Origin: Patescibacteria group bacterium
GTDB lineage: Bacteria; Patescibacteriota; Microgenomatia; UBA12405
Assembly: GCA_018902845.1 (NCBI GenBank)
Contig: JAHIPV010000009.1
Location: 8,950 to 72,949, forward strand
Direction: 5' to 3'
DNA: 64,000 bases
Part shown: piece by piece, positions 1-64,000 of the stretch
Position numbering within the stretch: position 1 is the first letter of the stretch
Layout of the letters: the number at the start of each line of letters is the position of its first letter
Position numbers and translations under genes: made by a program
Notes under the pieces: model-generated
Seen by the model: the letters and a program-made list of their open reading frames with translations, nothing else
Databases searched by the model: none
What the model was told of the DNA's origin: nothing

Positions 1-425
1 ATGGTAATGAATAAATATAAAAACGGATTAAAAATTTTATATTGTAAAGAAAAAAGAAAAAAATAAATTGTTTTGATAGTATGACCAGAAGGGAAAGAAC
101 CGGTATCGTACCAGGACTGAACCAGGCCTTTGGGAAGTTTCATTTGCCCCCCTGCGGGTGACTGCGCTGGTGCTTGTTTTTGATACATTGGCCGTTTCCA
201 GTATGTTTTGTTTTTTAGAAACTTTTCTATAAATTCAGCCAAAACAGTTGCCAGTAAAATTTGCCAAAAAGTGTTGGCGTCTTTTTTGATAAGTAAAAAA
301 GAAATAAAAAATAGAAAAATCCAAATTAAATAGTTGAGAATGACAATGAGATTTTGGCCGAATTTAGAAGAATTAAGTTTTTCAAAAAAATCGGTTTTTG
401 ATTGCCAAAAAAAAATGTTTTTCAC
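1..425 (-). CDS. PAP2-family phosphatase (runs off the window edge), with a palindromic insert
   Basis: Manual translation from GTG at 425: ...WKRPMYQKQ-APAQSPAGGQ-MKLPKGLVQSWYDTGSFPSGHT; RP and SFPSGH are PAP2 motifs. Confidence 0.8.
   Translation of the reverse strand, partial: MKNIFFWQSKTDFFEKLNSSKFGQNLIVILNYLIWIFLFFISFLLIKKDANTFWQILLATVLAEFIEKFLKNKTYWKRPMYQKQAPAQSPAGGQMKLPKGLVQSWYDTGSFPSGHTIKTIYFFLFSLQYKIFNPFLYLFIT
146..169. repeat. Short hairpin repeat CCCCCTGCGGGTGACTGCGC, in frame in PAP2
   Basis: Near-identical copies at 20875, 23928 and 53043. Confidence 0.85.
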
Positions 426-433
426 TGGAGTTT

Positions 434-2089
434 TTATTTTATAAAAATTAAATATTGAGTTGAAGTGTTATCTTTTGAAATATCGCTTGCTTCAGAAGCT
501 TGGCTATTTTTGTAATCATTAAAAGTATAAGGTGTTTGATCAGTTTTTGAAATTATTGAATAATCTGAATAATCGTTTGTTGTAACGTATATGACTTGAC
601 CGGAAAGAGTTTTTGTGTAATCGGTTTGTTCGAGTTTCTGCCTGTGTAAATTTGGTATAAAATATTGAAGAGAATCATTGATTGAAACAAATTCTTTATG
701 AGCTTTATCTGTAAAATATAAAGTTTTATATTTGTTTTTTGGATCGATGGCTAATATTTTTTCTAATTTTTTTATAAAATTAAAATGAAGAGTTTGTTGG
801 CCTGAAAGCTTGGTGTTTAAATACTGGTTTTGATAGATATAGCCTGTAGATAAAAAAAAGATTAAGTAAGCACAAAGAATTTTTATTATATATTTATTTT
901 TAGTTATTTTTAATTTTTTTAATATTATTACAAAATTAGTGAAAAGAATGGGAAAAATAATTAGAGCGCGATGCAGACGATAATCAACTCCATAATAGCA
1001 ATAGCCGCGAGATATAACAGCAATAACCAAGACAGCAATTGCCCAAAGAGAGGCGAGACTATTTTGCCAAAAAAGGAAAAGTGGGGATAAAATTAAAAAA
1101 ATAAAGATAAAATTGAATACCGGTGAAACAAAATTTATCCCCATGGTTTGAAAAATAAGATGTTTAAAAGCCAATAGAAGGTCACTTGTTAATTCTGTAA
1201 TGTTTTTATCTCCGGTAATCTGAATGTCATTTCTAAATCCTAGAGAAATTAAAAAAAGAAGGAGAGATGAAATAAACAAAAAAATGAAAAAATATTTTTG
1301 TTTTTTATTGATGTTTTTATTAAAAAATAAACAGAAAATAATCATTAAGGAAAAAAAGAAAAGAGATAGGCTTGGTGTGTAAGAAAAAATGAGATAGTAG
1401 AGAATAAAAGCAAAAAGAAAAAGAGGGGTATTTTTTTTATCTTTTATATAATGAAGAAATAATCCACTAATTATAAGGGCAAAAGAAAAAGGGAAAATGC
1501 TCTGTTCAAAACTAAAAAGAAGACGGTTAAAAAAGTCAATGTGAAAAAAGGAGCTTAAAATTAATGCACCGACAAGATCGCCAAAAAGAGAAAAATTAAA
1601 ATATTTTAATATTGCTGAGGAGAAAATGATAAGACCTAAAATAAAATATAAAGCTCCCCCGGTATGAAGATTAATTAGGCTACGTCCAAAGAATAAAGAT
1701 GGTAAGGTCGGTAAAAAATATTGACGAGCAGGATAACCAAAAAGACAGGTTTGACGAAAACCTTTGTCCGGTGATTGTTCAATATGATTAAGAGCGCAGG
1801 CAATTTCTTGAGGGGTTTCTCCGCTTAGGTTTGTTGCTAAAGGAATATTTTTAAAAATAATAAAAAGCAAGAAAATAATTAAGGCTGAAGTAAAAATACT
1901 TTTTTTCTTTGGAATATAAAGGATAATTTCCCAAAAGCATTTACAGGCAAAAATAGCTACATAGAGATAAGAAAAAAACCATAAATAAGTTCCAAATTTG
2001 CCAAAAGGTAAAAATTTTATAGAAAAAATATCGATTATGACCAGTAAAATAAAAGTTAGATAACCGGTAGAAAGATATAGCTTTTTCAC
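434..2089 (-). CDS. Multi-pass membrane protein, probable GT-C-like glycosyltransferase
   Basis: 551 aa, many hydrophobic helices, glycan-locus context. Confidence 0.55.
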   Translation of the reverse strand: MKKLYLSTGYLTFILLVIIDIFSIKFLPFGKFGTYLWFFSYLYVAIFACKCFWEIILYIPKKKSIFTSALIIFLLFIIFKNIPLATNLSGETPQEIACALNHIEQSPDKGFRQTCLFGYPARQYFLPTLPSLFFGRSLINLHTGGALYFILGLIIFSSAILKYFNFSLFGDLVGALILSSFFHIDFFNRLLFSFEQSIFPFSFALIISGLFLHYIKDKKNTPLFLFAFILYYLIFSYTPSLSLFFFSLMIIFCLFFNKNINKKQKYFFIFLFISSLLLFLISLGFRNDIQITGDKNITELTSDLLLAFKHLIFQTMGINFVSPVFNFIFIFLILSPLFLFWQNSLASLWAIAVLVIAVISRGYCYYGVDYRLHRALIIFPILFTNFVIILKKLKITKNKYIIKILCAYLIFFLSTGYIYQNQYLNTKLSGQQTLHFNFIKKLEKILAIDPKNKYKTLYFTDKAHKEFVSINDSLQYFIPNLHRQKLEQTDYTKTLSGQVIYVTTNDYSDYSIISKTDQTPYTFNDYKNSQASEASDISKDNTSTQYLIFIK

Positions 2090-2107
2090 TAGTCAAGTAT
2101 ACTAGAT

Positions 2108-3334
2108 GTGATGAAAAGGATTTTGATTTCTTGTACTTATTATGAACCAAATATTTCTGGAGTGACTGTATACGCCAGAATTTTGGCTGAAAAGATGGTT
2201 GGTGAAGGCTTTGACATAACCGTATTAAGTTCCAGATTTCAAAAAAACTTGGCAAAACAAAAAACAAAAAATGGAGTGAAAATAAAAAGATCTAGGGTAC
2301 TGTTTAGACTGAGCAAGGGTGTTTTTATGCCATTTTTCTGGCTGGATGCAATAAAAGAAGTTAAAAAAACGGATATTGTCAATTGTCATTTGCCACAAGT
2401 GGAATCTTTTATTTTGGCCATATTGGCAAAAATTTTTAAAAAAAGATTAATAGTAACGCATCATTGTGAATTTGGAATTGATGGGCTTTGGCACAATAAA
2501 ATAATCGGCTTAGTCACCTACCCTTTTCATTTTTTAACTTACTTATTAGCTGACAAAATCGTTTCTTATACAAAAGATTACGCTTATGTCTCAATTTTTT
2601 TGAGATTTTTTAAGAAAAAACTTATTTTTGTTTTACCACCGGCAGTGGTGGGAAAAGAAAATAAATTAAAAATCAAAGAGATCCTTCGGTCGCTAGAGCT
2701 TCCTTGGGATGACGGCGAGAGCGTCATTCTGAGCGGAAGCGAAGAATCCCAAATGAAATGCTTAACTCCCACGGGATCCCTCGACTTCGCTCGGGATGAC
2801 AGTGTCAAAATAATCGGATATGTGGGTAGAATTGGGTGGGAGAAAGGGCTAAATTTTTTGATTATGGCATGTAAAAAAATTAACGAAAAAAGAAAAGTCA
2901 AACTAGTATTGGTAGGGCCATATGAAAATGTGGCCGGAGATGGGAGTTATAAAAAATTAAGAGGATTAATCAAAAAAAATAAAGACTTGGTGGTTTTGCT
3001 TGGAGCAATAGACCATGAGGATTTGGCTAATTTTTATAAAACTTGTGATTGCTTGGTTTTGCCAAGCACTAATAATTTGGAAACTTTTGGGATTGTACAA
3101 ATTGAGGCGATGGTGTCGGGATGCGGTGTAGTGGCGTCTGATTTACCTGGGGTAAGAATGCCGGTTAAATTAACCGGAATGGGAAAAATTGCAAAAATTG
3201 GGGATAGCAATGATCTGGCAAAAAAAATAGAACAAGTTTTGGAGAGTAAGTACAGCAAAAAACAGATTAAAAAAGCTAGGGAGATTTTTAGTTCGGAAAG
3301 ATTTATTAAAGAATATAAAAAGATTTTCTGGTAA
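2108..3334 (+). CDS. Glycosyltransferase family 4 with a ~42-aa repeat-derived insert
   Basis: YVGRIGWEKG and LPSTNNLETFGIVQIEAM motifs. Confidence 0.9.
   Translation: MMKRILISCTYYEPNISGVTVYARILAEKMVGEGFDITVLSSRFQKNLAKQKTKNGVKIKRSRVLFRLSKGVFMPFFWLDAIKEVKKTDIVNCHLPQVESFILAILAKIFKKRLIVTHHCEFGIDGLWHNKIIGLVTYPFHFLTYLLADKIVSYTKDYAYVSIFLRFFKKKLIFVLPPAVVGKENKLKIKEILRSLELPWDDGESVILSGSEESQMKCLTPTGSLDFARDDSVKIIGYVGRIGWEKGLNFLIMACKKINEKRKVKLVLVGPYENVAGDGSYKKLRGLIKKNKDLVVLLGAIDHEDLANFYKTCDCLVLPSTNNLETFGIVQIEAMVSGCGVVASDLPGVRMPVKLTGMGKIAKIGDSNDLAKKIEQVLESKYSKKQIKKAREIFSSERFIKEYKKIFW
2677..2802. repeat. Composite GTCAT/ATGAC palindromic element, in frame in GT4
   Basis: gatccttcgg...gggatgac, cgtcattctgagcggaagcgaagaatc, gggatccctcgacttcgctcgggatgac. 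Confidence 0.9.
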
Positions 3335-3344
3335 AATTGAGTAT

Positions 3345-3551
3345 ATGTATGATTGGAGTACTGACACAACAAGGCTAATAAAGGATAAAGATGCGTGGGA
3401 GAAATGGAAATTAGAGCAAATGATTAATTTTGGTTTAAACGGCAAAAAACTCTCAAAATTAAAATTAAAAAAGTATTGGGATGAATTAGATATAGATCCT
3501 GATAAAAGAAATTATTTAAAGTTTTTGCTATGGGAAGATCCTAATTATTGA
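3345..3551 (+). CDS. Small hypothetical protein, possible orphan partner of a nucleotidyltransferase toxin
   Basis: 68-aa ORF preceded by TAAAAT; family assignment from recollection only. Confidence 0.55.
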   Translation: MYDWSTDTTRLIKDKDAWEKWKLEQMINFGLNGKKLSKLKLKKYWDELDIDPDKRNYLKFLLWEDPNY

Positions 3552-3576
3552 CTTTTGTTAATACTGAGTATATGAT
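3548..3576 (+). promoter_or_regulatory. Sigma70-type promoter of the AbrB-PIN cassette
   Basis: TTGACT-17nt-TATGAT, 6 nt before ATG 3583. Confidence 0.65.
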
Positions 3577-3582
3577 ATTAAT

Positions 3583-3822
3583 ATGTTGCAATTAATAACA
3601 ATAACACCAAATTGGCAATTTTATATTCCAGGAAATATTAGAAAACAAATAAAATTAAACAGACCAACAAAAGCTAAAATAAGTGTAAAGAATAAAAAAA
3701 TCGTTATTGAACCAATTAAAAGTAAAATATTGACTGGTGCCGGTATGTTTGCCGGCTCTAAGCCAAACAGAAAGATCGATGTTGATAATATCCGGGATTT
3801 TATAGATTATTCGCAATGGTGA
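3583..3822 (+). CDS. AbrB/MazE-family antitoxin
   Basis: TITPNWQFYIPGNIRKQI pattern; overlaps the downstream PIN gene. Confidence 0.8.
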   Translation: MLQLITITPNWQFYIPGNIRKQIKLNRPTKAKISVKNKKIVIEPIKSKILTGAGMFAGSKPNRKIDVDNIRDFIDYSQW

Positions 3823-4235
3823 AAATAAAAAAAGTTTTTATTGATACAAATTTTTGGATTCGTTATTTTACTAAAGACAACGAAATTCAATATAAGGCAA
3901 CGGTTGATTTGGTTGAAAAAATTGAGTCTGGTAAGTTTCGTCCTTTTATTTCTGCCATTGTTTTTCTTGAAATTAACTTCGTTCTTTCTCAATTGTACGA
4001 TAAAAATTTAAAGCAAATAAATAAATGCTTTGATTTGATAATGTCATTAAGAAACCTTGTTATTGTAAATAAAACTGATTTTGAAAAAGCTTTAAAATGG
4101 CATAGGAATTTGAAAATTAAACTACCAGATTGCCTAATCGCATCTTGTCTTCCAGATAATTGTGTTTTAGTAAGTTGGGATAAAGATTTTAATAAAATAA
4201 AAGAGATTGATAGTAAAAAACCTAGCGAGTTTTAA
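3816..4235 (+). CDS. PIN-domain (VapC-like) toxin
   Basis: VFIDTN, D-x-L-I-A and SWDKDF motifs. Confidence 0.9.
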   Translation: MVKIKKVFIDTNFWIRYFTKDNEIQYKATVDLVEKIESGKFRPFISAIVFLEINFVLSQLYDKNLKQINKCFDLIMSLRNLVIVNKTDFEKALKWHRNLKIKLPDCLIASCLPDNCVLVSWDKDFNKIKEIDSKKPSEF

Positions 4236-5029
4236 TTCTTTGTTGCAAATAAAAAGCCTATGTTATTGTGAATTGGGTTTGGGTGAGTTTTGATTTTAAA
4301 ACCATTTTTACTAAAAGTATTGATTAAATCTTTAAGCTTGTTTGTGGGATTAAATAAATGATATTCCATGATAATATTTTCGATTTTTTGATAAGTTTCT
4401 TTGTTTAAATTAAGAAAAATATCAAATTCGGCGCCTTCACAATCACATTTAAGCAAATTACAAGTTTTGATTTTGTTAACTTGAAAATATTTTGATAATG
4501 GCATTGATTTTACTCTCTCTCTCTCTCTCTCTCTCTCGATTCCGACTTCTTGAATTGTCCTCGTGTTTAGAAAGTTGGAACTGTTTATATTCAGAGTTAT
4601 ATTATTATTTGTGGCAATGGCAAGATTGTTTGTAAAAATATTTTTTATTTTATTTTGAGTTATATTTTTTTGTAAAAGTTTACATGATTCAAAGAAAGGT
4701 TCAATTGCATAAATTGTATTAGATTTAGATTTTTTGGCGGCAAAAATTGAAAAATCCCCCACTCCCGCCCCTATGTCAATTATTATCCAGTTTTTTTTAA
4801 TTTTTATTCCAAAAACTTCATAATCTTTTTTTAGATAAGTCTCTGTTAAAACCCACAAATCCATTATGTTTCGCAGTTGGAATTTTGTTTTGTCTTTTAA
4901 AACAATGGTCGTGTTTTTGCTTGTATGAAAAATTTGATTAAAAAATAATTTTGATAGAGAAAAAGTCGGATGTTTAATGTTTGTAAACAAAACAAATAAA
5001 GTTTGAAGATAATAAAATATTTTTTTCAT
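4232..5029 (-). CDS. FkbM-family methyltransferase containing a (GA)n tract
   Basis: IDIGAGVG and LKCDCEGAE motifs. Confidence 0.9.
   Translation of the reverse strand: MKKIFYYLQTLFVLFTNIKHPTFSLSKLFFNQIFHTSKNTTIVLKDKTKFQLRNIMDLWVLTETYLKKDYEVFGIKIKKNWIIIDIGAGVGDFSIFAAKKSKSNTIYAIEPFFESCKLLQKNITQNKIKNIFTNNLAIATNNNITLNINSSNFLNTRTIQEVGIERERERERVKSMPLSKYFQVNKIKTCNLLKCDCEGAEFDIFLNLNKETYQKIENIIMEYHLFNPTNKLKDLINTFSKNGFKIKTHPNPIHNNIGFLFATKN
4513..4537. repeat. (CT)12C dinucleotide microsatellite encoding ERERERER
   Basis: Read directly. Confidence 0.95.
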
Positions 5030-6936
5030 TTTTTCTTAAAAATTAAAACTTTGGGGTGGTCGTAGACGGTGAAGGCTTCTTCGGATGTGTCGTCGCGGAT
5101 GTAAATACCGGGGTATAGGCATTGGCTATCAATAGTAAACCATTTATTTGTTTTTTCTTTGTAAGGAAAATTGGTGGGGCCGAAATAATAACATTTTTTT
5201 AAAAATGGCAGGTTTATCCCTGGGTAAGAATTAATTTCTATTAATTTTGTAAAACTTAATTTTTCATCAAAGAGGTTTTGGTAAAATTTTGATGTTTGGG
5301 GATATTTGTTTGGTACTGGCGGGATGGAACCCCAAAGACGATTTGATGACATGATCATATAATCGGCATTATTTATAATTGGACTTAATCTTTGCCATTT
5401 TTCTGGTGTGTCTGGATCGTAAAGCGATAGCATTTGACCACTGTAACTGCTGGCAGTTTGTTTTGGTAAGTTTAATGGAAGAGGATCGTCCCAATATTCA
5501 TTTGTAATTAAGGATTCAATGGGAATATTTTTGTAAATCCAGTTTGATGCCTGAACGCGGGAATGAGGGCGGGAATAGATAGATAGAAAAGAAATGCAAA
5601 ATATAAAATGGAAAATAAAAGTAGTAAAAATGAATTTTAAATTAGAGGTTGGCTTGATAGCGAGCAAACATATAAATGGGTAGATTGGTAAAAAATAACG
5701 CATAGTAGTGACAAATTGAGAGCCCTGAAAAAAGAAAAGAAGGATAATCCAAGCCAACAAGAGAAAAACAATAGGATTGTGATTTTTTAAGATTTTGAGT
5801 TTTGTTCCAAAATCAGTGGTTATAAGATTCCTCGACTTCGCTCGGAATGACACGATTGTTTTGAGAGTGAAACTGATAATTTTAAAAAGTGAAATGAAAA
5901 ATAGGATTGATAGAGGTAAACCAATGCCCCAGAAAACAAGATTTTTTAGGGGGAAAAGAATGGGAGTTTTACTTAGCCATTGAACGGCTGGTGGAAACCA
6001 AGCATCTGGATCATTAAACGACTGAAGTGTTTTTAAATTGTCAATAAACTGAGGGTTGGGTTTGATAAGGGAAACAAAAGCGTATGGCTGAACAAGACGA
6101 AAAACAAGAAAAGTAGTTAGCAAAAAGTAAGATCCGAGAAAAATTAACTTGATTAAACGAATGATATTAAAAAAGTTTTTGGTTTTAAAAAAATAAAACA
6201 AAAAGAATAAAGCAATAACTGGAGAAAAAAGAAGAGCAGAAATTTTAGATGCCATGGCAAGACCAAAAAAAATTGGCGAGAGAAGTAAACTCCAGCTCTG
6301 CTGGAGACCTCGAACAAGTCGAGAGATCCCTCGACTACGCTCGGGATGACAGTTTCTTTTTGTTAGCCAGTGAGATAATAGTGTAAAAGTGGCGAAAATA
6401 AAGAAGTTTAAGAAAGTGTCAACGGCAAAAAAATGAGAGAGCTGAATTGGAAAAATACAGGTTGCGTAGAAAAGGCTGGGAAGAAAATATAATAACGGCC
6501 AGGTGTTTTTTGACTTGGGTGAGGTTTTGTTGCGACTGTATAATGGTTGTTTCTTGAAAATTAACTTTGAAATAAGATACAAGGAAAAAATGTTTAGGGA
6601 ATCAAAAAAAGCTGAAAGTGCGCGACCCAGAAAGTGAATTTTACCGTAAGAATCGAGATTTAGTATGGTGGCTAAATATTTTGTCAAAAAAATAGGAAAG
6701 GTGCCATAAACAAAAAACTGATATTCTTTATAGTTGTATGGATTTAGCGGAGAGATATTAGTATTTAGGTATTGTGTAAAGGAAATCGGAAGTTTTATTC
6801 TTTCGGTTACCATGGTCAAAAATCTTTCGTCTGGGTGGAGATGCTGATCGTTGTCCCAATTAATACCGTAAAGACGAAGAGACAAGGCAAAGAGGAAGAT
6901 AAGGATTAAAATTATTTTGTTTTTATGATTTTTCAT
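5026..6936 (-). CDS. GT-C (ArnT/PMT-like) membrane glycosyltransferase with repeat inserts
   Basis: HLHPDER, YGTFP and VYDHPKV motifs; many TM helices. Confidence 0.8.
   Translation of the reverse strand: MKNHKNKIILILIFLFALSLRLYGINWDNDQHLHPDERFLTMVTERIKLPISFTQYLNTNISPLNPYNYKEYQFFVYGTFPIFLTKYLATILNLDSYGKIHFLGRALSAFFDSLNIFSLYLISKLIFKKQPLYSRNKTSPKSKNTWPLLYFLPSLFYATCIFPIQLSHFFAVDTFLNFFIFATFTLLSHWLTKRNCHPERSRGISRLVRGLQQSWSLLLSPIFFGLAMASKISALLFSPVIALFFLFYFFKTKNFFNIIRLIKLIFLGSYFLLTTFLVFRLVQPYAFVSLIKPNPQFIDNLKTLQSFNDPDAWFPPAVQWLSKTPILFPLKNLVFWGIGLPLSILFFISLFKIISFTLKTIVSFRAKSRNLITTDFGTKLKILKNHNPIVFLLLAWIILLFFFQGSQFVTTMRYFLPIYPFICLLAIKPTSNLKFIFTTFIFHFIFCISFLSIYSRPHSRVQASNWIYKNIPIESLITNEYWDDPLPLNLPKQTASSYSGQMLSLYDPDTPEKWQRLSPIINNADYMIMSSNRLWGSIPPVPNKYPQTSKFYQNLFDEKLSFTKLIEINSYPGINLPFLKKCYYFGPTNFPYKEKTNKWFTIDSQCLYPGIYIRDDTSEEAFTVYDHPKVLIFKKK
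5825..5853. repeat. Solo palindromic element, in frame (VSFRAKSRNL)
   Basis: agattcctcgacttcgctcggaatgac. Confidence 0.9.
6304..6352. repeat. Solo palindromic element, in frame (CHPERSRGISRLVRGL)
   Basis: tcgaacaagtcgagagatccctcgactacgctcgggatgac; sibling at 53216. Confidence 0.9.
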
Positions 6937-8660
6937 AAAATTAAGTCTTCTATTTCTTCTTTTGATAAATAATTTTGTTTTTTGTAAATTCTTATAACAG
7001 GATGATCAAATACGGAAAAGGTTTCTTCGGCATTTTCATCTGATAAAAGGAACGGAAAAACTGAAAACTGTTTTAATTTTTCAAATCCCAGTTTACCAGA
7101 AAAAAGAGTTTGGTAATATTTCTGAGAGTATGGAAAAAGGGATCCTTCTCCCGCCACGGCGGGATCAGGATGACGACGGTATTGGTTTTTGAAGATACGG
7201 CGGGATGGTATAAGTATGTAATCACTCTGATGAATCTGTTCTACTAACAGTTTTGGTGAATCAGGATCGCTGTCCAAATTGTAAAAATCAAAATTGTGTA
7301 CGTCTAACTGATGCTGATTAACCGGTACGTTTATAACATTGCCGGCTTCAGAAAGAATTTTTGTATGAGGCAAGAGGTTATTTTTAAGCCAATCAGAGGC
7401 AGTTATGCGAATATCTGGTTTTAAATAAATTGAAAAAAATATAATTCCGGGTAATATTGAAAAAATGATTAATATTTTTGATAAAAATTTGTATTTTTTG
7501 ATCTGTTGAAAAAAAACGATTGATAAAAAAGGAAAAACAAAAAAAATCGGAGACATGAAACGAGACCATTTGGTGTAAAGAAAAGAATTGTAAAAAAAAT
7601 AGACAAGAGCAGGAATGAGAACGACTAGCCAGTTAATTAATGTGTCATCCCGCTTAGCGGGACGTGGTGATCTCGTAGGAAATGTAAAAGATGTGGTTGT
7701 AACTCCGGCGGGATTGCCACGTCGTAAAACTCCTCGCAATGACAGAATTGCTCCAATTATTGCAAATAGCAATACAGGCGGGCCGACGGCGTAGGGGAAA
7801 ATTTTGGTAAATTGAAAAAGAATTGGTGTGGAGTTTAAAAACTGGTTAGTGTAGAACATTTTAGTTTTTCCCATAGCAACAGAGGTTTCATAATTTAAGG
7901 TTGATCTAAAATCAGGTCCGGCAATAAGGTTGAATGGAGAAAAAATTATGAAAAATAGAGTGCTATTGAGTAAAAGAAAAGAAGTGAGAAGAAGTAGGTA
8001 ATTTTTTTTATTTTTTTTAAAAAAAGCAAAAAAAATAGACAAAAGCATTGGACCAAGAAAAAAAAGAGAAGTGATTTTTGAAGCCAAGCCAATACCGGTG
8101 ATAATCGAGGATAAAAATATACTTACCAGAGATTGATTTTGATAAAAATTGAGAGCCAAAAATATGTTTATGGCGAAAACGAAAATAAGCAAGGATTCGG
8201 TGGTACCAAAATGAGCTAATTGTATTAAGGCCGGTGTAAAAATTAAAAATAAAAGCAATAAAACACTTTGTTTAAATGAAAAAAATAATTTTTTGGAAAT
8301 TAAATAAAAAATGAAAACTGAAATTGAAGAAAAAAGAGATGAATAAAACCTCAGCATCAAAACAGAGTTAATAAAATTATTTGGTAGTTTTAATGAATAA
8401 AGAGTGAAAAAAGCCAGATAGAGAGGAAATTGACCATAAGCAAAAAAATGAGGGTTTAAGTCCGTTATTTTTAATTTTGATATAGCAGTGGCCATATTGT
8501 TTTCATCCGGATGAAAAAAATAAGAATCCGCCCAATCAAGTTTATAAAAACGAGTGAGGATAGTAAGAAAAAAGAGAAAAAAGATTAAAAATGTTTTTTT
8601 TGAGAAAAACGCTTCGCTAGATTTTTGGGGCTGTTTTTTAAATAACATAGATAATAGCAA
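6933..8660 (-). CDS. GT-C (ArnT/PMT-like) membrane glycosyltransferase with repeat inserts
   Basis: FHPDE, AYGQFP and VFDHP motifs; paralog of the neighbouring gene. Confidence 0.8.
   Translation of the reverse strand: MLLSMLFKKQPQKSSEAFFSKKTFLIFFLFFLTILTRFYKLDWADSYFFHPDENNMATAISKLKITDLNPHFFAYGQFPLYLAFFTLYSLKLPNNFINSVLMLRFYSSLFSSISVFIFYLISKKLFFSFKQSVLLLLFLIFTPALIQLAHFGTTESLLIFVFAINIFLALNFYQNQSLVSIFLSSIITGIGLASKITSLFFLGPMLLSIFFAFFKKNKKNYLLLLTSFLLLNSTLFFIIFSPFNLIAGPDFRSTLNYETSVAMGKTKMFYTNQFLNSTPILFQFTKIFPYAVGPPVLLFAIIGAILSLRGVLRRGNPAGVTTTSFTFPTRSPRPAKRDDTLINWLVVLIPALVYFFYNSFLYTKWSRFMSPIFFVFPFLSIVFFQQIKKYKFLSKILIIFSILPGIIFFSIYLKPDIRITASDWLKNNLLPHTKILSEAGNVINVPVNQHQLDVHNFDFYNLDSDPDSPKLLVEQIHQSDYILIPSRRIFKNQYRRHPDPAVAGEGSLFPYSQKYYQTLFSGKLGFEKLKQFSVFPFLLSDENAEETFSVFDHPVIRIYKKQNYLSKEEIEDLIL
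7139..7175. repeat. Solo palindromic element, in frame (RHPDPAVAGEGS)
   Basis: ggatccttctcccgccacggcgggatcaggatgacg. Confidence 0.9.
7642..7745. repeat. Paired palindromic element, in frame (SLRGVLRRGNP...PAKRDD)
   Basis: gtcatcccgcttagcggga...gggattgccacgtcgtaaaactcctcgcaatgac. Confidence 0.9.
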
Positions 8661-9573
8661 TCATCATTAGTCCCCAGGAAAGTACAGAAATCAAAATTGG
8701 TATATCGGTGGCGATTATTTTTTCTGGTCTTTCGCCTTCCTGCATTTCAAAGATTATTTGACCATATCTCATGATACCGATTATGACAGGAAACAAAGTT
8801 ATCATATACCATTTGCGATTAAGGGCTTTTGGGATGTTATTTAAAAGAAATTGATGAATTAATCCATCAAAATGAACCGGTTCTTCAAAAAAAGTGAACA
8901 TAGCGTATGTAATAAGAGTGGCAACGGCAAAAATAGATGAATAAAAATTAAGCAAAGCTTTTGTATAGCCCTGTAAGGCTGGTCTGGTTTTTTTACCGGT
9001 ACCAACCAATTCGCTCCTGCGTTTACCACTGGCGATAAAAAGAGAAAGAAAAATAACCGTAAGCATTAACCAAACCGGAAGATGATAACCAGTGGCCAAT
9101 TCACCAGCATAGACACGAATGATAAAAAATAACGATATGCCCAAAATGTCGAAAAGTGCTTTCTTTTTGAAAACAAATGAGTACATAAATTGAAGACAAA
9201 TAAATAGAAGAGAAGTCACAAAAAATGAGATATTGATTGACAAAGAAATAAAAAGACCCAAGATTGCCAAGAGAAAAGAGACAAAGATAGCTTCGTTTTT
9301 TAATAAAACACCACGAGCCAAGGGGCGGTTACATTTGGTAGGGTGCATTTTATCTTTTTCTATATCTACAATATCGTTAACCAGATAAGACGAAGACGAT
9401 AAAAAAGAAAAAGTGCAAAAAGCCAGAATTGATTTTAACAAAAGACTGGAATCTAGTAGTTGACCGTTGATAATTAAAGCGGCAAAAAGACTGAGATTTT
9501 TTATCCATTGTGTTGGCCTTAAGGCCTCAAAAACGGACAAAAACTTAGAGTTTTTATTATTTTGACCCGACAC
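8638..9573 (-). CDS. UbiA-family prenyltransferase (decaprenyl-phosphate phosphoribosyltransferase-like)
   Basis: LRPTQWIKN, NDIVDIEKD and HPTKCNRPLA motifs. Confidence 0.88.
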   Translation of the reverse strand: MSGQNNKNSKFLSVFEALRPTQWIKNLSLFAALIINGQLLDSSLLLKSILAFCTFSFLSSSSYLVNDIVDIEKDKMHPTKCNRPLARGVLLKNEAIFVSFLLAILGLFISLSINISFFVTSLLFICLQFMYSFVFKKKALFDILGISLFFIIRVYAGELATGYHLPVWLMLTVIFLSLFIASGKRRSELVGTGKKTRPALQGYTKALLNFYSSIFAVATLITYAMFTFFEEPVHFDGLIHQFLLNNIPKALNRKWYMITLFPVIIGIMRYGQIIFEMQEGERPEKIIATDIPILISVLSWGLMMIAIIYVI

Positions 9574-9574
9574 A

Positions 9575-10417
9575 TTACAATAATATCAGAAGTCCTAGCA
9601 AGGAAACAATGGATCCAAATATCATTAAGCCCTTGGTGGGGAAGTCAACACCAGCATCGGGTAGAACTATTCTGGTTGGACTTGGACCTTGGGCTATATA
9701 GACAGGTGTATCGGTTGGTCTTGGAGTGCTGGTTGGCTGTGGAGTTCCTGTGGGGGTATTGGTGGGTGTGTTGGTTGGAGTATTAGTGGGTGTGTTAGTG
9801 GGCGTATTGGTTGGAGTGCTGGTAGGAGCGGTACAGCAAGTAAGGTAAGAAGGGTTGATAATACAAGCATCTTCAAATTGAGACATAGCACAGTAAGAGT
9901 TACCGTCATCAGTATCGATACAAATTAGACCAGATTGACAAGGATTAGACGAATCGTCGCAGGGAGTATAGCCACAGGCATTTGGTTCTGGAGTTGGGGT
10001 GTTGGTTGGAGTATTAGTGGGTGTGTTAGTGGGCGTATTGGTTGGAGTGCTGGTTGGGGCGGTACAACAAGTGATATAGGAAGGGTTGATAATACAAGTG
10101 TCTTCAAATTGAGACATAGCACAGTAAGAGTTGCCATCATCAGCATCGATACAAATTAGACCAGATTGACAAGGATTGGATGAATCATCGCAGGGAGTGT
10201 AACCACAAGCATTTGGCTTTGGAGTTGGAGCGACTACGGTAAAGTTTAAACTACAGGGCAGAGGTGCTTCTTGAGCCTGCGGTCTTTCCGGTACAGTTGG
10301 CTTAACTTCTTCCTGGCTAATTTGTTTTAGCCGTTGAGCAGTCAAAATTGCCACACCGGCCAGAATAATGGTGCTAATCAGGCTAATAATGATGGTTAAT
10401 TTTTTCTTTTTATTCAT
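9575..10417 (-). CDS. Secreted/anchored T/P-rich protein with two 8-Cys modules and an LPDAG + TM tail
   Basis: Start moved to ATG 10417 (MNKKKK plus hydrophobic helix). Confidence 0.75.
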   Translation of the reverse strand: MNKKKKLTIIISLISTIILAGVAILTAQRLKQISQEEVKPTVPERPQAQEAPLPCSLNFTVVAPTPKPNACGYTPCDDSSNPCQSGLICIDADDGNSYCAMSQFEDTCIINPSYITCCTAPTSTPTNTPTNTPTNTPTNTPTPEPNACGYTPCDDSSNPCQSGLICIDTDDGNSYCAMSQFEDACIINPSYLTCCTAPTSTPTNTPTNTPTNTPTNTPTNTPTGTPQPTSTPRPTDTPVYIAQGPSPTRIVLPDAGVDFPTKGLMIFGSIVSLLGLLILL

Positions 10418-10950
10418 AATTATTGGGCTGCCCCCCAGGTGGTACAGTTGCCTTCCTTGCAAACACGGCATTGGACACTATAGGCACCAGGAATATCAAT
10501 AGTGATTGATTGAGAATCAGCCATCCAGTGGTCAGCGCCGGCATAATCAGCAAAACGTAAACTTGTAACAACCCAAGGAATATTATTGTAGTCTCCGGCA
10601 TCAATGTTATAGCGGAAGTCGAACCGATCGGGACCGTAGTTATTGGTGCCAGTATCAACACAAGTAAAATTAACTTCATCACCTAAACTCGGAGTACCAG
10701 ACGGATCCATGGTGATGTCAACACAAGCAAGTTCAGGTAGTGGTGTTGGCGTGGGGGTGTTAGTTGGAGTGCTGGTGGGAGCGGTACAACAAGTGATATA
10801 GGAAGGGTTGATAATACAAGCGTCTTCAAATTGAGACATAGAGCAGTATGAATTGCCATTATCAGCATCGACACAAATTAGACCAGGCTGACAAGGACTG
10901 GATGAATCATCGCAGGGAGTATAGCCACAGGCATTTGGTTCTGGAGTTGG
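9770..10950. repeat. Three copies of a ~200-bp Cys-rich module plus PTNT tandem repeats, shared by two genes
   Basis: PNACGYTPCDDSS.PCQ.GLIC...YC...C...CCTAP occurs twice in one ORF and once in the next. Confidence 0.95.
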
Positions 10951-11946
10951 AATTTGTGTAGGAGTATTGGTGGGGGTGGGAGTGGGAGTTCTGGTGGGGG
11001 TGGGAGTTAAGGTAGGGGTGCTGACTCTGGTTGGAGTAGGTGTTGGGATTCTGGTGGGGGTAGGAGTAGTAAGTGTGATGGTTTCAGTACAAACAGAGTT
11101 TGCCTGAGACGGCCAAGAATCGTTTGAAACAGCTGGATTTTTTACAACAACAGAGATATTAGTTCCGTTTAGATTGGCTATATTTGTAAATGTGTGAGTA
11201 GCGGTACAGATAATTTTTTTGGCTCTAGGATCATGACCCATAATTGCCCATGATTGAGTGGTACCGGTAGATGAATCGGGTTGGCAAGTTGATGTAATTC
11301 CTTCGTCTCCGGAAGTCATTGTGGTTGAACCCGATAAGGCAAACTTAAATTTAACTGCACTGCTATTCATAATAATTGAGGCGCAACCTTCGCCATGTGG
11401 ATCACTGATATCACTAGGACAAGCTAGTTTGCTTGTCGCCGGCAATTCACTATAACCTGTTGCTGTTATTGTCAAATTTTCTCCATCAATACGATATTGA
11501 ACATCGATACAATCGTCACAATTTGTGTCATTGTTTCTGTATAAACTGGCGGCACCGTAACCGCTATAAAATTGGTCTTTTTGAAGGGAAGAACATTTAA
11601 CGGGATAATTACCGTAGACATCGGTTGCTTCTCCGCCAACCTGACATGATCCTGGTGGTCCAAAATTTGGACCTCCTAGCGGAGGACTATTTTCACCGTC
11701 TTTTTTTATTCTAGTAATTGAATAGAAATTTGAAGTTTCTCTGCCACAAGGGCCAGAGATATTTCCATTGCACCAGAAACACCAATCCCAGTATTGATCC
11801 AAGGCAACATCGTATGCTTTGTCACGAATATCCTGTTTCTGTTTGACTAAAACAACGCCAGCGACTAGAGATAAGAATAAAAAAAATACCGACAGGACAG
11901 GATATAATTTTTCTGCTGATTTAAATTTTTCGAGTATTTTGGCCAT
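10420..11946 (-). CDS. Cys-rich surface protein with N-terminal membrane anchor and PT linkers
   Basis: 508 aa; TM helix followed by QDIRDKA. Confidence 0.75.
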   Translation of the reverse strand: MAKILEKFKSAEKLYPVLSVFFLFLSLVAGVVLVKQKQDIRDKAYDVALDQYWDWCFWCNGNISGPCGRETSNFYSITRIKKDGENSPPLGGPNFGPPGSCQVGGEATDVYGNYPVKCSSLQKDQFYSGYGAASLYRNNDTNCDDCIDVQYRIDGENLTITATGYSELPATSKLACPSDISDPHGEGCASIIMNSSAVKFKFALSGSTTMTSGDEGITSTCQPDSSTGTTQSWAIMGHDPRAKKIICTATHTFTNIANLNGTNISVVVKNPAVSNDSWPSQANSVCTETITLTTPTPTRIPTPTPTRVSTPTLTPTPTRTPTPTPTNTPTQIPTPEPNACGYTPCDDSSSPCQPGLICVDADNGNSYCSMSQFEDACIINPSYITCCTAPTSTPTNTPTPTPLPELACVDITMDPSGTPSLGDEVNFTCVDTGTNNYGPDRFDFRYNIDAGDYNNIPWVVTSLRFADYAGADHWMADSQSITIDIPGAYSVQCRVCKEGNCTTWGAAQ

Positions 11947-12005
11947 ACTAATAATAGTTTTTTAGATATTTTAATCTTAGATTAATATTTTTTTTAATGC
12001 AAATG

Positions 12006-13337
12006 CTAGATTAATAGTAGTGCGATAATTATTGCAGGAATTGATAAAAGAAGAGGCAGGGTGGTTGGTAAGGTAAAACCGGTAGTTGGAACTTGCGAAT
12101 CAGTACTAGGCTTGGCGGTTCTGATAGTGATGGTTGGAGTTAGACTTGGAGTCTGGGTGGGTGTGGAAGTTGAGGTTGGACTAAGAGTGAGGACAGGAGT
12201 GGGAGTAAAGGTAGAGGTGGGGGTAAGGGTAGGGATATTGGTTGGTTGGGCCGATGAGGAAGCGGTGAACCCGGGATTATCTTGGGCCGCCAAAACAACA
12301 AAACTTTTTGTAATGCTCTCCTTTAATCCAGTTTTCGGATTAAGAAAACTTATTGTCAGACTGTGTTGCCCTGGTGACAGGGACTGGGGAGAGCTCCAGC
12401 GCCAATTTCCACTAGAATCGCTTTGAATTTCTGAATCGAACTGATCGGATGAGTGAAGTTCAATTTTTAGAATAACACCTTGCGGAGCAGTCCCAAAAAA
12501 TTCCGGTTGTTGTGTAGATAAAAATTCACCGTCTTTGGGGTTGATAATATCTAGCTCTTTTTCTATGGCTTGATCTGGCTGTTGTTGTGTAACGGGCATA
12601 TTGCCAATGTCTTGTTCTCTATTGTTATTTTCATCTGAAGAAAATCCGTGACCAATAATAATATCCGGTACCGGATTATTGTTTGATGTATTGCCTGTTA
12701 CTAAAGTAACCTGACCGTCTTTAGAAAGAACGGCAATCTCTTCCTCTACATTTTCCGGTGGGACAAACCAAGAACTTTTTTGAGTGTTATAGCTGATGCT
12801 TAGTGGAATATTCCAGTTACCTTCTGACGTAACAAAAGAGGACATAGGAGCGGAAGAAGGGATATTTAGATAAAGGATGGCGATAGAAGCCGGCTGTTGA
12901 TTTGACTGTATAATTTTTCCCCAGGCTAAATTTGAATCAGGAATAGGGCCATCAAGCTTAGCTGGGGTGCTTATAACAAATTGATCGTTTTCAATTTCCT
13001 TTCCGTTGGCAATGATGGTGTATTGGTAACTTGAATTTTCCTTAAGTCCATTTACCTGAAAATAATGTATTTGGCTTTGAGGTTCAATTAATTGAAAAGA
13101 ATCTAAAACAAGCTGATTGTTTATGCCAAGGTTAACCGAGCATTTCTCTGGCGTTAAAAAAGACAAATCGACAGAGTGATCCGTTAAATTAGTAATTTGT
13201 ATACTTATCGGACTGCAACCGTTACTTGCCTTAGAAGTAAAAATTGCAGTAAGTTTGGTTAAATAGGTAGTAACAAAAACAACAATGATCAAAATGAAAA
13301 TAGCTACAATGGTTGGTATTTTTTTTTCTTTACTCAT
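12006..13337 (-). CDS. Surface protein with FN3-like and bacterial Ig-like domains and VPTTG + TM tail
   Basis: ITNLTDHS...HYFQVNGLKENSSYQY; GNWRWS...LSPGQHSLTI. Confidence 0.7.
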   Translation of the reverse strand: MSKEKKIPTIVAIFILIIVVFVTTYLTKLTAIFTSKASNGCSPISIQITNLTDHSVDLSFLTPEKCSVNLGINNQLVLDSFQLIEPQSQIHYFQVNGLKENSSYQYTIIANGKEIENDQFVISTPAKLDGPIPDSNLAWGKIIQSNQQPASIAILYLNIPSSAPMSSFVTSEGNWNIPLSISYNTQKSSWFVPPENVEEEIAVLSKDGQVTLVTGNTSNNNPVPDIIIGHGFSSDENNNREQDIGNMPVTQQQPDQAIEKELDIINPKDGEFLSTQQPEFFGTAPQGVILKIELHSSDQFDSEIQSDSSGNWRWSSPQSLSPGQHSLTISFLNPKTGLKESITKSFVVLAAQDNPGFTASSSAQPTNIPTLTPTSTFTPTPVLTLSPTSTSTPTQTPSLTPTITIRTAKPSTDSQVPTTGFTLPTTLPLLLSIPAIIIALLLI

Positions 13338-13635
13338 TTGGATTTATAGTCGGCTCCTCTTCTGACCCTAGCGTTGGCTGAAGTATTGAGGACGGAGAGG
13401 CAATAATACTGGGGCGACTAATTGGAACAGAGGTAAATTCATCTCGTTTTTCAATTTCCAACAAAGTGTCGATGTTAAGGTTGGGATCAATTTTTTGCAT
13501 AACTGAACTGGTTTTGATTTGCTGAGATGGACCAATCAGATTAGAGTAACTTTTTTGTACTATCAAGAAAAAAATTAAAAAGAGAGTAAAACTACTGATA
13601 AAAATAAGATATTTAGAGATTTTTTGTTTTTTCAT
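13330..13635 (-). CDS. Hypothetical membrane-anchored protein
   Basis: 101 aa, operonic overlap with neighbours. Confidence 0.6.
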   Translation of the reverse strand: MKKQKISKYLIFISSFTLFLIFFLIVQKSYSNLIGPSQQIKTSSVMQKIDPNLNIDTLLEIEKRDEFTSVPISRPSIIASPSSILQPTLGSEEEPTINPNE

Positions 13636-14299
13636 CGTTTTCTGACCAATAGTAAATATTTGTTTTTATGCTGGCATTAAAGACGGCCTCGTCCTCCTGG
13701 CCAGATTGTTTGCTTTTTTTTTGGCTAAGCTCTATCCTGTCAATTTTTATAAGACGGCGATTATTGGAAAAATCCTGAACCAAAAAAGGGATTTTGGAAA
13801 AATTGGTAGTGTTGTCGTCAATGTTGACTGAATAAAAACTAGTCATATCAAAATCAGAAGAGGAAAATTCTTTTTCATCATTTAGATCAAATTTAATCTC
13901 GTTGAGATTAATATCGGAGTTGTGGGCAATATTTTTAAGCTGAATAGCGGCATGAGCAAATCGGGGACTACTGGGAAGACTTGATTCTATCAATGAATAT
14001 TTTTCCTGAATGTCAGAAAATGCATCCTGTGCATAAACCAAATCGTTTATTTTTGAACGCATTTGATCTGAAAGAGACTGTTTGGCACGGATTTCACCAA
14101 CAAGGCTGGAAATAGTGGTAATTGCCGGCCTGACGGCAGAAAAAAGAAAAACGGAAATTAAAAAGAAGGTGGCCGAAATTTCTACTGTTTGACCAAACCT
14201 TTTGTTTTCCCTCTGTTTTGCCAAAAACTCGGTCAGCGAACTGACCTGGGCAACGATGACATTTTTTTTAAGTGGTTTTGTTATTGTTGTTTGTTTCAT
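13613..14299 (-). CDS. PilO-like protein
   Basis: TM helix, coiled coil, NRRLIKIDRI motif. Confidence 0.6.
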   Translation of the reverse strand: MKQTTITKPLKKNVIVAQVSSLTEFLAKQRENKRFGQTVEISATFFLISVFLFSAVRPAITTISSLVGEIRAKQSLSDQMRSKINDLVYAQDAFSDIQEKYSLIESSLPSSPRFAHAAIQLKNIAHNSDINLNEIKFDLNDEKEFSSSDFDMTSFYSVNIDDNTTNFSKIPFLVQDFSNNRRLIKIDRIELSQKKSKQSGQEDEAVFNASIKTNIYYWSENDEKTKNL

Positions 14300-14852
14300 T
14301 TTTGAATTCGACTAGAATATCGATGAGGTAATCTCTAGTTTTTGGTTTTTTGCTTATTTTTTCAATAGTTACACTTTTTATATCTTGATTTAGATTTAGG
14401 TTGTCGATAAAATTTGCGATTAATTCGACTTTTGTTGTTGACACAGAAACAACGGCTAAAATTTTGTTATCCTTGGTCGAAAGTGAAAGATTTTTGTATA
14501 GAATATTCGGAGGAGTGCTTTCGGACAGACTAAGCAACTTTGAAGCATAGTCAATGTTGTTGTCGCTTAGTTCTTTTATAGCCTTTAACCTGGCTTGTAG
14601 AGTCGAGTAGTCAACCTCAAAAAGAGCCGTACTTTCCAAAATGGCTTTTTGTTGTCTGATTGACTCTGACAAATCTGAATTTTTCCTGTCCAACCAAAAA
14701 CGAGATACGAAAGCAGCAATAACTATTAATTCGGTAAAAATAATAACTACGCGACCAACCGTAGTTATCCAGCGAATCAGCTTGGCAGTAGATGAGTTAT
14801 TGTCTTGATCTTTAGGTAGAAGCGAAATTTCCCTTTTAAAATTGGCAGGCAT
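14268..14852 (-). CDS. PilN-like protein
   Basis: EISLLP (INLLP-like), TM helix, coiled coil. Confidence 0.65.
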   Translation of the reverse strand: MPANFKREISLLPKDQDNNSSTAKLIRWITTVGRVVIIFTELIVIAAFVSRFWLDRKNSDLSESIRQQKAILESTALFEVDYSTLQARLKAIKELSDNNIDYASKLLSLSESTPPNILYKNLSLSTKDNKILAVVSVSTTKVELIANFIDNLNLNQDIKSVTIEKISKKPKTRDYLIDILVEFKNETNNNNKTT

Positions 14853-14874
14853 ATATTTTTAAGTATATATGAAT

Positions 14875-16473
14875 TTAGGCAAGACGGTGGAATAAGAACC
14901 GACTAAAATCCTTGGACTCCTTGATATTGAACAAATTACAAATAAAATAGTAAACAAGAAAACCTAAAAATGATGAGGTAAGAAAAAGAGTGGTTAAATT
15001 GAGGGTTTTACTGGTATCTAAAATAAAAAGATCTAAAACTTTCATACTAAACCAAATCGACAAGCCCATGATTAGGGAAGCAAGAAAGATTTTTGATATT
15101 CTTTGGCAAATATGTTTTAAATTAATTTCTTCTACCTTAAGATAAAACAAAGCAAAAAGACCAAAAAGTTGTATGAGGTTTGAAATGGAAGCACTAATAG
15201 CAAGACCCAAAATACCAAGGTTGGTAAACCTAACAAAAAAGAAATTAGCAAAAAGATTAAAAAATACTGATATAAAGGAAACATAGAGCGGTGTTTTTGT
15301 ATTATGCATAGCATAAAAAGATCTGGCAAGAATCTGTGTTACGGATTGAGAAACTATGGTAGGTATCAAAAAAGCCAATGTTTTGGCAGTTAGTAAGGTG
15401 GCAGACCAGGGAAATTGTTTGGCTCCAAAAACTAACCTGACTATAGCAACACGGTGCACTAGCATCAGAACACTAATTGGCAAGATCAAAAAAAGACTTT
15501 GAATGATAGTGTTGATAACAGTTTTTCTAAATGTTTTTAATTTATTTTTAGCAATATTTTTTGAAAGAATAGGTAGAGAAGCTTGGGCTATGGTACTGCC
15601 AAAAATACGACTGGGGAAAAAAACCAGTTGAAGGGCAATGCTTAAAAGGGAAAAAGAACCAGCCGGCAAAAGACTGGCCCAAAGAAGAGTGAAGGTGTTT
15701 TCTATCTCTGTTAAACCTAAACTTATGGCTCTAGGAGCCATTAATCTTAATATTCTTTTAAAACCAGAAAGTTTAGTATCAATAGAAAAAGAGTATTTGA
15801 ACCCGAGTTTTTTTACGAGTGGAATTTGTATGAAAAAATGAAGAAAAGCACCGATAACTACCGAAAAACAGACACCACGCATCCCCCAAACAGGTGAAAT
15901 AAATATGATTCCAAATATGATTGATAAGTTGTAGAGTATGGGGGAGATGGCCGGAATAAGAAAAATTTGATGGGCTTGAATAATTCCCGTTAAAAAATTA
16001 CTAAAAAGGAAGAAAATTTGGGCCGTTAGCAAGATTCTTGTAAAAGAGCTCATTAATGATATCTGCTGTTGATTAAACCCCGGGGCAATCAATCTGGAAA
16101 AAGGAACAGCAAAAATAAAAATGAGCGAGAGAAGTAAAAATAAGGTGATCAAAAGAACATTTATGGTAGTGGTGGCAATTTTGTAAGCCGTTTTTTTGTC
16201 TTTGTGTAAATATCTTGAAAAAACAGGAATGAAAGAGGCAGACAAGGCGCCTGTGACCAAAAGTTTAAAAATCAAATCCGGTAAACGAAAAGCGGCGTTA
16301 TAGGCATCAAGCTGGTCGGCACAACAGGAGAAAAAACGGGATAATAGGAACCTATTGCGTAAAAAGCCCAAAAGAGCAGAGATTGCAAAAGTAATTGACA
16401 ATATCAATGAAGCCGAAAGAATTGTATCTTGTTTTTTTAGGCTGATTTTATTGATTAACTGACTTGGTGACAT
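14875..16473 (-). CDS. murJ: Lipid II flippase MurJ
   Basis: DAYNAAFRLPD, GALSASFIPV and FYAMHNTKTP motifs. Confidence 0.92.
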   Translation of the reverse strand: MSPSQLINKISLKKQDTILSASLILSITFAISALLGFLRNRFLLSRFFSCCADQLDAYNAAFRLPDLIFKLLVTGALSASFIPVFSRYLHKDKKTAYKIATTTINVLLITLFLLLSLIFIFAVPFSRLIAPGFNQQQISLMSSFTRILLTAQIFFLFSNFLTGIIQAHQIFLIPAISPILYNLSIIFGIIFISPVWGMRGVCFSVVIGAFLHFFIQIPLVKKLGFKYSFSIDTKLSGFKRILRLMAPRAISLGLTEIENTFTLLWASLLPAGSFSLLSIALQLVFFPSRIFGSTIAQASLPILSKNIAKNKLKTFRKTVINTIIQSLFLILPISVLMLVHRVAIVRLVFGAKQFPWSATLLTAKTLAFLIPTIVSQSVTQILARSFYAMHNTKTPLYVSFISVFFNLFANFFFVRFTNLGILGLAISASISNLIQLFGLFALFYLKVEEINLKHICQRISKIFLASLIMGLSIWFSMKVLDLFILDTSKTLNLTTLFLTSSFLGFLVYYFICNLFNIKESKDFSRFLFHRLA

Positions 16474-16570
16474 AGATCTACCATTATAATACAGAGATGT
16501 ATAGACGTTGGGAATCAGGAATTAGCAACTTATTGCTTAAGGTTGGAGCTTGAGATAAAATAGTTAAATT

Positions 16571-16870
16571 ATGCCTCTTACAAAATCAGTTAAAAAAAGT
16601 TTCAGACAATCGACTAGAAATCGAGGAAGAAATAAAGTATTAAAGGAAAAATTCAAAAAAGCCGTAAAGAAGTTTTTGACTGAAACTAATGAAAAGAATT
16701 TAAAGCCGGTTTATTCCTGTTTAGATAAAATAGGCAAAAACGGACTTTTTGCTAAAAATAAAGTGTCTAGATTGAAGGCTAAGTATGCCAGAAAAGTTAA
16801 GGTAAATAATACTGAAAAAAAGATAGTAAAAAAGACTAAAGCAAAAGAAACAAAGACTAAGAAAATGTGA
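16571..16870 (+). CDS. rpsT: 30S ribosomal protein S20
   Basis: MPLTKSVKK...RNK...DKIGKNG...NKVSRLK. Confidence 0.85.
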   Translation: MPLTKSVKKSFRQSTRNRGRNKVLKEKFKKAVKKFLTETNEKNLKPVYSCLDKIGKNGLFAKNKVSRLKAKYARKVKVNNTEKKIVKKTKAKETKTKKM

Positions 16871-16880
16871 GGGTGTTTTT

Positions 16881-18302
16881 ATGGATAAACAAAAAAAATT
16901 TTATGTTACAACCCCGATCTATTATATAAATGATGTGCCTCATATCGGACACACCTGTACTACTGTAATAGCCGATGTAATGGCTAGATATAGACGACTT
17001 AAGGGAGACAGTGTTTTTTTCTTGACAGGAACTGACGAGCATGGGCAGAAAGTGGCCGAGTCGGCAGAAAAAGATGGTTTAGAACCTCAAGTATATTGCG
17101 ATAAAATTGCCCCAAGATTTAAGAAAGCATGGGTTGATCTTAACATCGGTTTTGATTTTTTTATCAGAACTACTGATTCTAGACACAAAAAGGTAGTTTG
17201 TGATTTACTGCAGAAAGTTTACGACAATGGTGATGTTTATAGGGGAAAATACGAAGGATTGTATTGTGTCGGTTGTGAGAAGTTTCTGACTGAAAGCGAC
17301 TTGGTAGATGGGAAATGCCCTATCCATCCGCCCGAAAGAACTATAGAACAGGTGGAGGAAAATTGGTTTTTTAAATTATCAAAATACGTACCCCAACTGA
17401 TTAAACTTATAGAGAACGATAAGACTAATTACATTTTTCCTGAAGGCAAAAGAACTGAGGTATTATCAAAACTAAAGGGCGGTGTTAATGATATTTCCAT
17501 TTCTAGAGCTAATGTAAAGTGGGGGATTCCTGTGCCTTGGGACAAGACTCAAACAATTTATGTTTGGTTTGATGCTTTGATTAATTACTATAGCGCTACT
17601 CAGTTTGTGGATAAGAAAAAAGATTTTTGGCCAGCTGATTTACATTTATTAGGTAAGGAAATTTTGTGGTTCCATACAGTAATTTGGCAAGCAATGCTGC
17701 TGTCTGCCGGTTTGTTTTTACCCAAAAAAGTCTATATCCATAGTTTTTATATGATTGACGGACAAAAAATGTCAAAGTCGCTTGGAAACATGATCAGTCC
17801 TGGGCAATTGACTGATCTTTTTGGCATAGACGGGACAAAATATTTAATTATGTCTTCCTTTCCGGGTGAAAATGACAGCGATGTGGGAATTGAGAGATTT
17901 AAAGAGAAATATACGGCTGATTTGGCCAATAATTTGGGAAATTTGATATCCAGAGTGGCTAAGCTATCAGAAGGATTGAGTTTTAAAACAGAAAAAGTTG
18001 GGGTGTTTGACAAAAAATTTGATGAATTTTTTGAAAAATTCGATTTTTGTGGAGCAATTAAATATATTTTTGATAAATGGATTGATACTTCAAACGCAGA
18101 ATTAAATAAAATTCAGCCGTGGAAACTAAAAAAGGATGATAAAAAAAGAGTTGAGGTTTTGGAAAAATGTGTAAAAAACTTAAGAAAAACGGCTTTCCAT
18201 TTAAGCGTGATTATGCCAAGTACCGGTGAAAGAATTGAAGAAATTTTTGAGGGAGAAATTAAAGCCCTAAAAAATCCGTTGTTTCCGAGAATAAAAAAAT
18301 AA
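16881..18302 (+). CDS. metG: Methionine--tRNA ligase (short form)
   Basis: HIGH, GTDEHG and KMSKS motifs. Confidence 0.97.
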   Translation: MDKQKKFYVTTPIYYINDVPHIGHTCTTVIADVMARYRRLKGDSVFFLTGTDEHGQKVAESAEKDGLEPQVYCDKIAPRFKKAWVDLNIGFDFFIRTTDSRHKKVVCDLLQKVYDNGDVYRGKYEGLYCVGCEKFLTESDLVDGKCPIHPPERTIEQVEENWFFKLSKYVPQLIKLIENDKTNYIFPEGKRTEVLSKLKGGVNDISISRANVKWGIPVPWDKTQTIYVWFDALINYYSATQFVDKKKDFWPADLHLLGKEILWFHTVIWQAMLLSAGLFLPKKVYIHSFYMIDGQKMSKSLGNMISPGQLTDLFGIDGTKYLIMSSFPGENDSDVGIERFKEKYTADLANNLGNLISRVAKLSEGLSFKTEKVGVFDKKFDEFFEKFDFCGAIKYIFDKWIDTSNAELNKIQPWKLKKDDKKRVEVLEKCVKNLRKTAFHLSVIMPSTGERIEEIFEGEIKALKNPLFPRIKK

Positions 18303-18349
18303 ATCTAAAATTTAAAATCTAAATTTCCAAATAAAACTAGAATAATAAC

Positions 18350-18637
18350 TTAGGGAGTTTTTGTGAAGCCTGGAGGAGCGTTAGGGTCAATAATTACTTG
18401 CTGGCCAAAAATACCTGATTCGCCACGACAAACAGCCTGTTTACCTTGGGGTGCCGATGGTTGAGCTGCTAAAGCTTTTTGCCTTTTTCTATCTTGTGTC
18501 GCTATTACATGATCTGCTCCAGCAACGACTTGTGCTCGTGGTTGAGTCGGCCTGAGCTGAGCTGTTGCTTGTCTTTGTTGATCTTGTGCTTGCATTGCTG
18601 CATCAAACTGTTCGCGTTGTTGGGCTGTAAGTGGCAT
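18350..18637 (-). CDS. Orphan Q/A-rich hypothetical protein
   Basis: Start moved to ATG 18637, 6 nt after TATAAT. Confidence 0.55.
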   Translation of the reverse strand: MPLTAQQREQFDAAMQAQDQQRQATAQLRPTQPRAQVVAGADHVIATQDRKRQKALAAQPSAPQGKQAVCRGESGIFGQQVIIDPNAPPGFTKTP

Positions 18638-18720
18638 GGTGATATTATAAGGTGTTGTAGATGAAAAAACCATGTTTTGTTGTTGTGAGAATATGGACAA
18701 AAGACTGGACTGACTCCGAC

Positions 18721-18748
18721 GGGATCCTTCGTTATACTCAGGATGACG
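18721..18748. repeat. Solo palindromic element, intergenic
   Basis: gggatccttcgttatactcaggatgacg. Confidence 0.8.
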
Positions 18749-18777
18749 ATGATATTGTTAAATGATAAAATTTTCAA

Positions 18778-19596
18778 ATGATTGATACCCATGCACATTT
18801 GACTGGAATGTTTTGCGACCTGCCTACCGGCAGGCAAGCTGGGAAGGGAGTGGTGGAAGAGGCGAAAATGGCAAGATTGTGGGCTATTGTGTTGGCGGCT
18901 AGTAATATAGAAGAATCCGTGGAAAATATTAAATTGGCTAAAAATTATGACGGGTTTCTGTTTGCTGCTGCCGGTATTCACCCTCAGCAAACTGATGTTG
19001 AAAATAAAGATTCTATTGATAAACAAATAGCTCATTTAGATGAGTTAATAGGCAAAAACAAGAAAAATATAGTGGCTGTTGGTGAGTGCGGACTAGATTA
19101 CTCCCCTGCTCCGGCAGGTGAAAAAGACAGAAGTAGGAGAGGTCAGGAAAAATTGTTTAGAAAACAAATTTGTTTGAGTATGAAATATAAATTGCCTTTA
19201 ATTATTCATGCCAGAAAAGCAATGGACCAAGTTATTGAAATTTTGAGTGAATATAAAAATTTAAAGGGAGTTTTTCATTGTTATGCCGGAGGGAAAAAAA
19301 GGATTAAAAAGGTGTTAGGTTTGGGAGAAGATTGGTATTTTGGAATTGACGGGAACTTGACTTATGATGATGGACTAGTGGAAGTGGTTAAAAAAATACC
19401 AAGAGACAGGTTAATTCTAGAAACGGATTCCCCTCTTTTGACGCCTGAACCTTTTAGAGGAAAGGAAAACAAACCGGCGTATGTTAAGTATGTATATAAA
19501 AAGGTAAGTGAAATATGGGGGGTGGAATTTAAAGAATGCGAGAAATTAATAGACGAGAATGCCAGAAAAATGTTTGGGATTAATCCGTCATCCTGA
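18778..19596 (+). CDS. tatD: TatD-family hydrolase
   Basis: IDTHAHL, GIHP, VGECGLDY and LETDSP motifs. Confidence 0.95.
   Translation: MIDTHAHLTGMFCDLPTGRQAGKGVVEEAKMARLWAIVLAASNIEESVENIKLAKNYDGFLFAAAGIHPQQTDVENKDSIDKQIAHLDELIGKNKKNIVAVGECGLDYSPAPAGEKDRSRRGQEKLFRKQICLSMKYKLPLIIHARKAMDQVIEILSEYKNLKGVFHCYAGGKKRIKKVLGLGEDWYFGIDGNLTYDDGLVEVVKKIPRDRLILETDSPLLTPEPFRGKENKPAYVKYVYKKVSEIWGVEFKECEKLIDENARKMFGINPSS
18819..18838. repeat. Short palindrome CCTGCCTACCGGCAGGCAAG, in frame in TatD (LPTGRQ)
   Basis: GC-rich hairpin directly after the HAH motif. Confidence 0.7.
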
Positions 19597-19674
19597 ATGA
19601 AATGAAGGATCCCGTTGGAGTATAACTAATCTCTTTGGGATTCTTCTCCCGCCAAAGGCGGGATCAGAATGACG
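19586..19674. repeat. Paired palindromic element that supplies the TatD stop codon
   Basis: cgtcatccTGAatgaaatgaaggatcc...cagaatgacg. Confidence 0.9.
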
Positions 19675-19693
19675 AGGTGTGTCAAGAATAACG

Positions 19694-19939
19694 TTATCGA
19701 TTTAGATAATCAGAAAGGATTTGTTCTAGTTCTTTGATATCCGGATATTGATCAATTAGGATTGGTTTGTTATTAATCAATAGAATGGTTTCTCCCTGTA
19801 TACCTAATTCATAGACTCTATGCATATTGGTAATGTGTTCTGGGTCTCGGTCAATTTGGTAGGATTTACATATAGTTTCTATATCTTTAAATAGTTTTTT
19901 ACCTTTGGATGTGCCTCGATCGTAAAGTTGGATATACAT
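19694..19939 (-). CDS. Small thioredoxin-fold-like protein without CxxC
   Basis: 81 aa; ELGI...LLINNK...YPDIKELEQIL pattern. Confidence 0.55.
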   Translation of the reverse strand: MYIQLYDRGTSKGKKLFKDIETICKSYQIDRDPEHITNMHRVYELGIQGETILLINNKPILIDQYPDIKELEQILSDYLNR

Positions 19940-19991
19940 ATGATTTAAATTCTAAATTCTAATATCTAAATTCTAAACAAATTTCTAAAAT

Positions 19992-20975
19992 TTATTTTTC
20001 CGCTAGTTGGCGGAGTGGTAATCCCGACGAGATCGCCACGTCACTTCGTTCCTCGCGATGACAGGTAGAATTTTGCCAGATTTTGAATACATTGGAAAGG
20101 AGCATGGCAATAGTCATGGGGCCGACACCACCAGGAACAGGGGTGATAAAACTGCAGTTATCTGCAACTGATTTAAAATCGACGTCTCCGACTAATTTGG
20201 AAGTTTGGGGATCTTTGTTTGTACCAACATCAATAACTATAGAATTATTTTTGACATAATCGGCAGTTATGAAATTTGGTTTACCGACAGCCGAAATTAA
20301 AATATCTGCTTTTTGGCAAATTTGAATTAAATTCTTTGTATGAGAATGACAAAGGGTGCAGGTGCAATTTTCTGCGTTTAACAGAGCCAAGAGTGGCAAA
20401 CCAACCTCTAAACTTCTTCCAATAATTACCGCATTTTTACCTGATAAAGAAATTTTATAATTTTTTAGGAGTCTGATAATTCCTAATGCCGTAGCCGGGA
20501 TGATGGCGATAGGATCTTGCTGGAATAATAATCCGAGATTAGTGGAGGTCAGACCGTCAGCGTCTTTGTTTGGATTGATTGAATTTAGAATCTCTAATTT
20601 ATTTAGATATTTTGGTAAAGGAAGCTGGACCATAATGGCGGTAATAGAGGGATCTTGATTGAGTTTTTTAATAAGTTTTATGAGATTCGCTTCGCTAGAT
20701 TCTTCACATTCATTCAGAATGACGGGCTGATTGTCGGAATTGATTTGGTTTGAAAAATTATGAACTTTGGTATTTATGCCTATTTGTTTGGCATTTTTTT
20801 GTTTCATTTCAACATATTTTTTGGAAGCTGGGTCAGAGCCGACTAAAATTATGTCAAGTTTAATATTCGTTTGTCCCCCTGCGGGTGACTGCGCTGACGT
20901 TTGCTTTTTTTTAATATCAGTTTTAAGGGTTTCTAGGATTTTTTGAGATAGTTTTTGACCGTCTAGGATTTGCAT
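19992..20975 (-). CDS. folD: Bifunctional methylenetetrahydrofolate dehydrogenase/cyclohydrolase
   Basis: VQLPLP, KDADG and ITPVPGGVGPMT motifs. Confidence 0.96.
   Translation of the reverse strand: MQILDGQKLSQKILETLKTDIKKKQTSAQSPAGGQTNIKLDIILVGSDPASKKYVEMKQKNAKQIGINTKVHNFSNQINSDNQPVILNECEESSEANLIKLIKKLNQDPSITAIMVQLPLPKYLNKLEILNSINPNKDADGLTSTNLGLLFQQDPIAIIPATALGIIRLLKNYKISLSGKNAVIIGRSLEVGLPLLALLNAENCTCTLCHSHTKNLIQICQKADILISAVGKPNFITADYVKNNSIVIDVGTNKDPQTSKLVGDVDFKSVADNCSFITPVPGGVGPMTIAMLLSNVFKIWQNSTCHREERSDVAISSGLPLRQLAEK
19999..20064. repeat. Palindromic element forming the FolD C-terminal tail
   Basis: Encodes CHREERSDVAISSGLPLRQLAE. Confidence 0.88.
20687..20724. repeat. Solo element, in frame in FolD (VILNECEESSEA)
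   Basis: cgcttcgctagattcttcacattcattcagaatgacg. Confidence 0.85.
20875..20896. repeat. Short hairpin repeat, in frame in FolD (SAQSPAGG)
   Basis: ccccctgcgggtgactgcgctg. Confidence 0.85.
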
Positions 20976-21012
20976 GATTTATTGTAACAGTATGGTTTTT
21001 AATCTCCATAGT

Positions 21013-21167
21013 TTGTCATTCCGACTCCTTCGACTCCGCTCAGGATAAATTCCATGGAGGAATCTCTGAACTTGTTTCAGAAATCCCGCTGTGGCGGGAT
21101 ACCTCAGACAAGCTGAGAGATCCCTCGACTTCGCTCGGGATGACAAGTGCTTCGCTGGCAATGACAA
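21013..21167. repeat. Nested composite palindromic element, intergenic
   Basis: Shares a long internal segment with 44463-44572. Confidence 0.9.
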
Positions 21168-21172
21168 ACATT

Positions 21173-21949
21173 TTATAGTTTGGTTAAGGTTTCGTGACCG
21201 GTGTTGGTAATTAAAACGGTGTGCTCGAATTGAGCCGAAAGGGCATTGTCGATAGTGCGAACCGTCCAACCGTCGTTTTTGTCTATTTCTATTTGCCAAT
21301 TTAAAGAAGCGTTAATCATCGGTTCGACGGTAAAAATCATGCCCGGTTTTAGTATCGGATTTGACGTTGGGTTACTCTTTTTTTCTCGTAGCCAGTGGTG
21401 AAATACAAAAGGTTCTTCGTGAAATTCCAGCCCTACACCATGTCCTCCCAGCTGTCTGACAGAACTAAAGCCAAATTTTGATACGTAGTTTTCTATGGTT
21501 TTGCCGACACAATTATTGAGTAATTTACCTGGTTTTAGGGATTTAATAGCCAGATTCATGACCTTTTTTGTAACATTAATAAGTTTTTGAGTTTGGGGTG
21601 AAATTTTTCCAACCGGAAAAGTAATGGAAGTGTCACCATAAAAACCATTAAGAATAGTGGTAATGTCGATATTTATAATATCTCCTTTTTTTAGGATATC
21701 TTTAGATGAGGGGATGCCATGGCAAACAACGTTGTTAATAGCCACAGAAATACTTTTGGGGAAACCTTTGTAATTTAGAGGAGCTGGAATGGCCTTATTT
21801 TTGATGATAAATTTATGAGCGATCTTGTTTAATTCTTCAGTCGAAATTCCAGGTTTTATATATTTTTTGGTATGAAGTAATATTTTTCTAGCCAATTTAC
21901 AAGATTTCCTGATTTCGTCTATTTGTTTTGGTGTTTTTATAACAATCAC
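21173..21949 (-). CDS. map: Methionine aminopeptidase type I
   Basis: VCHGIP, GHGVG..FHEEP and SAQFEHT motifs. Confidence 0.97.
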   Translation of the reverse strand: MIVIKTPKQIDEIRKSCKLARKILLHTKKYIKPGISTEELNKIAHKFIIKNKAIPAPLNYKGFPKSISVAINNVVCHGIPSSKDILKKGDIINIDITTILNGFYGDTSITFPVGKISPQTQKLINVTKKVMNLAIKSLKPGKLLNNCVGKTIENYVSKFGFSSVRQLGGHGVGLEFHEEPFVFHHWLREKKSNPTSNPILKPGMIFTVEPMINASLNWQIEIDKNDGWTVRTIDNALSAQFEHTVLITNTGHETLTKL

Positions 21950-21989
21950 TGGTTGAATTATACTATTTTGGTGATATAATTATTTGTAT

Positions 21990-22262
21990 ATGCGAAGACT
22001 AAGAATACCGGTGAAAGGATTTAATGAAAGATGGACGGCTGTTGGAATAGTTGCTTCTGATACAGGTGGTATGTATCCCATATTGAGATACAGTCATGCA
22101 CCAAAACTGGGCGGTGTAGGAGCAGCAATGGATATCAAAGGTGTAAAAGAGTTGATAAGACAAGGCAATGGTTTGCTGCCTGTAGCACGAAGAGGGGGCT
22201 TAGTTACCAAAAGAAAGGCAGACTTGGGAGATGTCAAGAAGAGCGAAGCCCTGGTGTTTTAA
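21990..22262 (+). CDS. Orphan hypothetical protein overlapping the 3' end of the oxidoreductase beta gene
   Basis: TATAAT at 21975-21980 then ATG 21990. Confidence 0.45.
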   Translation: MRRLRIPVKGFNERWTAVGIVASDTGGMYPILRYSHAPKLGGVGAAMDIKGVKELIRQGNGLLPVARRGGLVTKRKADLGDVKKSEALVF

Positions 22263-22820
22263 TGTTTTTGTAATTTTTTTGAATAATTTTGACGGATTTT
22301 TTGAATCAACATTTTCGACTAATATAGATGAATTGACGTTTTTTAACAGAGGAACAGGATCGATTGGTTTTAGGGCATAACCAAATGGTGTTGATTTTGT
22401 TTTTGTACCTGTTTTGGTGGTCGGACTAGCTTGTCCAGTGGTCAAACTGTAAAGATGGTTATTGGCAACAAAAACTTTGATGTCATAATTAGCACGAACA
22501 GCAGTAATTAAATGATTGAGACCTTCTCCGTAAGCTCCCCCATCCCCTACTACAACCACAACCGTTAATTTTGGGTTAGCCAATTTAACACCAATGGCGG
22601 TAGGAATAGCCCGACCATGAAGTGAATGAATTCTGTAAGTATTTAAGAAATTGGATATATTGCCGGCACAACCGATATCAGAAACGACCACTATGTTGTG
22701 ATTGGGAATTTTTAATTTAGCAAAGGCTTGTTGAAGACCGGTTAAAAGAAGAAAATTGGGACAGCCCGGACACCAAGTAGGAACTACCTTAGATTTATAA
22801 TTGTAAATTTGGTTTTTCAT
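22200..22820 (-). CDS. 2-oxoacid:ferredoxin oxidoreductase beta subunit (short)
   Basis: WCPGC, HGRA, GDG and TTGQASPT motifs. Confidence 0.92.
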   Translation of the reverse strand: MKNQIYNYKSKVVPTWCPGCPNFLLLTGLQQAFAKLKIPNHNIVVVSDIGCAGNISNFLNTYRIHSLHGRAIPTAIGVKLANPKLTVVVVVGDGGAYGEGLNHLITAVRANYDIKVFVANNHLYSLTTGQASPTTKTGTKTKSTPFGYALKPIDPVPLLKNVNSSILVENVDSKNPSKLFKKITKTLKHQGFALLDISQVCLSFGN

Positions 22821-24535
22821 TTTAATTTTTTAATTAACTCTTCTGGGAAGAAGGGTCGACCGTTGAATTTTAAAATAGTGGCAGTTGGGCTGAAACTGAA
22901 AAGCGACTTGAGTAAAAACCCTAGCCGTGAAGTTTGACTGTTTTCTATGATAATAGTTTTTTTGTATTTTTTGATTGTTTTTTTTATAGAATCATGAAGA
23001 GGCCAAAGAGTTCTTATTTGTAAAAAGGCAAAATTGTCTAGTTTTTTTAGGGCCTCTAAAATAATACCCTTGTTAGAACCCCAGGAAATAATAAGGCTGT
23101 CGGCTTGTTTATTGCCAAAAAGTCTTGGTTTTGGAGCCAATATCTTGGCAGTTTTTAACTTTTTGGCCCTTTTTTGTTGCATTTTGACAGCAACAATTGA
23201 ATCATCAGATGAAAAACCGAATTGGTTATGCTCGGAACTATTGGCTAAAAACTGGCCATTAGTTGTACCCGGCAGGCAACGGGGAGATACTCCTGACCGC
23301 GTAATCCAATTGTAGCGTTTAAAATTTTTTGTAACTGAATTTAAAATTTTGCCACGATTTACTATGACTTTCTCTTTTGATAAATCTGTAGTTGAAGCAC
23401 TGGATTCGGCAATGAATTTGTCGCTTAAAACAATAATTGGCGTCTGTAATTGATCAGCAAGATTCAGTCCGATATTGGCAAAATCAAAACTTTCCTGCTG
23501 ATCGCCGGGAGCGATTACAACTTTAGGGAATTCACCGTGTCCGGAAAAAATAGCATAAAGCAGGTCAGATTGACTGGTCCAAGTCGGCATACCGGTAGCG
23601 GGACCGGGGCGAGAAACCAGATAATAAAGCATGCCGATTTCACTCATTCCGCAAAAGGAAACAGTTTCGTTCATCAAAGCAAAACCTCCACCGGAAGTAC
23701 CAACTGCTGATCTGGCGCCGGCAAAAGCGGCGCCTGCGCTTAAACTGGCGGTGGCTATTTCATCTTCTGGGTGAACAACCGTAATGTTGTAATCTTTGGC
23801 CCTAGAGGCTAAAAAGTGAAGTGTCCCGCTTGATGGGGTCATGGGGTAGGCGGCATAAAAATTTCCTTTACCTTGTAAAAACCCGTAAGCAAAAGCTTGG
23901 TTGCCATCATTAAAACTAGTTAATCTTCCCCCTGCGGATGACTGTGCTTTCGCTTGGTTCGCTTGTTTGGGGATTTTTAGGGTTTGTTGATATTGTTTCA
24001 AATTTTGCTGAGCGTAAATATAACCGATATCAAAAGCGATCAAATTAGTTTTTGTGTTTTTTGAAAAAACTTTTGAAATAAGTGATGTAGCCTGACTTTT
24101 GTCTTGATTTAGAAGAAAAGCTATGATTCCGAAACAAATAATATTAGCGGACAAAGGATTACCAGCTTGAGAAGAAAGTTGAGAAAGTGGCAAATTGATA
24201 AATTTGCCTTTTGAAACTGGATTTTTTTTGTCTGAAAATACAAGAGTGTTTGGGTGAAATTCGTTTTGATGCTGTCGGCAGTGGCCCGGTTTTAACGAGA
24301 AAAAGTAATCTATTTTTTGGTGGGGAGCGTGAACTTTTTGGTATCCGTAGGTGGCTTGATATGTGTTGTGTCCGCCACGAACAAGTGATGGATATTCTGT
24401 ATAATCATGAAAATAAAAACCTAAGGATTGGAAAAATTTTGAAAATAGTTGACCGCCTGATTTGATGCCCATACCTGCCGGACCGGCAAGTTTGATGGAA
24501 AAGTCTTCTTTTATCATTTTGTTTGATTTTAACAT
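22817..24535 (-). CDS. 2-oxoacid:ferredoxin oxidoreductase alpha subunit (gamma-alpha fusion)
   Basis: EYPSLVRGGH, YPMTP, TSGGGF and RPGPATG motifs. Confidence 0.93.
   Translation of the reverse strand: MLKSNKMIKEDFSIKLAGPAGMGIKSGGQLFSKFFQSLGFYFHDYTEYPSLVRGGHNTYQATYGYQKVHAPHQKIDYFFSLKPGHCRQHQNEFHPNTLVFSDKKNPVSKGKFINLPLSQLSSQAGNPLSANIICFGIIAFLLNQDKSQATSLISKVFSKNTKTNLIAFDIGYIYAQQNLKQYQQTLKIPKQANQAKAQSSAGGRLTSFNDGNQAFAYGFLQGKGNFYAAYPMTPSSGTLHFLASRAKDYNITVVHPEDEIATASLSAGAAFAGARSAVGTSGGGFALMNETVSFCGMSEIGMLYYLVSRPGPATGMPTWTSQSDLLYAIFSGHGEFPKVVIAPGDQQESFDFANIGLNLADQLQTPIIVLSDKFIAESSASTTDLSKEKVIVNRGKILNSVTKNFKRYNWITRSGVSPRCLPGTTNGQFLANSSEHNQFGFSSDDSIVAVKMQQKRAKKLKTAKILAPKPRLFGNKQADSLIISWGSNKGIILEALKKLDNFAFLQIRTLWPLHDSIKKTIKKYKKTIIIENSQTSRLGFLLKSLFSFSPTATILKFNGRPFFPEELIKKLK
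23928..23948. repeat. Short hairpin repeat, in frame (AQSSAGG)
   Basis: ccccctgcggatgactgtgc. Confidence 0.75.
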
Positions 24536-24551
24536 CCCAACGGAATTGTTT

Positions 24552-24658
24552 CGTCATTCTGAGCGGGAGCGAAGAATCCCAAAGTGAGTTTTGATTCCTA
24601 TGGGATCCTTCGGTCGTAAGACTTACTCAGGATGACGGGGGTGTATTCAGGATGACGG
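24552..24658. repeat. Paired palindromic element with a stuttered end, intergenic
   Basis: Spacer conserved with the copy at 30118. Confidence 0.9.
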
Positions 24659-24670
24659 ATGGCAAGTTGT

Positions 24671-26401
24671 TTAATCTTTTCGTGATTGGAGTTGCCAGAA
24701 ACGGGAGTAAAGACTGTCAGGGTTTTTTAGAAGCTGGTAATGAGAACCAATTTCTTTTATTTTCCCATGCTTCATAACAACAATTTTTTCAGCTTTGATA
24801 ACAGTAGAAAGACGATGAGCAATAATAAGGGTGGTTTTGTTTTTGGTAGCTTTCCAAAAAGCATCCTGAATTTGTTTTTCCAAGACAGAATCAAGTTGGG
24901 AAGTGGCTTCATCAAAAATAACAATATCGGGATTTGACAAAATCATTCGGGCAATGGCCAATCGTTGTTTTTGACCTCCGGAAAGTTTAACACCCCTTTC
25001 CCCTACCCTGGTTTTATATTTCTTTGGCAAGGTTGAAATAAAATTGTGTAAATTGGCCATTTTGGCGGCAGAAACAACTTCTTTTTGGGTTGTTTTGTCT
25101 CTGCCATAAGCAATGTTGTAGGCAATGCTGTTGTTAAACATAATTGGTTCTTGTGGCACTACCCCTATGAAAGATCGAAGTTGATTTTTGCTAAATTTTT
25201 TTATATTAATGTTATCCAATAATATTTCTCCTTTATCCGGATCATAAAAACGCATCAAAAGCTTGATTAGGGTAGTTTTTCCCACTCCGGAACGGCCAAC
25301 AAAAGCAATAGATTGACCCTGCCGAATTTTTAAATTTATATTTTTGACGGCTTTTTTGGTGGTTTCCGGATATGTAAAAGAGAGATTTTTGAATTCGATT
25401 TCTCCTGTGGCCGATATTTTTTTGACCGGATTAACCGGATCTTTGACTAGAGTATCTTTGTCTAAAACTGAAAAATATTTCTTTAGATCGGTTTGGTCTT
25501 TGGCAATATTTCGAAATTGATAAACCAATTCAAAAAAATTCTCATAAAAAACGGTAATAAAACCAAAAATCATTAGATATTCTCCCGGTGAAATAATGGA
25601 ATTTGTTAATTGTTTTAAAGCAACTAACAATGTTAAAAAAAGCATCAGATTGCCCAAGATACCAACCGTTACTCCTATAACTCTGAAAGAATTGGCAAAA
25701 TTCCAAAACTTTTTCATCCAAGTAATATAGAGATTCTTTAATCTTTTTAACTCCCATGTTTCTTTGGCAAAGAGTTTGACTGTTTCAAAATTAATAAGAT
25801 TATCGACTATTGCATGAGAAAGACGGTCTTCTTCTTTATTAAACTCCCGTCTTGTTTTTATGTTGTGCCTAATTAATAAACGAGCCAGGAATATATTTCC
25901 AATAAATGACAGAATTAAAAAAATCGAGATTTGCCAATTGATATTAAAAAAGAAAAAAAGGACAACAAAAAATTTTATTGCTATTCTGGTTAATCTTATA
26001 TTGATACTATGGTGAAAACTCCAAAATGCGTTGTCTCCTCTTTTTATAGCGCTAATAAGTGAACCGGTGCTTTTGCTTAAGTGGAAAGCAAAGTCCAAAT
26101 CTTGGATTTTTTTGAAAACTGTTAATCTGGCATCTCTGACCGCAAGGGAAAGAAACTTGTCTCCCAACCAATAAGTGAGATTGTCAAAAAGCAGGCTTAA
26201 TAAACGAATAAAAACAAATAATATTAATGTTTTGAAAAGTATTTCAAAATTTTGACTCGAAATGTTATCAGTGAAAAGTTTTAGGAAATAAGGTTGGATA
26301 CTTTCGGTAATACTAAGACCGATTAGGGCGAAAAGAAAAAGAAAGAATTGTTTCTTGTAGCGAAAAATGAAGCGGTAGTAATTTTTGTAAACTTTGAACA
26401 T
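24671..26401 (-). CDS. ABC exporter, fused TMD-NBD (Atm1/MsbA-like)
   Basis: GRSGVGKT, LSGGQ and DEATS motifs. Confidence 0.93.
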   Translation of the reverse strand: MFKVYKNYYRFIFRYKKQFFLFLFALIGLSITESIQPYFLKLFTDNISSQNFEILFKTLILFVFIRLLSLLFDNLTYWLGDKFLSLAVRDARLTVFKKIQDLDFAFHLSKSTGSLISAIKRGDNAFWSFHHSINIRLTRIAIKFFVVLFFFFNINWQISIFLILSFIGNIFLARLLIRHNIKTRREFNKEEDRLSHAIVDNLINFETVKLFAKETWELKRLKNLYITWMKKFWNFANSFRVIGVTVGILGNLMLFLTLLVALKQLTNSIISPGEYLMIFGFITVFYENFFELVYQFRNIAKDQTDLKKYFSVLDKDTLVKDPVNPVKKISATGEIEFKNLSFTYPETTKKAVKNINLKIRQGQSIAFVGRSGVGKTTLIKLLMRFYDPDKGEILLDNINIKKFSKNQLRSFIGVVPQEPIMFNNSIAYNIAYGRDKTTQKEVVSAAKMANLHNFISTLPKKYKTRVGERGVKLSGGQKQRLAIARMILSNPDIVIFDEATSQLDSVLEKQIQDAFWKATKNKTTLIIAHRLSTVIKAEKIVVMKHGKIKEIGSHYQLLKNPDSLYSRFWQLQSRKD

Positions 26402-26476
26402 AAGTTAGATATAAAATGTACTTTTGATAATATCATTGTTTTAGATATTTTTTGGAACGTAATAAATTTTTTGAAT

Positions 26477-27670
26477 TTAAACGTACTTTGAATTTTTTAG
26501 TTTGTCTGGTAGCAAATTGGTGTTTTTATCTGGATATTTTTTATAGCCTTTGCCATATCCGATTTCTTTCATCAGTTTAGTTGGAGCATTGCGTAAATTA
26601 AGCGGAATGGGAAGATTGCCAAAGTTTTTTACATCTTCTTGGGCGGAACGGAGGGCGTCGTAGCAGGAGCGATTTTTGGGGCTTTTGGCTAAATAGATAA
26701 CAGCATGGGCCAAATTGATAGCACACTCGGGATAACCAATTTTTTCAACAGCTTGAAAAGTTTGATTAGCAAGCATGAGAGCTGATGAATTGGCAATACC
26801 TATATCCTCTGAAGCAAAAATAATCATACGGCGGGCAATGAATTTTGGATCCTCTCCTGCGTCAACCATTCTGGCAAGGTAGTAAATGGCGGCATTACAA
26901 TCAGAAGCCCGCATGGATTTTATAAAAGCTGAAATGGTGTTGTAATGCTCCTCCCCTTTTTTATCAAAACGCAGAAACTTGTTTTGAAGAGTTGAAACAA
27001 AATTTTTTAGACTAAGATCGTTATAAAGGGTAAAAGTATTGTCAATCATGGTAATGGTTTGACGGGCGTCACCATTGGCCATTTGGATCAACCAGTCCCT
27101 GGCTGGTTTGGTTATTTTTATAGATTTTGCAGTAGCCGAATGACGGTTTATTTCTGAAATTACTCGATTTATGATTTGACCTATTTCTTTGTCAGAAAGC
27201 TGATTTAAAATAAAAACCCGACAACGAGAAAGAAGTGGAGAAATAATTTCAAAACTGGGATTTTCGGTAGTGGCACCAATTAAAGTGAGTTGACCTGACT
27301 CAACATAAGGCAAGAGAAAATCCTGCTGAGCCTTGTTAAACCGGTGGATTTCATCCAAAAATAATACTTTTGAAATGAGAGACGGCTGTGAAACCTGGTC
27401 TGAATTTAATATTTTTTTGATATCGTTTTTTCCGGCTGAAACAGCTGAAAGCTGATGGATTTGAACACCCGCATTTTTGGCCAAAATTTTGGCTAAGGTG
27501 GTCTTGCCTACTCCCGGCGGTCCCCAAAAAATCAGGGAAAATAAAAGTTGTTTGTCGTAAACGATACGGATAGGTTTATCAAGTCCAACTAAGTGTGATT
27601 GTCCTATAAATTCGTCTAAATTTTTGGGGCGGATTAAATCGGCCAAGGGCTGATGAGTATTGAGAGGCAT
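26477..27670 (-). CDS. rarA: Replication-associated recombination protein A (MgsA)
   Basis: WGPPGVGKTT, DEIHRFNKAQQD and ASEDIG motifs. Confidence 0.95.
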   Translation of the reverse strand: MPLNTHQPLADLIRPKNLDEFIGQSHLVGLDKPIRIVYDKQLLFSLIFWGPPGVGKTTLAKILAKNAGVQIHQLSAVSAGKNDIKKILNSDQVSQPSLISKVLFLDEIHRFNKAQQDFLLPYVESGQLTLIGATTENPSFEIISPLLSRCRVFILNQLSDKEIGQIINRVISEINRHSATAKSIKITKPARDWLIQMANGDARQTITMIDNTFTLYNDLSLKNFVSTLQNKFLRFDKKGEEHYNTISAFIKSMRASDCNAAIYYLARMVDAGEDPKFIARRMIIFASEDIGIANSSALMLANQTFQAVEKIGYPECAINLAHAVIYLAKSPKNRSCYDALRSAQEDVKNFGNLPIPLNLRNAPTKLMKEIGYGKGYKKYPDKNTNLLPDKLKNSKYV

Positions 27671-27723
27671 TGATTAGTTTAGCATGGAGTTTGGTAAATA
27701 TTCGGGTGAGGTATAATCCCTCT

Positions 27724-28644
27724 ATGGATATTTACTACAAGTCAGTCAACGACAAGGAGCTAAAGTCTATAGAACAGACAAGAAAGGGAGTATGGATTGA
27801 TTTTCAAAATATTTCCAAAAAAGATTTAAAGCAAATTGTTTTACTAACAGGTCTCAAGCACGAAGATGTGGATGATGCCTTGGATAGGTTTGAATTGCCA
27901 AGAATCGAAAAAAGAGGTGGCAATATTATAATTTTTTTGAGAGTTCTTGACGATAATCCGAACGACCGGGTGACTGAAACCTTTGTTGTCATTTTGACTG
28001 ATGAAATACTTATTACGGCTTGTACAGGAGAAAACGAATTGGTAAAAAGAATGCTTGAAAGAAAAGACGAGGACTTAAATACTACCCAAAAATCGAAATT
28101 GCTTTTGCAAATTTTGTCAGAATTGTCCCGAGATTACACCAAAGAAATAAAAAACATTAATAACCAAGTATTAAAGCAAAGAAAGGAAATTGAACAAGCT
28201 GATGAAAGCGACATAAAAAGACTTTTGATAAATGAAGAAAAACTAAATCAGTTGTTGTCTTCGCTGATACCGACAAAGAATGTTTTTGAGGCCATTATTC
28301 AGAAAAAATATGTCAGGTTTTATGAGTACGACAGAGATTTGTTTGAGGATGTTTTTATAAATATTAAACAATCAGTTGATACTTGTTTGGTTAATTTAAA
28401 AAGTGTGATCAGTATCAGGAGCGCTTATCAGACAATTGACAGCAATAGATTAAACCAGACAATGAAACTGCTGACTTCATTTACGATTATATTGACAATT
28501 CCGACGATATTGTCGAGTTTTTACGGAATGAATGTAAAACTGCCAGTTGATCAAAATCCGTTAGCTTGGTTGTTTTTGATGGGACTGGCTATTTTTGTGT
28601 CCTTACTGACTTATGCGGTTTTTAGATTAAAGAGGTGGTTGTAA
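27724..28644 (+). CDS. corA: CorA-family Mg2+ transporter
   Basis: YGMN motif, two C-terminal TM helices; start at ATG 27724. Confidence 0.92.
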   Translation: MDIYYKSVNDKELKSIEQTRKGVWIDFQNISKKDLKQIVLLTGLKHEDVDDALDRFELPRIEKRGGNIIIFLRVLDDNPNDRVTETFVVILTDEILITACTGENELVKRMLERKDEDLNTTQKSKLLLQILSELSRDYTKEIKNINNQVLKQRKEIEQADESDIKRLLINEEKLNQLLSSLIPTKNVFEAIIQKKYVRFYEYDRDLFEDVFINIKQSVDTCLVNLKSVISIRSAYQTIDSNRLNQTMKLLTSFTIILTIPTILSSFYGMNVKLPVDQNPLAWLFLMGLAIFVSLLTYAVFRLKRWL

Positions 28645-28697
28645 AATTAGCTAGTTGATTTTTTCCAAAGAATTTAAGATTTTTGAGATTTGTCTTT

Positions 28698-29000
28698 TTA
28701 GTTTTGGAAGGTCTTTTTTTCATAGATAACTTTTTGCTCTTTTAATATGATATCTCTTAGCAATGGATGGATGGATTTGTATGTTAGAAGATCGACTTTT
28801 TTTCCCAATTCGTCTTCCAGGGCGAACTGTAATCTAACCAAGTCAAGCAAGCTCTTTCCATCCTCAAGTTCAACCAACAAGTCAATATCGCTGGTATTTT
28901 TTGCTTCTTTTCTGACCACAGAACCAAAGAGAGCAGCCTTTAACGCCCCTTGAGATTTTAGAATGGGAGTAATCTTATTGCTAATATCTTGGATTGTCAT
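28698..29000 (-). CDS. Minimal nucleotidyltransferase (MNT antitoxin-like), no HEPN partner
   Basis: LFGS...SDIDLLV...KVDL. Confidence 0.9.
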   Translation of the reverse strand: MTIQDISNKITPILKSQGALKAALFGSVVRKEAKNTSDIDLLVELEDGKSLLDLVRLQFALEDELGKKVDLLTYKSIHPLLRDIILKEQKVIYEKKTFQN

Positions 29001-29082
29001 GATTAAATTTTAGCACGAAAGAAAGAAGAGATAGACATTAATGAGATTGGGCGGAGAATGTAAAATGTAAGATTGATTCCAA

Positions 29083-29120
29083 CGGGATTGCTACGTCGTG
29101 AGATTCCTCGCAATGACAGC
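29083..29120. repeat. Solo palindromic element, intergenic
   Basis: gggattgctacgtcgtgagattcctcgcaatgac. Confidence 0.85.
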
Positions 29121-29161
29121 AAAGGTTTTGGGGTTGGAGTTGGGTTGGAGTTGGGTTAGAG

Positions 29162-30034
29162 TTAACTGGGTATTTTTCTTTTTTGGAAGAATTTTATGAC
29201 TAGGAAAATTACTATTAGTATCGGCGAGTAGACAAGAGCCCAGATAAATAAATTGCCCAGTGATCTTAAGTTTAAAATTAGAGATCTGACGGCTGTTTTG
29301 AAAATTACTTTTGGCCTCCAAGCTTTGGTGGGACTGTAGGGCAATTCAAGTTCGTCAGTTGATAAATAAACCATGATTTTGGTTAGTTTGGCAGATTGGC
29401 TTAGATATTCCTGACGACCCCTGAGGCTGTCTATTTGCTGTTGCAGGCTAACCAATTCTCTTTGAACATTAAGAAGATCTGGAATTTTACTAGCCTGAGA
29501 AAAAATTTCTTCAAATTTTGATTTCGTTTTGTAGAGAACCTCCAACTTTGCGTCCAAATCTTCATATTCATCTGTAACATCACGGCCGTAAACTGTTTCT
29601 GAAACTACCTTTACTGCCATGGATCTGAGCTGGTCTAAAATCTGCTGGCGATTATCTGACGGAACACGAATGGTGATATTGCCTGAATCAGCGCCTTCCG
29701 GCGAAGAAAGATGGGAATCAACCATGTAGCCGTTTGTTTGTGTGGCCATGTTTTCAATTTCATCGATCGTCTGCCTGACATTTTTTACCAAAAGCGAAAG
29801 GTTGGTGTCTTTTGTAACCATCCTAGGCTGGCTTTGACTTGGGGGTGTTTCGGGAAGCATTTTTGAGGAAGATTCCAGCAAGGCAAAATTTGAGCCAGAA
29901 TCGGTTGATTGAAGTGATGAGGCTGATTGGAATGCTTGAGCTTGTTTAATTAAATAGGCGATGATAATAAGTAGTGTGAGGGTAAACCAGTTTTTTTTGA
30001 GCCATTTAATAATGGACATGTTTAAGTTTAACAC
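29162..30034 (-). CDS. DUF4349-like protein
   Basis: ITIRVP and DVTDEYEDL motifs, coiled coil, C-terminal TM. Confidence 0.8.
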   Translation of the reverse strand: MLNLNMSIIKWLKKNWFTLTLLIIIAYLIKQAQAFQSASSLQSTDSGSNFALLESSSKMLPETPPSQSQPRMVTKDTNLSLLVKNVRQTIDEIENMATQTNGYMVDSHLSSPEGADSGNITIRVPSDNRQQILDQLRSMAVKVVSETVYGRDVTDEYEDLDAKLEVLYKTKSKFEEIFSQASKIPDLLNVQRELVSLQQQIDSLRGRQEYLSQSAKLTKIMVYLSTDELELPYSPTKAWRPKVIFKTAVRSLILNLRSLGNLFIWALVYSPILIVIFLVIKFFQKRKIPS

Positions 30035-30072
30035 ATTATTTAAATTATTAACCGAAAGTGTTTGGTTCCCAG

Positions 30073-30221
30073 GGGATCCTTCTCCCCCTGCGGGTGATCA
30101 GGATGACGGATAGCAAGCGTCATTCTGAGCGAGAGCGAAGAATCTCAAAGTAAGTTTTGAATTCTATGGGATCCTTCTCCCCCTGCGGGTGATCAGGATG
30201 ACGGGTGATTCGCAATGACAG
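30073..30221. repeat. Cluster of palindromic elements with two identical ~37-bp right arms
   Basis: gggatccttctccccctgcgggtgatcaggatgacgg at 30073 and 30168. Confidence 0.9.
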
Positions 30222-30238
30222 GTATGTTAGAATATTTT

Positions 30239-30379
30239 ATGTTTTTGAAAAACTTAAGCCCTTTGCTATCTGTTGTTTTTGGAATTTTGGTTTTATTGAA
30301 TCCAAAATTATTGTCGACTTTAATCGGAATTTATCTGATTATTGTTGGTCTTTTGGGACTTGGTTTAATTAATTTTTAG
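30239..30379 (+). CDS. Small two-TM protein, DUF3096-like (not in the ORF track)
   Basis: MFLKNLSPLLSVVFGILVLLNPKLLSTLIGIYLIIVGLLGLGLINF; TAGAAT 5 nt upstream. Confidence 0.7.
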   Translation: MFLKNLSPLLSVVFGILVLLNPKLLSTLIGIYLIIVGLLGLGLINF

Positions 30380-30383
30380 TTTT

Positions 30384-30866
30384 TCAGGCGAGTTTTGACA
30401 GTGCGAGTTCGATTTTGTCTGTGGCCTTTTCTATTGAAGTATGTGATAAAAAAGCTAATTCTTCGGCAAGCTGTTTTAAGGCTAATTTAAAGATATTTTT
30501 TCTGCTGGTAGCAAAAGGCCTGGTGGGATCTTTTTGTTCTATCCAAAGTCTTTTTAAGATTGAAACGGTTTGATTGATGTCGTTGGAATCAAGTAGGTTT
30601 CTGGCTGTATTGATGTCAAGTGGCAAAGCTAATTCTCTTTTGACTGATAAAAATTTTATTGCTTCGTTTATTTCCTTTCTGGTAACAGGTTTTCTTATAT
30701 TAGTTTTGGAGATACTTGAAATGGGAATTGAAGAAGTTAAAAGCGTGTCTTTGTCTTCTTTAAAGAACGGTTCAAAAAAAATAATATCTTTTTTGATTTT
30801 GTAGATTTTGTATACCCGTCCTCCGTCGACCAGTTTATCTCCCATTTTAAACGAAATTTTGTCCAT
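30384..30866 (-). CDS. CarD-like transcriptional regulator
   Basis: FKMGDKLV N-terminus, TNIRKPV and LAEELA pattern. Confidence 0.65.
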   Translation of the reverse strand: MDKISFKMGDKLVDGGRVYKIYKIKKDIIFFEPFFKEDKDTLLTSSIPISSISKTNIRKPVTRKEINEAIKFLSVKRELALPLDINTARNLLDSNDINQTVSILKRLWIEQKDPTRPFATSRKNIFKLALKQLAEELAFLSHTSIEKATDKIELALSKLA

Positions 30867-30886
30867 TCTTTGTTATTCTAACACAG

Positions 30887-31639
30887 TTAAACGGCCGGTC
30901 TCCAAAATTCGAAATACATTGTCGTATTTTCTGCAATTGGTTGCAAAAGATTGAGAATTTTTTCGATATTTTGCAAATAGAAAGGAGAAGATGCTCCAAA
31001 ATTATTTTTACTGAAGGCCAATCCGGGAGCAACATAAATCATGCTGTGGATACGGCAGGGGGGAATATTGTTTAAGCGGGGGTTTTCGTACTTAACAGTA
31101 AAGAAAATGTGATCGCCAAATCTTAAATTGCTGGGTCTTTTAATTTTTTGATAATTATCAATGACAAAATTGACGTGGTCTTCGTTTGTCTTTTTTAACC
31201 TATCAATATAATCCGGGTTGTGAAAAAGTATGGCCGAAGAATGAGGCCCGGTAAGAAGAGACAATTCGGCCCTAGCATAACCGTAAAGTTTCCTTAAATG
31301 TTTTGGCAATAACTCTTTGACACGAATTTTGATGTTTTTTGGTGAATTTTTACTAGCTTTTTTGACCGATAAATTGGTAATTTCCAAATTAGAACAATAT
31401 ATACCCTTAAAAAGAGGCTCATTTCTCTTGAGTAAAAGACGATCGGTGTTACTTAAAAGTTTTTCTGGTGGATTCTCAATCGCTTTAAGTTTTTGCGGTT
31501 TTATTTGTAGCTTGACAAGGCCCGGATTTTGAAGCCATTGAGATGGCAACCCCAGCTCCATTTTTTGGGCTTGGTGTTTATCAAAAGTGACAGGTTGTGA
31601 TTTGAAAGGCCTGGAGTTAAAAATAGGATCAATTGACAT
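30887..31639 (-). CDS. Orphan protein, possible NlpC/P60-like papain fold
   Basis: IYCS...GDHIFF...HSMIYV. Confidence 0.5.
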   Translation of the reverse strand: MSIDPIFNSRPFKSQPVTFDKHQAQKMELGLPSQWLQNPGLVKLQIKPQKLKAIENPPEKLLSNTDRLLLKRNEPLFKGIYCSNLEITNLSVKKASKNSPKNIKIRVKELLPKHLRKLYGYARAELSLLTGPHSSAILFHNPDYIDRLKKTNEDHVNFVIDNYQKIKRPSNLRFGDHIFFTVKYENPRLNNIPPCRIHSMIYVAPGLAFSKNNFGASSPFYLQNIEKILNLLQPIAENTTMYFEFWRPAV

Positions 31640-31674
31640 TAATGCTTATTTTAACATTTTTTTTGGCTTTTTGC

Positions 31675-32541
31675 TTAAAAAATTGTACTTTCTTTTTTGT
31701 CAGGCGTAGAAATAGGCAAAATATAGACATCGCTACCGTAATTATCGGTGGCAACAAGTTTTCCCTTCTTTTGTAAAATAGCTTCAAAGGGTTTGCAGGC
31801 AAAACAACCACCTTCTTTGTGGCATTTGAAGCTTTGCAATTGGCGAGCCAGTTTAATTTTTTTGGCAATTTGTAGAACTTTTTGTTCAGATTTTTTTAGA
31901 TTTGGCAGTTTTTTTGGCACCAGTTTATCACTTAAATCAAGATACCAATAGCTGGCTTTTTTGACTTTTCTTTTTTGGCAATTGTGAACCAAAAGATGAT
32001 AAATCGGTAATTGGAGAGAATCGGAGTCTTGCCTGCTTTTGCCGGTTTTAAAGTCAATTAAGTGAACCGAATCAATGTCAGGCAAATATTCCAACCAATC
32101 GATTTTACCGCAGAGAATAATGTTGTCTTTTTCCGATAACCAGAAATAAGGCAAATCCTCTGTGATTTTTACAGCTAGTTTTTGAATCGGCCCGGGGTTG
32201 TCAATCACCCTTTGAATCATTTTTTGGCCACGGATTTTATATTTTAGTTCAACATCAGGATCAGTAAAACCACCTTTTTCTCCAGATACCTGCTTCCATG
32301 CTTGTTCGAATTTCTCTAAAAGAGGTTGTTTGAAACGTTTATTAACAGGCAAAAGAGAAAGTGACTCTATGACTTTGTGGACTGCTTGACCCAAGCTCAT
32401 GGCCGGATTAATTATTTTAATTTTGTGGTTAGTGACAGGATCTTTGTAAACATTTTTTAGATAGTAGGCGCGGGGACATTGAAGGTAATCATTTATGGAA
32501 GAATGAGAAACCCAAACGGCAGTGTATTTGTCTTGAGGCAT
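31675..32541 (-). CDS. PD-(D/E)XK nuclease, RecB/AddB/Cas4-like, with 4 Cys
   Basis: CPRAYY, GQAVH, GKID, DFKTG and C..C..C motifs. Confidence 0.88.
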   Translation of the reverse strand: MPQDKYTAVWVSHSSINDYLQCPRAYYLKNVYKDPVTNHKIKIINPAMSLGQAVHKVIESLSLLPVNKRFKQPLLEKFEQAWKQVSGEKGGFTDPDVELKYKIRGQKMIQRVIDNPGPIQKLAVKITEDLPYFWLSEKDNIILCGKIDWLEYLPDIDSVHLIDFKTGKSRQDSDSLQLPIYHLLVHNCQKRKVKKASYWYLDLSDKLVPKKLPNLKKSEQKVLQIAKKIKLARQLQSFKCHKEGGCFACKPFEAILQKKGKLVATDNYGSDVYILPISTPDKKESTIF

Positions 32542-32584
32542 GAGTTTATATTAACATGACTGGTTTGTTGATTTTGATGTAATA

Positions 32585-33835
32585 TTGGACATTGATATGA
32601 CTAAAAAATCCGATGAGTTTTTAAATTTTGCCGATATTTTAAACAACAAAGAAACTGATGAATTGTTAAGAAAAATTAAGCTTGGTCGCAAAGATGATTC
32701 TGCTAGTAAGAAAAAAATAAAAATTAAAGATTTATGCAGAATGAGGGATTATAGATTACAGGCGCTGGTGAATTGGGTTAAGTTGTTTGGTAAAAAGGGG
32801 TATTGGGATTATAAGTGGTTGCTGAGATATGGATGGGAATGGATAAGACCAAAGTGGATAAACAAAAATGGTAGAGAAATTTCTTGGCGATTGATATTGT
32901 TTCCAAATTCAGAGGTCAGGAGATTCCTCCACTTCGGTCGGAATGACAAGATTAATAAATTTTCTCGGATTTTTGATTTAAGGGATATTGGGAGGGTTAG
33001 GAAAGAAGTACTAAAATTGGGTAAATTTGATCCTCTGTGGTTTGCCAGAATTTTTGAGCCAGAAACTAAGGGAATCAGAGCTTGGGAATATGGAATGTTG
33101 TTAAATTATTTCAAAAAGAAAAACAAAAAGATATTAGATATCGGTAGTGGCGGAAGTTTACTGCCTGATTTTTTGGCTAGTAGCGGGGCGAAGGTGACCA
33201 GTATTGATATTGAGAAACCAATGGAAAAAAGACCCGTCTTTGCCAAAGGCTACGACGAGGCAAAGGAAAAAAAACTGGCGAAGGTGGAGTTTGTGGTTGG
33301 GGATATGACGAAATTACCATTTAAAAAAAATAGTTTTGATGCAGTAATTTGCATTTCGGCTATCGAACATTTGGACACAAAAATGGAAGGTGGTTTTTAT
33401 TCCAAAAAAGAATATTGGAATAGGACAATAAGAGCATTGAGAGAAATGGCGAGAGTGACTAAAAAAAATGGGTTGTTTTATTTGACAACTGATTTTTATT
33501 TAAAAAGACAGAAGACGGACAATTGGAGTGATTTAAATAAATTGATGAATAAAGATGATTTTGATTACGACGGGATCCTTCTCCGCCAACTGGCGGATCA
33601 GGATGACGGTGTGAAAAGACAGGGTGACGGTGTGAAAAGACAGGGTGACGGTGTGAAAATTAGAGGGGCGTATGAGTGGAAGAGATTAAAAATGTTTTTG
33701 AGTGAATTAAATAAAGCAGAGTTAAAAATTAAGACAGATGTTGATAAATATAAAAAATTATTAATGAAAGATAAAAATAGATCGAATTATAGAGGCAGGT
33801 ATTTTACTACCGTAGCTTTTGTTGGCCTAGGATGA
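32585..33835 (+). CDS. Class I SAM-dependent methyltransferase with three repeat inserts
   Basis: ILDIGSG, GDMTKLPF..SFD and SAIEH motifs. Confidence 0.85.
   Translation: MDIDMTKKSDEFLNFADILNNKETDELLRKIKLGRKDDSASKKKIKIKDLCRMRDYRLQALVNWVKLFGKKGYWDYKWLLRYGWEWIRPKWINKNGREISWRLILFPNSEVRRFLHFGRNDKINKFSRIFDLRDIGRVRKEVLKLGKFDPLWFARIFEPETKGIRAWEYGMLLNYFKKKNKKILDIGSGGSLLPDFLASSGAKVTSIDIEKPMEKRPVFAKGYDEAKEKKLAKVEFVVGDMTKLPFKKNSFDAVICISAIEHLDTKMEGGFYSKKEYWNRTIRALREMARVTKKNGLFYLTTDFYLKRQKTDNWSDLNKLMNKDDFDYDGILLRQLADQDDGVKRQGDGVKRQGDGVKIRGAYEWKRLKMFLSELNKAELKIKTDVDKYKKLLMKDKNRSNYRGRYFTTVAFVGLG
32908..32949. repeat. Solo element, in frame (SEVRRFLHFGRND)
   Basis: Sibling of 53608-53649. Confidence 0.85.
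33233..33263. repeat. GC-rich hairpin-like insert, in frame (PVFAKGYDEA)
   Basis: ccgtctttgccaaaggctacgacg; single copy in the window. Confidence 0.55.
33571..33659. repeat. Solo element followed by ~3 tandem 21-bp end duplications, in frame
   Basis: CAGG(A/G)TGACGGTGTGAAAAGA about 3 times. Confidence 0.9.
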
Positions 33836-34373
33836 TGATGATGTCGCTGGTGTTACTGTCGGGCAGTGTTTCTTTTTGATTAATTAAAAAGTTTTTTTCT
33901 ATTATTTGATAAATCGAAGTTTTTAGGTTTTCGGGTATAAAGCTTTTACTTTTGACTATAGTATTTTGAGAATTATCGGTGTTGCCAATTTGAGTAACAA
34001 GGATTTGCTGGTTTTTTTCTAGTTCTTCTTTTAGCCCGGAAGCAATACCGGAAATGCCACTGGCATTAAAAATTTGAACAGTAAACTGAACGGTTTTGCT
34101 TGTGACGGTTGGAGTGGTTATTTTATCAGAATCGGGTTGGACGGATGCCTGTTCTGTGTTGTTGTTTTCGAAACTAAAAGGAGTTTTGGATTCCGAAAAT
34201 TCAATGGCCTTTTTGAATAAAGACAGGTCTATATCTATGCCGTTTTCTTCAAATATTTTTTTATTTGTAGGTTTTCTTTCTATGGAAAAATAATAAAAGA
34301 ACATAAAAATATTGAAAATAATAGTAAAAGATCCAAAAGCAGTTATTATCAATAATTTAAGTCTGGTATTCAT
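33807..34373 (-). CDS. LytR C-terminal domain protein
   Basis: VQIFNASGISGIA...IGN...DIIIILG. Confidence 0.8.
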   Translation of the reverse strand: MNTRLKLLIITAFGSFTIIFNIFMFFYYFSIERKPTNKKIFEENGIDIDLSLFKKAIEFSESKTPFSFENNNTEQASVQPDSDKITTPTVTSKTVQFTVQIFNASGISGIASGLKEELEKNQQILVTQIGNTDNSQNTIVKSKSFIPENLKTSIYQIIEKNFLINQKETLPDSNTSDIIIILGQQKLR

Positions 34374-35017
34374 TAATAAAAACTGTCATTAACATATAAA
34401 TTGGCTTTTATAATGAGGTCAGCGTTTGATACAAAAGAATCGGTGCTTTTTAGTGATATATTTTCTATTTCAATTAAAAAATCAGCATCTAAAAAAGATT
34501 CTAAAAAAGAAATAATTTTGGTTGGTTTGGCTGTGGCTTCCAAAATAAAGGGGAGATATTTTTGTTTTTTATTAGCAATCGGCTCATCTGACTCAAAACT
34601 CAATTCCAATTTTTCAAAGGAAGAAGAAGCCTTGTTTATGGAGCTAATGAGGTCAATTAATTTTTCTTGATTAGGAAAAAGCTTGTCTAGGCCGTCAGTT
34701 TTTTTCAAAAATTCTTTTGAAAAACCATTTTTGCTTAATTCCTGCTGAAAATCAAAGGCTGATTTTGTTTGGGCATAATCATCTAAGACTCTTTTGGAAA
34801 TAAGGACGAAAACAATGTTAAGAAAAATGATTAAAAATAAAGTGATGAATGTGAAAAATGAATGTTTGGCTGATTTTACTATTGACTGATTTTGTTTTAT
34901 TTTGTTGGCAACTTTAACAGGACTATTATCTGTTAATTTTATCGACGGTTCCGTTGTTGTTTTGGCGGAATCATTGTTAGTAGTTACCGATTGAACTGGT
35001 TTTATTTTTTGGATCAT
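34373..35017 (-). CDS. PilO-like pilus assembly protein
   Basis: TM helix plus position after pilM/N. Confidence 0.55.
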   Translation of the reverse strand: MIQKIKPVQSVTTNNDSAKTTTEPSIKLTDNSPVKVANKIKQNQSIVKSAKHSFFTFITLFLIIFLNIVFVLISKRVLDDYAQTKSAFDFQQELSKNGFSKEFLKKTDGLDKLFPNQEKLIDLISSINKASSSFEKLELSFESDEPIANKKQKYLPFILEATAKPTKIISFLESFLDADFLIEIENISLKSTDSFVSNADLIIKANLYVNDSFY

Positions 35018-35020
35018 TTT

Positions 35021-36421
35021 TTACAATGTTTTTAATACTAACTTCATTCTAAACTCTACCTGGGAAGCTTTTTCTAAAGAGGAAACCGGAAGAGTAACTT
35101 GATTGATAAAATCTTTTTCTTCCAAGGTTTCTTTTAATTTAAGTAGATCTAGTCTTGTTTTGGCTCTTCCCGTAAATATAAATTCTTTTTTGGCAGAGTC
35201 AAAGTTAATACCAGTGATCTCTATGTTGTCAAAAGAAGATGCTAAAAATTCTTTTATTGTTTGGATCAAAAGGTTGTTTTGATCCGAAATTTGATTAACA
35301 AGAGATATTTTGTTTTTGTAAAAAGAAAATTTGTCAATACTAGCTGTAACAGAAGAATAGACTGGGTCCAGATTTTCTTTCAGGTTTTTGTTTTTGTTTT
35401 GGCAATTGAAATAAAGAAAAAGCAGAAAAAAACTCAAGAAAGAAACGGAGACGATAAAAAAGAGAGAAAAACTGTTTATAAGCCTATCTTTGGATAAATT
35501 TTTGTATTTTTGAGAAAGTGAATATGGCAAGATGTTAATAGTTTTTGTATCTTCAGGAAGAGTAACGTTTTTTTGGGCTAAAGAAATTAAAACTGCCAGT
35601 TCGGATTCTCTATTACTGGGGATGTTTTTTATTTTATTGGAAAGAAGAATGGTTTCCAGATTTAGTTTTTCTTTAATTTCTTTTAGAAGTGAATCAGAAC
35701 ACTTTTTGCCACAGAGATAGATTTTAGGAGGATTTTGTTTCCTTTTTTTTAGGTAAAAATTTTTCATTTCCTGAATAGTGTCCATGAAATGATTGTTTTT
35801 TCCAACCACAGAACAAGCCTTGATACTTGTTTTGCTACCTAAAACCAAAACCGTAGAAATTTCGTCAATTTCGGCAACAAAACTTAGTTTTTGATTTTCT
35901 TTTGGCAAAAGTCGAAAAAGAGAAATCGCGGTGCTTTCAAAGGCTACCGGCTTTAAACCTGCTTTGATAAGAATTTTGGTAAAGGCATTAATTATTTTTT
36001 TGGGAACAGCACTAACAACAATGTTTAGCTTGTTTTCTTTTTTTTTGGTCAACATCCAGTCAAGATACAGTTTTTGATATGAAATAGGCAAAAAAGTATC
36101 TGCCTGAAATTTGATAGCCTGATCAATTTCTGATAGTTCAATATCCGGCAGAGTTAAAGTGTGGACAAAGGCCTTGACTTCCGAAATACCAACAATAACG
36201 GAGGCATCGTCAATTTTTAGTTGGGACTTAATTTGTTCCAAAACAGAAAGAAGCTGAACGCTATCTTTTATTTGACCATTTTGGATGGTTTGTTCGGATA
36301 AGGGAAATTCGTAAAAAAGCTCCAGACTGTCCCCTCTTTTGTTTAATTTGGCAACTTTTATGTTTTGATCCGTAAAAAGAAAGGCTAAATATCTTTTTTG
36401 GGCTCCCCTAAATGCATCCAT
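35021..36421 (-). CDS. pilM: PilM-PilN fusion
   Basis: Actin-like PilM N-part (AGLKPVAFE), then INILP + TM + PilN-like C-part. Confidence 0.75.
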   Translation of the reverse strand: MDAFRGAQKRYLAFLFTDQNIKVAKLNKRGDSLELFYEFPLSEQTIQNGQIKDSVQLLSVLEQIKSQLKIDDASVIVGISEVKAFVHTLTLPDIELSEIDQAIKFQADTFLPISYQKLYLDWMLTKKKENKLNIVVSAVPKKIINAFTKILIKAGLKPVAFESTAISLFRLLPKENQKLSFVAEIDEISTVLVLGSKTSIKACSVVGKNNHFMDTIQEMKNFYLKKRKQNPPKIYLCGKKCSDSLLKEIKEKLNLETILLSNKIKNIPSNRESELAVLISLAQKNVTLPEDTKTINILPYSLSQKYKNLSKDRLINSFSLFFIVSVSFLSFFLLFLYFNCQNKNKNLKENLDPVYSSVTASIDKFSFYKNKISLVNQISDQNNLLIQTIKEFLASSFDNIEITGINFDSAKKEFIFTGRAKTRLDLLKLKETLEEKDFINQVTLPVSSLEKASQVEFRMKLVLKTL

Positions 36422-36446
36422 GGTAGATAAATCTTAACACGCGCAA

Positions 36447-36830
36447 CTAGTTTAGTTTTTTAAAGTCTTTGTCAAAGGAGAAAACTTCGGCTTGGTTAGT
36501 CTGGGCGCAGACAAAAAGATATGCATCTACTAAATCAATATTTTTGTTTTGATAAATAACCGTAGCTTGTTTTAACTCTTCTTTGTTATTAATTACCAAA
36601 AAATTCATACTCAAAATGATTTTTAGATGAGTAACAACATCCTTTTTGTTTCTTTTGTAAACACTTTTTAATACGTAAGCGAATTCAAAAAGAATTTGTG
36701 GAATTGTAAATAATTTACAATTATTTTTTTGGGCTTGCAAAAAATATTTTCGGGCTAAATTGGATTGTCTTGTATTGTCGTTTAAAAAATATCTTAAAAA
36801 AACGTTAGTATCCACGTATAGCTTTTTCAT
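36447..36830 (-). CDS. PIN-domain toxin
   Basis: YVDTNVFLR, DAYL and SFDKDF motifs. Confidence 0.9.
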   Translation of the reverse strand: MKKLYVDTNVFLRYFLNDNTRQSNLARKYFLQAQKNNCKLFTIPQILFEFAYVLKSVYKRNKKDVVTHLKIILSMNFLVINNKEELKQATVIYQNKNIDLVDAYLFVCAQTNQAEVFSFDKDFKKLN

Positions 36831-37102
36831 TTTTGCTTATTGGAAAATTTCTTTAAAACATAGTTTTGAGCGGCCGTTTCTTCGATTTTGATTACCTGAT
36901 CTGTAGATTTGTTTTTTATTGCTAAACCGGATAAAGATCCCTGCATGTCTAATAAATTTGGAATTGGCTGAATAATAATCTTTCCATCAAGAATTGTCAT
37001 AAAAAAATTCGATGGAATTTTTATGCCTAATTTTTTCCTGATTTTGGCTGGAATACTGATTTGTCCTTGCCTGGTAATTCTGCCTGTACTTACTGCGATC
37101 AT
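36827..37102 (-). CDS. AbrB/MazE-family antitoxin
   Basis: ITRQGQISIPAKIRKKLGI. Confidence 0.9.
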   Translation of the reverse strand: MIAVSTGRITRQGQISIPAKIRKKLGIKIPSNFFMTILDGKIIIQPIPNLLDMQGSLSGLAIKNKSTDQVIKIEETAAQNYVLKKFSNKQK

Positions 37103-37137
37103 GTAATGAGTTTACATAAATTTAATGCGTTTGTCAA
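37101..37137 (-). promoter_or_regulatory. Promoter and palindromic operator of the TA cassette
   Basis: TTGACA-17nt-TAAACT-6nt-ATG; ATGTAA-N5-TTACAT inverted repeat. Confidence 0.7.
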
Positions 37138-37148
37138 GTTGCATTAAA

Positions 37149-37529
37149 TTATCTTTCTTCTATTGGTGAGAATTGGTAGGTGCCGGAGGAGAAGGTAACC
37201 GTAAGACCAACCATGCGAGAACGTTGGTTTTGCTGACAAAATGAATTAATGTCTTTACCTCCTGTTATGTCGCTAACTTGAGTGGTGCAAGAGATATTGT
37301 CTTCATTAATAGTTTCCCCTGCAAAAGTAGGATCGCGAAGACTCCTTAGGGCGGCGTTTTCTAGATGACCCTCGGCTCTATTTAATAAAATCAAGCCTTG
37401 ACTGTATTCGTTGTCAAGGCTTAACGAAGAAAGACTAAAAGCTGAAGTTTGAAGAATCAAGGAGGTAATAATGGCACTAACAAAAACAAGAATAATCATT
37501 GCCTGTCCCGATTGTTTTTTGTATTTCAT
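37149..37529 (-). CDS. Minor pilin-like protein (PilX-like)
   Basis: SG|QAMIILV leader. Confidence 0.7.
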   Translation of the reverse strand: MKYKKQSGQAMIILVFVSAIITSLILQTSAFSLSSLSLDNEYSQGLILLNRAEGHLENAALRSLRDPTFAGETINEDNISCTTQVSDITGGKDINSFCQQNQRSRMVGLTVTFSSGTYQFSPIEER

Positions 37530-37990
37530 GGTAAGGTGGTGGCACTTTGAAAGTGATAGGAGTAAGTTCTGCCTGTCAGATCAAAGCTAATTTTAACAGT
37601 AGGGTGATTTGCGGAAGGACCAAAATGAGTAAAGGTAAGATTTTTGACTTGAACCAAGCTGTCGGTGAGTTTAAAAGTTTGGCCATCTTCGGTTTTTTCT
37701 AAGGCATTGTCGTCGTCTAATTGATAAGTAGTGGCGCCGGCGTTGAGAAAAAGATAGTCGTCACTCTCCCCAATAGTTGGGTAATTTACAGAATTGGCTT
37801 TTTTGACTGTTTGGTGAAAATCAAAAAGAATTCTTTGTCCATTAGTGTAAATTTCAGCCCGAGCTAATTGATTAACTCTCTGTATGGTGATTTGAGAGTA
37901 AAAAGAGTAAAGAGCTACCATGATCGTTACTAACAGGGCAGAGTAGATTATCATTTCGATGATGGTAGTACCTTTGTTTTTATAGCTCAT
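37526..37990 (-). CDS. Minor pilin
   Basis: KG|TTIIEMII prepilin motif. Confidence 0.85.
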   Translation of the reverse strand: MSYKNKGTTIIEMIIYSALLVTIMVALYSFYSQITIQRVNQLARAEIYTNGQRILFDFHQTVKKANSVNYPTIGESDDYLFLNAGATTYQLDDDNALEKTEDGQTFKLTDSLVQVKNLTFTHFGPSANHPTVKISFDLTGRTYSYHFQSATTLP

Positions 37991-39540
37991 GGTGAATAGT
38001 TGACTGAAAAATCATAAAGAATGGGGGTGTTTTGGCCATCAATACTTTTTAAAAATGCCTTATATCTAAAATAGCGACCAATATTGGCACCTAAATAAAT
38101 CCCCTGCCCCTCTGAATCAGTATAAAGATCGTCGGAAAGATCAGTGCCGGCAGGACCATGATAAAGCCATGGACCATCTGCGTTTTCAGAGATAGCCGTT
38201 TGGAAACCGATCAAGGTATTTGGAAATGTTTGGCCAGAAAAACTGATTCTATTAAAAGCAGAAGATTGATTGGTATCCAAAACTGAAGAAATTAAGGTGC
38301 CTTCTGTAAAAAATCCTCCAACCCCGCCGGTTAAATCCATGGCATCAACATAAAAAATAAGAGTTGGGTCTGAATGATCCATTATTTTGGAAAAATATAT
38401 GGCTTCTAAATTATTTTCATAATCTTCCCCTATTTGTTCGTAATCTAAGCTGATTTCTGTCCAAGTTACAGGGGGTATAGTGATAGTCCTCTCGTCCCAT
38501 TGGCCATAAACAGCCGTAACATCTATTTCAATTTCATCTGGAGTGGGATTATAGGCATAAAAATGAAGATTGCGAAAACCGATGGTACAGATCTCATCAT
38601 AATTAAAAATTTTTACCCACGATCGCCATGAACCGGAACTGGGGGAATAAAGTTGGATTTTCATGGAATAACTTGATTCATTGTAAGTAAAATCGGCGGA
38701 GTTGGTGGATATAACACCATTAGAAAAAAATGTTAAAAATTTACACAAAAGCCATTCCCAAAAACCAAGTCCGCTACAATTGGTGCGCCAACCGTTTTGT
38801 AATTGGTCATCATAGATAAGAGATTCAGGTGAACCTCCCTGGCAACCTCCAAGAAGTTCTATTTCCCCGTTATTTATTGTGGGATCAGTGATTTTTACCA
38901 GATCCATTTGACCACCTTCGAAATCGGAAACCGTGCTTTGCTGCCAGGATAAATTATCGTAATAGCGAGTTAAATATTTACTTTGGGTAATTTGACTCGG
39001 ATGTAAACCTGTCCACGAACAGGTGGCTGCTATTTTTTTTGTTGACAAATCAAGGGTTCCGGAAGAATCAACAATGTCACCATTTTGATTGCGATAAACA
39101 GGACTAATGTCTATATAACGGGTAAAATTATCGACAAGCTCCCCGCTGGTAGTAGAGACAAGAGATAAAATTCCACCATCTTCATTAATAATGTAACGAC
39201 CGTTATTTAACAAATTCCAGTCAGCGTGTTGAATATTTTTTGTTTTTTCTAAATATTCAAGATTTAGAGCCGTGGCTTTGGTTTTTTCTTTACCAATCTC
39301 GGCAGTTTCTTGAGAGACAAAAAATAGTCTGGTGACGGCAAAAATAATTGTTGATAAAACTCCTATACATACAAGTATTTCTACTATTGAAAAAGCAAAT
39401 TGCTTGTCATTGCGAGGTAGTCTTTTAGTTCGTTTCAGAAATCCGCCTTTGGCGGATACTTCGCATTCGCGAGAGATCCCTCGACTTCGCTCGGGATGAC
39501 AGAATGGTTTGCTCGGGATGACACTAGTTTTATTTTTCAT
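37987..39540 (-). CDS. Large pilin-like protein with a repeat-expanded leader
   Basis: A|FSIVEILV prepilin motif after a 49-aa leader. Confidence 0.8.
   Translation of the reverse strand: MKNKTSVIPSKPFCHPERSRGISRECEVSAKGGFLKRTKRLPRNDKQFAFSIVEILVCIGVLSTIIFAVTRLFFVSQETAEIGKEKTKATALNLEYLEKTKNIQHADWNLLNNGRYIINEDGGILSLVSTTSGELVDNFTRYIDISPVYRNQNGDIVDSSGTLDLSTKKIAATCSWTGLHPSQITQSKYLTRYYDNLSWQQSTVSDFEGGQMDLVKITDPTINNGEIELLGGCQGGSPESLIYDDQLQNGWRTNCSGLGFWEWLLCKFLTFFSNGVISTNSADFTYNESSYSMKIQLYSPSSGSWRSWVKIFNYDEICTIGFRNLHFYAYNPTPDEIEIDVTAVYGQWDERTITIPPVTWTEISLDYEQIGEDYENNLEAIYFSKIMDHSDPTLIFYVDAMDLTGGVGGFFTEGTLISSVLDTNQSSAFNRISFSGQTFPNTLIGFQTAISENADGPWLYHGPAGTDLSDDLYTDSEGQGIYLGANIGRYFRYKAFLKSIDGQNTPILYDFSVNYSP
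39404..39524. repeat. Composite palindromic element inside the prepilin leader
   Basis: Encodes VIPSKPFCHPERSRGISRECEVSAKGGF...PRND. Confidence 0.9.
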
Positions 39541-40001
39541 TCTATATTTACAATTCCTAATTTATTAATTGATATTAATTTACTTTGGCCAGTGGTTATA
39601 TCCCGTAAAGTAAAATTTGACGGAGAAGAGTAATTATTTAAATAACCGCTTACTTTGACAAAGGTGGCTGTTTGGTTTGGTAAATTTATATCGACTATTT
39701 GAAGTGTAGAAGGCAGTGTTTTTTCTTGATTCTCGGGATCTGTGGGGGAAAAAGTTTCCCCCCTAAAAAGAACGTAACGACTGGAATCTAAATAAAGGGC
39801 GGACTGGATGCCATTAATTGTCTGGCTTTTGGCCTGATAAATAGTAGACTTGATTTCTGTAGCAAAAAGCTCCAGTTGGTTTTTTCTTTCTAGATTAGAA
39901 AAAGAAAGAATACTAATACCAAAAAGAACGGCCATAAATGACATGACCAGAACAACTTCAACCATGGTAACTCCTCTGTTTTTATTTATTTTAATTTTCA
40001 T
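39537..40001 (-). CDS. FimT/GspH-like minor pilin
   Basis: RG|VTMVEVVL motif. Confidence 0.82.
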   Translation of the reverse strand: MKIKINKNRGVTMVEVVLVMSFMAVLFGISILSFSNLERKNQLELFATEIKSTIYQAKSQTINGIQSALYLDSSRYVLFRGETFSPTDPENQEKTLPSTLQIVDINLPNQTATFVKVSGYLNNYSSPSNFTLRDITTGQSKLISINKLGIVNIE

Positions 40002-40021
40002 TGGTCATTATGAATTATTGC

Positions 40022-40098
40022 CGTCATCCTGAATTTAATTCAGGATCCTTTCGAGATCAAAACTTCCCTTGGGATCCTTCACTGTGTTCAGGATGACG
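40022..40098. repeat. Paired palindromic element, intergenic
   Basis: cgtcatcctgaatttaattcaggatc...ttcaggatgacg. Confidence 0.9.
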
Positions 40099-40111
40099 TT
40101 GTAATTTTGTT

Positions 40112-41326
40112 TTAGTTGGGTTGCAGTTTGCCAATAAGGCTATAAATTGGCGAAATAAATGTTAGAACCATAAAGCCAACGGCAATGCCAACAATAATCA
40201 TCAAAATAGGTTCGAGAAGAGTGATGAAATTCTTTAAGGAATTTTCTACTTCCTCCTGATAAAAAGTAGCAGTGTCTAGCAAAGTTTTTTCTAGGGTTCC
40301 GGTTTTTTCTCCAACGGCAACCATTTGGGTCATTAATGAAGGAAAAATTTTTGCCCGCAAAAAAACTTCGGTGAGAGAAGTTCCTTGTGAAATTTCTTTG
40401 GCAAATTGGTCGGCTAGTTTTTTTTTGCCAGGAAGAATCAAGGACTGACAAGCAATTTCCAGTGATTCCCCTATAGAAACGCCCCCTTTAAGCAGGGCAG
40501 AAAGGCTTTGGTTAAAACGAGTTAGGTTGTAATGAAGCAGAATATCCTTAAGGACGGGCAACTTGCTGGTTATCAAATAGATTAATCTTCCTCCTTTTTT
40601 GCTTCTGAAAAAAAGTGTTAGAAGAAATATTAATACAGGAACAGAAAGAAGAACAGCGAGACTGTTTTTTTGCATAAAAAGGCTGATGTTTAATAAAAGC
40701 TTAGTTAAAGGAGGAAGCTCTACATTAAGATTAGTAAAAACCTTGCCAAGTCGGGGAAGAACAAAAGTTAGCATGAGCAGACCAATGGCAAGCATAAGGC
40801 TGATAATTATGGCCGGATAAAGAAGAGAGCCTATAACTTTTTTGCGTAAATCTTCTTCCCTTTTGAATTGAATGGATAAATGGTTAAAAGACTGGTCTAA
40901 TGTCCCAGATATTTCACCTGTTTTAACCATGGCAAGAAATATATCGTCAAAAAACTTTGGATATTTTCCGAAACTGGAATGAAGGGAAGAACCTTTTCTG
41001 ATAGAAAAACTTATATCTTGAAGTACTTTTTTGACAGTTTTGTTTTCTGTACCCTTGATTAAAAGATTGACCGATTCTTCCAAAGGTAGGCCGGCATTCA
41101 TCATGGTGGAAAGATAGCGACAAATAGAGATTTTTTCTTTAACAGGAAATTTACCCGAAATTTTTATGTCTGCTGACAGAGAGCCTTCTTTTTGTTCTTT
41201 TAAAACAAGGACCTGATAACCTTTGTCCTTGAGGAGGGACTCGGCTTCTTTTTCCGATGAAGCATTGATGATATCGGCGATCAATTTTCCTTTTTTGTCA
41301 GTGGCTTTGTACTTAAAAAGGGGCAT
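40112..41326 (-). CDS. pilC: Type IV pilus platform protein PilC/GspF
   Basis: MPLFKYKA start, GEISGTL, YPA and EP motifs. Confidence 0.93.
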   Translation of the reverse strand: MPLFKYKATDKKGKLIADIINASSEKEAESLLKDKGYQVLVLKEQKEGSLSADIKISGKFPVKEKISICRYLSTMMNAGLPLEESVNLLIKGTENKTVKKVLQDISFSIRKGSSLHSSFGKYPKFFDDIFLAMVKTGEISGTLDQSFNHLSIQFKREEDLRKKVIGSLLYPAIIISLMLAIGLLMLTFVLPRLGKVFTNLNVELPPLTKLLLNISLFMQKNSLAVLLSVPVLIFLLTLFFRSKKGGRLIYLITSKLPVLKDILLHYNLTRFNQSLSALLKGGVSIGESLEIACQSLILPGKKKLADQFAKEISQGTSLTEVFLRAKIFPSLMTQMVAVGEKTGTLEKTLLDTATFYQEEVENSLKNFITLLEPILMIIVGIAVGFMVLTFISPIYSLIGKLQPN

Positions 41327-41362
41327 TAAATAAGAATAGCATGGGAATAAGTTTTTTGGGTG

Positions 41363-41401
41363 TTGACTAAGAATACGGATTGTTGTAGAATTGTACAACA
41401 A
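41363..41401 (+). promoter_or_regulatory. Promoter and inverted-repeat operator of the AbiE cassette
   Basis: TTGACT-17nt-TAGAAT; TTGTTGTA-N6-TACAACAA. Confidence 0.7.
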
Positions 41402-41402
41402 A

Positions 41403-42002
41403 ATGAAATATATAGATTTTTTAAGACATTTTGATAAGAGACAAATAATATCTACCCAAAATGTTAGAAATAAATTTGGAAATATAGATAGGCATCATTT
41501 TAGCGTTTGGGTTAAAAAAGGCTGGCTTGTTGCAATTAAAAAAGGTTTTTATGCTTTACCGCAGAAAGATTTAGACGTGCATTTAATTGCAAACAGAGTC
41601 AATAAATCATATATATCTTTGGAATATGCTTTGTCTTTTTACCAAATAATTCCCGAAATAACTCGCGTGATTACCAGTGTTTCTTGCGAAAGAGCAGAAA
41701 AATTTGAAAATGATTTTGGGACTTTCAGTTATTATAAAATTAAGTCTGATTTGTTTACCGGTTATGTAAAGAGAGAGTCAAAACTTAAGGATGTGTTTTT
41801 TAAAATAGCAAGCCCTGAAAAGGCGTTGTTTGATTTGGTTTATTTTAGGGACGATTTAAGAAGTAAAAATGACTTAATAGAATTAAGGTTAAATTTAGAA
41901 AAAAAAATAGATTTGAGAAAAGTCTATAGTTATGTTGAATTAATTCAATCAAAAATAATAAAAAAACGATTATTAAATTTTTTTGATTACTTAAATGCTT
42001 GA
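41403..42002 (+). CDS. AbiEi-family type IV antitoxin
   Basis: KKGFY, SYISLEYALSFYQIIPE and ASPEKALFD motifs. Confidence 0.85.
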   Translation: MKYIDFLRHFDKRQIISTQNVRNKFGNIDRHHFSVWVKKGWLVAIKKGFYALPQKDLDVHLIANRVNKSYISLEYALSFYQIIPEITRVITSVSCERAEKFENDFGTFSYYKIKSDLFTGYVKRESKLKDVFFKIASPEKALFDLVYFRDDLRSKNDLIELRLNLEKKIDLRKVYSYVELIQSKIIKKRLLNFFDYLNA

Positions 42003-42834
42003 TTTTAAAGAGATAAAAAAATATTTTCCTTTAAATGAGTCCCGTTTAGACAGGGCGGTATTAGTGGAATATTTGCAATACAAAATATTAGAGATTTTGT
42101 TTGAATCTAAATTTGGTGAAAAATTGGTTTTTATGGGTGGAACTAGCGCGAGAATTATTTATGGAAATGATAGATTTTCTGAAGATTTGGATTTAGACGG
42201 ATATGCTTTAAAAAAAGATGATTTTGGTTTGATGATAAAAAATTTAGCGTTGAATTTAAAAAGAGAAGCCTTTGAAGTTGAATATAGAAATGTTTATAAA
42301 GGAGTGTTTAGGTGCTATTTAAAATTTCTAAATTTATTGCAAAAATTTAATTTGACAGATTATGAAACTGAAAAAATATTGATACAACTTGATATTAATC
42401 AAAAAAAGGGAAAAGTAAAATTTGAAACAAGAATTATTAATAAATTTGATGTTTTTGCTGAAATTAGAGTATATCCAATAGACATGCTTTTATCTCAAAA
42501 AATAATTGCACTTTTAAACAGAAAGCGACCTAAAGGCAGAGATATTTATGATATTGTTTTTTTGTTTTCAAAAACACAACCTGAGTGGAATTTATTGAAA
42601 AAAGAAATTGGTATAGAAGGAAAGTCAGAATTGAAAGAAAAATTTGAAATTTTTTGTGAAAAAAATGATTTGAAAAAATTGGCTAGAGATGTAGAGCCTT
42701 TTTTGATTAAATCAAAAAAAATTATTCAGGTGGAAAAATTTAGAGATTGGGTAAAAACAAGTTATTCTTTGGTGGCGGCGAAGATTTCTTCGATAGTAGT
42801 AAATCCAGAGGCAATTTTGTCAAAACCGTCTTGA
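41995..42834 (+). CDS. AbiEii-family nucleotidyltransferase toxin
   Basis: FMGGTS, RFSEDLD and K..RDIYD motifs. Confidence 0.9.
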   Translation: MLDFKEIKKYFPLNESRLDRAVLVEYLQYKILEILFESKFGEKLVFMGGTSARIIYGNDRFSEDLDLDGYALKKDDFGLMIKNLALNLKREAFEVEYRNVYKGVFRCYLKFLNLLQKFNLTDYETEKILIQLDINQKKGKVKFETRIINKFDVFAEIRVYPIDMLLSQKIIALLNRKRPKGRDIYDIVFLFSKTQPEWNLLKKEIGIEGKSELKEKFEIFCEKNDLKKLARDVEPFLIKSKKIIQVEKFRDWVKTSYSLVAAKISSIVVNPEAILSKPS

Positions 42835-44456
42835 AGCATGGTTACCATACCAGCCTTGACAGCGGCTTTTTTGATTTCTTCTTCGTTGGTCATTTTGAGA
42901 GTAAGTTGGCGAATCTCATCGTTAACTTCCATAACCTCGTAAATACCGACCCGCCCCCTGTATCCAGTTTGATTACATTTTTCACAACCCTTGCCTTTGT
43001 AAAACTTTTGTTTGTCAAAATTTTTACCAAGAGATTTATTGATATGGTCTAATGTTTCTTGACTGGGTTTGAATTCTCCAACACAAGCGGGACAAATACG
43101 GCGGACAAGTCTTTGGGCAATAACTATATTGATAGTGGAAGATAGTAAATATCCTTCGGTACCCATATCCAAAAAACGGGGAATTGCGCCAGGAGCAGAA
43201 TTAGTGTGAAGTGTAGAAAGAACCAGATGGCCGGTAAGAGCCGAATGGACGGCCATATTGGCAGTTTCGGTATCTCTAATTTCACCGACCATGATAATGT
43301 CAGGATCGTGCCTAAGTAAAGATCTAAGACCAACATTAAAATCTAAACCTGTTTTGTGATTGACCTGGATTTGACTGATACGAGGCATACTATACTCAAC
43401 CGGATCCTCAATGGTACAAATTTTGACCTTGATTGTATTAAGAATGTTTAAAATACTATAAAGAGTAGTGGTTTTGCCTGATCCTGTGGGTCCGGTAACC
43501 AGAATCATACCGTTAGGTTTTTTGATGTTTCTTTTGACTATTTCCAAACTAACTGCCGATAAACCGAGTTCTTCTAAATTTAAGGGGCGCGAAGAGGTTG
43601 GTAGAAGTCTTAAAACAATATTTTCTCCAAAAAAACTGGGTATAATAGAAACACGTATACCTATTGAGATTTCATCTACCTTGAATTTGAAACGACCATC
43701 TTGAGGCACCCTATGTTCGTCAATTTTTAGATTAGATAAAACTTTTATTCTGGCAACTATAGCCGGCTGAATGTCTTTGGGAAGAATCAAAACATCAGAC
43801 AATACACCGTCAACTCTCAATCTAACAATAAGAGAGTCTGATTGGGTTTCAAAATGAAGGTCGGAAGCATTTTCGGCGGCAGCATATTCAAGTATGGCAT
43901 CTAAAATTTTTACTACCGGCAAATTGGTAGCTACTTTAAGCAACTTTTCTACCGTGTCTTTTTCTGTAACAGAACCGGCTTTTTTTATATTTTGGGTAAT
44001 AATATCTTTAAACTTTTTTTTGATGTCACGCTTATATTGGTTTAAAGCTCTGGCAAGGTCAGCCGGACTGGTAAAAAAAACAGAAACAGGAAGGTCAACT
44101 TGACGTTTGGCGGTTTCTAGGGCTTCAAAGTTTTGCGGATCTTCCATGGCCAAAGACAGTCCCTTGTCGGTTTTTTCAAATGGAATCATGCGATAACGAC
44201 GGGCTAGGTTTTCCGGTATCAGATCTAATATTTCATCAGGGATTAAGTAGTTTTTTAGCGGTACATAGGGAAGATTTAAGCTTTCTGCGACAAGACGGGT
44301 CAAAACCTCTTCTGACAAAAGACCCCTAAAAACAAGCGTATCGGCCAAAGATCTGTCTAAATCCTTGGAGGCTTTATAGGCTTCTTCCAAATCTTGACTT
44401 GAAAGAAACTTGTTTTTTTTTAAAATTTCGTAAAGTGTTTCTTCGTATTTTTTCAT
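42762..44456 (-). CDS. pilB: Type IV pilus assembly ATPase PilB/GspE
   Basis: GPTGSGKTT, EDPVE, GEIRD and tetra-Cys motif. Confidence 0.95.
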   Translation of the reverse strand: MKKYEETLYEILKKNKFLSSQDLEEAYKASKDLDRSLADTLVFRGLLSEEVLTRLVAESLNLPYVPLKNYLIPDEILDLIPENLARRYRMIPFEKTDKGLSLAMEDPQNFEALETAKRQVDLPVSVFFTSPADLARALNQYKRDIKKKFKDIITQNIKKAGSVTEKDTVEKLLKVATNLPVVKILDAILEYAAAENASDLHFETQSDSLIVRLRVDGVLSDVLILPKDIQPAIVARIKVLSNLKIDEHRVPQDGRFKFKVDEISIGIRVSIIPSFFGENIVLRLLPTSSRPLNLEELGLSAVSLEIVKRNIKKPNGMILVTGPTGSGKTTTLYSILNILNTIKVKICTIEDPVEYSMPRISQIQVNHKTGLDFNVGLRSLLRHDPDIIMVGEIRDTETANMAVHSALTGHLVLSTLHTNSAPGAIPRFLDMGTEGYLLSSTINIVIAQRLVRRICPACVGEFKPSQETLDHINKSLGKNFDKQKFYKGKGCEKCNQTGYRGRVGIYEVMEVNDEIRQLTLKMTNEEEIKKAAVKAGMVTMLQDGFDKIASGFTTIEEIFAATKE

Positions 44457-44462
44457 GATAGT

Positions 44463-44572
44463 TTGTCATTCCGACCGAAGTGGAGGAATCCCTGAATTTA
44501 TTTCAGAAATCCCGCCATAGGCGGGATACCTCAGACAAGCTGAGAGATCCTTCGGCTACGCTCAGGATGACG
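44463..44572. repeat. Paired composite element that supplies the stop codon of the receiver gene
   Basis: ORF 44562..44930 ends PSS* inside the element. Confidence 0.9.
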
Positions 44573-44930
44573 GAGGCAGGTAATTTTTGATTTTTTCCAA
44601 CAGTTCAAGCGGATTTAAGTCTGCTTTTAATATAAATTCTTTGGCTCCGTTTTCTAGAGCCTCTTTTTTGGCATCTTGGCTCATTAGATTAGTATAAAGC
44701 AGGACGGTTGTATTTTTGTTTATTCCTTTTTTGATTTCTTTAAGAAGATTTAAGCCGTCAATTTTTGGAAGCATGATATCAAGCAAGATCAGATCAAACT
44801 TATCCTTTATTTTTTCTAAAGCATCTTGTCCGTCTAAAGACAAGTGAACTTGGTGCTGATCTTTTTGCAATTTGGTGGAATATATTTTGGAATTAAGCAT
44901 GTCGTCGTCGACGATAAGGAGTTTAGCCAT
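44562..44930 (-). CDS. Stand-alone response regulator receiver
   Basis: IVDDD, LLDIMLP, conserved T and K. Confidence 0.92.
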   Translation of the reverse strand: MAKLLIVDDDMLNSKIYSTKLQKDQHQVHLSLDGQDALEKIKDKFDLILLDIMLPKIDGLNLLKEIKKGINKNTTVLLYTNLMSQDAKKEALENGAKEFILKADLNPLELLEKIKNYLPPSS

Positions 44931-45102
44931 GAATTGTGGTGTTTTTTATTAAATTAATTAAATCCTGATTAGAATCATAGGCTTTTTGAAGTAGATTGGA
45001 GTTTTTGTCTGATTGTTTTTTGTCATCCAAAATAAGAGCCAAGCAATTTTTTATAATAGATAATTTTCCCAAAAAATCGTGAGAGTTTACTTTTATATTC
45101 AT
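44923..45102 (-). CDS. 59-aa stand-alone HisKA/DHp-like protein (not in the ORF track)
   Basis: MNIKVNSHDFLGKLSIIKNCLALILDDKKQSDKNSNLLQKAYDSNQDLINLIKNTTIHG; aligns by eye with the DHp of the adjacent kinase; 8-nt overlap with the next gene. Confidence 0.7.
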   Translation of the reverse strand: MNIKVNSHDFLGKLSIIKNCLALILDDKKQSDKNSNLLQKAYDSNQDLINLIKNTTIHG

Positions 45103-45112
45103 GTTGTTTCTA

Positions 45113-45176
45113 AAATCCGCCCTTGGCGGATATCTCGCATTCGCGAGAGATCCCTCCGCTACGGTCGGGATGACAA
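45113..45176. repeat. Solo composite palindromic element, intergenic
   Basis: Sibling of the 39430-39500 segment. Confidence 0.88.
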
Positions 45177-45179
45177 TAA

Positions 45180-45572
45180 CTAATTAATTTTTAAAAAACG
45201 GTTAACATTTTCGATAAACTCACCTGGAGTTAGGTCGCTTTTGATAAGATAGCCGGCTACTCCCATAGCAACACTATCTGCAATGGCGGTATCTTTGCTC
45301 AGGTTGGTTAAAACCACAATTTTGCCATTGGCTTTTTTTGGTTTGGGATCATTTTTTAACTTTTTTAAGATTTCTAGGCCATCGATTTTGGGAAGCATGA
45401 TATCAAGTAAGATCAGATCATAACCACCTTTTAAAATAGCCAAATAACCATCGTAGCCATTGGCAGCTTGATCAACGGAAAAACCTTCTTCGGTCAAAAT
45501 GTCAACATAAAGCTCCCTTAAATAAATTTCATCTTCAACAACTAGTATTTTTTTGTTTGATAAGTTAGTCAT
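45180..45572 (-). CDS. Stand-alone response regulator receiver
   Basis: VVEDE and LLDIMLP motifs. Confidence 0.92.
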   Translation of the reverse strand: MTNLSNKKILVVEDEIYLRELYVDILTEEGFSVDQAANGYDGYLAILKGGYDLILLDIMLPKIDGLEILKKLKNDPKPKKANGKIVVLTNLSKDTAIADSVAMGVAGYLIKSDLTPGEFIENVNRFLKIN

Positions 45573-47709
45573 TGTATTTTGGAAGAGAAAAAATAAAAGT
45601 GCTTCCTTCGCCTACTTTTGATTGTACCCATATTCTACCCTTATGCAAACCAATGATTTGTTTTGCTATATAAAGACCCAGTCCAGTACCGGGAGTTTCG
45701 GCTAGTTTGGCAAACGAGCCACCAAGGCGTCCAAATTTTTTGAAAAGGTTTGGCATGCTTCTTTTGGGAATTCCGGGGCCGGTATCCTTGATACTGGTTT
45801 CTATTTTGCCATTTTTGTCTTGGAAAAAAATCTGGACAGAGCCTTTTGGCGGGGTGAATTTAATGGCATTGCTGATTATGTTTTGGAGGACTTCTGTTAT
45901 TTTGTGTTCGTCGGCTCTGGTAAAAGATTTAAACTCTGGTTTTTCAAAAGAGAATTTTATTTGCTTTTCGTCGGCTTTTATTTTTAGTTCATCAAAAACT
46001 TGCTTGGCCAATAAGGCAAGATCTAATTTGACAAAGTTAAGATCAAGACGACGGCCTTCGATTCTGGAAATAGTAAGCATATCTTTAACTAGGGTTATTG
46101 TTCTTTCGGTTGATATATAAGCCCTGTTTAGATTTGTTGTGAGTTTTTGGCTGAGTTCTTTTTTGTGTTTATTAAGCGCCAGCCATAAGTAGCTTTTTAT
46201 GGCGGTCATTGGAGTTCGAAGTTCATGAGAAGCAATTGAAACAAATTCGTCTTTTAGAGAAGATAATTCTTTTAATCTTAAATTGGCTTTTTTAAGCTTA
46301 AGAGTAGCTTTGTCGATTTCTCCTCTAAGGGTTTCACTAAATTGCTGAATTTCGTAATAAGCCAGTGAGTTTTGGATAGCTACTGCCATTTGAGAAGCCA
46401 AAATTTCTAAAATCTCTATATCTTGTGATGAGTAAATATCACCAGAAGATTTTTCTCCTAAAAGTAAAAGTCCTATTTTCTTGTTTTCGATTTTTAAGGA
46501 AATTGAAAAAGCAGTTTGGGTCTGGTACATGGCTTTTTTACTTGATGTTTCATCCAGTTCTTCTAAAACGATGACATTTTTGGGAGATTTGTAAAGGGTT
46601 AATATGCTTTTTTCATTAAGATTTATATTATCAGGATAAGTGTGAAGAGATAACTTCTTGGATAGGTTTTTATTTTTAAGAAAAATAGCTCCGTAAGAAA
46701 TTTTCATTTCTTCAGTTAGTTTCTGTAAAAAAAATTGATTTAAATCTTTTAGAAGAATGGTAGAAGACATGAGTTTTCCCATGTTTTTTAAAAGTTTTTC
46801 CGGGTGATACCTTTTTTTATAAAATATCTCATCGGTGTTTTTTTCTAAGTAGCTTCTTAGTGGTTGAAAAGAGAAAGCCATTATTAGAGATAAAAAGGTG
46901 GAAAGTATAAACTCTTGTTTACTGGTCATATTGACCATAAGAAAATTACCAAGAATAGAAAAGGTTCCGGCATAAAGACCGGCGAGAATGGTTAAAAGGA
47001 GAAAATAAATGAGAAGTTTGACAAAGATAAGGCGAATATCAAGAAGCCTGTGTTTAATTATGGCATAGCTAATAATGGCGATCATAAAGGTGATAAATAT
47101 AGGGCCTATGTGAATATATTTGTAGTTACCAAAAAGAGGAAGAAAAATATTAAAAGGAAGAGCACCTATTAAAGGAAAAAAAACAGACAAAAGAATAAGA
47201 CGAAGTTGAGCTTTTTGAAAACCTCGAGAATTAAGGAATTTTTTAACAAGTTTGATTACAGCCCAAGCAAAAAAAATACAAAAATAAAGAATCCAAAAAG
47301 GATAGATTGGCCCAAGAGAAACTACTGGGCCGTGAGGACTTGGATTTATTTTTTGAATAAAAAAATTTGAAAAGATGAGAAGATAGATTATAAAAGTGGG
47401 TATGCCGGCAAATACAAGGTTTTGGTTTTTTGAAGGTAGTTTTTTTTCAGTAAGAATATGAGCGAAATAAACAAAAGAAGACGGAACTAAAGTGCCTGAA
47501 ATATAAATAAGTCGATCCCAAAACAGAGCCACGGGGATGTTGGTAGAAGCGCGAAAAAAGGCAATGGAAAGTGGCCAAAGAGAAGCATTAAGAATAAAAA
47601 TAGCAAAGGAACTATTGGTGGTATTTTTTTGATTACGAAAATATACGATAAAAGCAAGGACTAGGTTAACGAAACTAATGAAAAGAAGAAAAAGACTAAT
47701 AAAATCCAT
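45565..47709 (-). CDS. Sensor histidine kinase (multi-TM N-terminus, GAF-like, HisKA, HATPase)
   Basis: SHELRTP, NAIKFT, DTGPGI and GTGLGL motifs. Confidence 0.95.
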   Translation of the reverse strand: MDFISLFLLFISFVNLVLAFIVYFRNQKNTTNSSFAIFILNASLWPLSIAFFRASTNIPVALFWDRLIYISGTLVPSSFVYFAHILTEKKLPSKNQNLVFAGIPTFIIYLLIFSNFFIQKINPSPHGPVVSLGPIYPFWILYFCIFFAWAVIKLVKKFLNSRGFQKAQLRLILLSVFFPLIGALPFNIFLPLFGNYKYIHIGPIFITFMIAIISYAIIKHRLLDIRLIFVKLLIYFLLLTILAGLYAGTFSILGNFLMVNMTSKQEFILSTFLSLIMAFSFQPLRSYLEKNTDEIFYKKRYHPEKLLKNMGKLMSSTILLKDLNQFFLQKLTEEMKISYGAIFLKNKNLSKKLSLHTYPDNINLNEKSILTLYKSPKNVIVLEELDETSSKKAMYQTQTAFSISLKIENKKIGLLLLGEKSSGDIYSSQDIEILEILASQMAVAIQNSLAYYEIQQFSETLRGEIDKATLKLKKANLRLKELSSLKDEFVSIASHELRTPMTAIKSYLWLALNKHKKELSQKLTTNLNRAYISTERTITLVKDMLTISRIEGRRLDLNFVKLDLALLAKQVFDELKIKADEKQIKFSFEKPEFKSFTRADEHKITEVLQNIISNAIKFTPPKGSVQIFFQDKNGKIETSIKDTGPGIPKRSMPNLFKKFGRLGGSFAKLAETPGTGLGLYIAKQIIGLHKGRIWVQSKVGEGSTFIFSLPKYND

Positions 47710-47744
47710 TAAGAAATTTTAGCATGAGAAGAAAATAACTTGCC

Positions 47745-48674
47745 TTAACTCAATGTAACTCTAGCTACAACGGATTGGTCAAAAAGGGTTTTGCCGACTT
47801 CTTCTACTTTTAAGCCTCTTTGTCCGAGTTCTTCTTTAAGTTCTGCAACCGTCCACAAAGGTGAATATCGTTGAAATTTTTCGCCAAAATTAATCATTGC
47901 GGGAACAGCAAATAACGCTCGCAAAGTTTGTCTTGTTTTACCGGGTTTGGCTATATCTCTAGGAAAAATTTGGGTCATAAATGCAATACCGAGTGCTTTT
48001 GAATCAAACTTGCCGGCTTCAAGCATGTGGAGCCAAAATTCCTCCGCAGTACTGCCGTTTTTGATTGCACCTTTAATAATTCTTGTCATAGTCTCTGGAT
48101 CAGTGTAGGTTAATGCCCAACTGCTATAATCGAGTGCTGGCGCCCCTGGGTGTTGCTCTGAAATTCTTCTGCGCTTTTCTACTGGAAATGGATCATAGAA
48201 ATTATAATCGACAATTTCATGTGGCATTCCAAGTCTATCAAGTCTTGTTCTCGCCAAGCCATTGGCTCCTCTGCTATCATCGTAGCTCAAATATTTAACT
48301 GGCTGAGATTTTCTAAAATATCTGGCGTCAAAACCACCTCCATCTCCCCAAGAAGAAACAATGCTTCCTTTTCTTGGTTTAATGTGTCCAACCATTTGAG
48401 CTCCTACCCCAAGAACCTGCATCATATCTGCAAATTTCGGTTTACCTTGACCCTCTTCACCCATTCTAAATCCAACGATATCTTGGTTCCAAAATTGACG
48501 AGTTTCTGCTCTAATTCTGGCTTCGACAAGTTCCCTATCTCCCCCAACCAGATGGTGAATTTTAGACAGCTCTCCTACACCAAGACCGTCAATTCCTTTT
48601 GTATTATAAAGCCTAAGCAATCCTTGTACGTCTGTTGGTCTGGGTGGTAGTGTTGTTTTTTCTTTTCCGAACAT
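47745..48674 (-). CDS. Orphan protein, possible SAM-methyltransferase fold
   Basis: WGDGGG glycine motif then acidic YDDS; start moved to ATG 48674. Confidence 0.5.
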   Translation of the reverse strand: MFGKEKTTLPPRPTDVQGLLRLYNTKGIDGLGVGELSKIHHLVGGDRELVEARIRAETRQFWNQDIVGFRMGEEGQGKPKFADMMQVLGVGAQMVGHIKPRKGSIVSSWGDGGGFDARYFRKSQPVKYLSYDDSRGANGLARTRLDRLGMPHEIVDYNFYDPFPVEKRRRISEQHPGAPALDYSSWALTYTDPETMTRIIKGAIKNGSTAEEFWLHMLEAGKFDSKALGIAFMTQIFPRDIAKPGKTRQTLRALFAVPAMINFGEKFQRYSPLWTVAELKEELGQRGLKVEEVGKTLFDQSVVARVTLS

Positions 48675-48736
48675 CAGCTTATAGCTAAGATTATAGCACA
48701 GCCCCAAAAAAGCGAGGCGATTGAAATAAGAAACCG

Positions 48737-48762
48737 AAAAGAGAGGATTACTCCTCTCTTTT
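48737..48762. terminator. Intrinsic terminator downstream of the major pilin gene
   Basis: AAAAGAGAGGA-TTAC-TCCTCTCTTTT hairpin. Confidence 0.75.
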
Positions 48763-48806
48763 TAAAGTCTAGACAGCCACGGAGGACTATCCCTACATTG
48801 TCTTCT

Positions 48807-49259
48807 TTATCTGGTAGCACTAATAGTGGTTGTGGCCAATTCTGTTCCTGGTGCGCTGACTGTAATACGATTTGCAGTAGCATCGGCTATACAAATATCA
48901 TACAAAGTATCAGCGGCAGTACCATTAACCGGATCCATTGGAATATCGGCAACGTAAGTTGGGGCTACAACAGCACCTAAATCAGCGCCTCCCACGGCTG
49001 TACCAATATTATCGGCTCCAACGGAACAAAGTGTAGCAATTCCGGCTGGAAGAGCACCGTTGTTGACCGGATCAGCCATATAAGCACTGACTGCAGTGAT
49101 AATAGTGTTAACGTCGGCTCTTCTTTGTGTGTCTCTGGCTTGAGCCATTTGTCTAGCTGGATTGACAGCTACTAAAACAACGGCGGCTAAAATTCCCAAG
49201 ATACCAATAACAACCAAAAGTTCAACTAATGTAAAAGCTTTTTGTTTTTTTATAATCAT
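48807..49259 (-). CDS. Probable major type IV pilin
   Basis: A|FTLVELLVVI motif; GGAGGTGA SD; own promoter and terminator. Confidence 0.9.
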   Translation of the reverse strand: MIIKKQKAFTLVELLVVIGILGILAAVVLVAVNPARQMAQARDTQRRADVNTIITAVSAYMADPVNNGALPAGIATLCSVGADNIGTAVGGADLGAVVAPTYVADIPMDPVNGTAADTLYDICIADATANRITVSAPGTELATTTISATR

Positions 49260-49370
49260 AATCTAAGAATTTTCACCTCCCTTTATATATTTTTAAGCAA
49301 ACGGAAATGTTAAAAAAGTTTGCGGGTCTGTATTTAGAGTAAAGCCAAGAAGGGTAGGTTGTCAAGGGTT

Positions 49371-49820
49371 TTATAGGTTTAGTGACTGTTCTTTTTCTAT
49401 TCTTTGATGAATTTTGATTAGTTTTTCTGGAATTTTTTGGTTGGATTTGGAAAGATAATCGTAAACGGCTTGGGCAAAGGCGTCAATGGCCAGCAGAGAA
49501 CAATGAATTTTAATCGGAGGAAGACCACCGAGTGATTTTACGATAGTGGATTTGTTGATTTTTAGGGCCTGATTGACGGTTTTGTTTTTGGCAAGTTCGG
49601 TTATGATACTGCTGTTGGCAATGGCGGCAGCGCAACCAAGAGTCTGGAATTTTATGTCTTTAATGATGGGTTGATTTTTTTTGTTTTTGGCTATTTTTAT
49701 ATAAAGGTACATGACGTCGCCACAAACTATATTACCAACCTTACCTATCCCGTCTGGATTTTTTATTTGACCACGATTGCGTGGGTTTTGAAAATGGTCT
49801 AAAACTTTTTTTGAATACAT
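49371..49820 (-). CDS. iscU: Fe-S scaffold IscU/NifU
   Basis: NPRN, CGD, GCAAAIA and LPPIKIHCS motifs. Confidence 0.95.
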   Translation of the reverse strand: MYSKKVLDHFQNPRNRGQIKNPDGIGKVGNIVCGDVMYLYIKIAKNKKNQPIIKDIKFQTLGCAAAIANSSIITELAKNKTVNQALKINKSTIVKSLGGLPPIKIHCSLLAIDAFAQAVYDYLSKSNQKIPEKLIKIHQRIEKEQSLNL

Positions 49821-49838
49821 ATATTTAAAATTTAAAAA

Positions 49839-50106
49839 ACGCTTCGCTAGATCCTTCGATCGTAAAACTCACTCAGGATGACGAAATTTTGTCATTGCGA
49901 GGATCCGCTAGCTGGCGGAGACGTGGCAATCCCCGCCTGCAACGCTGTAGCAACTGCGGGCAGGCCGTTGGGATTTTGATCACGTTTTTTTACATTTCCG
50001 ACGGGATCACCACGTCACTTCGTTCCTCGTGATGACAGCGGCTTGTCATTGCTACGTCTACGGGCGACCGCAAGGGTCGCCCCTACAAAGGGTCGGCAAT
50101 GACAGC
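49839..50106. repeat. Large cluster of nested palindromic elements of several families
   Basis: Includes GTCAT pairs, cctgcaacgctgtagcaactgcgggcagg and gggcgaccgcaagggtcgcccctac. Confidence 0.92.
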
Positions 50107-51249
50107 TTAAAAAGGGGAAAGCCGGCGGAGGTCTTTGATTATTTTTGGTAAAACTTTGATTAAATAATTAATTTCTTTTTTGGTAGTCCAACGACCAAAA
50201 CTGATTCTTATTGATCCGTGAGTTTGAGAAGGTTTCAGTCCACAAGCAAGAAGGACGTGAGAAGGTTTTAAATTATTTGAAGAACAGGCAGAACCGGTTG
50301 AAACAGCGATTCCCAGCTGATCAAGTTTTAACAAAATTGATTCGCCTTCAACGTTATCGAAACGAAAACTGGCAATGTTTGGGAGAGAGAATTTGAGATG
50401 GCCATTAAGATGAGAATTGGGAATTTTTTTGAGAATATTTTTTATAAGATGATGGCGGAGTTTGAACAATCTTTGGGATTCTGAAACAAGTTCAGAATGA
50501 CGAATGGTTGCTGTTTTGGCAAAGGCCGAAACAAGAGGAAGATTTACAGTTGAAGACCTTAAGGTATTTTCGTGACCGCCACCGTGTAAAAGTGGGGTAA
50601 TATTGGTTCCTTTTTTGATATAAAGCAGGGCAATTCCTTTGGGGCCATAAACTTTGTGAGATGAAGCTGTCAAAAGATCAATATTCATTTTTTTTACATT
50701 TATGGGAATTTTGCCAAAAGTCTGAGAGGCGTCGGTGTGAAAATATATATTAAGTTTGCAACAAATTTTTCCAATTTCTTCTATAGGCTCTATGGTTCCA
50801 ATTTCGTTATTGGCGTGCATGATAGAAACTAAAATTGTCTTTTTGGTGATAGATTTTTTAACATCACTAGGATTAACCCGACCAAATTTATCAACGGGAA
50901 TTTTGGTAATTTTGAATCCTTGAGTTTTTAGCCAATCGGCTGAGTTTAAAATACAGTCATGTTCGATAGAAGAAATGATGATGTGATTGCCTTTGTTTTT
51001 GTTGGCAAAAGCAATGCCCTTTAGAACAGTATTATTTGACTCGGTGGCCGAAGAAGTAAAAATTATCTCCGATGGGTCTGCTTTAATAAATTTGGCTATA
51101 TTTTTGCGATTTTTTTCTAAGATTTTTTTGGCTTTTTGACCAGATTGGTGCAAAGAAGAAGTGTTGGCAAAGTTGGAAAAATATGAAGAAAGGTGTTTTA
51201 TGATAATTGGATCAATTGGGGTGGTGGAAGCGTAATCTAAGTAAATCAT
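50107..51249 (-). CDS. iscS: Cysteine desulfurase
   Basis: YLDYASTTP, SSHKVYGPKG and STGSACSS motifs. Confidence 0.95.
   Translation of the reverse strand: MIYLDYASTTPIDPIIIKHLSSYFSNFANTSSLHQSGQKAKKILEKNRKNIAKFIKADPSEIIFTSSATESNNTVLKGIAFANKNKGNHIIISSIEHDCILNSADWLKTQGFKITKIPVDKFGRVNPSDVKKSITKKTILVSIMHANNEIGTIEPIEEIGKICCKLNIYFHTDASQTFGKIPINVKKMNIDLLTASSHKVYGPKGIALLYIKKGTNITPLLHGGGHENTLRSSTVNLPLVSAFAKTATIRHSELVSESQRLFKLRHHLIKNILKKIPNSHLNGHLKFSLPNIASFRFDNVEGESILLKLDQLGIAVSTGSACSSNNLKPSHVLLACGLKPSQTHGSIRISFGRWTTKKEINYLIKVLPKIIKDLRRLSPF
50475..50502. repeat. Solo element, in frame in IscS (RHSELVSES)
   Basis: gggattctgaaacaagttcagaatgacg. Confidence 0.85.
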
Positions 51250-51623
51250 GCGTCAGCTAGAGTCAATGAATTAAGAGAAGAAAACCAAGTTTTGTAAATT
51301 TTGAACCAAATTTTTTTGGCTTTACAGACTGATTGTTTAGGGCAGATATTTTCCATACAAGCAACCGGAAGAATTTTTTTTTCTAGGGCTTTGATTATTT
51401 GTCCAATTTTTATTTGATTGGCCGGTTTAGACAAAAAATAGCCACCCGTAGTTCCCCTTTTTACTTTTAACAAACCAGCTTTTTTGAGTGTGAGGAAAAT
51501 TTTGGCCAAATAATTTTCCGGAATTTTTTCTTCTTTTGAAATTTTTTTTATAGAAGAAAGTTTATTGTCTTTTAGATAAATCATGGCTATAAGGCCATAA
51601 CGGGTTTTGGTTGATATTTTCAT
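51246..51623 (-). CDS. Rrf2-family regulator (IscR-like)
   Basis: STKTRYGL, RGTTGGY and three Cys. Confidence 0.92.
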   Translation of the reverse strand: MKISTKTRYGLIAMIYLKDNKLSSIKKISKEEKIPENYLAKIFLTLKKAGLLKVKRGTTGGYFLSKPANQIKIGQIIKALEKKILPVACMENICPKQSVCKAKKIWFKIYKTWFSSLNSLTLADA

Positions 51624-51696
51624 ATATTTGAATTACGACTATTTTTGTCAGGATTAGTTTAGCAAAGACGACTGTTTTGGTCAAGTATTGACTGAT

Positions 51697-53178
51697 TTAT
51701 TCTGAAAAAAGTTGGACGGTGTAGATAAAGATTTCTGTTTTAGGATCAAGATAACAGTCTGAGCGCAGACCCATTTTTTGAGAGCAAAGCTGGGAGAGAA
51801 ATTCTTTTTTTGTCCAGCCGGTTTCTGTGGCCACTTGGGGCAAAAAAGTACCGGTACAATTGACATACTTTAGATAAACTCCGTGTTTGCCCATTTTAAT
51901 CTGCTTAATAGAATTAATTTTTTTTAGAGGTGAGAGAATAGAAATTTCTATTTTTATATCTTTTAGCTCTTGTTTTGTTAACGGAGGAAAACGAGGATCA
52001 TGAAAAGCCGAAGCTATGGTCGTTTTGGCTATTGTAGGCAGGAGTGTTCGATTAGCGACAAAACTGCCTATACAGCCTCTTAGTTGGCCATGTTTTTTTA
52101 GAGTAATAAAGATTCCTCTTTTTTTGGAACGTAATAAATTCTTCGAATTTAAACGTTCCTTTGGGGTTTTCCCTGTTTTTGTATAAGTTTCCAGGACTTG
52201 GCGGGAGTAATTTAAAAGAAATTTTTGTTCTTGAGAGGAGAGTTCGTGGGATTTATGTTCCGATGGGATTGCCGCGTCGTTGCGGGCGACCGCAAGGGTC
52301 GCCCCTACAGAAGACTGACTACTGCTCTTGTAAAAAGCGATAGAGGCGTAGCCGACTACCCTGTTTCCGTCCCCTGTTATTTTTCCGGAATTAGTGAGAT
52401 GCAGTAATTTACTTTTATTTATTTTTAAATTCTTGGCTACCAGTAAAGCAACCTCTATAGGTTGGCTGGCACAGGCGAAAGTATCAACATTTGGATAAGT
52501 TTGTTTTAGTTGAGAGAGTGTGTTTACGAATCGTTTGTGTTTAAGAGTCAGAATTGCATCAGTGGTTTTTTTGTCTACAATTTGGGCGGTTTTTTGTTTA
52601 GGATAATGAGAAAGATCGGAGGAAATAATTAAGAGGGTATTGTTGTTCAAATTGTCTGAAATTTTTTGAGCTAGTAATTTAAGATCTTTTTGGCTGGCTT
52701 GGCCGATTAGGATGGGAATGATTTGGAAATTTTTTAATACTTCTTGCAAAAAAGGTAGTTGAACTTCCAAAGAATGTTCTTGTTGATGGGCTTGTTTATC
52801 AACAAAAATGTTTTTGTCTGTAAGCTTGGCAATAAAATTTTTGCTGATTTTGATTTTGCCTAGTGGCGTTTGCCAAAAATCACTGTCATCTATGGCAATT
52901 CCTCTGAAAAAAGCTGAATGACTAACACCTAGAAGAACAATGTGCTTAAAATTATAGTTTTCGATTTGACGAAAGGCATGAGCCGCCACTTGGCCGGAAT
53001 AATCATAGCCGGCGTGAGGGACTATAAGAATTTTGGGGGGCTTCCCCCTCCGGGTGACTGCGCCAAGGCTTGTGTTTTTGATATTAACTTTATTTAAAAA
53101 TTTTTGAATAGTGGAAGAAAGTTTTTTGGCCGAATTGGGATAAAACTGGCCGGCAACAACAGGCTGACGAATTAGCAT
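51697..53178 (-). CDS. AmmeMemoRadiSam protein B (MEMO1-like) fused to protein A (AMMECR1)
   Basis: AGQFYP, PHAGY, EHSLEVQLPFLQ, SSDLSHY and LRGCIG motifs. Confidence 0.93.
   Translation of the reverse strand: MLIRQPVVAGQFYPNSAKKLSSTIQKFLNKVNIKNTSLGAVTRRGKPPKILIVPHAGYDYSGQVAAHAFRQIENYNFKHIVLLGVSHSAFFRGIAIDDSDFWQTPLGKIKISKNFIAKLTDKNIFVDKQAHQQEHSLEVQLPFLQEVLKNFQIIPILIGQASQKDLKLLAQKISDNLNNNTLLIISSDLSHYPKQKTAQIVDKKTTDAILTLKHKRFVNTLSQLKQTYPNVDTFACASQPIEVALLVAKNLKINKSKLLHLTNSGKITGDGNRVVGYASIAFYKSSSQSSVGATLAVARNDAAIPSEHKSHELSSQEQKFLLNYSRQVLETYTKTGKTPKERLNSKNLLRSKKRGIFITLKKHGQLRGCIGSFVANRTLLPTIAKTTIASAFHDPRFPPLTKQELKDIKIEISILSPLKKINSIKQIKMGKHGVYLKYVNCTGTFLPQVATETGWTKKEFLSQLCSQKMGLRSDCYLDPKTEIFIYTVQLFSE
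52264..52310. repeat. GTAG-type REP-like hairpin, in frame in the domain linker (VGATLAVAR)
   Basis: Hairpin identical to the copy at about 50061-50086. Confidence 0.88.
53043..53063. repeat. Short hairpin repeat, in frame (GAVTRRG)
   Basis: ccccctccgggtgactgcgc. Confidence 0.8.
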
Positions 53179-53215
53179 ATGATAATAGTATAGTTGAATT
53201 CTGCAAAGCAGAATA

Positions 53216-53260
53216 TCTCGAACAAGTCGAGAGATCCCTCCGCTTCGGTCGGGATGACAA
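53216..53260. repeat. Solo element in a divergent intergenic region
   Basis: tcgaacaagtcgagagatccctccgcttcggtcgggatgac. Confidence 0.88.
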
Positions 53261-53280
53261 TAATATCTGTATTAAAAAAA

Positions 53281-54330
53281 ATGAAAAAAGCAAAGACATT
53301 GTACAAAAAATTAGATAAGAATACGGTGCAGTGCAGGGCTTGCAATTGGTATTGCAAGATTAAAGAAGGAAATGTGGGGATATGTGGAGTAAGGCAAAAC
53401 AATAGTGGAGAGTTGTGTTTGTTGGTGGATGGAAAAATAATTAGCTTAGCGGTAGATCCGATTGAAAAAAAGCCTTTGTTTCATTTTTTGCCGGCAAGTA
53501 AAACTTTATCTTTTGGAACTTTGGGGTGTAATTTTGGTTGCGCTTTTTGCCAGAATTGGCAACAATCGCAAGGAATAAAGGGGAAATTATGGTTGCTTTT
53601 AAATTATTCAGAGGTCAGGAGATCCCTCGACTTCGCTCGGGATGACAAGACTCCTAAAGAGATTGTAGAAAAAGCCGAGAAATTGGGGTGTGAGTCAATT
53701 GCTTATACCTACAACGAGCCAACGATTTTTGTTGAATATGCTTATGAAACGATGAAGCTGGCAAAAAAGGCGGGTATAAAAAATGTATGGGTGTCTAATG
53801 GATTCATGTCAGATGAGAGTTTTGAGCTAATAAAAGATTTGATTGACGGCATTAATATTGATTTAAAAAGTATAAATAGTGACTTTTATAGAAAAATTTG
53901 TAAAGGAAAATTAGAACCGGTTTTGAAAAATATTAAGAAATTTTATAAGGCTGGAATTTGGATAGAGTTGACTACTATGATAATTGCCGGCGAAAACGAC
54001 TCCCCTGCTGAGTTAAAAAAAATTGCTGAGTTTATTGCTAATCTTTCTTGCGACATTCCTTGGCACGTAACCGCTTTTCATCCTGATTATAAAATGATGG
54101 ACAAAGAAGCTACTAGCTTGGAAAAATTGGAAGAGGCATGGCAAATTGGTAAAAAATCTGGCTTAAAGTATATTTATACCGGCAATGTTTGGGGTGGAAA
54201 AAATTCAACATATTGTGTGGAATGTGGAAATTTGCTAATAGATAGGGGGGATTATGGATCAGGAAAAGTTTTGGGGTTGGCAGATGGAAAATGTGAAGAG
54301 TGTGGCCAGAAAATTAGTGGAGCGTGGTAG
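53281..54330 (+). CDS. amrS: AmmeMemoRadiSam radical SAM enzyme
   Basis: DPIEKKPLFHF, CNFGCAFCQNW and AYTYNEP motifs; start moved to ATG 53281. Confidence 0.93.
   Translation: MKKAKTLYKKLDKNTVQCRACNWYCKIKEGNVGICGVRQNNSGELCLLVDGKIISLAVDPIEKKPLFHFLPASKTLSFGTLGCNFGCAFCQNWQQSQGIKGKLWLLLNYSEVRRSLDFARDDKTPKEIVEKAEKLGCESIAYTYNEPTIFVEYAYETMKLAKKAGIKNVWVSNGFMSDESFELIKDLIDGINIDLKSINSDFYRKICKGKLEPVLKNIKKFYKAGIWIELTTMIIAGENDSPAELKKIAEFIANLSCDIPWHVTAFHPDYKMMDKEATSLEKLEEAWQIGKKSGLKYIYTGNVWGGKNSTYCVECGNLLIDRGDYGSGKVLGLADGKCEECGQKISGAW
53608..53649. repeat. Solo element, in frame (SEVRRSLDFARDD)
   Basis: tcagaggtcaggagatccctcgacttcgctcgggatgac. Confidence 0.9.
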
Positions 54331-54742
54331 AAAGTAATTTTTCTAATTTGTTTATACAAGATTGGGTGTTGATAAAAAGAATGGTGGTTATGCCAAGTTC
54401 TTGGGCTGAGTCAATGTTTCGAGTTATGTCATCAACAAAAATACATTGATCTGGACTAAGATTGAGCTTGTTTAGGGCTAGTTGAAAAATTTTGTGATTT
54501 GGTTTAAAAAGACCGGTTTCTTGGGAGATAAAAATTTGATCAAAAAGATCATCTAGGGAAAAATTTGAAAGTCGTTTGAATTTTTGCCTAATGGTGGATG
54601 AAGTGTTTGATATGACAACGGTTTTTACACTGGCCTTCTTTAGTTTTTTTATTGTTTGTATTAATTCTAAATTAGGACGGGAATTTGGCAAAATCAAAAC
54701 ATTGCTAATATCAAAAATAACGGCCTTGTAGTCTGTTTTCAT
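54314..54742 (-). CDS. HAD-family hydrolase
   Basis: IFDISNVL, SNT, KP and FVDD motifs. Confidence 0.85.
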   Translation of the reverse strand: MKTDYKAVIFDISNVLILPNSRPNLELIQTIKKLKKASVKTVVISNTSSTIRQKFKRLSNFSLDDLFDQIFISQETGLFKPNHKIFQLALNKLNLSPDQCIFVDDITRNIDSAQELGITTILFINTQSCINKLEKLLSTTLH

Positions 54743-54749
54743 TAAAAAA

Positions 54750-55082
54750 TTAAAAATACTTTGACAAAACGATCCAGAAAAGAATTATAAAAATATAGGC
54801 TATTAGCCAGATGGTAGTGCTGATAACCAGTTTTATGGCTTTGACAGTCTGCTTTTTTTTCCAAAAAAGAATGAATGGATAGCCTAAGGTTAACAGGGCT
54901 GAAATTAAAGCGGAGACGACAAAAAGAATAAGAAATAGAAGCGGGCCAAGAAAATTTGGTGCTTTGCCAAAAAGGTTGTTTCCGTATAAAAAAAGAAGAC
55001 CGATTAAAGAACAGTAGGCAAATAGTCCAGTAGCTTGTAAAAAAGCAATGAGATTTAAAGACAGTTTCTTTTTGTTTCTGAT
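54750..55082 (-). CDS. 110-aa three-TM protein lacking an ATG/GTG/TTG start (not in the ORF track)
   Basis: Open frame IRNKKKLSLNLIAFLQATGL...YF*, bounded upstream by TAA. Confidence 0.6.
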   Translation of the reverse strand: MRNKKKLSLNLIAFLQATGLFAYCSLIGLLFLYGNNLFGKAPNFLGPLLFLILFVVSALISALLTLGYPFILFWKKKQTVKAIKLVISTTIWLIAYIFIILFWIVLSKYF

Positions 55083-55137
55083 AAGTTATGATAACAAATA
55101 TTGAGCTGAAAGGCTGTTTTATAGGAAAAAGGAATAA

Positions 55138-55183
55138 CGCTTCGCTAGATCCTTCGTCCGATCAATCGGACTCAGGATGACAA
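55138..55183. repeat. Solo palindromic element, intergenic
   Basis: cgcttcgctagatccttcgtccgatcaatcggactcaggatgac. Confidence 0.88.
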
Positions 55184-55235
55184 ATAGGGGTTGTTCGTAA
55201 CGGAGGGCGTCGATGGGATTACTCTGATTTTAAGC

Positions 55236-55526
55236 TTAAAATTGTACTGAAGCCTTACCCTGTACAAACTGGCGAATTAAAGCATTTAACAATGTTTGAT
55301 ATGGAACATTGTTTCTTTTCGCTTTTGCCTTTACTTTGATTAAGTCTCCTTGATTAACACGGATTGTTATTCTTTTTGATTTTTGCAATTCTTCGTAATT
55401 TTTGACTGCTTCTTTAAAAAGATTTTTAGCATGACTTAGATTAGAAGTACTGACAAATTCTTCTCTTTGTAAGGCTTTTTCGATTCTTTTTTCTTGTTTG
55501 TCTAATTTTGGATTAATTTTTTTCAT
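55236..55526 (-). CDS. BrnA/CopG-like antitoxin
   Basis: ITIRV...KAKA...VPYQTL. Confidence 0.85.
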   Translation of the reverse strand: MKKINPKLDKQEKRIEKALQREEFVSTSNLSHAKNLFKEAVKNYEELQKSKRITIRVNQGDLIKVKAKAKRNNVPYQTLLNALIRQFVQGKASVQF

Positions 55527-55531
55527 GATTT

Positions 55532-55816
55532 TTATTTCCTTTTTAAATATTTATTTGTTAATACTCTACTCGGATAAACTGTCTTTAAGAAAATTGTTTT
55601 TTTTCTTTTATCGATTACATAAGGTACAGCATAAATATAATTTTTAATCTTAATTATTAATATTCTTTGTTTTGGATACTTTTTTTTATTTTTGTGTTTT
55701 AAGTTATCGAGAATTTTATTATTCTTAATGGCGTTAATTACTTGATCAAAACCAACGCCTCGAGTTTGTTGAAGTAATAAATTTTTTTCTTCACTAAACT
55801 CTATACTTAAATTCAC
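55532..55816 (-). CDS. BrnT-like toxin
   Basis: EEKN...RGVGF...FLKTVYPSR. Confidence 0.82.
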   Translation of the reverse strand: MNLSIEFSEEKNLLLQQTRGVGFDQVINAIKNNKILDNLKHKNKKKYPKQRILIIKIKNYIYAVPYVIDKRKKTIFLKTVYPSRVLTNKYLKRK

Positions 55817-55921
55817 TGTTTATATTTTAGCATTGTGTACATCCGTTGTCAATACGTTAAATAAATTAAAAAGAGAAGTTGAAAAAACTAAAGTTTTTTT
55901 TTAGTTGAGTTAAAATAGGTT

Positions 55922-57988
55922 ATGTTAATGGACGTTAAAGAAGGATTGAAAAACTTAAAAGAACAAGAGAGACAGATACCTGAAATTGAAAGAAAAGCAG
56001 TGGTAGGTTTAGTTAGAGAAATGACTATGCCCTTGAACCTAAGAGATGGTCTTTTTGATACAGCCGTAACGAGATTTACAGACGTGTGTGACCATTTGAG
56101 AGTTGTTTTTGTTTTTCCTGTTCCTGGTGAAGTGCCGGACTTAACGATAGTTGAAGATGATGGGTTATCAAAAATTGTAGTGGAAGAACATAAAATAGCA
56201 AAATCCCAAGTGGAAACAAACAATCTTTTTGGGCCTAAGGTTGATGAAGTAATAACGTTAATTAAGATTAGAGATGATTTATCATTAGCTGAACTTGGGA
56301 AATTGATAAAAACTATTAGAGAACTAAGCAAGTCTCCTTTGTGGAGTGGAAAAGATCAACAGCAGGCTGATGAATGGCAGGAGGGAGTTAGAGAGTATAG
56401 CTCAAACTTGAGATGGGCCGGATTGGCCATGATGGAGGTACAAAAACAAGCAAATGGAAAACAAGCAAAAGAAACGAGCGATTTTGACGATTTTTATCGT
56501 AAATCAGTTGAGATTGTTTTTAAATTAGGCCAAGCTATTGATTTAGATCGAAGGAACGGTTCAGTCCCGACCTTGGATGAAGCTTGTGAAGAATTAAAGA
56601 GAAATAAAACGGATGAATATGGAGAAGCATTGCAACAGGGTTTGCAATATGCCAGATATGCGGGTAAATCAAAAAGACAATTAGAGTTTGCTGATATGGC
56701 TAGGCTTTATCAGAGAGTAAAGAAGAATAAAAGAATTGCCTGTTGATTTTGCAGAAGCTGTGGTTTTGCGAGGAATAGAACAGATGTATCAAGAGTTGCC
56801 AGTACCAAAATGGGTTAAGGCTTTAATAAGGGCTGATTTAGAAGATGAAAATCAACTAAAACAAATTACTCAAGCAATTGATCAGGAACTTGGATCAGGA
56901 GTGGTTGGACAAATAATTCACGAGTTTTTGAGTTATGAAAAGTATCAACGGTATTGTTTTGATGAAAATGAGAAAAAAAAAGAAGACGTAAAATTAATGG
57001 AGTTACTAATAAAAAATGAAAGTAAAAAAGATATCAAGGCGTTGTTAATTAGATATCAAGACCACTTACAAAGCCTGGGATTAGGTAAAGATAATATTGT
57101 CCGGTTTAGCGACTGGCTAGAAGACCCTGAGTTTTTTGATAAAGAGAAGAAAGCCAAATTATTAAGAGAGTCGAGTAAAAAGTTTGGATGGGAAAAAGAT
57201 AAGAATGTTAGAAACCTCGATGATGTGAATGGTTATTATCAAAATCTCTTAAAAACAGCGGATGAAGAAGAAATAAGAGAGTTATTAAAGGAACAAACTC
57301 GCTTTCAAAAAACCATGATGATTATGATTGTTGATGAAATGAGAATTAATTATGGTGGCTGGGAAGGACTTTGTTGTTGGCTAGGTCTGCTATGGCATTA
57401 GGGATAAATCTTGAAAAAATTAGTGGTGCTGATACTTTTGGTCACACGACGCTATCTGTTAAATGGGCTGATGGTGATGAAAATGTTGTGGAGGCAAGTG
57501 CTTATAAAGGAAGTGAGCTGGTTGATATAAAAGAAGTTGCAGATCCAAATGGACTACTGCAAAAAGGAGAAAGAGTCGTAAAAAGATTGAGTGGTAAAAG
57601 ATATCTTTTGGTTGATATTCGAAAATATCTTGCTTCTCGTGTTTTAGTAAATTTACAAATTTGCTTGGATACGAATTCTTTGTTGAAAAAATTTCAGCAA
57701 GAAATTTTTTTCAACTCAGCTGATATAAATAATTGGTTCGCCGATAGACACAGTCAGGGACATAAAACTATGGCGAGTATTACCAGAGCTACTGGTAAAA
57801 AGAAAGATGAAATCGATCGGATGCTTGATAGATTAACGTTTTTGTGTCCAAATTATTATAGAGCCAGTGGAGAAGGAGATGAATTATCTGGAGAGTATTC
57901 TGATTACCCTGATTTCCAGAAAATGATGAGAAGGTTGTTTAAAGAAAGAAGTGAGGAGAAAGGAGAAAAGAATAGGTTTTATTCGTAA
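55922..57988 (+). pseudogene. Probable single ~690-aa gene split into three overlapping ORFs (55922-56746, 56736-57401, 57371-57988)
   Basis: Consecutive frames overlap by 11 and 31 nt; the later ORFs have only TTG starts. Confidence 0.55.
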
Positions 57989-59166
57989 CGGAGGGCGTCG
58001 ATGGGATTTAGCTCTGAAGCTTTTTTGGCTGGATACCAGCCAAAAAGCAGACCGACGGCGGCCGATACACCGACAGCCAAAAGAATTGATTTTAGACTAA
58101 CTATAAAATGTATACCCATAGCGGTAGAAGCAAAATATGTCAAAACCGCTCCGATTATGACTCCAAATATTCCTCCAAACAAAGTTAAAACCAGCGATTC
58201 GATTAAGAATTGAGATAAAATATCTTTTCTTTTGGCTCCGATGGCCTTAAGAAGGCCAATGTCTTTGGTCCTTTCTGTGACAGTAACCAGCATTATATTC
58301 ATAATTCCGATTCCTCCGACCAAGAGCGATATGGCGGCAATTCCGGATAATACGGTGGTCAAAACTCCGGTAACACTACTCATTGATTCAATCATTTGCT
58401 GAGGACTTCTAAGATCAAAGTCTGCATTATCAGGATCACTTATTTCATGTCTTTCCAGAAGTAAGTTTTCAATATTTGTTAAAGTTTGCTCCATTATTTG
58501 GTTGTCAATTACTCTGACGGAAATACTACTGTAGTAATCGTGTCCAAATAATATTTTTTGAGCTGTAGATATGGGTATTATGACACTGGAGCTGTCTTTG
58601 ATAACTCCTACAATTTTGAAAGTCTTGCCGTCAATTCTGATTTTTTGGCCAACTACCATAGCTCCTTGGCCAAATAAATCTTCAACAAGCTCATCGCCCA
58701 GTACTACACTTCTGGTCATACTATATATACTACTTTGATTCAAAAAATCGCCCTGAGAAAACTCTAATGATTGAATTTGAGCATAGTCGTATTCGACTCC
58801 ATTTATGGAAGAAGAGGTGGAATTTTCTTCAAAAACTAGATTTTTTTGACCACTGACTATTCCACTGACCGCTTCTATGTTTGGCAATTCTAAAATAGCC
58901 GTAGTATCTTCTTTTACCAATGTATCAAAGGTTCCGCCTGTCATGCCCGGTCCCCTTCTGGCTCTACCCGGAGATACGGTTATGACATTGGTTCCAAAAG
59001 TAGAAATTTGATCAACAATTGACTGAGTGGAACCTTCTCCCAGGGACATAATGGTAATGACAGATCCAATGCCGATAACAATTCCCAACATTGTCAGCAT
59101 GGTTCGGGCAAGGTTGCTTTTGAGTTCGGTTAAAGCCAATATTATTAATTCTTTTATATCAATCAT
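57979..59166 (-). CDS. MacB-like ABC permease
   Basis: LTMLGIVIG, VTERTKDIG and NPIDALRYE motifs. Confidence 0.93.
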   Translation of the reverse strand: MIDIKELIILALTELKSNLARTMLTMLGIVIGIGSVITIMSLGEGSTQSIVDQISTFGTNVITVSPGRARRGPGMTGGTFDTLVKEDTTAILELPNIEAVSGIVSGQKNLVFEENSTSSSINGVEYDYAQIQSLEFSQGDFLNQSSIYSMTRSVVLGDELVEDLFGQGAMVVGQKIRIDGKTFKIVGVIKDSSSVIIPISTAQKILFGHDYYSSISVRVIDNQIMEQTLTNIENLLLERHEISDPDNADFDLRSPQQMIESMSSVTGVLTTVLSGIAAISLLVGGIGIMNIMLVTVTERTKDIGLLKAIGAKRKDILSQFLIESLVLTLFGGIFGVIIGAVLTYFASTAMGIHFIVSLKSILLAVGVSAAVGLLFGWYPAKKASELNPIDALRYE

Positions 59167-59887
59167 GTGTAATAAAACTGGCGGTTTTTAATTTATAATC
59201 ACGGCTCTCGACTAGTCCGTCTGTAATTTTTATTATTCTTTTGGCAAAGGCAGCAATGTCATCTTCGTGTGTAATTACAACAACAGTACTGCCTTTTTTG
59301 TTTAATTGAACAAGAAATTTCATAACTTCATGAGCCGTCTTTGTATCTAAATTACCTGTTGGCTCATCGGCCAAGATTATGGATGGATTCATGGTTAAGG
59401 CTCTGGCTATAGCTACTCTTTGTATTTGTCCTCCTGATATATGATTGGATAAATTGGAAGCCTTGTCTGCTAGACCTACAATTTTTAGCACTTCCATAGC
59501 TCTTTTTTTTCTTTTTTCTTCCGGGTATCCGGCATAAAGCATGGGCCTTTCTACATTTTTTAATACTGTAGTTCTGGGCAGGAGGTTATAAGATTGAAAA
59601 ATGAAACCTATTTGTTTGTTTCTAATTTCAGCTAATTCGTCAGGGTTATAATGAGAAATATTTTTTCCATTTAAAAAGTATTTTCCTGAAGTTGGAGAAT
59701 CAAGAGCTCCCATCAAATTCATAATGGTTGATTTGCCCGAGCCTGAGTGTCCGATGATAGCCACAAATTCCCCTTTGTTGATTTTTATATCTATTCCTTT
59801 TAATGCCTGATATTTAACTGGTCCGGTTATATAAGTTTTTGTTATTTGTTCAAACTTAATGATTGGATTGTTTTTGTTTTTTTTCAT
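59159..59887 (-). CDS. ABC ATP-binding protein (LolD/MacB type)
   Basis: GHSGSGKST and ADEPTGNLD motifs. Confidence 0.95.
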   Translation of the reverse strand: MKKNKNNPIIKFEQITKTYITGPVKYQALKGIDIKINKGEFVAIIGHSGSGKSTIMNLMGALDSPTSGKYFLNGKNISHYNPDELAEIRNKQIGFIFQSYNLLPRTTVLKNVERPMLYAGYPEEKRKKRAMEVLKIVGLADKASNLSNHISGGQIQRVAIARALTMNPSIILADEPTGNLDTKTAHEVMKFLVQLNKKGSTVVVITHEDDIAAFAKRIIKITDGLVESRDYKLKTASFITHD

Positions 59888-61077
59888 CTCATTCCGCCCA
59901 TGGGCAATATCCCTCCGCTACTGCCGGAGTCTTGGGATGAATCAGTTGTTTGGCTTGTAATTATTTCATCTCCCTCGGATATGCCTTTTAGTATTTCTGT
60001 TTTGCTATCACCCACTATGCCTATTTCAACGGGTATATATAACAATTCTCCGCTTTTTTTGTCCAAAACTTGGACGGCTTTTTCACCTTGATAAGTTTTT
60101 ATAGCGCTATTGGTGACAGCCAGAACATCTTGGGCACTTTTTGTTTCTATATCAATCTGAACCGTCATACCAGCTTTTATATTTTCTTCAACTTGGCCCA
60201 AATTTACATAAATATTATAGGTAATAATACCCGATGTGTCAGTGCCAATATCGTCAACTCTGTCAACTATGCCTTCAATTTCGGATCCCTTTAAGGCGTC
60301 AACAATGACAGTGGCTTTTTGGCCGGCTTGAATATCGCTTATGTCACTTTCAGATACTGCTAGTTTTGCCCAAGAATCAGAGTTGTTTTTTATCATTAGG
60401 GCTATGGTTTCAGGGTTAACTTCCTGTCCGGCTGAAAGAGCTAAATTAGCTATTGTTCCGCTTATTGGCGATTTTATTATTCCGCTGGTTACCTCCTGAT
60501 AGCTTAGCCAAGCTGCGCTTAGGGCCACTTGGGCTTTTTTTATAACTTGCTGTTGATTAAGATAATTGGCTTCTGCGGCCAGCCAATCGGCATGTTGTTG
60601 AATGTAAGTGGGATCATTTTCCAATAAATCACGAGCAACGGCATCGTTTATAAATTTTTGGTTGGCTGAAAAAGAATTTGATTGAAGTGTATATTGAGCA
60701 GACTTGGCTGATTCCAGAGTATTTTTGGCTCCCAGGTAAGACGAATAAGCCGTGCTTTTTTCGGCTTGACTAGCGGTACTTTTTACTTTGAACAATGATT
60801 GTCCGCTTTTTACCATGTCTTGATTTTTTACATATACTTCTTCCACCACACCGGTGATAGTTGAGTTGATATCCGCTTTACCGCTGGTTAAAATTTCACC
60901 AGTTTCAGACACTAGGCTAACTACATTGCCTTTTTTAACTTTTTCAGTTTTGTAAGTTACCGCTTCTTTTTTGCTACCTAAGGTTTTGCTTAGCAAAATT
61001 GCTATTAACACTAAGCCGATTAGCAGTAATATTTTGTTTCTTTTTGATAGCTTTTTGAATTTTTCAATTATTTTCAT
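59884..61077 (-). CDS. MacA-like membrane fusion protein
   Basis: IKSPISGTI lipoyl-like motif; operon context. Confidence 0.88.
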   Translation of the reverse strand: MKIIEKFKKLSKRNKILLLIGLVLIAILLSKTLGSKKEAVTYKTEKVKKGNVVSLVSETGEILTSGKADINSTITGVVEEVYVKNQDMVKSGQSLFKVKSTASQAEKSTAYSSYLGAKNTLESAKSAQYTLQSNSFSANQKFINDAVARDLLENDPTYIQQHADWLAAEANYLNQQQVIKKAQVALSAAWLSYQEVTSGIIKSPISGTIANLALSAGQEVNPETIALMIKNNSDSWAKLAVSESDISDIQAGQKATVIVDALKGSEIEGIVDRVDDIGTDTSGIITYNIYVNLGQVEENIKAGMTVQIDIETKSAQDVLAVTNSAIKTYQGEKAVQVLDKKSGELLYIPVEIGIVGDSKTEILKGISEGDEIITSQTTDSSQDSGSSGGILPMGGMR

Positions 61078-61105
61078 GTTTGATTTTGAGACTGTTAAGA
61101 TACGG

Positions 61106-61153
61106 CGCTTTGCGCCTAGATTCTTCCCCCGCCATGGCGGGGTCAGAATGACG
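61106..61153. repeat. Solo palindromic element, intergenic
   Basis: agattcttcccccgccatggcggggtcagaatgacg. Confidence 0.88.
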
Positions 61154-61158
61154 TAGAG

Positions 61159-61476
61159 TTATGGATGCATTCGCATTATACCCCTGCCCATCGGAAACAT
61201 ACCGGATCCTTCCGAAGGCCTTTCTCCGCTATCCATTCTTTGTTGACGCATGTCCTGCATTTTTTGGTTGATTTCTTCTTCCGTTAATCCATCTTCTCGC
61301 CACTTTTCCATCATTATATCTCTTTGCTTTTGCATCAACTCCCTTCTGGCTGCCAAAATTTTTTTGGATTTATAAAATTTGTAGCCTGCTAAAACCGTTA
61401 ATACAATAAGCCCTGTTAATAGCCATTTTAACCAAGGTTTTTTTGTGCTTTTTTCTTTTGTCATAATTTGAATCAT
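61159..61476 (-). CDS. Hypothetical membrane-anchored Met/Gln-rich protein
   Basis: 105-aa ORF with one TM helix. Confidence 0.65.
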   Translation of the reverse strand: MIQIMTKEKSTKKPWLKWLLTGLIVLTVLAGYKFYKSKKILAARRELMQKQRDIMMEKWREDGLTEEEINQKMQDMRQQRMDSGERPSEGSGMFPMGRGIMRMHP

Positions 61477-61522
61477 TTTATCACTAAAAAACTGAGAAAA
61501 AGCTGAAAGATTTTCTTACTTG

Positions 61523-61559
61523 TTGACAACACTTGTTTTGTATATTATGATAATATACA
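61523..61559 (+). promoter_or_regulatory. Promoter and operator of the BrnT-BrnA cassette
   Basis: TTGACA-17nt-TATGAT; TGTATATT-N5-AATATACA inverted repeat. Confidence 0.72.
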
Positions 61560-61853
61560 ATGGATTTGTTAAGTAAACTAGAAGGTTTCGACTGGAACAG
61601 AGGAAATGTTAAAAAAAATTGGATAAAACATAAAGTAAATGCAAAAGAAGCTGAAGAAGTTTTTTTTAATAAACCATTGCTTGTTAATTTTGATCAAGAA
61701 CATTCGAAAAAAGAAAAAAGATTTCGAGTGCTTGGCAGAACCAATAAGAAAAGAAGATTATTTATTTCTTTTACTTTAAGAAAGAAAAAAATTAGAATTA
61801 TTTCTGCTCGAGATATGAGCAAGAAAGAAAGGATAAATTATGAAAAAGTTTAA
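61560..61853 (+). CDS. BrnT toxin
   Basis: FDWN..N..KH...RIISAR. Confidence 0.92.
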   Translation: MDLLSKLEGFDWNRGNVKKNWIKHKVNAKEAEEVFFNKPLLVNFDQEHSKKEKRFRVLGRTNKKRRLFISFTLRKKKIRIISARDMSKKERINYEKV

Positions 61854-62118
61854 AAAGATACCAAAATTTAAAAATGAGAATGAAGAAAGAGAGTTTTGGG
61901 CGACTCATGATTCTACTGAATATGTTGACTGGAGTAAGGCTGTTAAAAATCCGGTTTTCCCCAATCTCAAGCCTTCTACTGAAACTATTTCTTTGAGACT
62001 GCCAAAATATTTATTAGCAAGGCTCAAAGAATTGGCCAATTCTAAAGATGTTCCCTATCAATCATTGTTGAAAATATTTTTGTCTGAAAGAATAGATAAA
62101 GAAATCCAGACGGCCTGA
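61840..62118 (+). CDS. BrnA/CopG antitoxin
   Basis: EREFWATHD, ISLRLP and VPYQSL motifs. Confidence 0.9.
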   Translation: MKKFKKIPKFKNENEEREFWATHDSTEYVDWSKAVKNPVFPNLKPSTETISLRLPKYLLARLKELANSKDVPYQSLLKIFLSERIDKEIQTA

Positions 62119-62121
62119 AAA

Positions 62122-62158
62122 AACAAAAACACCCTCATTGAAAGAGAGTGTTTTTGTT
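62122..62158. terminator. Probable bidirectional terminator between convergent genes
   Basis: AACAAAAACAC...GTGTTTTTGTT stem. Confidence 0.7.
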
Positions 62159-62169
62159 AGAGACAGGTA

Positions 62170-62595
62170 TTATTTGAAAAATTTTCTTCCTCTGTTACCA
62201 AAGGAATGAAATAATTCCATATCAATACCATTTTCTTCTGCCCATGTACGCATTTCTTGTTGATGCTGTTTTCCGGCTTCGCCACATTCGGCCATAAGTT
62301 CTTCCTTTTTGGCTAGAAAAGCTTCTTTTTGTTCCTGAGTAATTTTGCCGTCAGAGACAGCTTGGTCTAGTCTTTCTTCTAAACCGGCTCTCATCTGTTG
62401 TTGTCTTTGTTGTCTGTGCTCATCAAAAACCTGTTTAACTTCATCTCCGTTTAAATTGAAACGATCGATAAGTTTTTGGACTAATGGCGGATAGGTGCTG
62501 TCGTCGTTGGCGTTAACTACTTTGATTCCAAAAACCATGACTGAAACTAAAAGGGCTAAAACCAAAGTTGTAATAGCGAGTTTCTTTGTGTTCAT
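62170..62595 (-). CDS. Exported helical protein (YckD-like)
   Basis: Signal peptide, LDQAVSDGKITQEQ; AGGAGGTGA SD before ATG 62595. Confidence 0.7.
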   Translation of the reverse strand: MNTKKLAITTLVLALLVSVMVFGIKVVNANDDSTYPPLVQKLIDRFNLNGDEVKQVFDEHRQQRQQQMRAGLEERLDQAVSDGKITQEQKEAFLAKKEELMAECGEAGKQHQQEMRTWAEENGIDMELFHSFGNRGRKFFK

Positions 62596-62666
62596 TTGTT
62601 CCCTCACCTCCTTTTATTTATTAATTGCTAATAAGAGGATGATAGGAAAGGAAACTGAGAAGAGGC

Positions 62667-63668
62667 TTAAGAAAGCGGGAGGCGGAGGGTGAAGGTGGAG
62701 CCGTGACGGATTTCGCTTTTTACACTAATTGAGCCTTGGTGTTGGGTGATTATTTTTTTTGCTAATGATAAGCCTAATCCAAAACCCATTTGTTTTGATC
62801 GTGAAACGTCTACACGATAAAAACGATCGAAAATGTGAGGAATATGTTGTTTTGAAATTCCAATACCAGTATCTTTGATTTTTAATATTAAGTATTTTTT
62901 GGTCGTTTGGGTTGCGACAAGGACTGAGCCTTTTTTTGGCGTATATTTTATGGCATTGTCCAGCAATATTATTAAGAGTTCTGTTAGCAAATCGCTATCT
63001 CCTCTTACTGTTTGGTTTTTTGGTTCTGGGCTTATACGGACTTTAATTTTTTTCTGTTTGGCTAAAGGATCAATGCTTTTTAAGGCTTTGTTGACAACAT
63101 CGGCGATTTTTGTTGTTTTTAATTTTAGGTTGTTACTATTATCATCCTGTTTGGCAAGACGCAAAAGATTGTTTGTTAAAGAATTTAAATTATTTACATC
63201 ACTTAAATTACTTTTTAATATTTCTTTGGTTTGTTTTGAAAGTTTTTTGGTTCGTAAATCTACCTCCATGGAAGTTTTTAGAGCTGTTAAGGGAGTACGA
63301 AGTTCGTGGGAAGCGTCGGCTATAAATGTTTTTTGTTTTTTCATTGCTTTTTCTATTGGCTTTAGAGTTTTGCCTGCCAAAAAATAACCGGCAGTAGCAG
63401 AAAAAAACAATATGACTCCGTTGGTGTAGATCAAAAGAAAAAGGAGACTTTTTTGGGCATTTTTTAAATCCTGATCCAAAAGGCTGTGCAAAGGCGGAGG
63501 GACTCTTTCTGTGTTAAATCTTCTTTCGATATTGGTAAGGCTTCTTTTGAGTTGAAAATTGACTCTGGTGTAAATGAACAAGGAAAAAACACCCGAAATA
63601 ATCATGATGATGACTAGATAGTAGATGGTTAGTTTGATTCTGGCTGATTTAAACATTCTGTTTATCAC
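62667..63668 (-). CDS. Sensor histidine kinase
   Basis: DASHELRTPL, NAIKYT, DTGIG and GLGLS motifs. Confidence 0.95.
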   Translation of the reverse strand: MINRMFKSARIKLTIYYLVIIMIISGVFSLFIYTRVNFQLKRSLTNIERRFNTERVPPPLHSLLDQDLKNAQKSLLFLLIYTNGVILFFSATAGYFLAGKTLKPIEKAMKKQKTFIADASHELRTPLTALKTSMEVDLRTKKLSKQTKEILKSNLSDVNNLNSLTNNLLRLAKQDDNSNNLKLKTTKIADVVNKALKSIDPLAKQKKIKVRISPEPKNQTVRGDSDLLTELLIILLDNAIKYTPKKGSVLVATQTTKKYLILKIKDTGIGISKQHIPHIFDRFYRVDVSRSKQMGFGLGLSLAKKIITQHQGSISVKSEIRHGSTFTLRLPLS

Positions 63669-64000
63669 TAATTTTGTAACCGAAACCTCTGATGGTGTGA
63701 ATTAGGGGTTTTTTGTTTTTAAAGGCCTTGTCGAGCTTATTTCTCAAATAACCGACATAAACTTCGACCGTATTGGGTAAAACATCGGCATCATAATTCC
63801 AAACATGATTAATAATTTGGTCTTTGCTTAAAATTTGTTCTTTGTGCTGTAAAAAATATTGTAATAAGGCGAATTCTTTTTTTGATAAATTTATGTTTTT
63901 TTGTCCGCGTTTTACTTGGTAAGTTATTGTATTAAGTGTCAGGTCAGATACTGAAAGTATGGATCCTGTATTGTTTTTTGGTCTTCTGGATAGGGCCTTG
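63668..64000 (-). CDS. OmpR-family response regulator, C-terminal part (start beyond window)
   Basis: NTVEVYV..LR.KL...IHTIRGFGYKI*. Confidence 0.9.

Follow-up and report, generated by a model that had tools for sequence, protein, structure and literature searches.

In-frame tagged hairpin repeats, a near-absolute strand rule and candidate partner enzymes in a patescibacterial genome

Hairpin repeats in the window

The window analysed here is a stretch of 64,000 nucleotides (contig JAHIPV010000009.1, positions 8,950 to 72,949) from a tiny groundwater bacterium of ~1,100 genes, whose Patescibacteria-like character, suspected beforehand, is borne out by an 88%-identical IscS labelled Patescibacteria. 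Several repeat families occur side by side, as the original prediction had proposed for RPE/REP-like elements: CGTC-tagged and GTAG-tagged REP-like units, together with a family of small hairpins. The window catalogue holds 43 units, 19 fully within 10 ORFs, 2 at ORF edges and 22 intergenic, and manual reading adds one unit each in a PAP2-like ORF, the oxidoreductase alpha subunit and RarA, the last decayed. The resulting 22 hairpin units in 13 ORFs agree with the ~20 elements in ~13 ORFs first claimed, and every peptide then named (CHPERSRGIS, VSFRAKSRNL, RSLDFARDD, VILNECEES, RHSELVSES, SLRGVLRRGN, AQSPAGG) is present in the translations. The units are listed below, with the strand where one applies.

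147..181, minus: small-hairpin unit with conserved AT-rich flank, PAP2-like ORF (AQSPAGG); about +10 aa (3 homologs)
2722..2801: head-to-head CGTC dimer (2722-2747 plus, 2776-2801 minus), GT4 gene 2108-3334; net +24 aa (1 scorable homolog, 30% identity)
5827..5852, minus: CGTC unit, GT-C-like gene 5026-6936 (VSFRAKSRN); net +17 to +32 aa
6326..6351, minus: CGTC unit, same gene (CHPERSRGI); net +15 to +18 aa
7142..7175, minus: CGTC unit with nested small hairpin, GT-C-like gene 6933-8660; net +11 aa in 3/4 homologs
7643..7744: CGTC dimer, same gene (SLRGVLRRGN...PAKRDD); net +17 to +29 aa
18819..18834: small hairpin, TatD near N-terminus (DLPTGRQ); variable region, modest net gain
19586..19674: CGTC units across the TatD stop codon and adjoining intergenic space
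20032..20063, minus: CGTC unit forming the C-terminal extension of FolD; other reading frame in a 96%-identical relative
20699..20724, minus: CGTC unit, FolD (VILNECEES); +15 aa loop insertion, missing in 29/29 homologs; other variant and 5' scar in relative L222
20874..20888, minus: small hairpin, FolD (AQSPAGG); about +10 aa loop insertion, missing in 29/29 homologs
21014..21145: intergenic CGTC dimer with nested hairpins
23927..23968, minus: small-hairpin unit, 2-oxoacid:acceptor oxidoreductase alpha; +10 aa against 4 homologs covering the site
24552..24657: intergenic CGTC dimer, duplicated head stacked 5' of one tag
27123..27145, minus: decayed CGTC unit, RarA (RHSATAKS); +8 aa against two relatives; third relative (G010) with an intact unit at this position, read in a different frame
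30076..30203: intergenic cluster of three CGTC units
32923..32948, minus: antisense CGTC unit, methyltransferase 32585-33835; no homolog in the comparison set
33575..33608, minus: antisense CGTC unit, same gene; short tandem duplication on the tag side
39442..39523, minus: small hairpin and CGTC unit with duplicated head, leader of pilin-like ORF 37987-39540; no homolog in the comparison set
44464..44572: CGTC dimer with nested hairpin, gene end
49851..50086: intergenic mosaic array of three CGTC units and one GTAG REP
50478..50502, minus: CGTC unit, IscS/NifS (RHSELVSES, residues 250-258); replaces the same number of residues within a predicted helix
52284..52308, minus: GTAG REP, linker of AmmeMemoRadiSam B/A fusion (VGATLAVAR); net +12 aa
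53045..53058: small hairpin, AmmeMemoRadiSam B (AVTRRGK); net +8 aa
53622..53647, minus: antisense CGTC unit, AmmeMemoRadiSam radical SAM gene (RSLDFARDD); net +15 aa

Repeat load and hairpin form

The genome-wide count of coding and intergenic copies that had been called for yields 374 units, 129 of them inside 75 ORFs, the highest copy number among 301 genomes of the class. Coding DNA carries 0.14 units/kb vs 1.9/kb in non-coding DNA, and is thus ~14-fold depleted. A scan for the CGTC form gives 247 matches, against 0 in each of two order-4 Markov shuffles; five broader patterns give 175, 32, 6, 184 and 46 matches vs at most 2, 0, 0, 7 and 0 in five shuffles, and the outer stem is paired in 237/249 units, where 57 would be expected from random pairing, without complementarity having been imposed. 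Assembly artefact, named at the outset as a possible undoing of the claim, is ruled out by a contig that shows 0 differences over 50062-52308, the IscS unit included, and comes from a run without a source flag, and by close relatives that carry units at the same sites. Contigs from four runs (all contigs) yielded no readable empty site in relatives.

The CGTC units have an unpaired CGTC or TGTC tag 5' of a stem that starts with AT, as in the CGTC-tagged REP superfamily, and in their common form a GA/GA internal loop separates the 5-bp outer stem from an inner hairpin that is swappable. A model with a plain stem of at least 8 bp finds only 8 matches, and the bulged model was used instead. The first base of the 3' tail is C in 99%, the tail being CCC, CTC or CTA rather than CCA, and pairs within 150 bp are arranged head-to-head in 53 cases vs tail-to-tail in 10. 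The GTAG REP has a GTAG tag and an 8-bp GC-rich stem. The original description as palindromic holds in so far as these are hairpin repeats; they are imperfect palindromes, and 4/6 folded units show no clear win over shuffles (z +0.9 to -1.4). Standard DNA folding fails to score GA/GA units, and fold energy is left out of the evidence. The published SRM search sequence has 0 matches genome-wide and hits 0/247 units; the bulged variant works like SRM yet is not SRM as defined.

Strand rule and turnover

The tag lies on the C-rich strand in 117/130 single CGTC units and 49/50 GTAG units, compared with 650/1102 genes. Within genes this holds for 53/53 single CGTC units, 37 sense and 16 antisense, and in another family (G256) for 25/27 units in 400 kb. 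Relative to the C-rich strand, the conserved flank of the small hairpins lies on the other side (24/26), and this family may therefore work differently. A search for replication polarity via dnaA found no skew switch near that gene in three genomes (G000, G026 and G029).

We favour insertion through one strand at the replication fork as the origin of this rule, although the bias could also stem from loss of one orientation. In the latter case copies exposed at the fork would succumb to cutting in every round of replication, only those in the safe orientation, or in dimers, would persist, and spread would take some other route. The usual rule is that the G-rich strand is the leading strand, and the tagged strand would then escape exposure as lagging-strand template, as such selective survival would have it. 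The location of 16S rRNA, dnaA and 4/5 ribosomal-protein genes checked on the C-rich strand hints at the opposite, namely that the C-rich strand is leading and hence the exposed template. SsnA of Neisseria does cut the tagged strand only (PMC11893778), but dimers here keep one unit in the rarer orientation, with 56/117 of their units tagged on the G-rich strand, and on balance we consider survival an improbable source of the rule, if the strongest competitor of fork-coupled insertion.

Existing sites show signs of turnover, and from comparisons with close relatives the system indeed looks recently active, as had been proposed. Between the window and relative L222, 30/70 differences fall within 72 bases comprising one unit and its 5' flank, and 3 further differences lie directly 5' of a second tag; such 5' changes are seen in only 2/6 CGTC units covered by L222. 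Close relatives have swapped one variant for another at a shared site, and additional changes lie 5' of the tag, the side on which Ssn cuts. Extra copies of a unit's own head, 5' of or inside it, occur in 19/247 units, and the sequence common to copies extends 3' of the hairpin, not 5'. Microhomology at the 3' side, suggested as a general insertion rule by IscS and FolD, is unsupported genome-wide: homolog identity resumes at medians of 10 aa on the tail side vs 10.5 aa on the tag side (p=0.34, n=44), a weak test at ~55% identity.

Candidate partner enzymes

The window was correctly said to hold no cognate transposase; the candidate partners all lie outside it, and the proposed search for RAYT or GIY-YIG genes near the repeats found one RAYT and two Ssn-like genes elsewhere in the genome. 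The latter (C20:97992-98267 and C14:18964-19236) encode single-domain GIY-YIG proteins of ~91 aa and are bracketed by CGTC repeats. Their products align over 86 aa with an N. gonorrhoeae SsnA homolog whose gene is flanked by NTS, at 41% and 42% identity and within a homology threshold of E<1e-10 across >75% of length, although below the stricter 60% identity applied in PMC11893778; in pairwise alignments both keep the Y6, Y17 and E64 positions (numbering from that paper). Cognate repeats lie within about 1.5 kb of 20/29 top Ssn-homolog loci in the class vs 1/29 FolD loci. A strong Ssn match occurs in 19/23 genomes with at least 10 copies, 4/23 repeat-rich genomes being without one by this query, and 22/72 genomes with a strong match carry no strict-pattern copy. 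The RAYT gene (C20:65-583) matches the Y1 HUH family PF01797 at 32.4 bits (cut-off 23) and has an HLH motif and a C-terminal Tyr; GTAG REPs lie inside its ORF and in tandem from its 3' end to the contig end, with none in the 270 bp upstream.

The association with Ssn also allows spread of the repeats by natural transformation, in which Ssn would cut incoming ssDNA at the repeats and the pieces would recombine, as proposed for Neisseria NTS, mainly tuning exchange of surface-glycosylation genes. SsnA lowers transformation with NTS-bearing DNA, about 29/75 host genes look like glycosyltransferases or GT-C-like membrane proteins, and contig C20 alone holds 110/374 units. However, uptake of either strand would give no replication-strand rule, and the 93.5%-complete genome has no Competence (ComEC) family match, which is not taken as absence; we regard this explanation as unlikely.

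Effects on host proteins

Alignment of hosts to orthologs, as originally advised, shows that most in-gene copies are true in-frame insertions into intact protein-coding genes, as known for RPEs: net insertions of at least 5 aa are found at 68/76 scorable in-gene sites vs 24/299 control sites. The claim of in-frame insertion therefore stands for most copies, the IscS unit being a replacement, and that of placement in surface loops is supported for FolD, whose inserts lie in predicted loops, and fails for IscS, where the unit lies inside a predicted helix. This unit keeps E253 and E257, found in 114/119 and 117/119 homologs. Distant IscS homologs of mixed lineage served as helix controls.

Five of the six frames are used by the units, and frames with a stop are avoided, with 0/28 antisense CGTC units in the TGA-reading frame. 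A search for genes disrupted by a unit found none. Seven candidates were considered among the non-ORF units: C21:29368-29468 proved to be an intact in-frame ORF overlooked by the ORF caller, and the other six, by homolog coordinates only, resemble adjacent paralogs, a fusion homolog or a region of transposase-like sequence. The lack of broken genes fits strong selection, and also frame awareness.

A domesticated, frame-aware system that adds useful peptides would likewise agree with the glutamates kept in IscS and with the two or more units in 39/75 hosts. It is nonetheless quite unlikely, for the five frames give unrelated peptides, net lengths vary between about 0 and 62 aa, coding DNA is the place where units are scarce, and the FolD 3' unit is in another frame in a relative. 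The dedicated peptide-inserting system of the original prediction is accordingly not supported; the coding depletion, five frames and stop avoidance fit blind insertion plus purifying selection. Removal of inserts from RNA, or their skipping in translation, would keep essential hosts (valS-like synthetase, pheT, trmD, obg) normal but is very improbable, since it would require neither the frame that all units keep nor the avoidance of stops, insert boundaries are not fixed, and without its unit IscS would lack nine residues of the helix.

A cut-and-repair model

The most likely explanation is blind replication-coupled cut-and-repair followed by selection, rather than a dedicated peptide-inserting system. 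In the form that we favour (probability roughly 0.6), the repeats are hairpin insertions in intact genes and probably selfish targets of small single-strand cutters, Ssn-type for CGTC and RAYT for GTAG units; these cutters would act on one strand at the fork, and selection would then retain only copies that do not spoil the reading of a gene. The data show that the units were inserted in particular lineages, that the same repeats flank the nuclease genes, and that the C-rich strand nearly always bears the tag, whichever way the gene runs. By analogy with Neisseria SsnA biochemistry, the nuclease would bind the folded tagged strand and cut a few bases 5' of the tag. To our knowledge the GIY-YIG domain has no joining activity, so that new sites would receive the hairpin and a variable 3' tail through host repair or recombination, and old sites would be rewritten from other copies. 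Such writing would explain the ragged insert lengths, variant swaps, 5' scars and stacked heads, and the IscS replacement. The frame would not be sensed; copies out of frame or bearing a stop would be purged, and survivors, mostly in loops, linkers and termini, would be translated and decay slowly into ordinary protein sequence, as RarA suggests.

A bolder proposal, which we advance tentatively and think somewhat more apt to be wrong than right, is that CGTC REPs and related RPEs owe their mobility to Ssn-type GIY-YIG nucleases, the mobilisers so far missing: a 90-residue cutter without joining activity would, through a cut at the fork and host repair, spread hairpins, overwrite structured coding sequence codon for codon (the IscS helix) and re-edit the same site. 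If true, about 7% of the proteins of one bacterium would have been rewritten by a class of mobile element that is coupled to replication and has no transposase. The genome offers candidate enzymes and their cognate substrates, in a form missed by the published motif, with three genomic footprints (the strand rule, changes 5' of the tag and same-site variant swaps), which together reduce the question to a simple assay. It also shows clearly how selfish DNA can give rise to new protein sequence in nature, ranging from a fresh insert in FolD to a replaced helix segment in IscS and a decayed unit in RarA.

Comparison with known repeat systems

The basic phenomenon is already known, in-frame REPs/RPEs and Ssn having been published for other bacteria (PMC3733652, PMC1166351, PMC11893778), and the value here lies in mechanism and scale. 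New are the top copy number in the class, the bulged variant, the near-absolute strand rule and rewriting, that is the equal-length overwrite of the predicted IscS helix and the same-site variant swaps in close relatives.

The CGTC units resemble the CGTC-1 to -4 REPs (Di Nocera et al. 2013, PMC3733652) in their unpaired CGTC/TGTC tag, AT-starting stem, short 3' tail, head-to-head dimers, coexistence with GTAG REPs and some in-frame genic copies, which in that study include uvrA/B/C. Unlike those families, which have an 8-9 bp stem and a 4-5 nt loop, the units here have the short bulged stem with a swappable inner hairpin and are not assigned to them; intragenic copies number 78/247 vs 28 listed rows for R. 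conorii. That study names five host phyla, this host's not among them, and found no partner enzyme. RPE-4 and RPE-6 are CGTC REPs, and Rickettsia RPEs in general are likewise palindromes inserted in frame into housekeeping genes, in a bacterium that has a small genome and depends on a host; both bloom in particular lineages, and PheT is a target in both. R. felis has 85/728 in ORFs at about 57 per Mb (PMC1166351, PMC1779305) and this genome 129/374 at about 121 per Mb, by differing methods. RPEs measure 100-150 bp, a size that only dimers of the 15-60 bp units here approach, and one unit here replaces host residues.

As in the NTS/SRM and Ssn system (Chenal et al. 2025, PMC11893778), small GIY-YIG genes are bracketed by tagged hairpins that also occur genome-wide, but the intragenic share is 32% for the CGTC units of this genome and 2% for NTS in N. 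meningitidis. The portions of that report available to us raise an IS-like origin and do not show mobility, a strand rule or in-gene rewriting; in its supplements, term searches return only two Patescibacteria genomes, both without ssnA. Finally, the GTAG units recall the REPtrons of GTAG REPs with RAYT/TnpA(REP) in their tag, 8-bp GC-rich stem and single Y1 HUH gene adjoining tandem REPs, and intragenic GTAG REPs are known from about 70 rows for Opitutus terrae (PMC3733652, PMC3333891); they differ from known GTAG REPs in that 19/50 are intragenic, one lies inside the RAYT gene itself and all but one share a single replication-strand orientation.

The repeats and their host genome

The source genome (1.06 Mb in 24 contigs, 93.5% complete; 1102 genes and 89% coding DNA by our own gene calling) is the sole representative of its genus among the relatives compared. 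Sequencing runs containing the window DNA are groundwater metagenomes, and an IscS 88% identical to that of the window carries the label Patescibacteria. Three families of hairpin repeats, found by pattern matching and then merged, together comprise 374 units genome-wide: 247 CGTC-tagged (78 in ORFs, 16 at ORF edges, 153 intergenic), 77 small hairpins (32 inside ORFs) and 50 GTAG REPs (19 inside ORFs). The genome-wide count of coding against intergenic copies thus places 129/374 units within 75 ORFs, two of them in the gene of the Y1 transposase (RAYT); such in-gene counts are approximate, as some start sites are uncertain and the gene caller overlooked at least one real ORF, that holding an in-frame dimer of CGTC units at C21:29368-29468, which makes the in-gene count a minimum. 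Shuffled-sequence controls give near-zero matches to the patterns; the repeats are real and dense.

In the window 43 units are catalogued, 19 of them inside 10 ORFs, and reading by hand adds units in PAP2, oxidoreductase alpha and, decayed, RarA. The resulting 22 units in 13 ORFs agree with the original prediction of about 20 in-frame palindromes in about 13 ORFs. Unit density per 10 kb is ~7 on contigs C20 and C5, the latter holding the window at 8950-72949, 0.5 on C8 and 0 on C13 and C22. Adjoining ORFs at window positions 9575-12200, in which 12-bp tandem repeats rich in Pro/Thr occur alongside ~260-bp duplicated blocks (families D1-D3), are likely surface proteins with no relation to the hairpins.

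In the typical CGTC unit a tag precedes an outer stem of 5 bp, this stem encloses an inner hairpin with GA on either side, and a tail follows. The outer stem is paired in 237/249 cases, against 57 expected, with at least eight stem variants. A strict pattern built from this genome, and hence biased towards it in ranking, finds 119 copies here and 0-7 in each of 80 same-family genomes (zero in 74); in the class as a whole 89/301 genomes have matches, this genome leading, followed by 72, 58 and 51 copies. Repeat blooms in the class are therefore patchy and recurrent.

Insertion into genes

Host ORFs were compared with ORFs of retrieved loci, mainly from two same-family genomes at ~56% mean identity; homologs were available for 71 of the 75 hosts and the remaining four were excluded. 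Of 101 in-gene clusters, 76 could be anchored on either side and 22 lie close to a terminus. A net gain of at least 5 aa is seen at 68/76 clusters (a tally that enters the g0311 insertion twice and counts RAYT's own cluster) versus 24/299 random control sites, and a length within 2 aa of the homolog at 5/76 versus 244/299. Ortholog alignment shows most of the in-gene units that could be scored to be true insertions. The two FolD inserts, ~+10 and ~+15 aa, are missing from 29/29 homologs. Structure prediction puts both in loops, at lowered confidence, in line with the expectation of loop insertion; the IscS unit falls within a predicted long helix.

Hosts include uvrA, uvrB, uvrC, fpg, pheT, a class I (Val-like) synthetase, trmD, miaA, obg, dus, rsmH, nusB, tsaC-tsaE and many glycosyltransferases (the domain scan for identities covered 57 of the hosts outside the window). 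In five ribosomal proteins the units fall outside Pfam domains or, in L7/L12, at the domain edge. Each gene of the uvrC-uvrA-uvrB cluster (C20:134994-143739) contains dimers adding 26 to 47 aa; PMC3733652 notes the same uvr set as repeat-bearing in other phyla.

The original prediction read the in-frame units as an active peptide-inserting system; a system dedicated to inserting peptides is not borne out by their distribution. Units number 0.14 per kb of coding DNA versus 1.9 elsewhere and are read in five frames; the antisense frame reading TGA is empty (0/28 CGTC units), and the sense frame reading TGA in the commonest variants is rare (6/50). The pattern fits selection rather than design. 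Counting against selection, no gene broken by a unit was found when units outside called ORFs were compared with homologs, and a test for 3' microhomology at insertions was null.

A strand rule

Of the single CGTC units 117/130, and of the GTAG units 49/50, carry their tag on the C-rich strand. Since this holds for 53/53 in-gene single CGTC units, 16 of them antisense to the host gene, with 650/1102 genes on that strand, orientation tracks replication rather than transcription. In G256, a genome of another family, 25/27 units are on the C-rich strand and 8/27 in ORFs (400 kb of a 508-kb contig); in G182 nearly all units are in dimers and so uninformative. The C-rich strand of the source genome carries 16S rRNA, dnaA and 4/5 ribosomal-protein genes checked; rRNA genes are as a rule co-directional with replication. 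No GC-skew switch occurs near dnaA, which is on the C-rich strand, in any of three genomes (G000, the source genome, C23:5996; G026:C7:44431; G029:C5:44183), and skew polarity in the host's family may be unusual. The template of the lagging strand, which the C-rich strand may be here, is where IS200/IS605 elements operate (PMC3333891).

Rewriting at existing sites

The IscS unit codes for residues 250-258, a segment of equal length in 120/120 homologs (including the window's own protein and one close relative with a unit), and keeps E253 and E257; the predicted structure sets it within helix 237-275 at pLDDT ~88-90. In that relative (P0001, 88%) the same site holds a different variant, RHSEHSEES, with residues directly upstream altered in a protein-level comparison. 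A FolD locus 96% identical to that of the window (L222) likewise has a different variant of the unit at 20699-20724, both stem arms changed together. An in-frame deletion of 12 nt and closely packed substitutions are found 5' of the tag, and the 3' side is unchanged; this unit and its 5' side concentrate 30/70 differences in 72 bases. At a second unit three differing positions immediately 5' of the tag lead to a C-terminal extension in a shifted frame, and the four other CGTC units covered by L222 have no 5' changes of that kind. Additional copies of their own head accompany 19/247 CGTC units. SsnA, a GIY-YIG ssDNA nuclease, cleaves a few nt upstream of its own motif (PMC11893778), a position that fits the changes 5' of the tags. 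RarA, with a decayed unit in the window where genus g11 has an intact one that is read in another frame, probably shows the end state of decay. Sequence comparison suggests that the repeats were recently active.

Candidate partner enzymes

Besides UvrC, nine small stand-alone GIY-YIG genes and one RAYT are encoded. CGTC units bracket two of the GIY-YIG genes, whose products are 41-42% identical to an SsnA homolog of N. gonorrhoeae flanked by NTS repeats and retain the catalytic positions, and the RAYT (C20:65-583) has a GTAG REP in frame within its ORF plus tandem copies at its 3' end. In the best RAYT homolog among the compared ORFs a REP-like peptide is repeated within the corresponding loop. 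Repeats of the CGTC kind occur at 20/29 best Ssn-homolog loci of the class versus 1/29 FolD loci, and the strict pattern in 50/72 genomes with a strong Ssn match (E<=1e-20) versus 38/228 without, counts given without a significance test because related genomes are not independent.

Five small GIY-YIG genes adjoin tRNA genes.

Small GIY-YIG loci adjoining tRNA genes
C3:37844-38472, L001
C3:43334-43716, L007
C16:19526-19930, L002
C21:81150-81648, L006
C15:70745-71232, L008

Four of the five have a full tRNA on one side and, on the other, a partial tRNA split by a GC-rich hairpin, and some of these hairpins recur as CGTC inner loops. The loci resemble minimal tRNA-targeting elements made up of a nuclease and a hairpin, and their genes may be the partners of the small-hairpin family. 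At C21:77747-80766 (L003, L272) a 408-aa ORF, a putative reverse transcriptase by its motifs, is convergent with a small GIY-YIG gene that has long hairpin repeats on its flanks.

Comparison with known systems

The names RPE (Rickettsia palindromic element), RAYT and Ssn follow PMC3733652, PMC11893778, PMC1166351, PMC1779305 and PMC3333891. A search covering later RPE papers, most supplements of PMC11893778 and few subscription papers found no paper on such repeats in Patescibacteria, on a strand preference of CGTC repeats or on repeats that replace a helix. R. felis has 85/728 RPEs in ORFs (PMC1166351); per-Mb density here is ~2x that figure's, the counting methods differing. Unlike the Ssn/SRM system, the repeats are unmatched by the published Ssn-related motif (zero matches in the genome). 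The repeats are a bulged variant of the known CGTC/GTAG systems in a new host group. Taken with the overwriting and with the swaps of variants at one site, the strand rule offers a mechanism that can be put to the test.

Follow-up and report, generated by a model that had tools for sequence, protein, structure and literature searches.

A chromosome-strand polarity of unpaired hairpin repeats in a Patescibacteria genome

The window analyzed here, a stretch of 64,000 nucleotides from a Patescibacteria group bacterium (contig JAHIPV010000009.1 of assembly GCA_018902845.1), carries genes for glycosyltransferases, TatD, FolD, a methyltransferase, a cysteine desulfurase and a radical SAM protein, within and between which copies of three repeat families are scattered (Table 1). 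A strict hairpin search of the window recovered 33 arms of the main family, 26 ATGAC-last and 7 GTCAT-first, compared with one arm in total across 30 randomized versions of the window (order-3 Markov). As a first-pass annotation had stated, the GTCAT-first arms occurred only as left partners of dimers (7/7), and the arms outside strict dimers were all ATGAC-last (20/20). The seemingly unpaired arms at 7712, 21119 and 39475 have degenerated partners on their left (at 7644, 21015 and 39406, respectively), and the imperfect arm at 49998-50036 is the partner of the GTCAT-first arm at 49891. The co-orientation reported by the same annotation was reproduced for the unpaired arms, with all 16 listed positions being the ends of GAT...ATGAC arms on the + strand, for the four CCCCCTGCGGGTGACTGCGC copies, which comprise two exact copies (148 and 20875) and two variants (23928 and 53044), and for the two GTAG hairpins (50062-50086 and 52284-52308), both CTAC-last on the + strand. 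In a related organism, the site of the dimer at 24553..24656 holds a truncated arm of another subtype in unchanged orientation, and at the site of the solo arm at 33574..33607, 128 letters are replaced by 44 different letters.

Table 1. Repeat copies in the window
Position	Strand	Feature	Remark
2678..2713	-	imperfect CGTC/SRM arm adjoining dimer	tag-first face on -
2723..2800	.	dimer	in frame within glycosyltransferase gene (2111-3334 +)
5826..5851	-	solo arm	in ORF 5026-6936 (-)
6325..6350	-	solo arm	in ORF 5026-6936 (-)
7141..7174	-	solo arm	in PMT-type glycosyltransferase gene (6933-8648 -)
7644..7743	.	dimer	left arm degenerate
18723..18747	-	solo arm	intergenic, upstream of tatD
19587..19673	.	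dimer	at tatD end
20031..20062	-	solo arm	in C-terminal extension of folD
20698..20723	-	solo arm	in folD; net 15-residue in-frame insertion vs relatives' FolD
21015..21165	.	dimer + half-arm echo	left arm degenerate
24553..24656	.	dimer + half-arm echo	
29086..29117	-	solo arm	
30075..30107	-	arm adjoining dimer	
30119..30219	.	dimer + half-arm echo	
32922..32947	-	solo arm	in + strand methyltransferase gene (32597-33835)
33574..33607	-	solo arm	second in same methyltransferase gene
39406..39522	.	dimer + echo	left arm degenerate; in ORF 37987-39540 (-)
40023..40097	.	dimer	
44465..44571	.	dimer	
45149..45174	-	solo arm	
49850..49882	-	arm adjoining dimer	
49891..50036	.	dimer	right arm imperfect
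50062..50086	-	GTAG REP	nested in split CGTC arm; GTAG-first face on -
50477..50501	-	solo arm	in cysteine desulfurase gene (50107-51249 -)
52284..52308	-	GTAG REP	within ORF 51697-53178 (-)
53233..53258	-	solo arm	start of + strand radical SAM gene
53621..53646	-	solo arm	within + strand radical SAM gene (53254-54330)
55148..55181	-	solo arm	
61119..61152	-	solo arm	
148..167	+	third family (CCCCCTGCGG...)	exact copy
20875..20894	+	third family (CCCCCTGCGG...)	10-residue in-frame insertion in FolD
23928..23947	+	third family (CCCCCTGCGG...)	variant
53044..53063	+	third family (CCCCCTGCGG...)	variant

The main family is a set of CGTC-type REPs, which are Ssn-related motifs and the target motif of the single-stranded DNA nuclease SsnA, with an unpaired CGTC or TGTC at one end of an AT-first stem and an A or G directly 3' of ATGAC (97% of the 97 solos, all of the 38 dimers). 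The available portions of the reports on CGTC REPs (Di Nocera et al. 2013, PMC3733652) and on NTS-SRM with Ssn (Chenal et al. 2025, PMC11893778) describe the same [CT]GTC tag and AT-first stem, dimers with tags outside, a motif-flanked ssn gene and some intragenic copies, and make no mention of a polarity with respect to strand or replication (the word "lagging" is absent from PMC11893778). In the present genome (G000), in contrast, 108 solos outnumber 38 simple dimers with tags outside, about one-third of the arms sit inside genes, and orientation goes with the chromosome strand. Rickettsia palindromic elements, as partly described in PMC3733652, likewise form in-frame hairpin inserts in housekeeping genes, with no chromosome-wide orientation mentioned there. 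Folded as DNA, one single arm was weak (z +0.5 and +0.9), and one dimer gave a strong, long hairpin in which both tags were buried (z -4.2 and -4.5). No target-site duplication was found at 28 of 38 dimers, the remainder having short matches. The solos resemble dimer halves taken from one side, a remnant of the dimer spacer being kept by 46 of 97 solos versus 10 of 1000 random sites.

Two ssnA-like genes (C14:19006-19227 and C20:98043-98258), each with arms on both sides, encode single-domain GIY-YIG products of the class of about 95 residues (PF01541 above cut-off), 53% identical to a Wolbachia homologue that is itself flanked by the motif; in relatives, an arm lay within 300 bp of the ssnA-like locus at 61 of 79 loci. 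SsnA is known only as a restriction nuclease of single-stranded DNA and is not known to insert DNA, and CGTC REPs have been described as lacking a dedicated transposase. The GTAG REPs lie within and beside a RAYT-like gene (C20:65-583; PF01797 above cut-off; NF047646 71.4 bits, below the cut-off of 80), which is the only Y1 match in the genome, and resemble REP/BIME systems with RAYT (TnpA-REP) in their GTAG-tagged hairpins, Y1 transposase gene and asymmetric active strand (PMC3333891, PMC3971601). No IS200/IS605 element carrying a tnpA or tnpB between asymmetric ends and no PF07282 match was found in G000. As a gauge of the leading strand, tnpB was matched in 8 of 104 family genomes and gave a mixed picture, the sense direction of seven copies with usable flanks being G-rich in four and flat or C-rich in three. 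The earlier attribution to IS200/IS605 HUH transposases is not supported for the main family, whose motif is the target of a GIY-YIG nuclease, and a link to HUH enzymes survives only for the RAYT-type GTAG family.

Genome-wide, 130 of 142 unpaired arms read ...ATGAC on the G-rich strand (p=3e-26), or 118 of 134 when counted by locus, so that, beyond the window, the single orientation of solos holds as a strong rule and not as an absolute one. GTAG REPs obey the same strand rule at 45:1, the sole exception lying inside the RAYT-like gene. Since SsnA cleaves only the CGTC-first strand (PMC11893778) and TnpA-REP requires the GTAG-first strand (PMC3333891), the enzyme-recognized, active face is on the C-rich strand in both families. 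The stated independence from transcription was borne out: intragenic arms were ATGAC on the G-rich strand in 53 of 53 cases (15/15 in G-strand genes and 38/38 in C-strand genes; Fisher p=1.6e-13), which excludes transcription as the orienting factor. It is very improbable that base composition, transcription or a constraint on reading frame created the polarity artefactually, as might be suspected from the 64% of coding length on the C-rich strand and from the CCCCCTGCGG family, for which gene and chromosome strand are inseparable because 20 of 21 copies lie within C-strand genes. Against this, besides the arms in G-strand genes, 14 of 17 arms between co-directional G-strand genes also follow the chromosome strand, and the favored orientation places 1284 C and 1078 G on the C-poor strand, the reverse of a decay artefact.

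The polarity tracks the GC skew. The skew sign of each contig was kept in 92 of 95 10-kb bins of G000, assessed contig by contig, and a single-contig relative (G025), sampled over 40% of its contig, showed one sign in every sample (20/20); in both (contig by contig for G000), core genes are on the C-rich strand, and the G-rich strand of G000 carries 28 of 41 tRNA genes, dnaB, recA and dnaX. The skew is independent of the genes, considering that third-position GC skew was +0.44 in G-strand and -0.40 in C-strand genes. No flip was seen at the oriC-like site of G000 and G025, the skew being equal on either side of a DnaA-box/trio-like locus after dnaA, and no switch at an origin or terminus was found in the examined sequence of the family of G000, so that the reversal of repeat orientation expected by the earlier annotation had no skew change to be set against. 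Neither dif nor parS gave a convincing site, and KOPS were unskewed (30:23). One-direction skew, with one C-rich strand bearing the core translation genes along the chromosome, is described for Ca. Chazhemtobacterium, Collierbacteria and Beckwithbacteria in the available text of Kadnikov et al. (2020, PMC7143001), where one-direction replication is hypothesized from skew alone; judging from this pattern, G000 appears to belong to the same order.

Eight same-family genomes from eight related genera, which are related and not independent, gave a polarity of 98:16, and within the same order G054, whose skew is weak, leaned the same way (13:6). Solo arms were unpolarized in a complete bidirectional chromosome (G346, 63:69; Fisher p=9e-13 versus G000) and in a genome with ordinary bidirectional skew (G180, 8:7), some of the controls being small; G053 (17:18), with short contigs of little skew, is a weak control, and the seven loci of G166 (3:4 by local skew) are too few. 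Generic lagging-strand insertion, as had been proposed, thus does not account for the polarity, and the unpolarized G346 makes ordinary lagging-strand targeting insufficient. Normal forks, too, leave one strand of each replichore exposed, and yet the controls are unpolarized, so that something besides direction must be out of the ordinary here. Whole IS200/IS605 elements are known to be oriented non-randomly with respect to skew, significantly so in about one-third of chromosomes (PMC3333891, PMC3971601); in contrast, the present polarity concerns solo REPs, apparently spans the genome and extends to an unrelated GIY-YIG-linked family.

We infer a coupling of repeat orientation to replication, and the polarity is likely the trace of enzymes that cut single strands and spread the repeats along a chromosome for which one-way copying is predicted. 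In our preferred reading, to which we give a probability of about one-half, the C-rich strand bears the tag-first face genome-wide because SsnA-like and RAYT-like nucleases would produce new copies from one strand only, that exposed by a predicted single-direction fork. The SsnA-like enzyme would cut just outside the tag, leaving each new piece sharply defined at the tag and ragged on its inner side, and the piece may then be captured or re-copied at fork-associated single-stranded DNA; a fixed cut offset was not supported at the echo junctions, where gaps ranged from 0 to 34 letters. By analogy with the IS200/IS605 rule, the C-rich strand would be, on a slight balance, the lagging-strand template; as such a template has the sequence of the leading strand, GC skew would be inverted and the core genes co-directional with replication. 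The mixed tnpB orientation and the tRNA genes, dnaB, recA and dnaX on the G-rich strand count against this assignment of direction. The fuller version, in which a single fork starts from a canonical DnaA origin with a C-rich leading strand and SsnA would be the missing mobilizer of CGTC REPs, acting at that fork alongside RAYT, is rather doubtful.

Polarity could also arise by loss, if dimers inserted without bias and the cleavable face was cut and deleted, or counter-selected, on an exposed strand that is G-rich under standard skew, leaving solos with their active face on the protected C-rich strand. Such a purge, which we regard as unlikely, would account for the spacer remnants on solos and the decayed left arms of some dimers, would let the tag-burying hairpin (z about -4) shield dimers and would retain the usual G-rich leading strand, but would put the ribosomal-protein genes, rpoBC, dnaA and gyrB all head-on. 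Moreover, the solos within essential genes are inserted cleanly in frame and have removed no obvious host sequence, so that a purge would require two in-frame steps, and tag-end duplications, which are gains, fell on the G-rich strand in 23 of 23 cases among those listed in the family of G000, versus both strands in other genomes. Since solos resemble dimer halves and these duplications are one-stranded, polar birth is favored over polar loss, and the evidence favors a polar gain of repeats beyond loss alone. Echoes within dimers were weakly asymmetric, both in G000 (6/49 versus 1/49, p=0.11) and with relatives included (9/62 versus 1/62, p=0.017).

Slightly less probable still is that skew and polarity are both set by some strand-asymmetric process not tied to replication direction, for example, DNA transfer or transformation during which one of the incoming strands is degraded by the nucleases and only the other integrates. 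The restriction of transforming single-stranded DNA by SsnA in Neisseria (PMC11893778), a pilus-like gene cluster read from translations in the window and the rise of repeat density with local skew (rho 0.40, 95 bins) would suit such a process; the last is also compatible with time since acquisition. However, the skew profile was flat on both sides with distance from the nearest solo, which also dismisses the repeats as a local cause of skew, and G025 is equally skewed yet arm-poor (16 pattern matches per Mb).

Under the preferred reading of copying from one fork-exposed strand, these polar, precisely tag-ended and one-sided copies constitute a genomic footprint of the spread of CGTC REPs and bear on the role of Ssn outside Neisseria. 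One-direction skew in Microgenomates was previously backed by base composition only, as in the available text of PMC7143001, to which repeat polarity and a flip-free oriC-like site are now added as markers; the targets of two independent single-stranded DNA enzymes point the same way, suggesting that the two strands are treated differently by enzymes too. Testable predictions of fork direction thereby become available for uncultured cells and, if the fuller version with a single DnaA-origin fork were true, hairpin repeats would serve as a fossil compass for fork direction in uncultured bacteria.

Searching the window for strict hairpins recovered 33 arms (single CGTC-type REP hairpins); on the + strand 26 of them end in ATGAC and 7 begin with GTCAT. 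Only 1 arm was found across 30 Markov-shuffled copies. All 16 positions listed as unpaired in the first-pass annotation proved to be ATGAC-last arms (16/16), and, as it had claimed, the GTCAT-first arms are without exception left partners in dimers (two arms, tags outside) and the two hairpins of the second family, the GTAG REPs, are co-oriented; decayed left partners are present for three seeming solos (unpaired arms). Its four co-oriented copies of a third repeat, CCCCCTGCGG, do share one orientation, but only two are exact, the other two being variants. Across the 1.06-Mb genome holding the window (G000; 24 contigs, genes called with a purpose-built codon model), arm orientation mapped against GC skew was not random, with 130/142 unpaired or tandem arms reading ...ATGAC on the G-rich strand. 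A locus-level count, leaving out 41 mixed loci and double-counting one solo in the C5/C10 overlap, gave 118/134 in this favoured orientation. The proposed independence from host gene strand held inside genes, where 53/53 arms followed the chromosome strand (38 in C-strand and 15 in G-strand genes). Third-position GC skew was +0.44 in G-strand and -0.40 in C-strand genes, indicating gene-independent skew, and the favoured orientation puts C > G onto the C-poor strand, so that base composition does not explain the polarity. Ratios of majority to opposite orientation were 45:1 for the GTAG REPs and 21:0 for the CCCCCTGCGG family, the latter confounded with gene strand. The weak-skew contigs C8, C13, and C22 contained zero strict arms, consistent with recent acquisition of this DNA or with contamination of the bin.

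Each arm comprises a [CT]GTC tag and an AT-first stem, the same tag and stem type as in the CGTC REP superfamily, as excerpted from PMC3733652, and matches NTS/SRM, the motif at which the GIY-YIG nuclease SsnA cuts. In the sections available of PMC11893778, SsnA accepts only the tag-first strand of ssDNA and cuts a few bases upstream of the tag. Likewise, TnpA-REP requires the GTAG-first strand, according to an extract of PMC3333891. Given these strand requirements, the polarity of both families puts the face recognised by the enzyme on the C-rich strand. The genome yielded 10 GIY-YIG matches, including two small arm-flanked genes (see table), and in relatives an arm lay ≤300 bp away at 61/79 loci. 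Five other small GIY-YIG genes directly adjoin tRNA genes (C3:37981, C3:43380, C15:70808, C16:19643, and C21:81277), some of them close to incomplete tRNA-like copies and short GC-rich hairpins.

Candidate enzyme genes and origin-like loci
Genome	Location	Feature	Basis
G000	C14:19006-19227	Small GIY-YIG gene flanked by arms	Profile match and neighbouring arms
G000	C20:98043-98258	Small GIY-YIG gene flanked by arms	Profile match and neighbouring arms
G000	C20:65-583	RAYT-like gene with GTAG REPs	
G000	C23:7019-7350	oriC-like locus following dnaA	DnaA boxes nearly all on one strand; trio-like repeats
G025	C1:167331-167770	oriC-like locus following dnaA	DnaA boxes nearly all on one strand; trio-like repeats

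GTAG REPs and a TCCAGAGGCGGAC hairpin are nested within CGTC arms, all co-oriented (window 50045-50103 and many further sites), which marks the arms as insertion hot spots. In a comparison genome (G011, C13:10053-10085), an arm separates the two halves of a ligA adenylation-domain match with one open frame throughout. A 522-nt block (window 28651-29172) absent from a related organism contains a solo arm at 29086 and a small nucleotidyltransferase-like ORF, assigned by reading its translation. Three neighbouring - strand ORFs (window 9575-13337) bear long Thr-Pro repeat linkers, the source of the largest direct-repeat families.

The first-pass annotation had proposed looking for an orientation flip with skew at origin and terminus, but no clear skew switch was found on any contig of G000, with 92/95 10-kb bins keeping the sign of their contig. 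G025, a same-family genome in a single 998-kb contig, had one skew sign in 20/20 stretches of 20 kb covering 40% of the contig; the remainder could contain a short second replichore. At the oriC-like loci of both genomes skew did not flip, being identical on both sides; their trio-like repeats after dnaA resemble the basal unwinding system in the portion consulted of PMC8287927. Three Microgenomates genomes are described, in the text available from PMC7143001, as having skew in one direction and rRNA genes on the C-rich strand; we infer that G000 groups with them. Between the oriC-like locus and dnaN, G000 carries an additional ORF of 465 residues. It also has LigA, DnaB, DnaG, and DnaE. A search of 25 genomes of the order, namely G000 and 24 relatives with weak-skew families among them, detected no polymerase domain of DNA polymerase I (PF00476) in 24, which may bear on Okazaki-fragment maturation.

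Stretches of relatives were picked around pattern matches with orientation ignored. Eight strongly skewed genera of the family gave 14:1, 9:2, 26:0, 6:1, 16:4, 4:1, 15:5, and 8:2, summing to 98:16 in partial samples of genomes related to each other. A complete Nitrospirales chromosome showed no polarity (63:69, 132 loci), counted by hand with skew switches set near 0.75 and 1.8 Mb, after 34/261 arm rows were discarded by eye as non-hairpins or duplicates and another 34 rows of one listing were all discarded. Same-class weak-skew genomes gave 8:7, 3:4, 17:18, and 13:6. Thus, the polarity belongs to the single-skew family and not to the repeat generally. The component parts are already known; no earlier description of the genome-wide polarity and its tie to single-direction skew was found in searches of open-access PMC and bioRxiv.

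Solos could be polar through one-sided gain or through one-sided loss of arms. Their tag end is precise and their inner end ragged, a dimer-spacer remnant is kept in 46/97 solos versus 10/1000 random sites, and no target duplication was found. The solo in FolD is a net 15-residue insertion relative to 8/9 relatives, those whose aligned sequence spans the site. In a related organism (contigs, two runs), the arm at the place of window 24536-24668 belongs to another subtype; it is truncated on the left and shares the orientation. Short tag-half duplications in the family were listed 23/23 on the G-rich strand (about 20 loci), with p~0.003 by a hand estimate given 54/218 arms (~1/4) on the opposite strand, whereas other genomes have them on either strand; the asymmetry inside dimers was weak (p=0.11 in G000 alone, p=0.017 with relatives). 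The one-sided duplications, spacer remnants, and FolD insertion make gain more probable than loss. Across many phyla (L043-L105) these motifs repeatedly show tandem tag-half duplications, often of 18-24 nt, possibly a general footprint of Ssn activity.

By the IS200/IS605 rule, as cited in the passages seen of PMC3333891 and PMC3971601, insertion goes into the lagging template. Applied here, the rule would make the C-rich strand leading-strand sequence. That assignment agrees with the 64% of coding length on this strand and with its core genes, assigned from sequence motifs as those for ribosomal proteins, rpoBC, dnaA, gyrB, and groEL; most tRNA genes, however, lie on the G-rich strand, and tnpB orientation is no guide. 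Were the standard skew retained, an identical pattern would result if pieces were captured at Okazaki junctions in the manner of oligo recombineering. As the likeliest mechanism, with a probability of about one half, we propose that predicted Ssn-like and RAYT-like enzymes underlie the polarity: one strand would be exposed as ssDNA along the family's chromosome, these enzymes would cut it, and the cut pieces would be captured or re-copied there.

Follow-up and report, generated by a model that had tools for sequence, protein, structure and literature searches.

What can a protein of 59 residues do between two receiver genes of a type IV pilus locus? This question arises from the window, i.e., the 64,000-nucleotide stretch of Patescibacteria DNA analyzed here, in which the initial annotation had read a short minus-strand frame as a DHp-only protein (hereafter, mini) and proposed a relay, a phosphatase, or a kinase inhibitor acting on the pilus.

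The mini gene and its locus

The gene order at the locus is HK, REC1, mini, REC2, and pilB (Table 1); coordinates and Pfam assignments confirmed the order originally proposed. As first noticed, mini lies between two receiver genes and overlaps the second start codon: its stop shares 8 nt with the REC2 start, and the identical overlap occurs in L007, G053, G058, and G411. The locus set comprises 14 cassette loci, and the mini–REC2 gap is at most 5 nt, or the genes overlap, in at least nine of them. The frame contains the H-box and helix-2 stretches quoted in the initial annotation. The protein has a short extended N-terminus followed by helices at residues 7–26 and 32–58, and the AlphaFold2 monomer is predicted to be a two-helix hairpin over the same residues (pLDDT 86.6).

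Table 1. Features of the pilus-linked locus, with positions in the window.
Feature	Positions	Strand	Description
Sensor histidine kinase (HK)	45565-47709	-	714 aa; HisKA_7TM membrane sensor, GAF, HisKA, and HATPase_c (Pfam); His495 at 46225-46227, Thr at His+4
REC1	45180-45572	-	Single-domain receiver, 130 aa; Asp57 at 45402-45404
REP-like palindromic repeat	45113-45174 (end approximate)	-	In REC1–mini gap; ~50 genome copies
mini-DHp	44923-45102	-	59 aa, ATG start; no sensor or ATPase domain; His8 at 45079-45081
REC2	44562-44930	-	Single-domain receiver, 122 aa; Asp51 at 44778-44780
PilB/GspE-type assembly ATPase	42762-44456	-	564 aa; MshEN-like N domain and T2SSE (Pfam)
PilC/T2SSF platform protein	40112-41401	-	Same pilus locus

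The mini frame is a real gene under purifying selection. Its dN/dS values in three species pairs are 0.11, 0.21, and 0.07 (Fisher p = 4e-7, 2e-4, and 5e-11, respectively), indicating selection rather than decay. The neighboring genes show values of 0.03–0.08 versus 0.07–0.21 for mini; thus, mini is the faster evolving. No ATPase-domain remnant was detected between REC1 and REC2 in the 14 loci (tblastn, best E 0.17), in agreement with the absence of this domain noted initially. There is no Shine-Dalgarno site upstream of mini, but such sites precede just 58 of 677 long ORFs; a scan for promoters and terminators gave no more than chance. The REP-like repeat is not part of the system, because the REC1–mini gap is at most 13 nt in six other loci.

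Sequence features of the mini family

A total of 72 mini homologues (53–77 aa, 47 clusters at 70% identity) were collected. The phosphoacceptor His, which the initial annotation had described as kept, is invariant in all 72 and in 17/17 copies verified at their loci, which represent four or more sequence types; for the 72, part of this constancy reflects ascertainment, because members were found with His-containing profiles. No other column is invariant when all mini types are compared, and the His stands at residue 8 or 9 in 69 members. When the 72-member profile was compared by hhalign with profiles of kinase DHp domains from these genomes, the scores were 98.6% (E 9e-16) and 97.1%, against 0.08% for a reversed-profile control. 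At the profile level, the match to kinase DHp domains exceeds chance, in line with the resemblance first claimed for the neighboring kinase. The nearest sequence relatives of minis are kinases of the same genomes, and 71/72 score better against the DHp of REC1-type kinases than against that of REC2-type kinases.

Individual members give fainter signals. The mini of the window alone matches Pfam HisKA (PF00512) with E 0.046, below the cut-off; 34 of the 72 match with E ≤ 1 (the best being 5e-5), and the distant member of G145 is above the cut-off. The protein has neither HATPase_c nor a full H-E/D-x-x-T/N-P box, by which sensor histidine kinases are recognized. Identity as an HPt domain (PF01627) was rejected: there are two helices only, and Hpt is absent among the Pfam families listed (25 of 39 in one listing). 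The SPOB_a model matches seven of the 72 weakly (best E 0.0024), none reaching the cut-off, and an SPOB_a search of the window's own genome did not pick up mini. One of 17 minis matched the NCBIfam model of ChpT (E 0.055). PDB sequence searches with mini gave no significant match and matched no Spo0B or ChpT chain, while the widest profile gave HisKA kinases at E 0.06–1.5. A Foldseek search with the monomer model found no match at E ≤ 0.001, the top ones being generic, uninformative hairpins such as Rop. On the sequence comparisons, orthology to Spo0B or ChpT is unsupported.

In a phylum sample searched with the widest profile, the window's own gene was the sole short-frame match among 150 listed of 214 matches. 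No longer fused form scored among 7994 candidates, a weak indication. One candidate fusion, P0034 (REC1 joined to mini, 192 aa, on one short contig, with Trp at the junction), was set aside as a likely gene-caller stop read-through, because the other three proteins of its cluster have 60 aa; L008 was a chance match within a long unrelated ORF. A tree of minis and kinase DHp domains (58 columns), in which long branches meet, is compatible with one or several origins.

The residues around the His set minis apart from kinases. At His+4, Gly is present in 70/72 and Ser is kept in the minis of G145 and G160; Thr or Asn, necessary for HisKA phosphatase activity according to the portion cited of PMC3510030, occurs in 0/72. 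His+3 is Leu in 72/72 minis versus Arg in 43/43 kinases, and Pro at His+5 is absent from all 72. The His+1 position, where the same source portion describes an acidic residue as necessary for autokinase activity (PMC3510030), is Asp in 65/72 minis and Asn, Tyr, Ala, Gln, Arg, or Lys in the remainder, with Gln, Arg, or Lys in five of six distant cassette minis; the Asp also fits phosphorylation in trans by a kinase. The His+2, +6, +9, and +13 positions are hydrophobic and correspond to Phe35, Ala39, Ile42, and Leu46 of the ChpT bundle core as excerpted from PMC3433190. Ile or Val occupies His+8 in 69/72, which counts against a relay, as the conserved contact between CckA and ChpT is a small one between two Ala residues (PMC9981736, portion cited). 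His+11 is Asn in 68/72 minis, Ser or Asn in 27/28 REC1-type kinases, and Gly in 11/11 REC2-type kinases, and His+14 is Ser in 37/72 and Trp in 1/72 minis, Trp in 28/28 REC1-type kinases, and Ser in 7/11 REC2-type kinases. Judged by these residues, the receiver-facing surface of mini mixes features of both kinase types.

The gene slot and receiver–kinase pairing

Conservation in relatives, whose absence had been set beforehand as a refutation, was found: besides the 72 homologues, mini lies directly before REC2-pilB, in intact frames, in 14 loci of nine families. pilB directly follows REC2 in all 14, and REC1 is immediately 5' of mini in 13. Where such a receiver precedes pilB, the slot immediately before it is taken by mini at 14 loci and by a full kinase at 10, and one locus has neither, counts that are not independent because the genomes are kin; the slot kinases of the 10 other genomes are full or sensor-less. 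A REC2-driven class search placed mini in between at 8/8 other loci having REC1 followed by REC2-pilB. Within the taxonomic order to which the window belongs, mini is patchy, being present in 3/132 genomes.

Several genomes are informative about the parts. The cassette of G225 (95% complete) contains its only HisKA kinase and both receivers detected, and in G000, G053, and G411, the only kinase beyond the cassette is paired with an OmpR-type regulator. Kinase, REC1, and mini are jointly absent from G170 (83% complete), and in G136, mini-REC2-pilB has neither a kinase nor REC1 next to it, with genes of both types elsewhere in the genome. G024, G006, G087, and G074, from other clades, show HK-REC-REC-pilB in which the two receiver genes overlap and mini is absent; therefore, one kinase can accompany two receivers. 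Related minis adjoin REC1-clade paralogues in G366, G241, and G444, and since the pilB-linked receivers there keep their own kinase, mini is not always the filler of an empty slot.

All cassette kinases join the kinases from plain HK-REC1 pairs in a single clade (28 rows, SH-aLRT 98). The REC1-type receivers also group together (99/100), and REC2 falls outside their clade. The two receivers differ at helix-1 specificity positions, and the REC2 pattern (Thr, then Lys/Arg) is common to pilB-linked receivers having their own kinase. REC1 active-site residues are intact in 12/12 cassette orthologues, and Asp9, Asp10, Asp51, and Lys102 of REC2 are invariant in 15/15. The switch aromatic on strand 5 is present in 14/14 REC2, 6/12 REC1, and 14/19 paired REC1-clade receivers, a weak hint that REC2 may be the output. 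In mini cassettes, the slot for a kinase of the REC2 type is occupied by the mini gene instead.

A putative relay and competing explanations

The relay suggested by the initial annotation gains comparative support, because REC2 is without a kinase of its own type and mini is in that slot; the phosphatase suggested with it is weakened, because mini has no Thr/Asn at His+4 and no ATP/ADP-binding domain. Our preferred reading, held at about even odds, is that mini is a minimal Spo0B/ChpT-like phosphotransferase acting in the order HK, REC1, mini, REC2 and likely controlling PilB. Here, kinase His495 would phosphorylate REC1 Asp57, as the clades suggest, and phosphorylated REC1 would pass its phosphate to mini His8 and then to REC2 Asp51, in this putative direction. 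Mini likely dimerizes, putatively as a four-helix bundle, a comparison confined to the hydrophobic pattern; a predicted complex of two minis and REC2 scored 0.30 versus a mark of 0.32 in a run without controls, which carries no weight in either direction. REC2 may act on PilB by protein contact, as gene coupling hints.

In evolutionary terms, mini would connect the kinase and REC1 to a receiver that is linked to pilB and elsewhere has its own kinase. None of the three refutations set at the outset held, as the ORF and its His are conserved and the gene is not decaying. The full kinases in the slot of 10 other genomes mean that the gene may descend from a kinase, yet it is maintained under selection. 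A wider proposal, which we hold tentatively and a little short of even, is that ultra-small Patescibacteria, probably more than once, cut a kinase to a bare hairpin of 55–75 residues that would be a complete Spo0B/ChpT-type phosphotransferase. It would splice two formerly separate kinase–receiver pathways into a four-protein His-Asp-His-Asp relay that has no DNA-binding member and acts as a switch for the motor of the type IV pilus. In one genome or more, this would be the whole detectable two-component repertoire.

Spo0B, a known phosphotransferase, has an extra, ATPase-like C-terminal domain. The Kin-Spo0F-Spo0B-Spo0A relay resembles the mini cassette in having four separate proteins with a DHp-bearing phosphotransferase after a single-domain receiver, as outlined in the portion cited of PMC5231405, but its output is a transcription factor. 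ChpT of Caulobacter and Brucella (PDB 4fpp and 4qpj) is also a kinase-derived DHp hairpin with one His and no autokinase activity, and joins two receivers. Unlike mini, it has a C-terminal ATPase-like domain and Pro at His+5, its phosphate comes from the receiver within a hybrid kinase, and its targets are CpdR and a regulator that binds DNA, whereas mini is far shorter and both its partner receivers are stand-alone. The closest layout is that of RedCDEF of Myxococcus xanthus, which, as excerpted from PMC2755868, consists of an adjacent membrane kinase, a receiver protein, a kinase-like protein incapable of autophosphorylation, and a single-domain receiver, with receiver-to-His transfer shown. 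However, RedE, of 242 aa, includes HATPase_c and dephosphorylates RedF in a nucleotide-dependent manner, RedD contains a pair of receiver domains, and no pilus link appears in that excerpt (PMC2755868). Lone HisKA domains of 63–90 aa occur in other phyla, as stand-alone 'phosphotransfer proteins' of a census (P2RP category; PMC9953108) and as small HisKA-only ESM Atlas clusters (feature score 0.96–0.97); these differ in being an annotation category for which the excerpted sources describe no tested function, family, synteny, or pilus link, and some may be gene fragments. In the Pseudomonas Chp system, a kinase is followed by two response regulators, PilG and PilH, that control the extension of type IV pili, but this system is chemosensory with ChpA, both regulators are its own, and the portion cited contains no DHp-only protein (PMC10519157).

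It is unlikely that REC1 stands outside the path, with the kinase ATPase domain phosphorylating the mini His in a mini homodimer or a kinase–mini heterodimer and mini then phosphorylating REC2, giving the kinase a second specificity. Such heterodimers are conceivable because 71/72 minis score higher against the REC1-type than against the REC2-type kinase DHp, and the prevalent Asp at His+1 favors this route. Rv0600c-Rv0601c is a split kinase. A three-gene system of two kinase genes and one regulator, Rv0600c-Rv0601c-tcrA, provides a precedent in the portion cited of PMC3544749. Against this stand the loss of the Asp in distant cassette minis, the replaced Arg at His+3, the missing Pro at His+5, and the position of REC1 immediately before mini.

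We also give little probability to mini draining receiver phosphate onto its His, or being switched by phosphate to dephosphorylate REC2, with the kinase phosphorylating both receivers. RedCDEF has the identical four-part layout, with RedE taking phosphate from RedD and dephosphorylating RedF; however, the RedE phosphatase needs ADP or ATP and keeps its ATPase domain (PMC2755868, as excerpted), whereas mini has none. The cassettes with two receivers and no mini, the minis beside REC1 paralogues, which fit a modulator, and the Ser retained at His+4 by two minis agree with such a role, but Thr or Asn never occurs there, and the differences between the receivers at helix-1 specificity positions make it less likely that this kinase phosphorylates REC2 directly.

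Quite improbable is an inhibitor that lowers signaling without being phosphorylated, through a mini–kinase DHp-DHp heterodimer or receiver shielding. RetS is inhibitory in the RetS-GacS complex. A RetS-GacS DHp co-complex has been solved (PDB 7n0e, by its title), small antikinases such as Sda are known (PMC12471899, portion cited), and by profile mini is closest to the neighboring kinase type. However, an inhibitor would not need the His, the sole invariant column; the gene is coupled to REC2 and stays with REC2-pilB in G136, where the kinase is elsewhere; and REC2 of G225 would be left without a phosphate donor. A decayed kinase remnant without present function, which the slot kinases, the faster evolution, and the patchy occurrence might recall, is barely credible, being largely refuted by dN/dS well below 1, the steady length and intact frames, and the absence of ATPase fragments.

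No published description of the mini family or the cassette was found in the literature searched. If the phosphotransferase reading is true, mini would rank as the smallest such relay protein: ChpT keeps an ATPase-like domain, and a natural version of ~60 residues would show that the hairpin alone suffices. With a full kinase, a sensor-less kinase, and a bare hairpin in one gene slot, it would offer a snapshot of relays arising from kinases, and a tiny part for rewiring two-component circuits. The cassette would be the first concrete, reconstitutable signaling route to the Patescibacteria type IV pilus found in the literature searched, with four small soluble proteins. Because genes this small are easily missed and, where named at all, are called 'hypothetical protein', hidden relays may be more common than counted.

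The cassette and its surroundings in the window

The gene order read in the initial annotation, a sensor kinase (HK), a stand-alone receiver (REC1), a 59-residue ORF (mini-DHp), a second stand-alone receiver (REC2), and pilB, all on the minus strand, is borne out by the ORFs and their Pfam domains. The end of the mini-DHp ORF, including its stop codon, overlaps the start of REC2 by 8 nt. By itself, the window's mini-DHp matches Pfam HisKA with an E-value of 0.046, which does not reach the cut-off.

Location of the features discussed (window positions unless prefixed with a contig, L; G, genome compared)
Feature	Location	Strand	Remarks
HK, 714 aa	45565-47709	-	HisKA_7TM, GAF, HisKA, HATPase_c; His495
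REC1	45180-45572	-	Asp57
mini-DHp, 59 aa	44923-45102	-	between REC1 and REC2; His8
REC2	44562-44930	-	Asp51
PilB-type ATPase	42762-44456	-	3′ of REC2
320-aa ORF	47745-48707	-	upstream of HK
AbiEii-type pair	41391-42834	+	between pilB and pilC
REP-like repeat	2800-53646		11 copies (e.g., 45174, 44571, 44465)
Homologue of 320-aa ORF, G411	L049:1812-3062		5′ of kinase
Second pilB-like gene, G145	L052:3-888		after first pilB
Sensor-less kinases, 241-265 aa	L118:4458-5255; L119:4159-4956; L120:2923-3678; L126:4247-4972
HisKA-only ORF, 61 aa, G260	L228:4714-4899	+	Pfam E 7e-6; His present, Asn at His+4
Third mini-DHp type	L053:7370-7645; L054:6014-6268; L055:10180-10410

The 320-aa ORF belongs to no clear Pfam family, and its homologue is distant (26%). 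The AbiEii-type nucleotidyltransferase gene (Pfam E 6e-19), inserted on the strand opposite to pilB, has an upstream 203-aa partner with no Pfam match, for which an antitoxin role is a guess; contig L007 carries the pair too. The REP-like palindromic repeat occurs about 50 times in the genome and 0 times in three shuffled sequences, and certain copies fall within predicted ORF starts or ends. The second pilB-like gene of G145 is split over two frames. PilB of the window shares 59-72% identity with PilB of mini-DHp-bearing loci from other families and orders, but 40-45% with PilB seen in four genomes of its own family, which suggests that the whole pilus locus may have been transferred or differentially lost.

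A family of DHp-only proteins

The mini-DHp ORF is a real gene. G053, G058, and the metagenome contig L007 each have a close homologue in this slot, and the dN/dS values for three species pairs are 0.11, 0.21, and 0.07 (Fisher p ≤ 2e-4; receivers, 0.03-0.08). A first profile search, run against 1.84 billion representatives, returned 27 matches, 25 of them of 53-72 aa, after which the two long repetitive ones were removed; a second gave 56 proteins. The merged alignment contains 72 proteins, 53-77 aa in length, which fall into 47 clusters at 70% identity. Homologues named by their sources are called hypothetical proteins and come from Shapirobacteria, Roizmanbacteria, Microgenomates, or Patescibacteria. 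One record titled uncultured Gammaproteobacteria (L013) is likely mislabelled; its genome falls within the order of the window, and its genes correspond to those of the cassette. The 192-aa database protein P0034, in which REC1 and a mini-DHp are joined via Trp, was set aside, since it probably reflects stop read-through by the gene caller.

The likeness to the DHp, the His-bearing hairpin of HisKA kinases, on which the initial annotation was based, holds for the family. Aligned with the DHp profiles of kinases (hhalign), its profile reaches 98.6% and 97.1%, His on His, against 0.08% for the reversed control, and in 401 genomes of the class full kinases are its next-best matches. The G145 protein passes the Pfam HisKA cut-off. 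The AlphaFold2 model (pLDDT 86.6) shows two helices forming a hairpin; the His sits where helix 1 begins, preceded by a short extended segment with alternating hydrophobic residues; in kinases, this region continues as helix. The His is kept in 72/72 proteins. Counted from it, His+3 is Leu in all 72 versus Arg in 43/43 kinases examined, His+4 is Gly in 70, and His+5 is Lys in 66 and Pro in none. The proposed lack of an ATPase domain also stands: no remnant was found in the REC1-REC2 interval of 14 loci. By these sequence features, the mini-DHp is a bare DHp.

Distribution and probable signaling partners

The mini-DHp lies directly 5′ of REC2-pilB in 14 loci (G000, L007, G053, G058, G411, G225, G194, G135, G171, G195, G215, G136, G160, and G145) from nine families and at least five orders; since the genomes are kin to one another, these counts are non-independent samples. 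REC1 precedes it in 13, the exception being G136, which has no adjacent REC1 or kinase. Five copies (G171, G195, G215, G136, and G160), all with the His, were recovered via REC2 rather than the mini-DHp search, although not fully blindly, because weak local profile scores flagged four and a filter requiring a His flagged G160. The G160 ORF spans the REC1-REC2 gap (HisKA E 0.001). Of the 59 matches to REC2 in the class sample, 58 had their surroundings read, one unpublished genome being set aside; in 8/8 other loci where REC2-pilB comes after REC1, a mini-DHp separates the two. The distribution is patchy: the cassette occurs in 3/132 genomes of the window's order, and a close REC2 orthologue is confined to these three. 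Outside the class, none was found among the 150 matches listed of 214 (301 genomes). The unpublished genomes G197 and G649 count in search tallies only.

REC1-type receivers form one clade (99/100; tree of 68 of the 69 rows), to which receivers from plain kinase-receiver pairs also belong, and cassette kinases cluster with the kinases of these pairs (28 rows, SH-aLRT 98). REC2 falls outside this clade, and its helix-1 pattern recurs in pilB-linked receivers immediately preceded by a kinase of their own. This arrangement occurs in 10 genomes, with full sensors or, in G258 and G436, an intact sensor-less kinase of 265 aa; thus the slot is taken by a mini-DHp in 14 loci and by a kinase in 10. One locus, that of G170 (83% complete), has neither, and REC1 and its kinase are missing from this genome as well. 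In the four tabulated sensor-less kinases, the H-box and ATP-binding motifs are apparently intact; two of them, directly 5′ of REC-pilB, could represent intermediates or relay kinases.

G225 (95% complete) contains a single HisKA kinase and no more than two receivers overall, and G000, G053, and G411 have only an OmpR-type pair among kinases beyond the cassette. Additional kinases are present in G135, G194, G171, G195, G160, and G145, where a phosphate donor from elsewhere is possible. The G260 ORF, converging on a cluster of a kinase, a REC1-clade receiver, and an OmpR-type regulator, is possibly a second relay or phosphatase type with DNA-binding output. The third mini-DHp type adjoins extra REC1-clade receivers, in pilus loci with two kinases and three or four receivers.

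Candidate relay and alternative readings

At the receiver-facing positions, numbered as in established kinase work, the mini-DHp is similar to REC1-type kinases at His+11 and to REC2-type ones at His+14 and His+18. By whole-domain score, 71/72 are nearer REC1-type kinases, whether or not profile size is equalised, but those of G136, G160, and G145 are nearer REC2-type kinases, which may point to several origins; the tree of these domains, at 58 columns, is too short to fix their number.

HisKA kinases require an acid at His+1 for kinase activity and Thr or Asn at His+4 for phosphatase activity (PMC3510030; PMC5727384). The latter are absent throughout the family, and His+1 is Asp in 65/72 but Gln, Arg, or Lys in 5/6 distant cassette copies; His-dependent transfer between receivers is therefore the simplest job. 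A relay function is predicted and likely. Phosphate would pass from kinase His495 to REC1 Asp57, then to mini-DHp His8 and REC2 Asp51, after which REC2 would act on PilB, as gene coupling suggests; we give this complete path an even chance. Pseudomonas, where two response regulators control pilus extension (PMC10519157), offers no more than a precedent for the REC2-PilB link.

Against a relay count four genomes of other clades with HK-REC-REC-pilB and no room for a mini-DHp, and three with a related mini-DHp beside REC1 paralogues, where the pilB-linked receiver retains its own kinase. So does His+8, bulky in 69/72, where the CckA-ChpT relay has an Ala contact (PMC9981736). An adapter that the kinase phosphorylates in trans is unlikely. 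To the same degree we doubt a sink or RedE-like terminator: RedCDEF has the identical four-part layout, but RedE is described as a 242-aa protein retaining HATPase_c, and RedF dephosphorylation as requiring ADP or ATP (PMC2755868). An inhibitor acting through heterodimers is slightly more doubtful, and an explanation of some other kind improbable. Ten other genomes do have a kinase, full or sensor-less, in this slot, as the initial annotation foresaw for a deletion remnant, but the selection on the mini-DHp and the missing ATPase remnant make a dead remnant scarcely credible.

In the relay reading, the mini-DHp would work like ChpT and Spo0B without belonging to either family; ChpT is described as retaining an ATPase-like domain (PMC3433190), which the mini-DHp lacks, and family-profile and PDB sequence searches showed no orthology to either. 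Stand-alone HisKA proteins are an established annotation category (PMC9953108), and similar small HisKA-only clusters occur in other phyla, so the bare architecture is not unique. No description of the family, the cassette, or the pilus link was found in the open-access literature, where supplementary gene tables could list it. Collectively, the mini-DHps constitute a conserved, apparently undescribed family of DHp-only microproteins within a four-gene signaling cassette 5′ of pilB.
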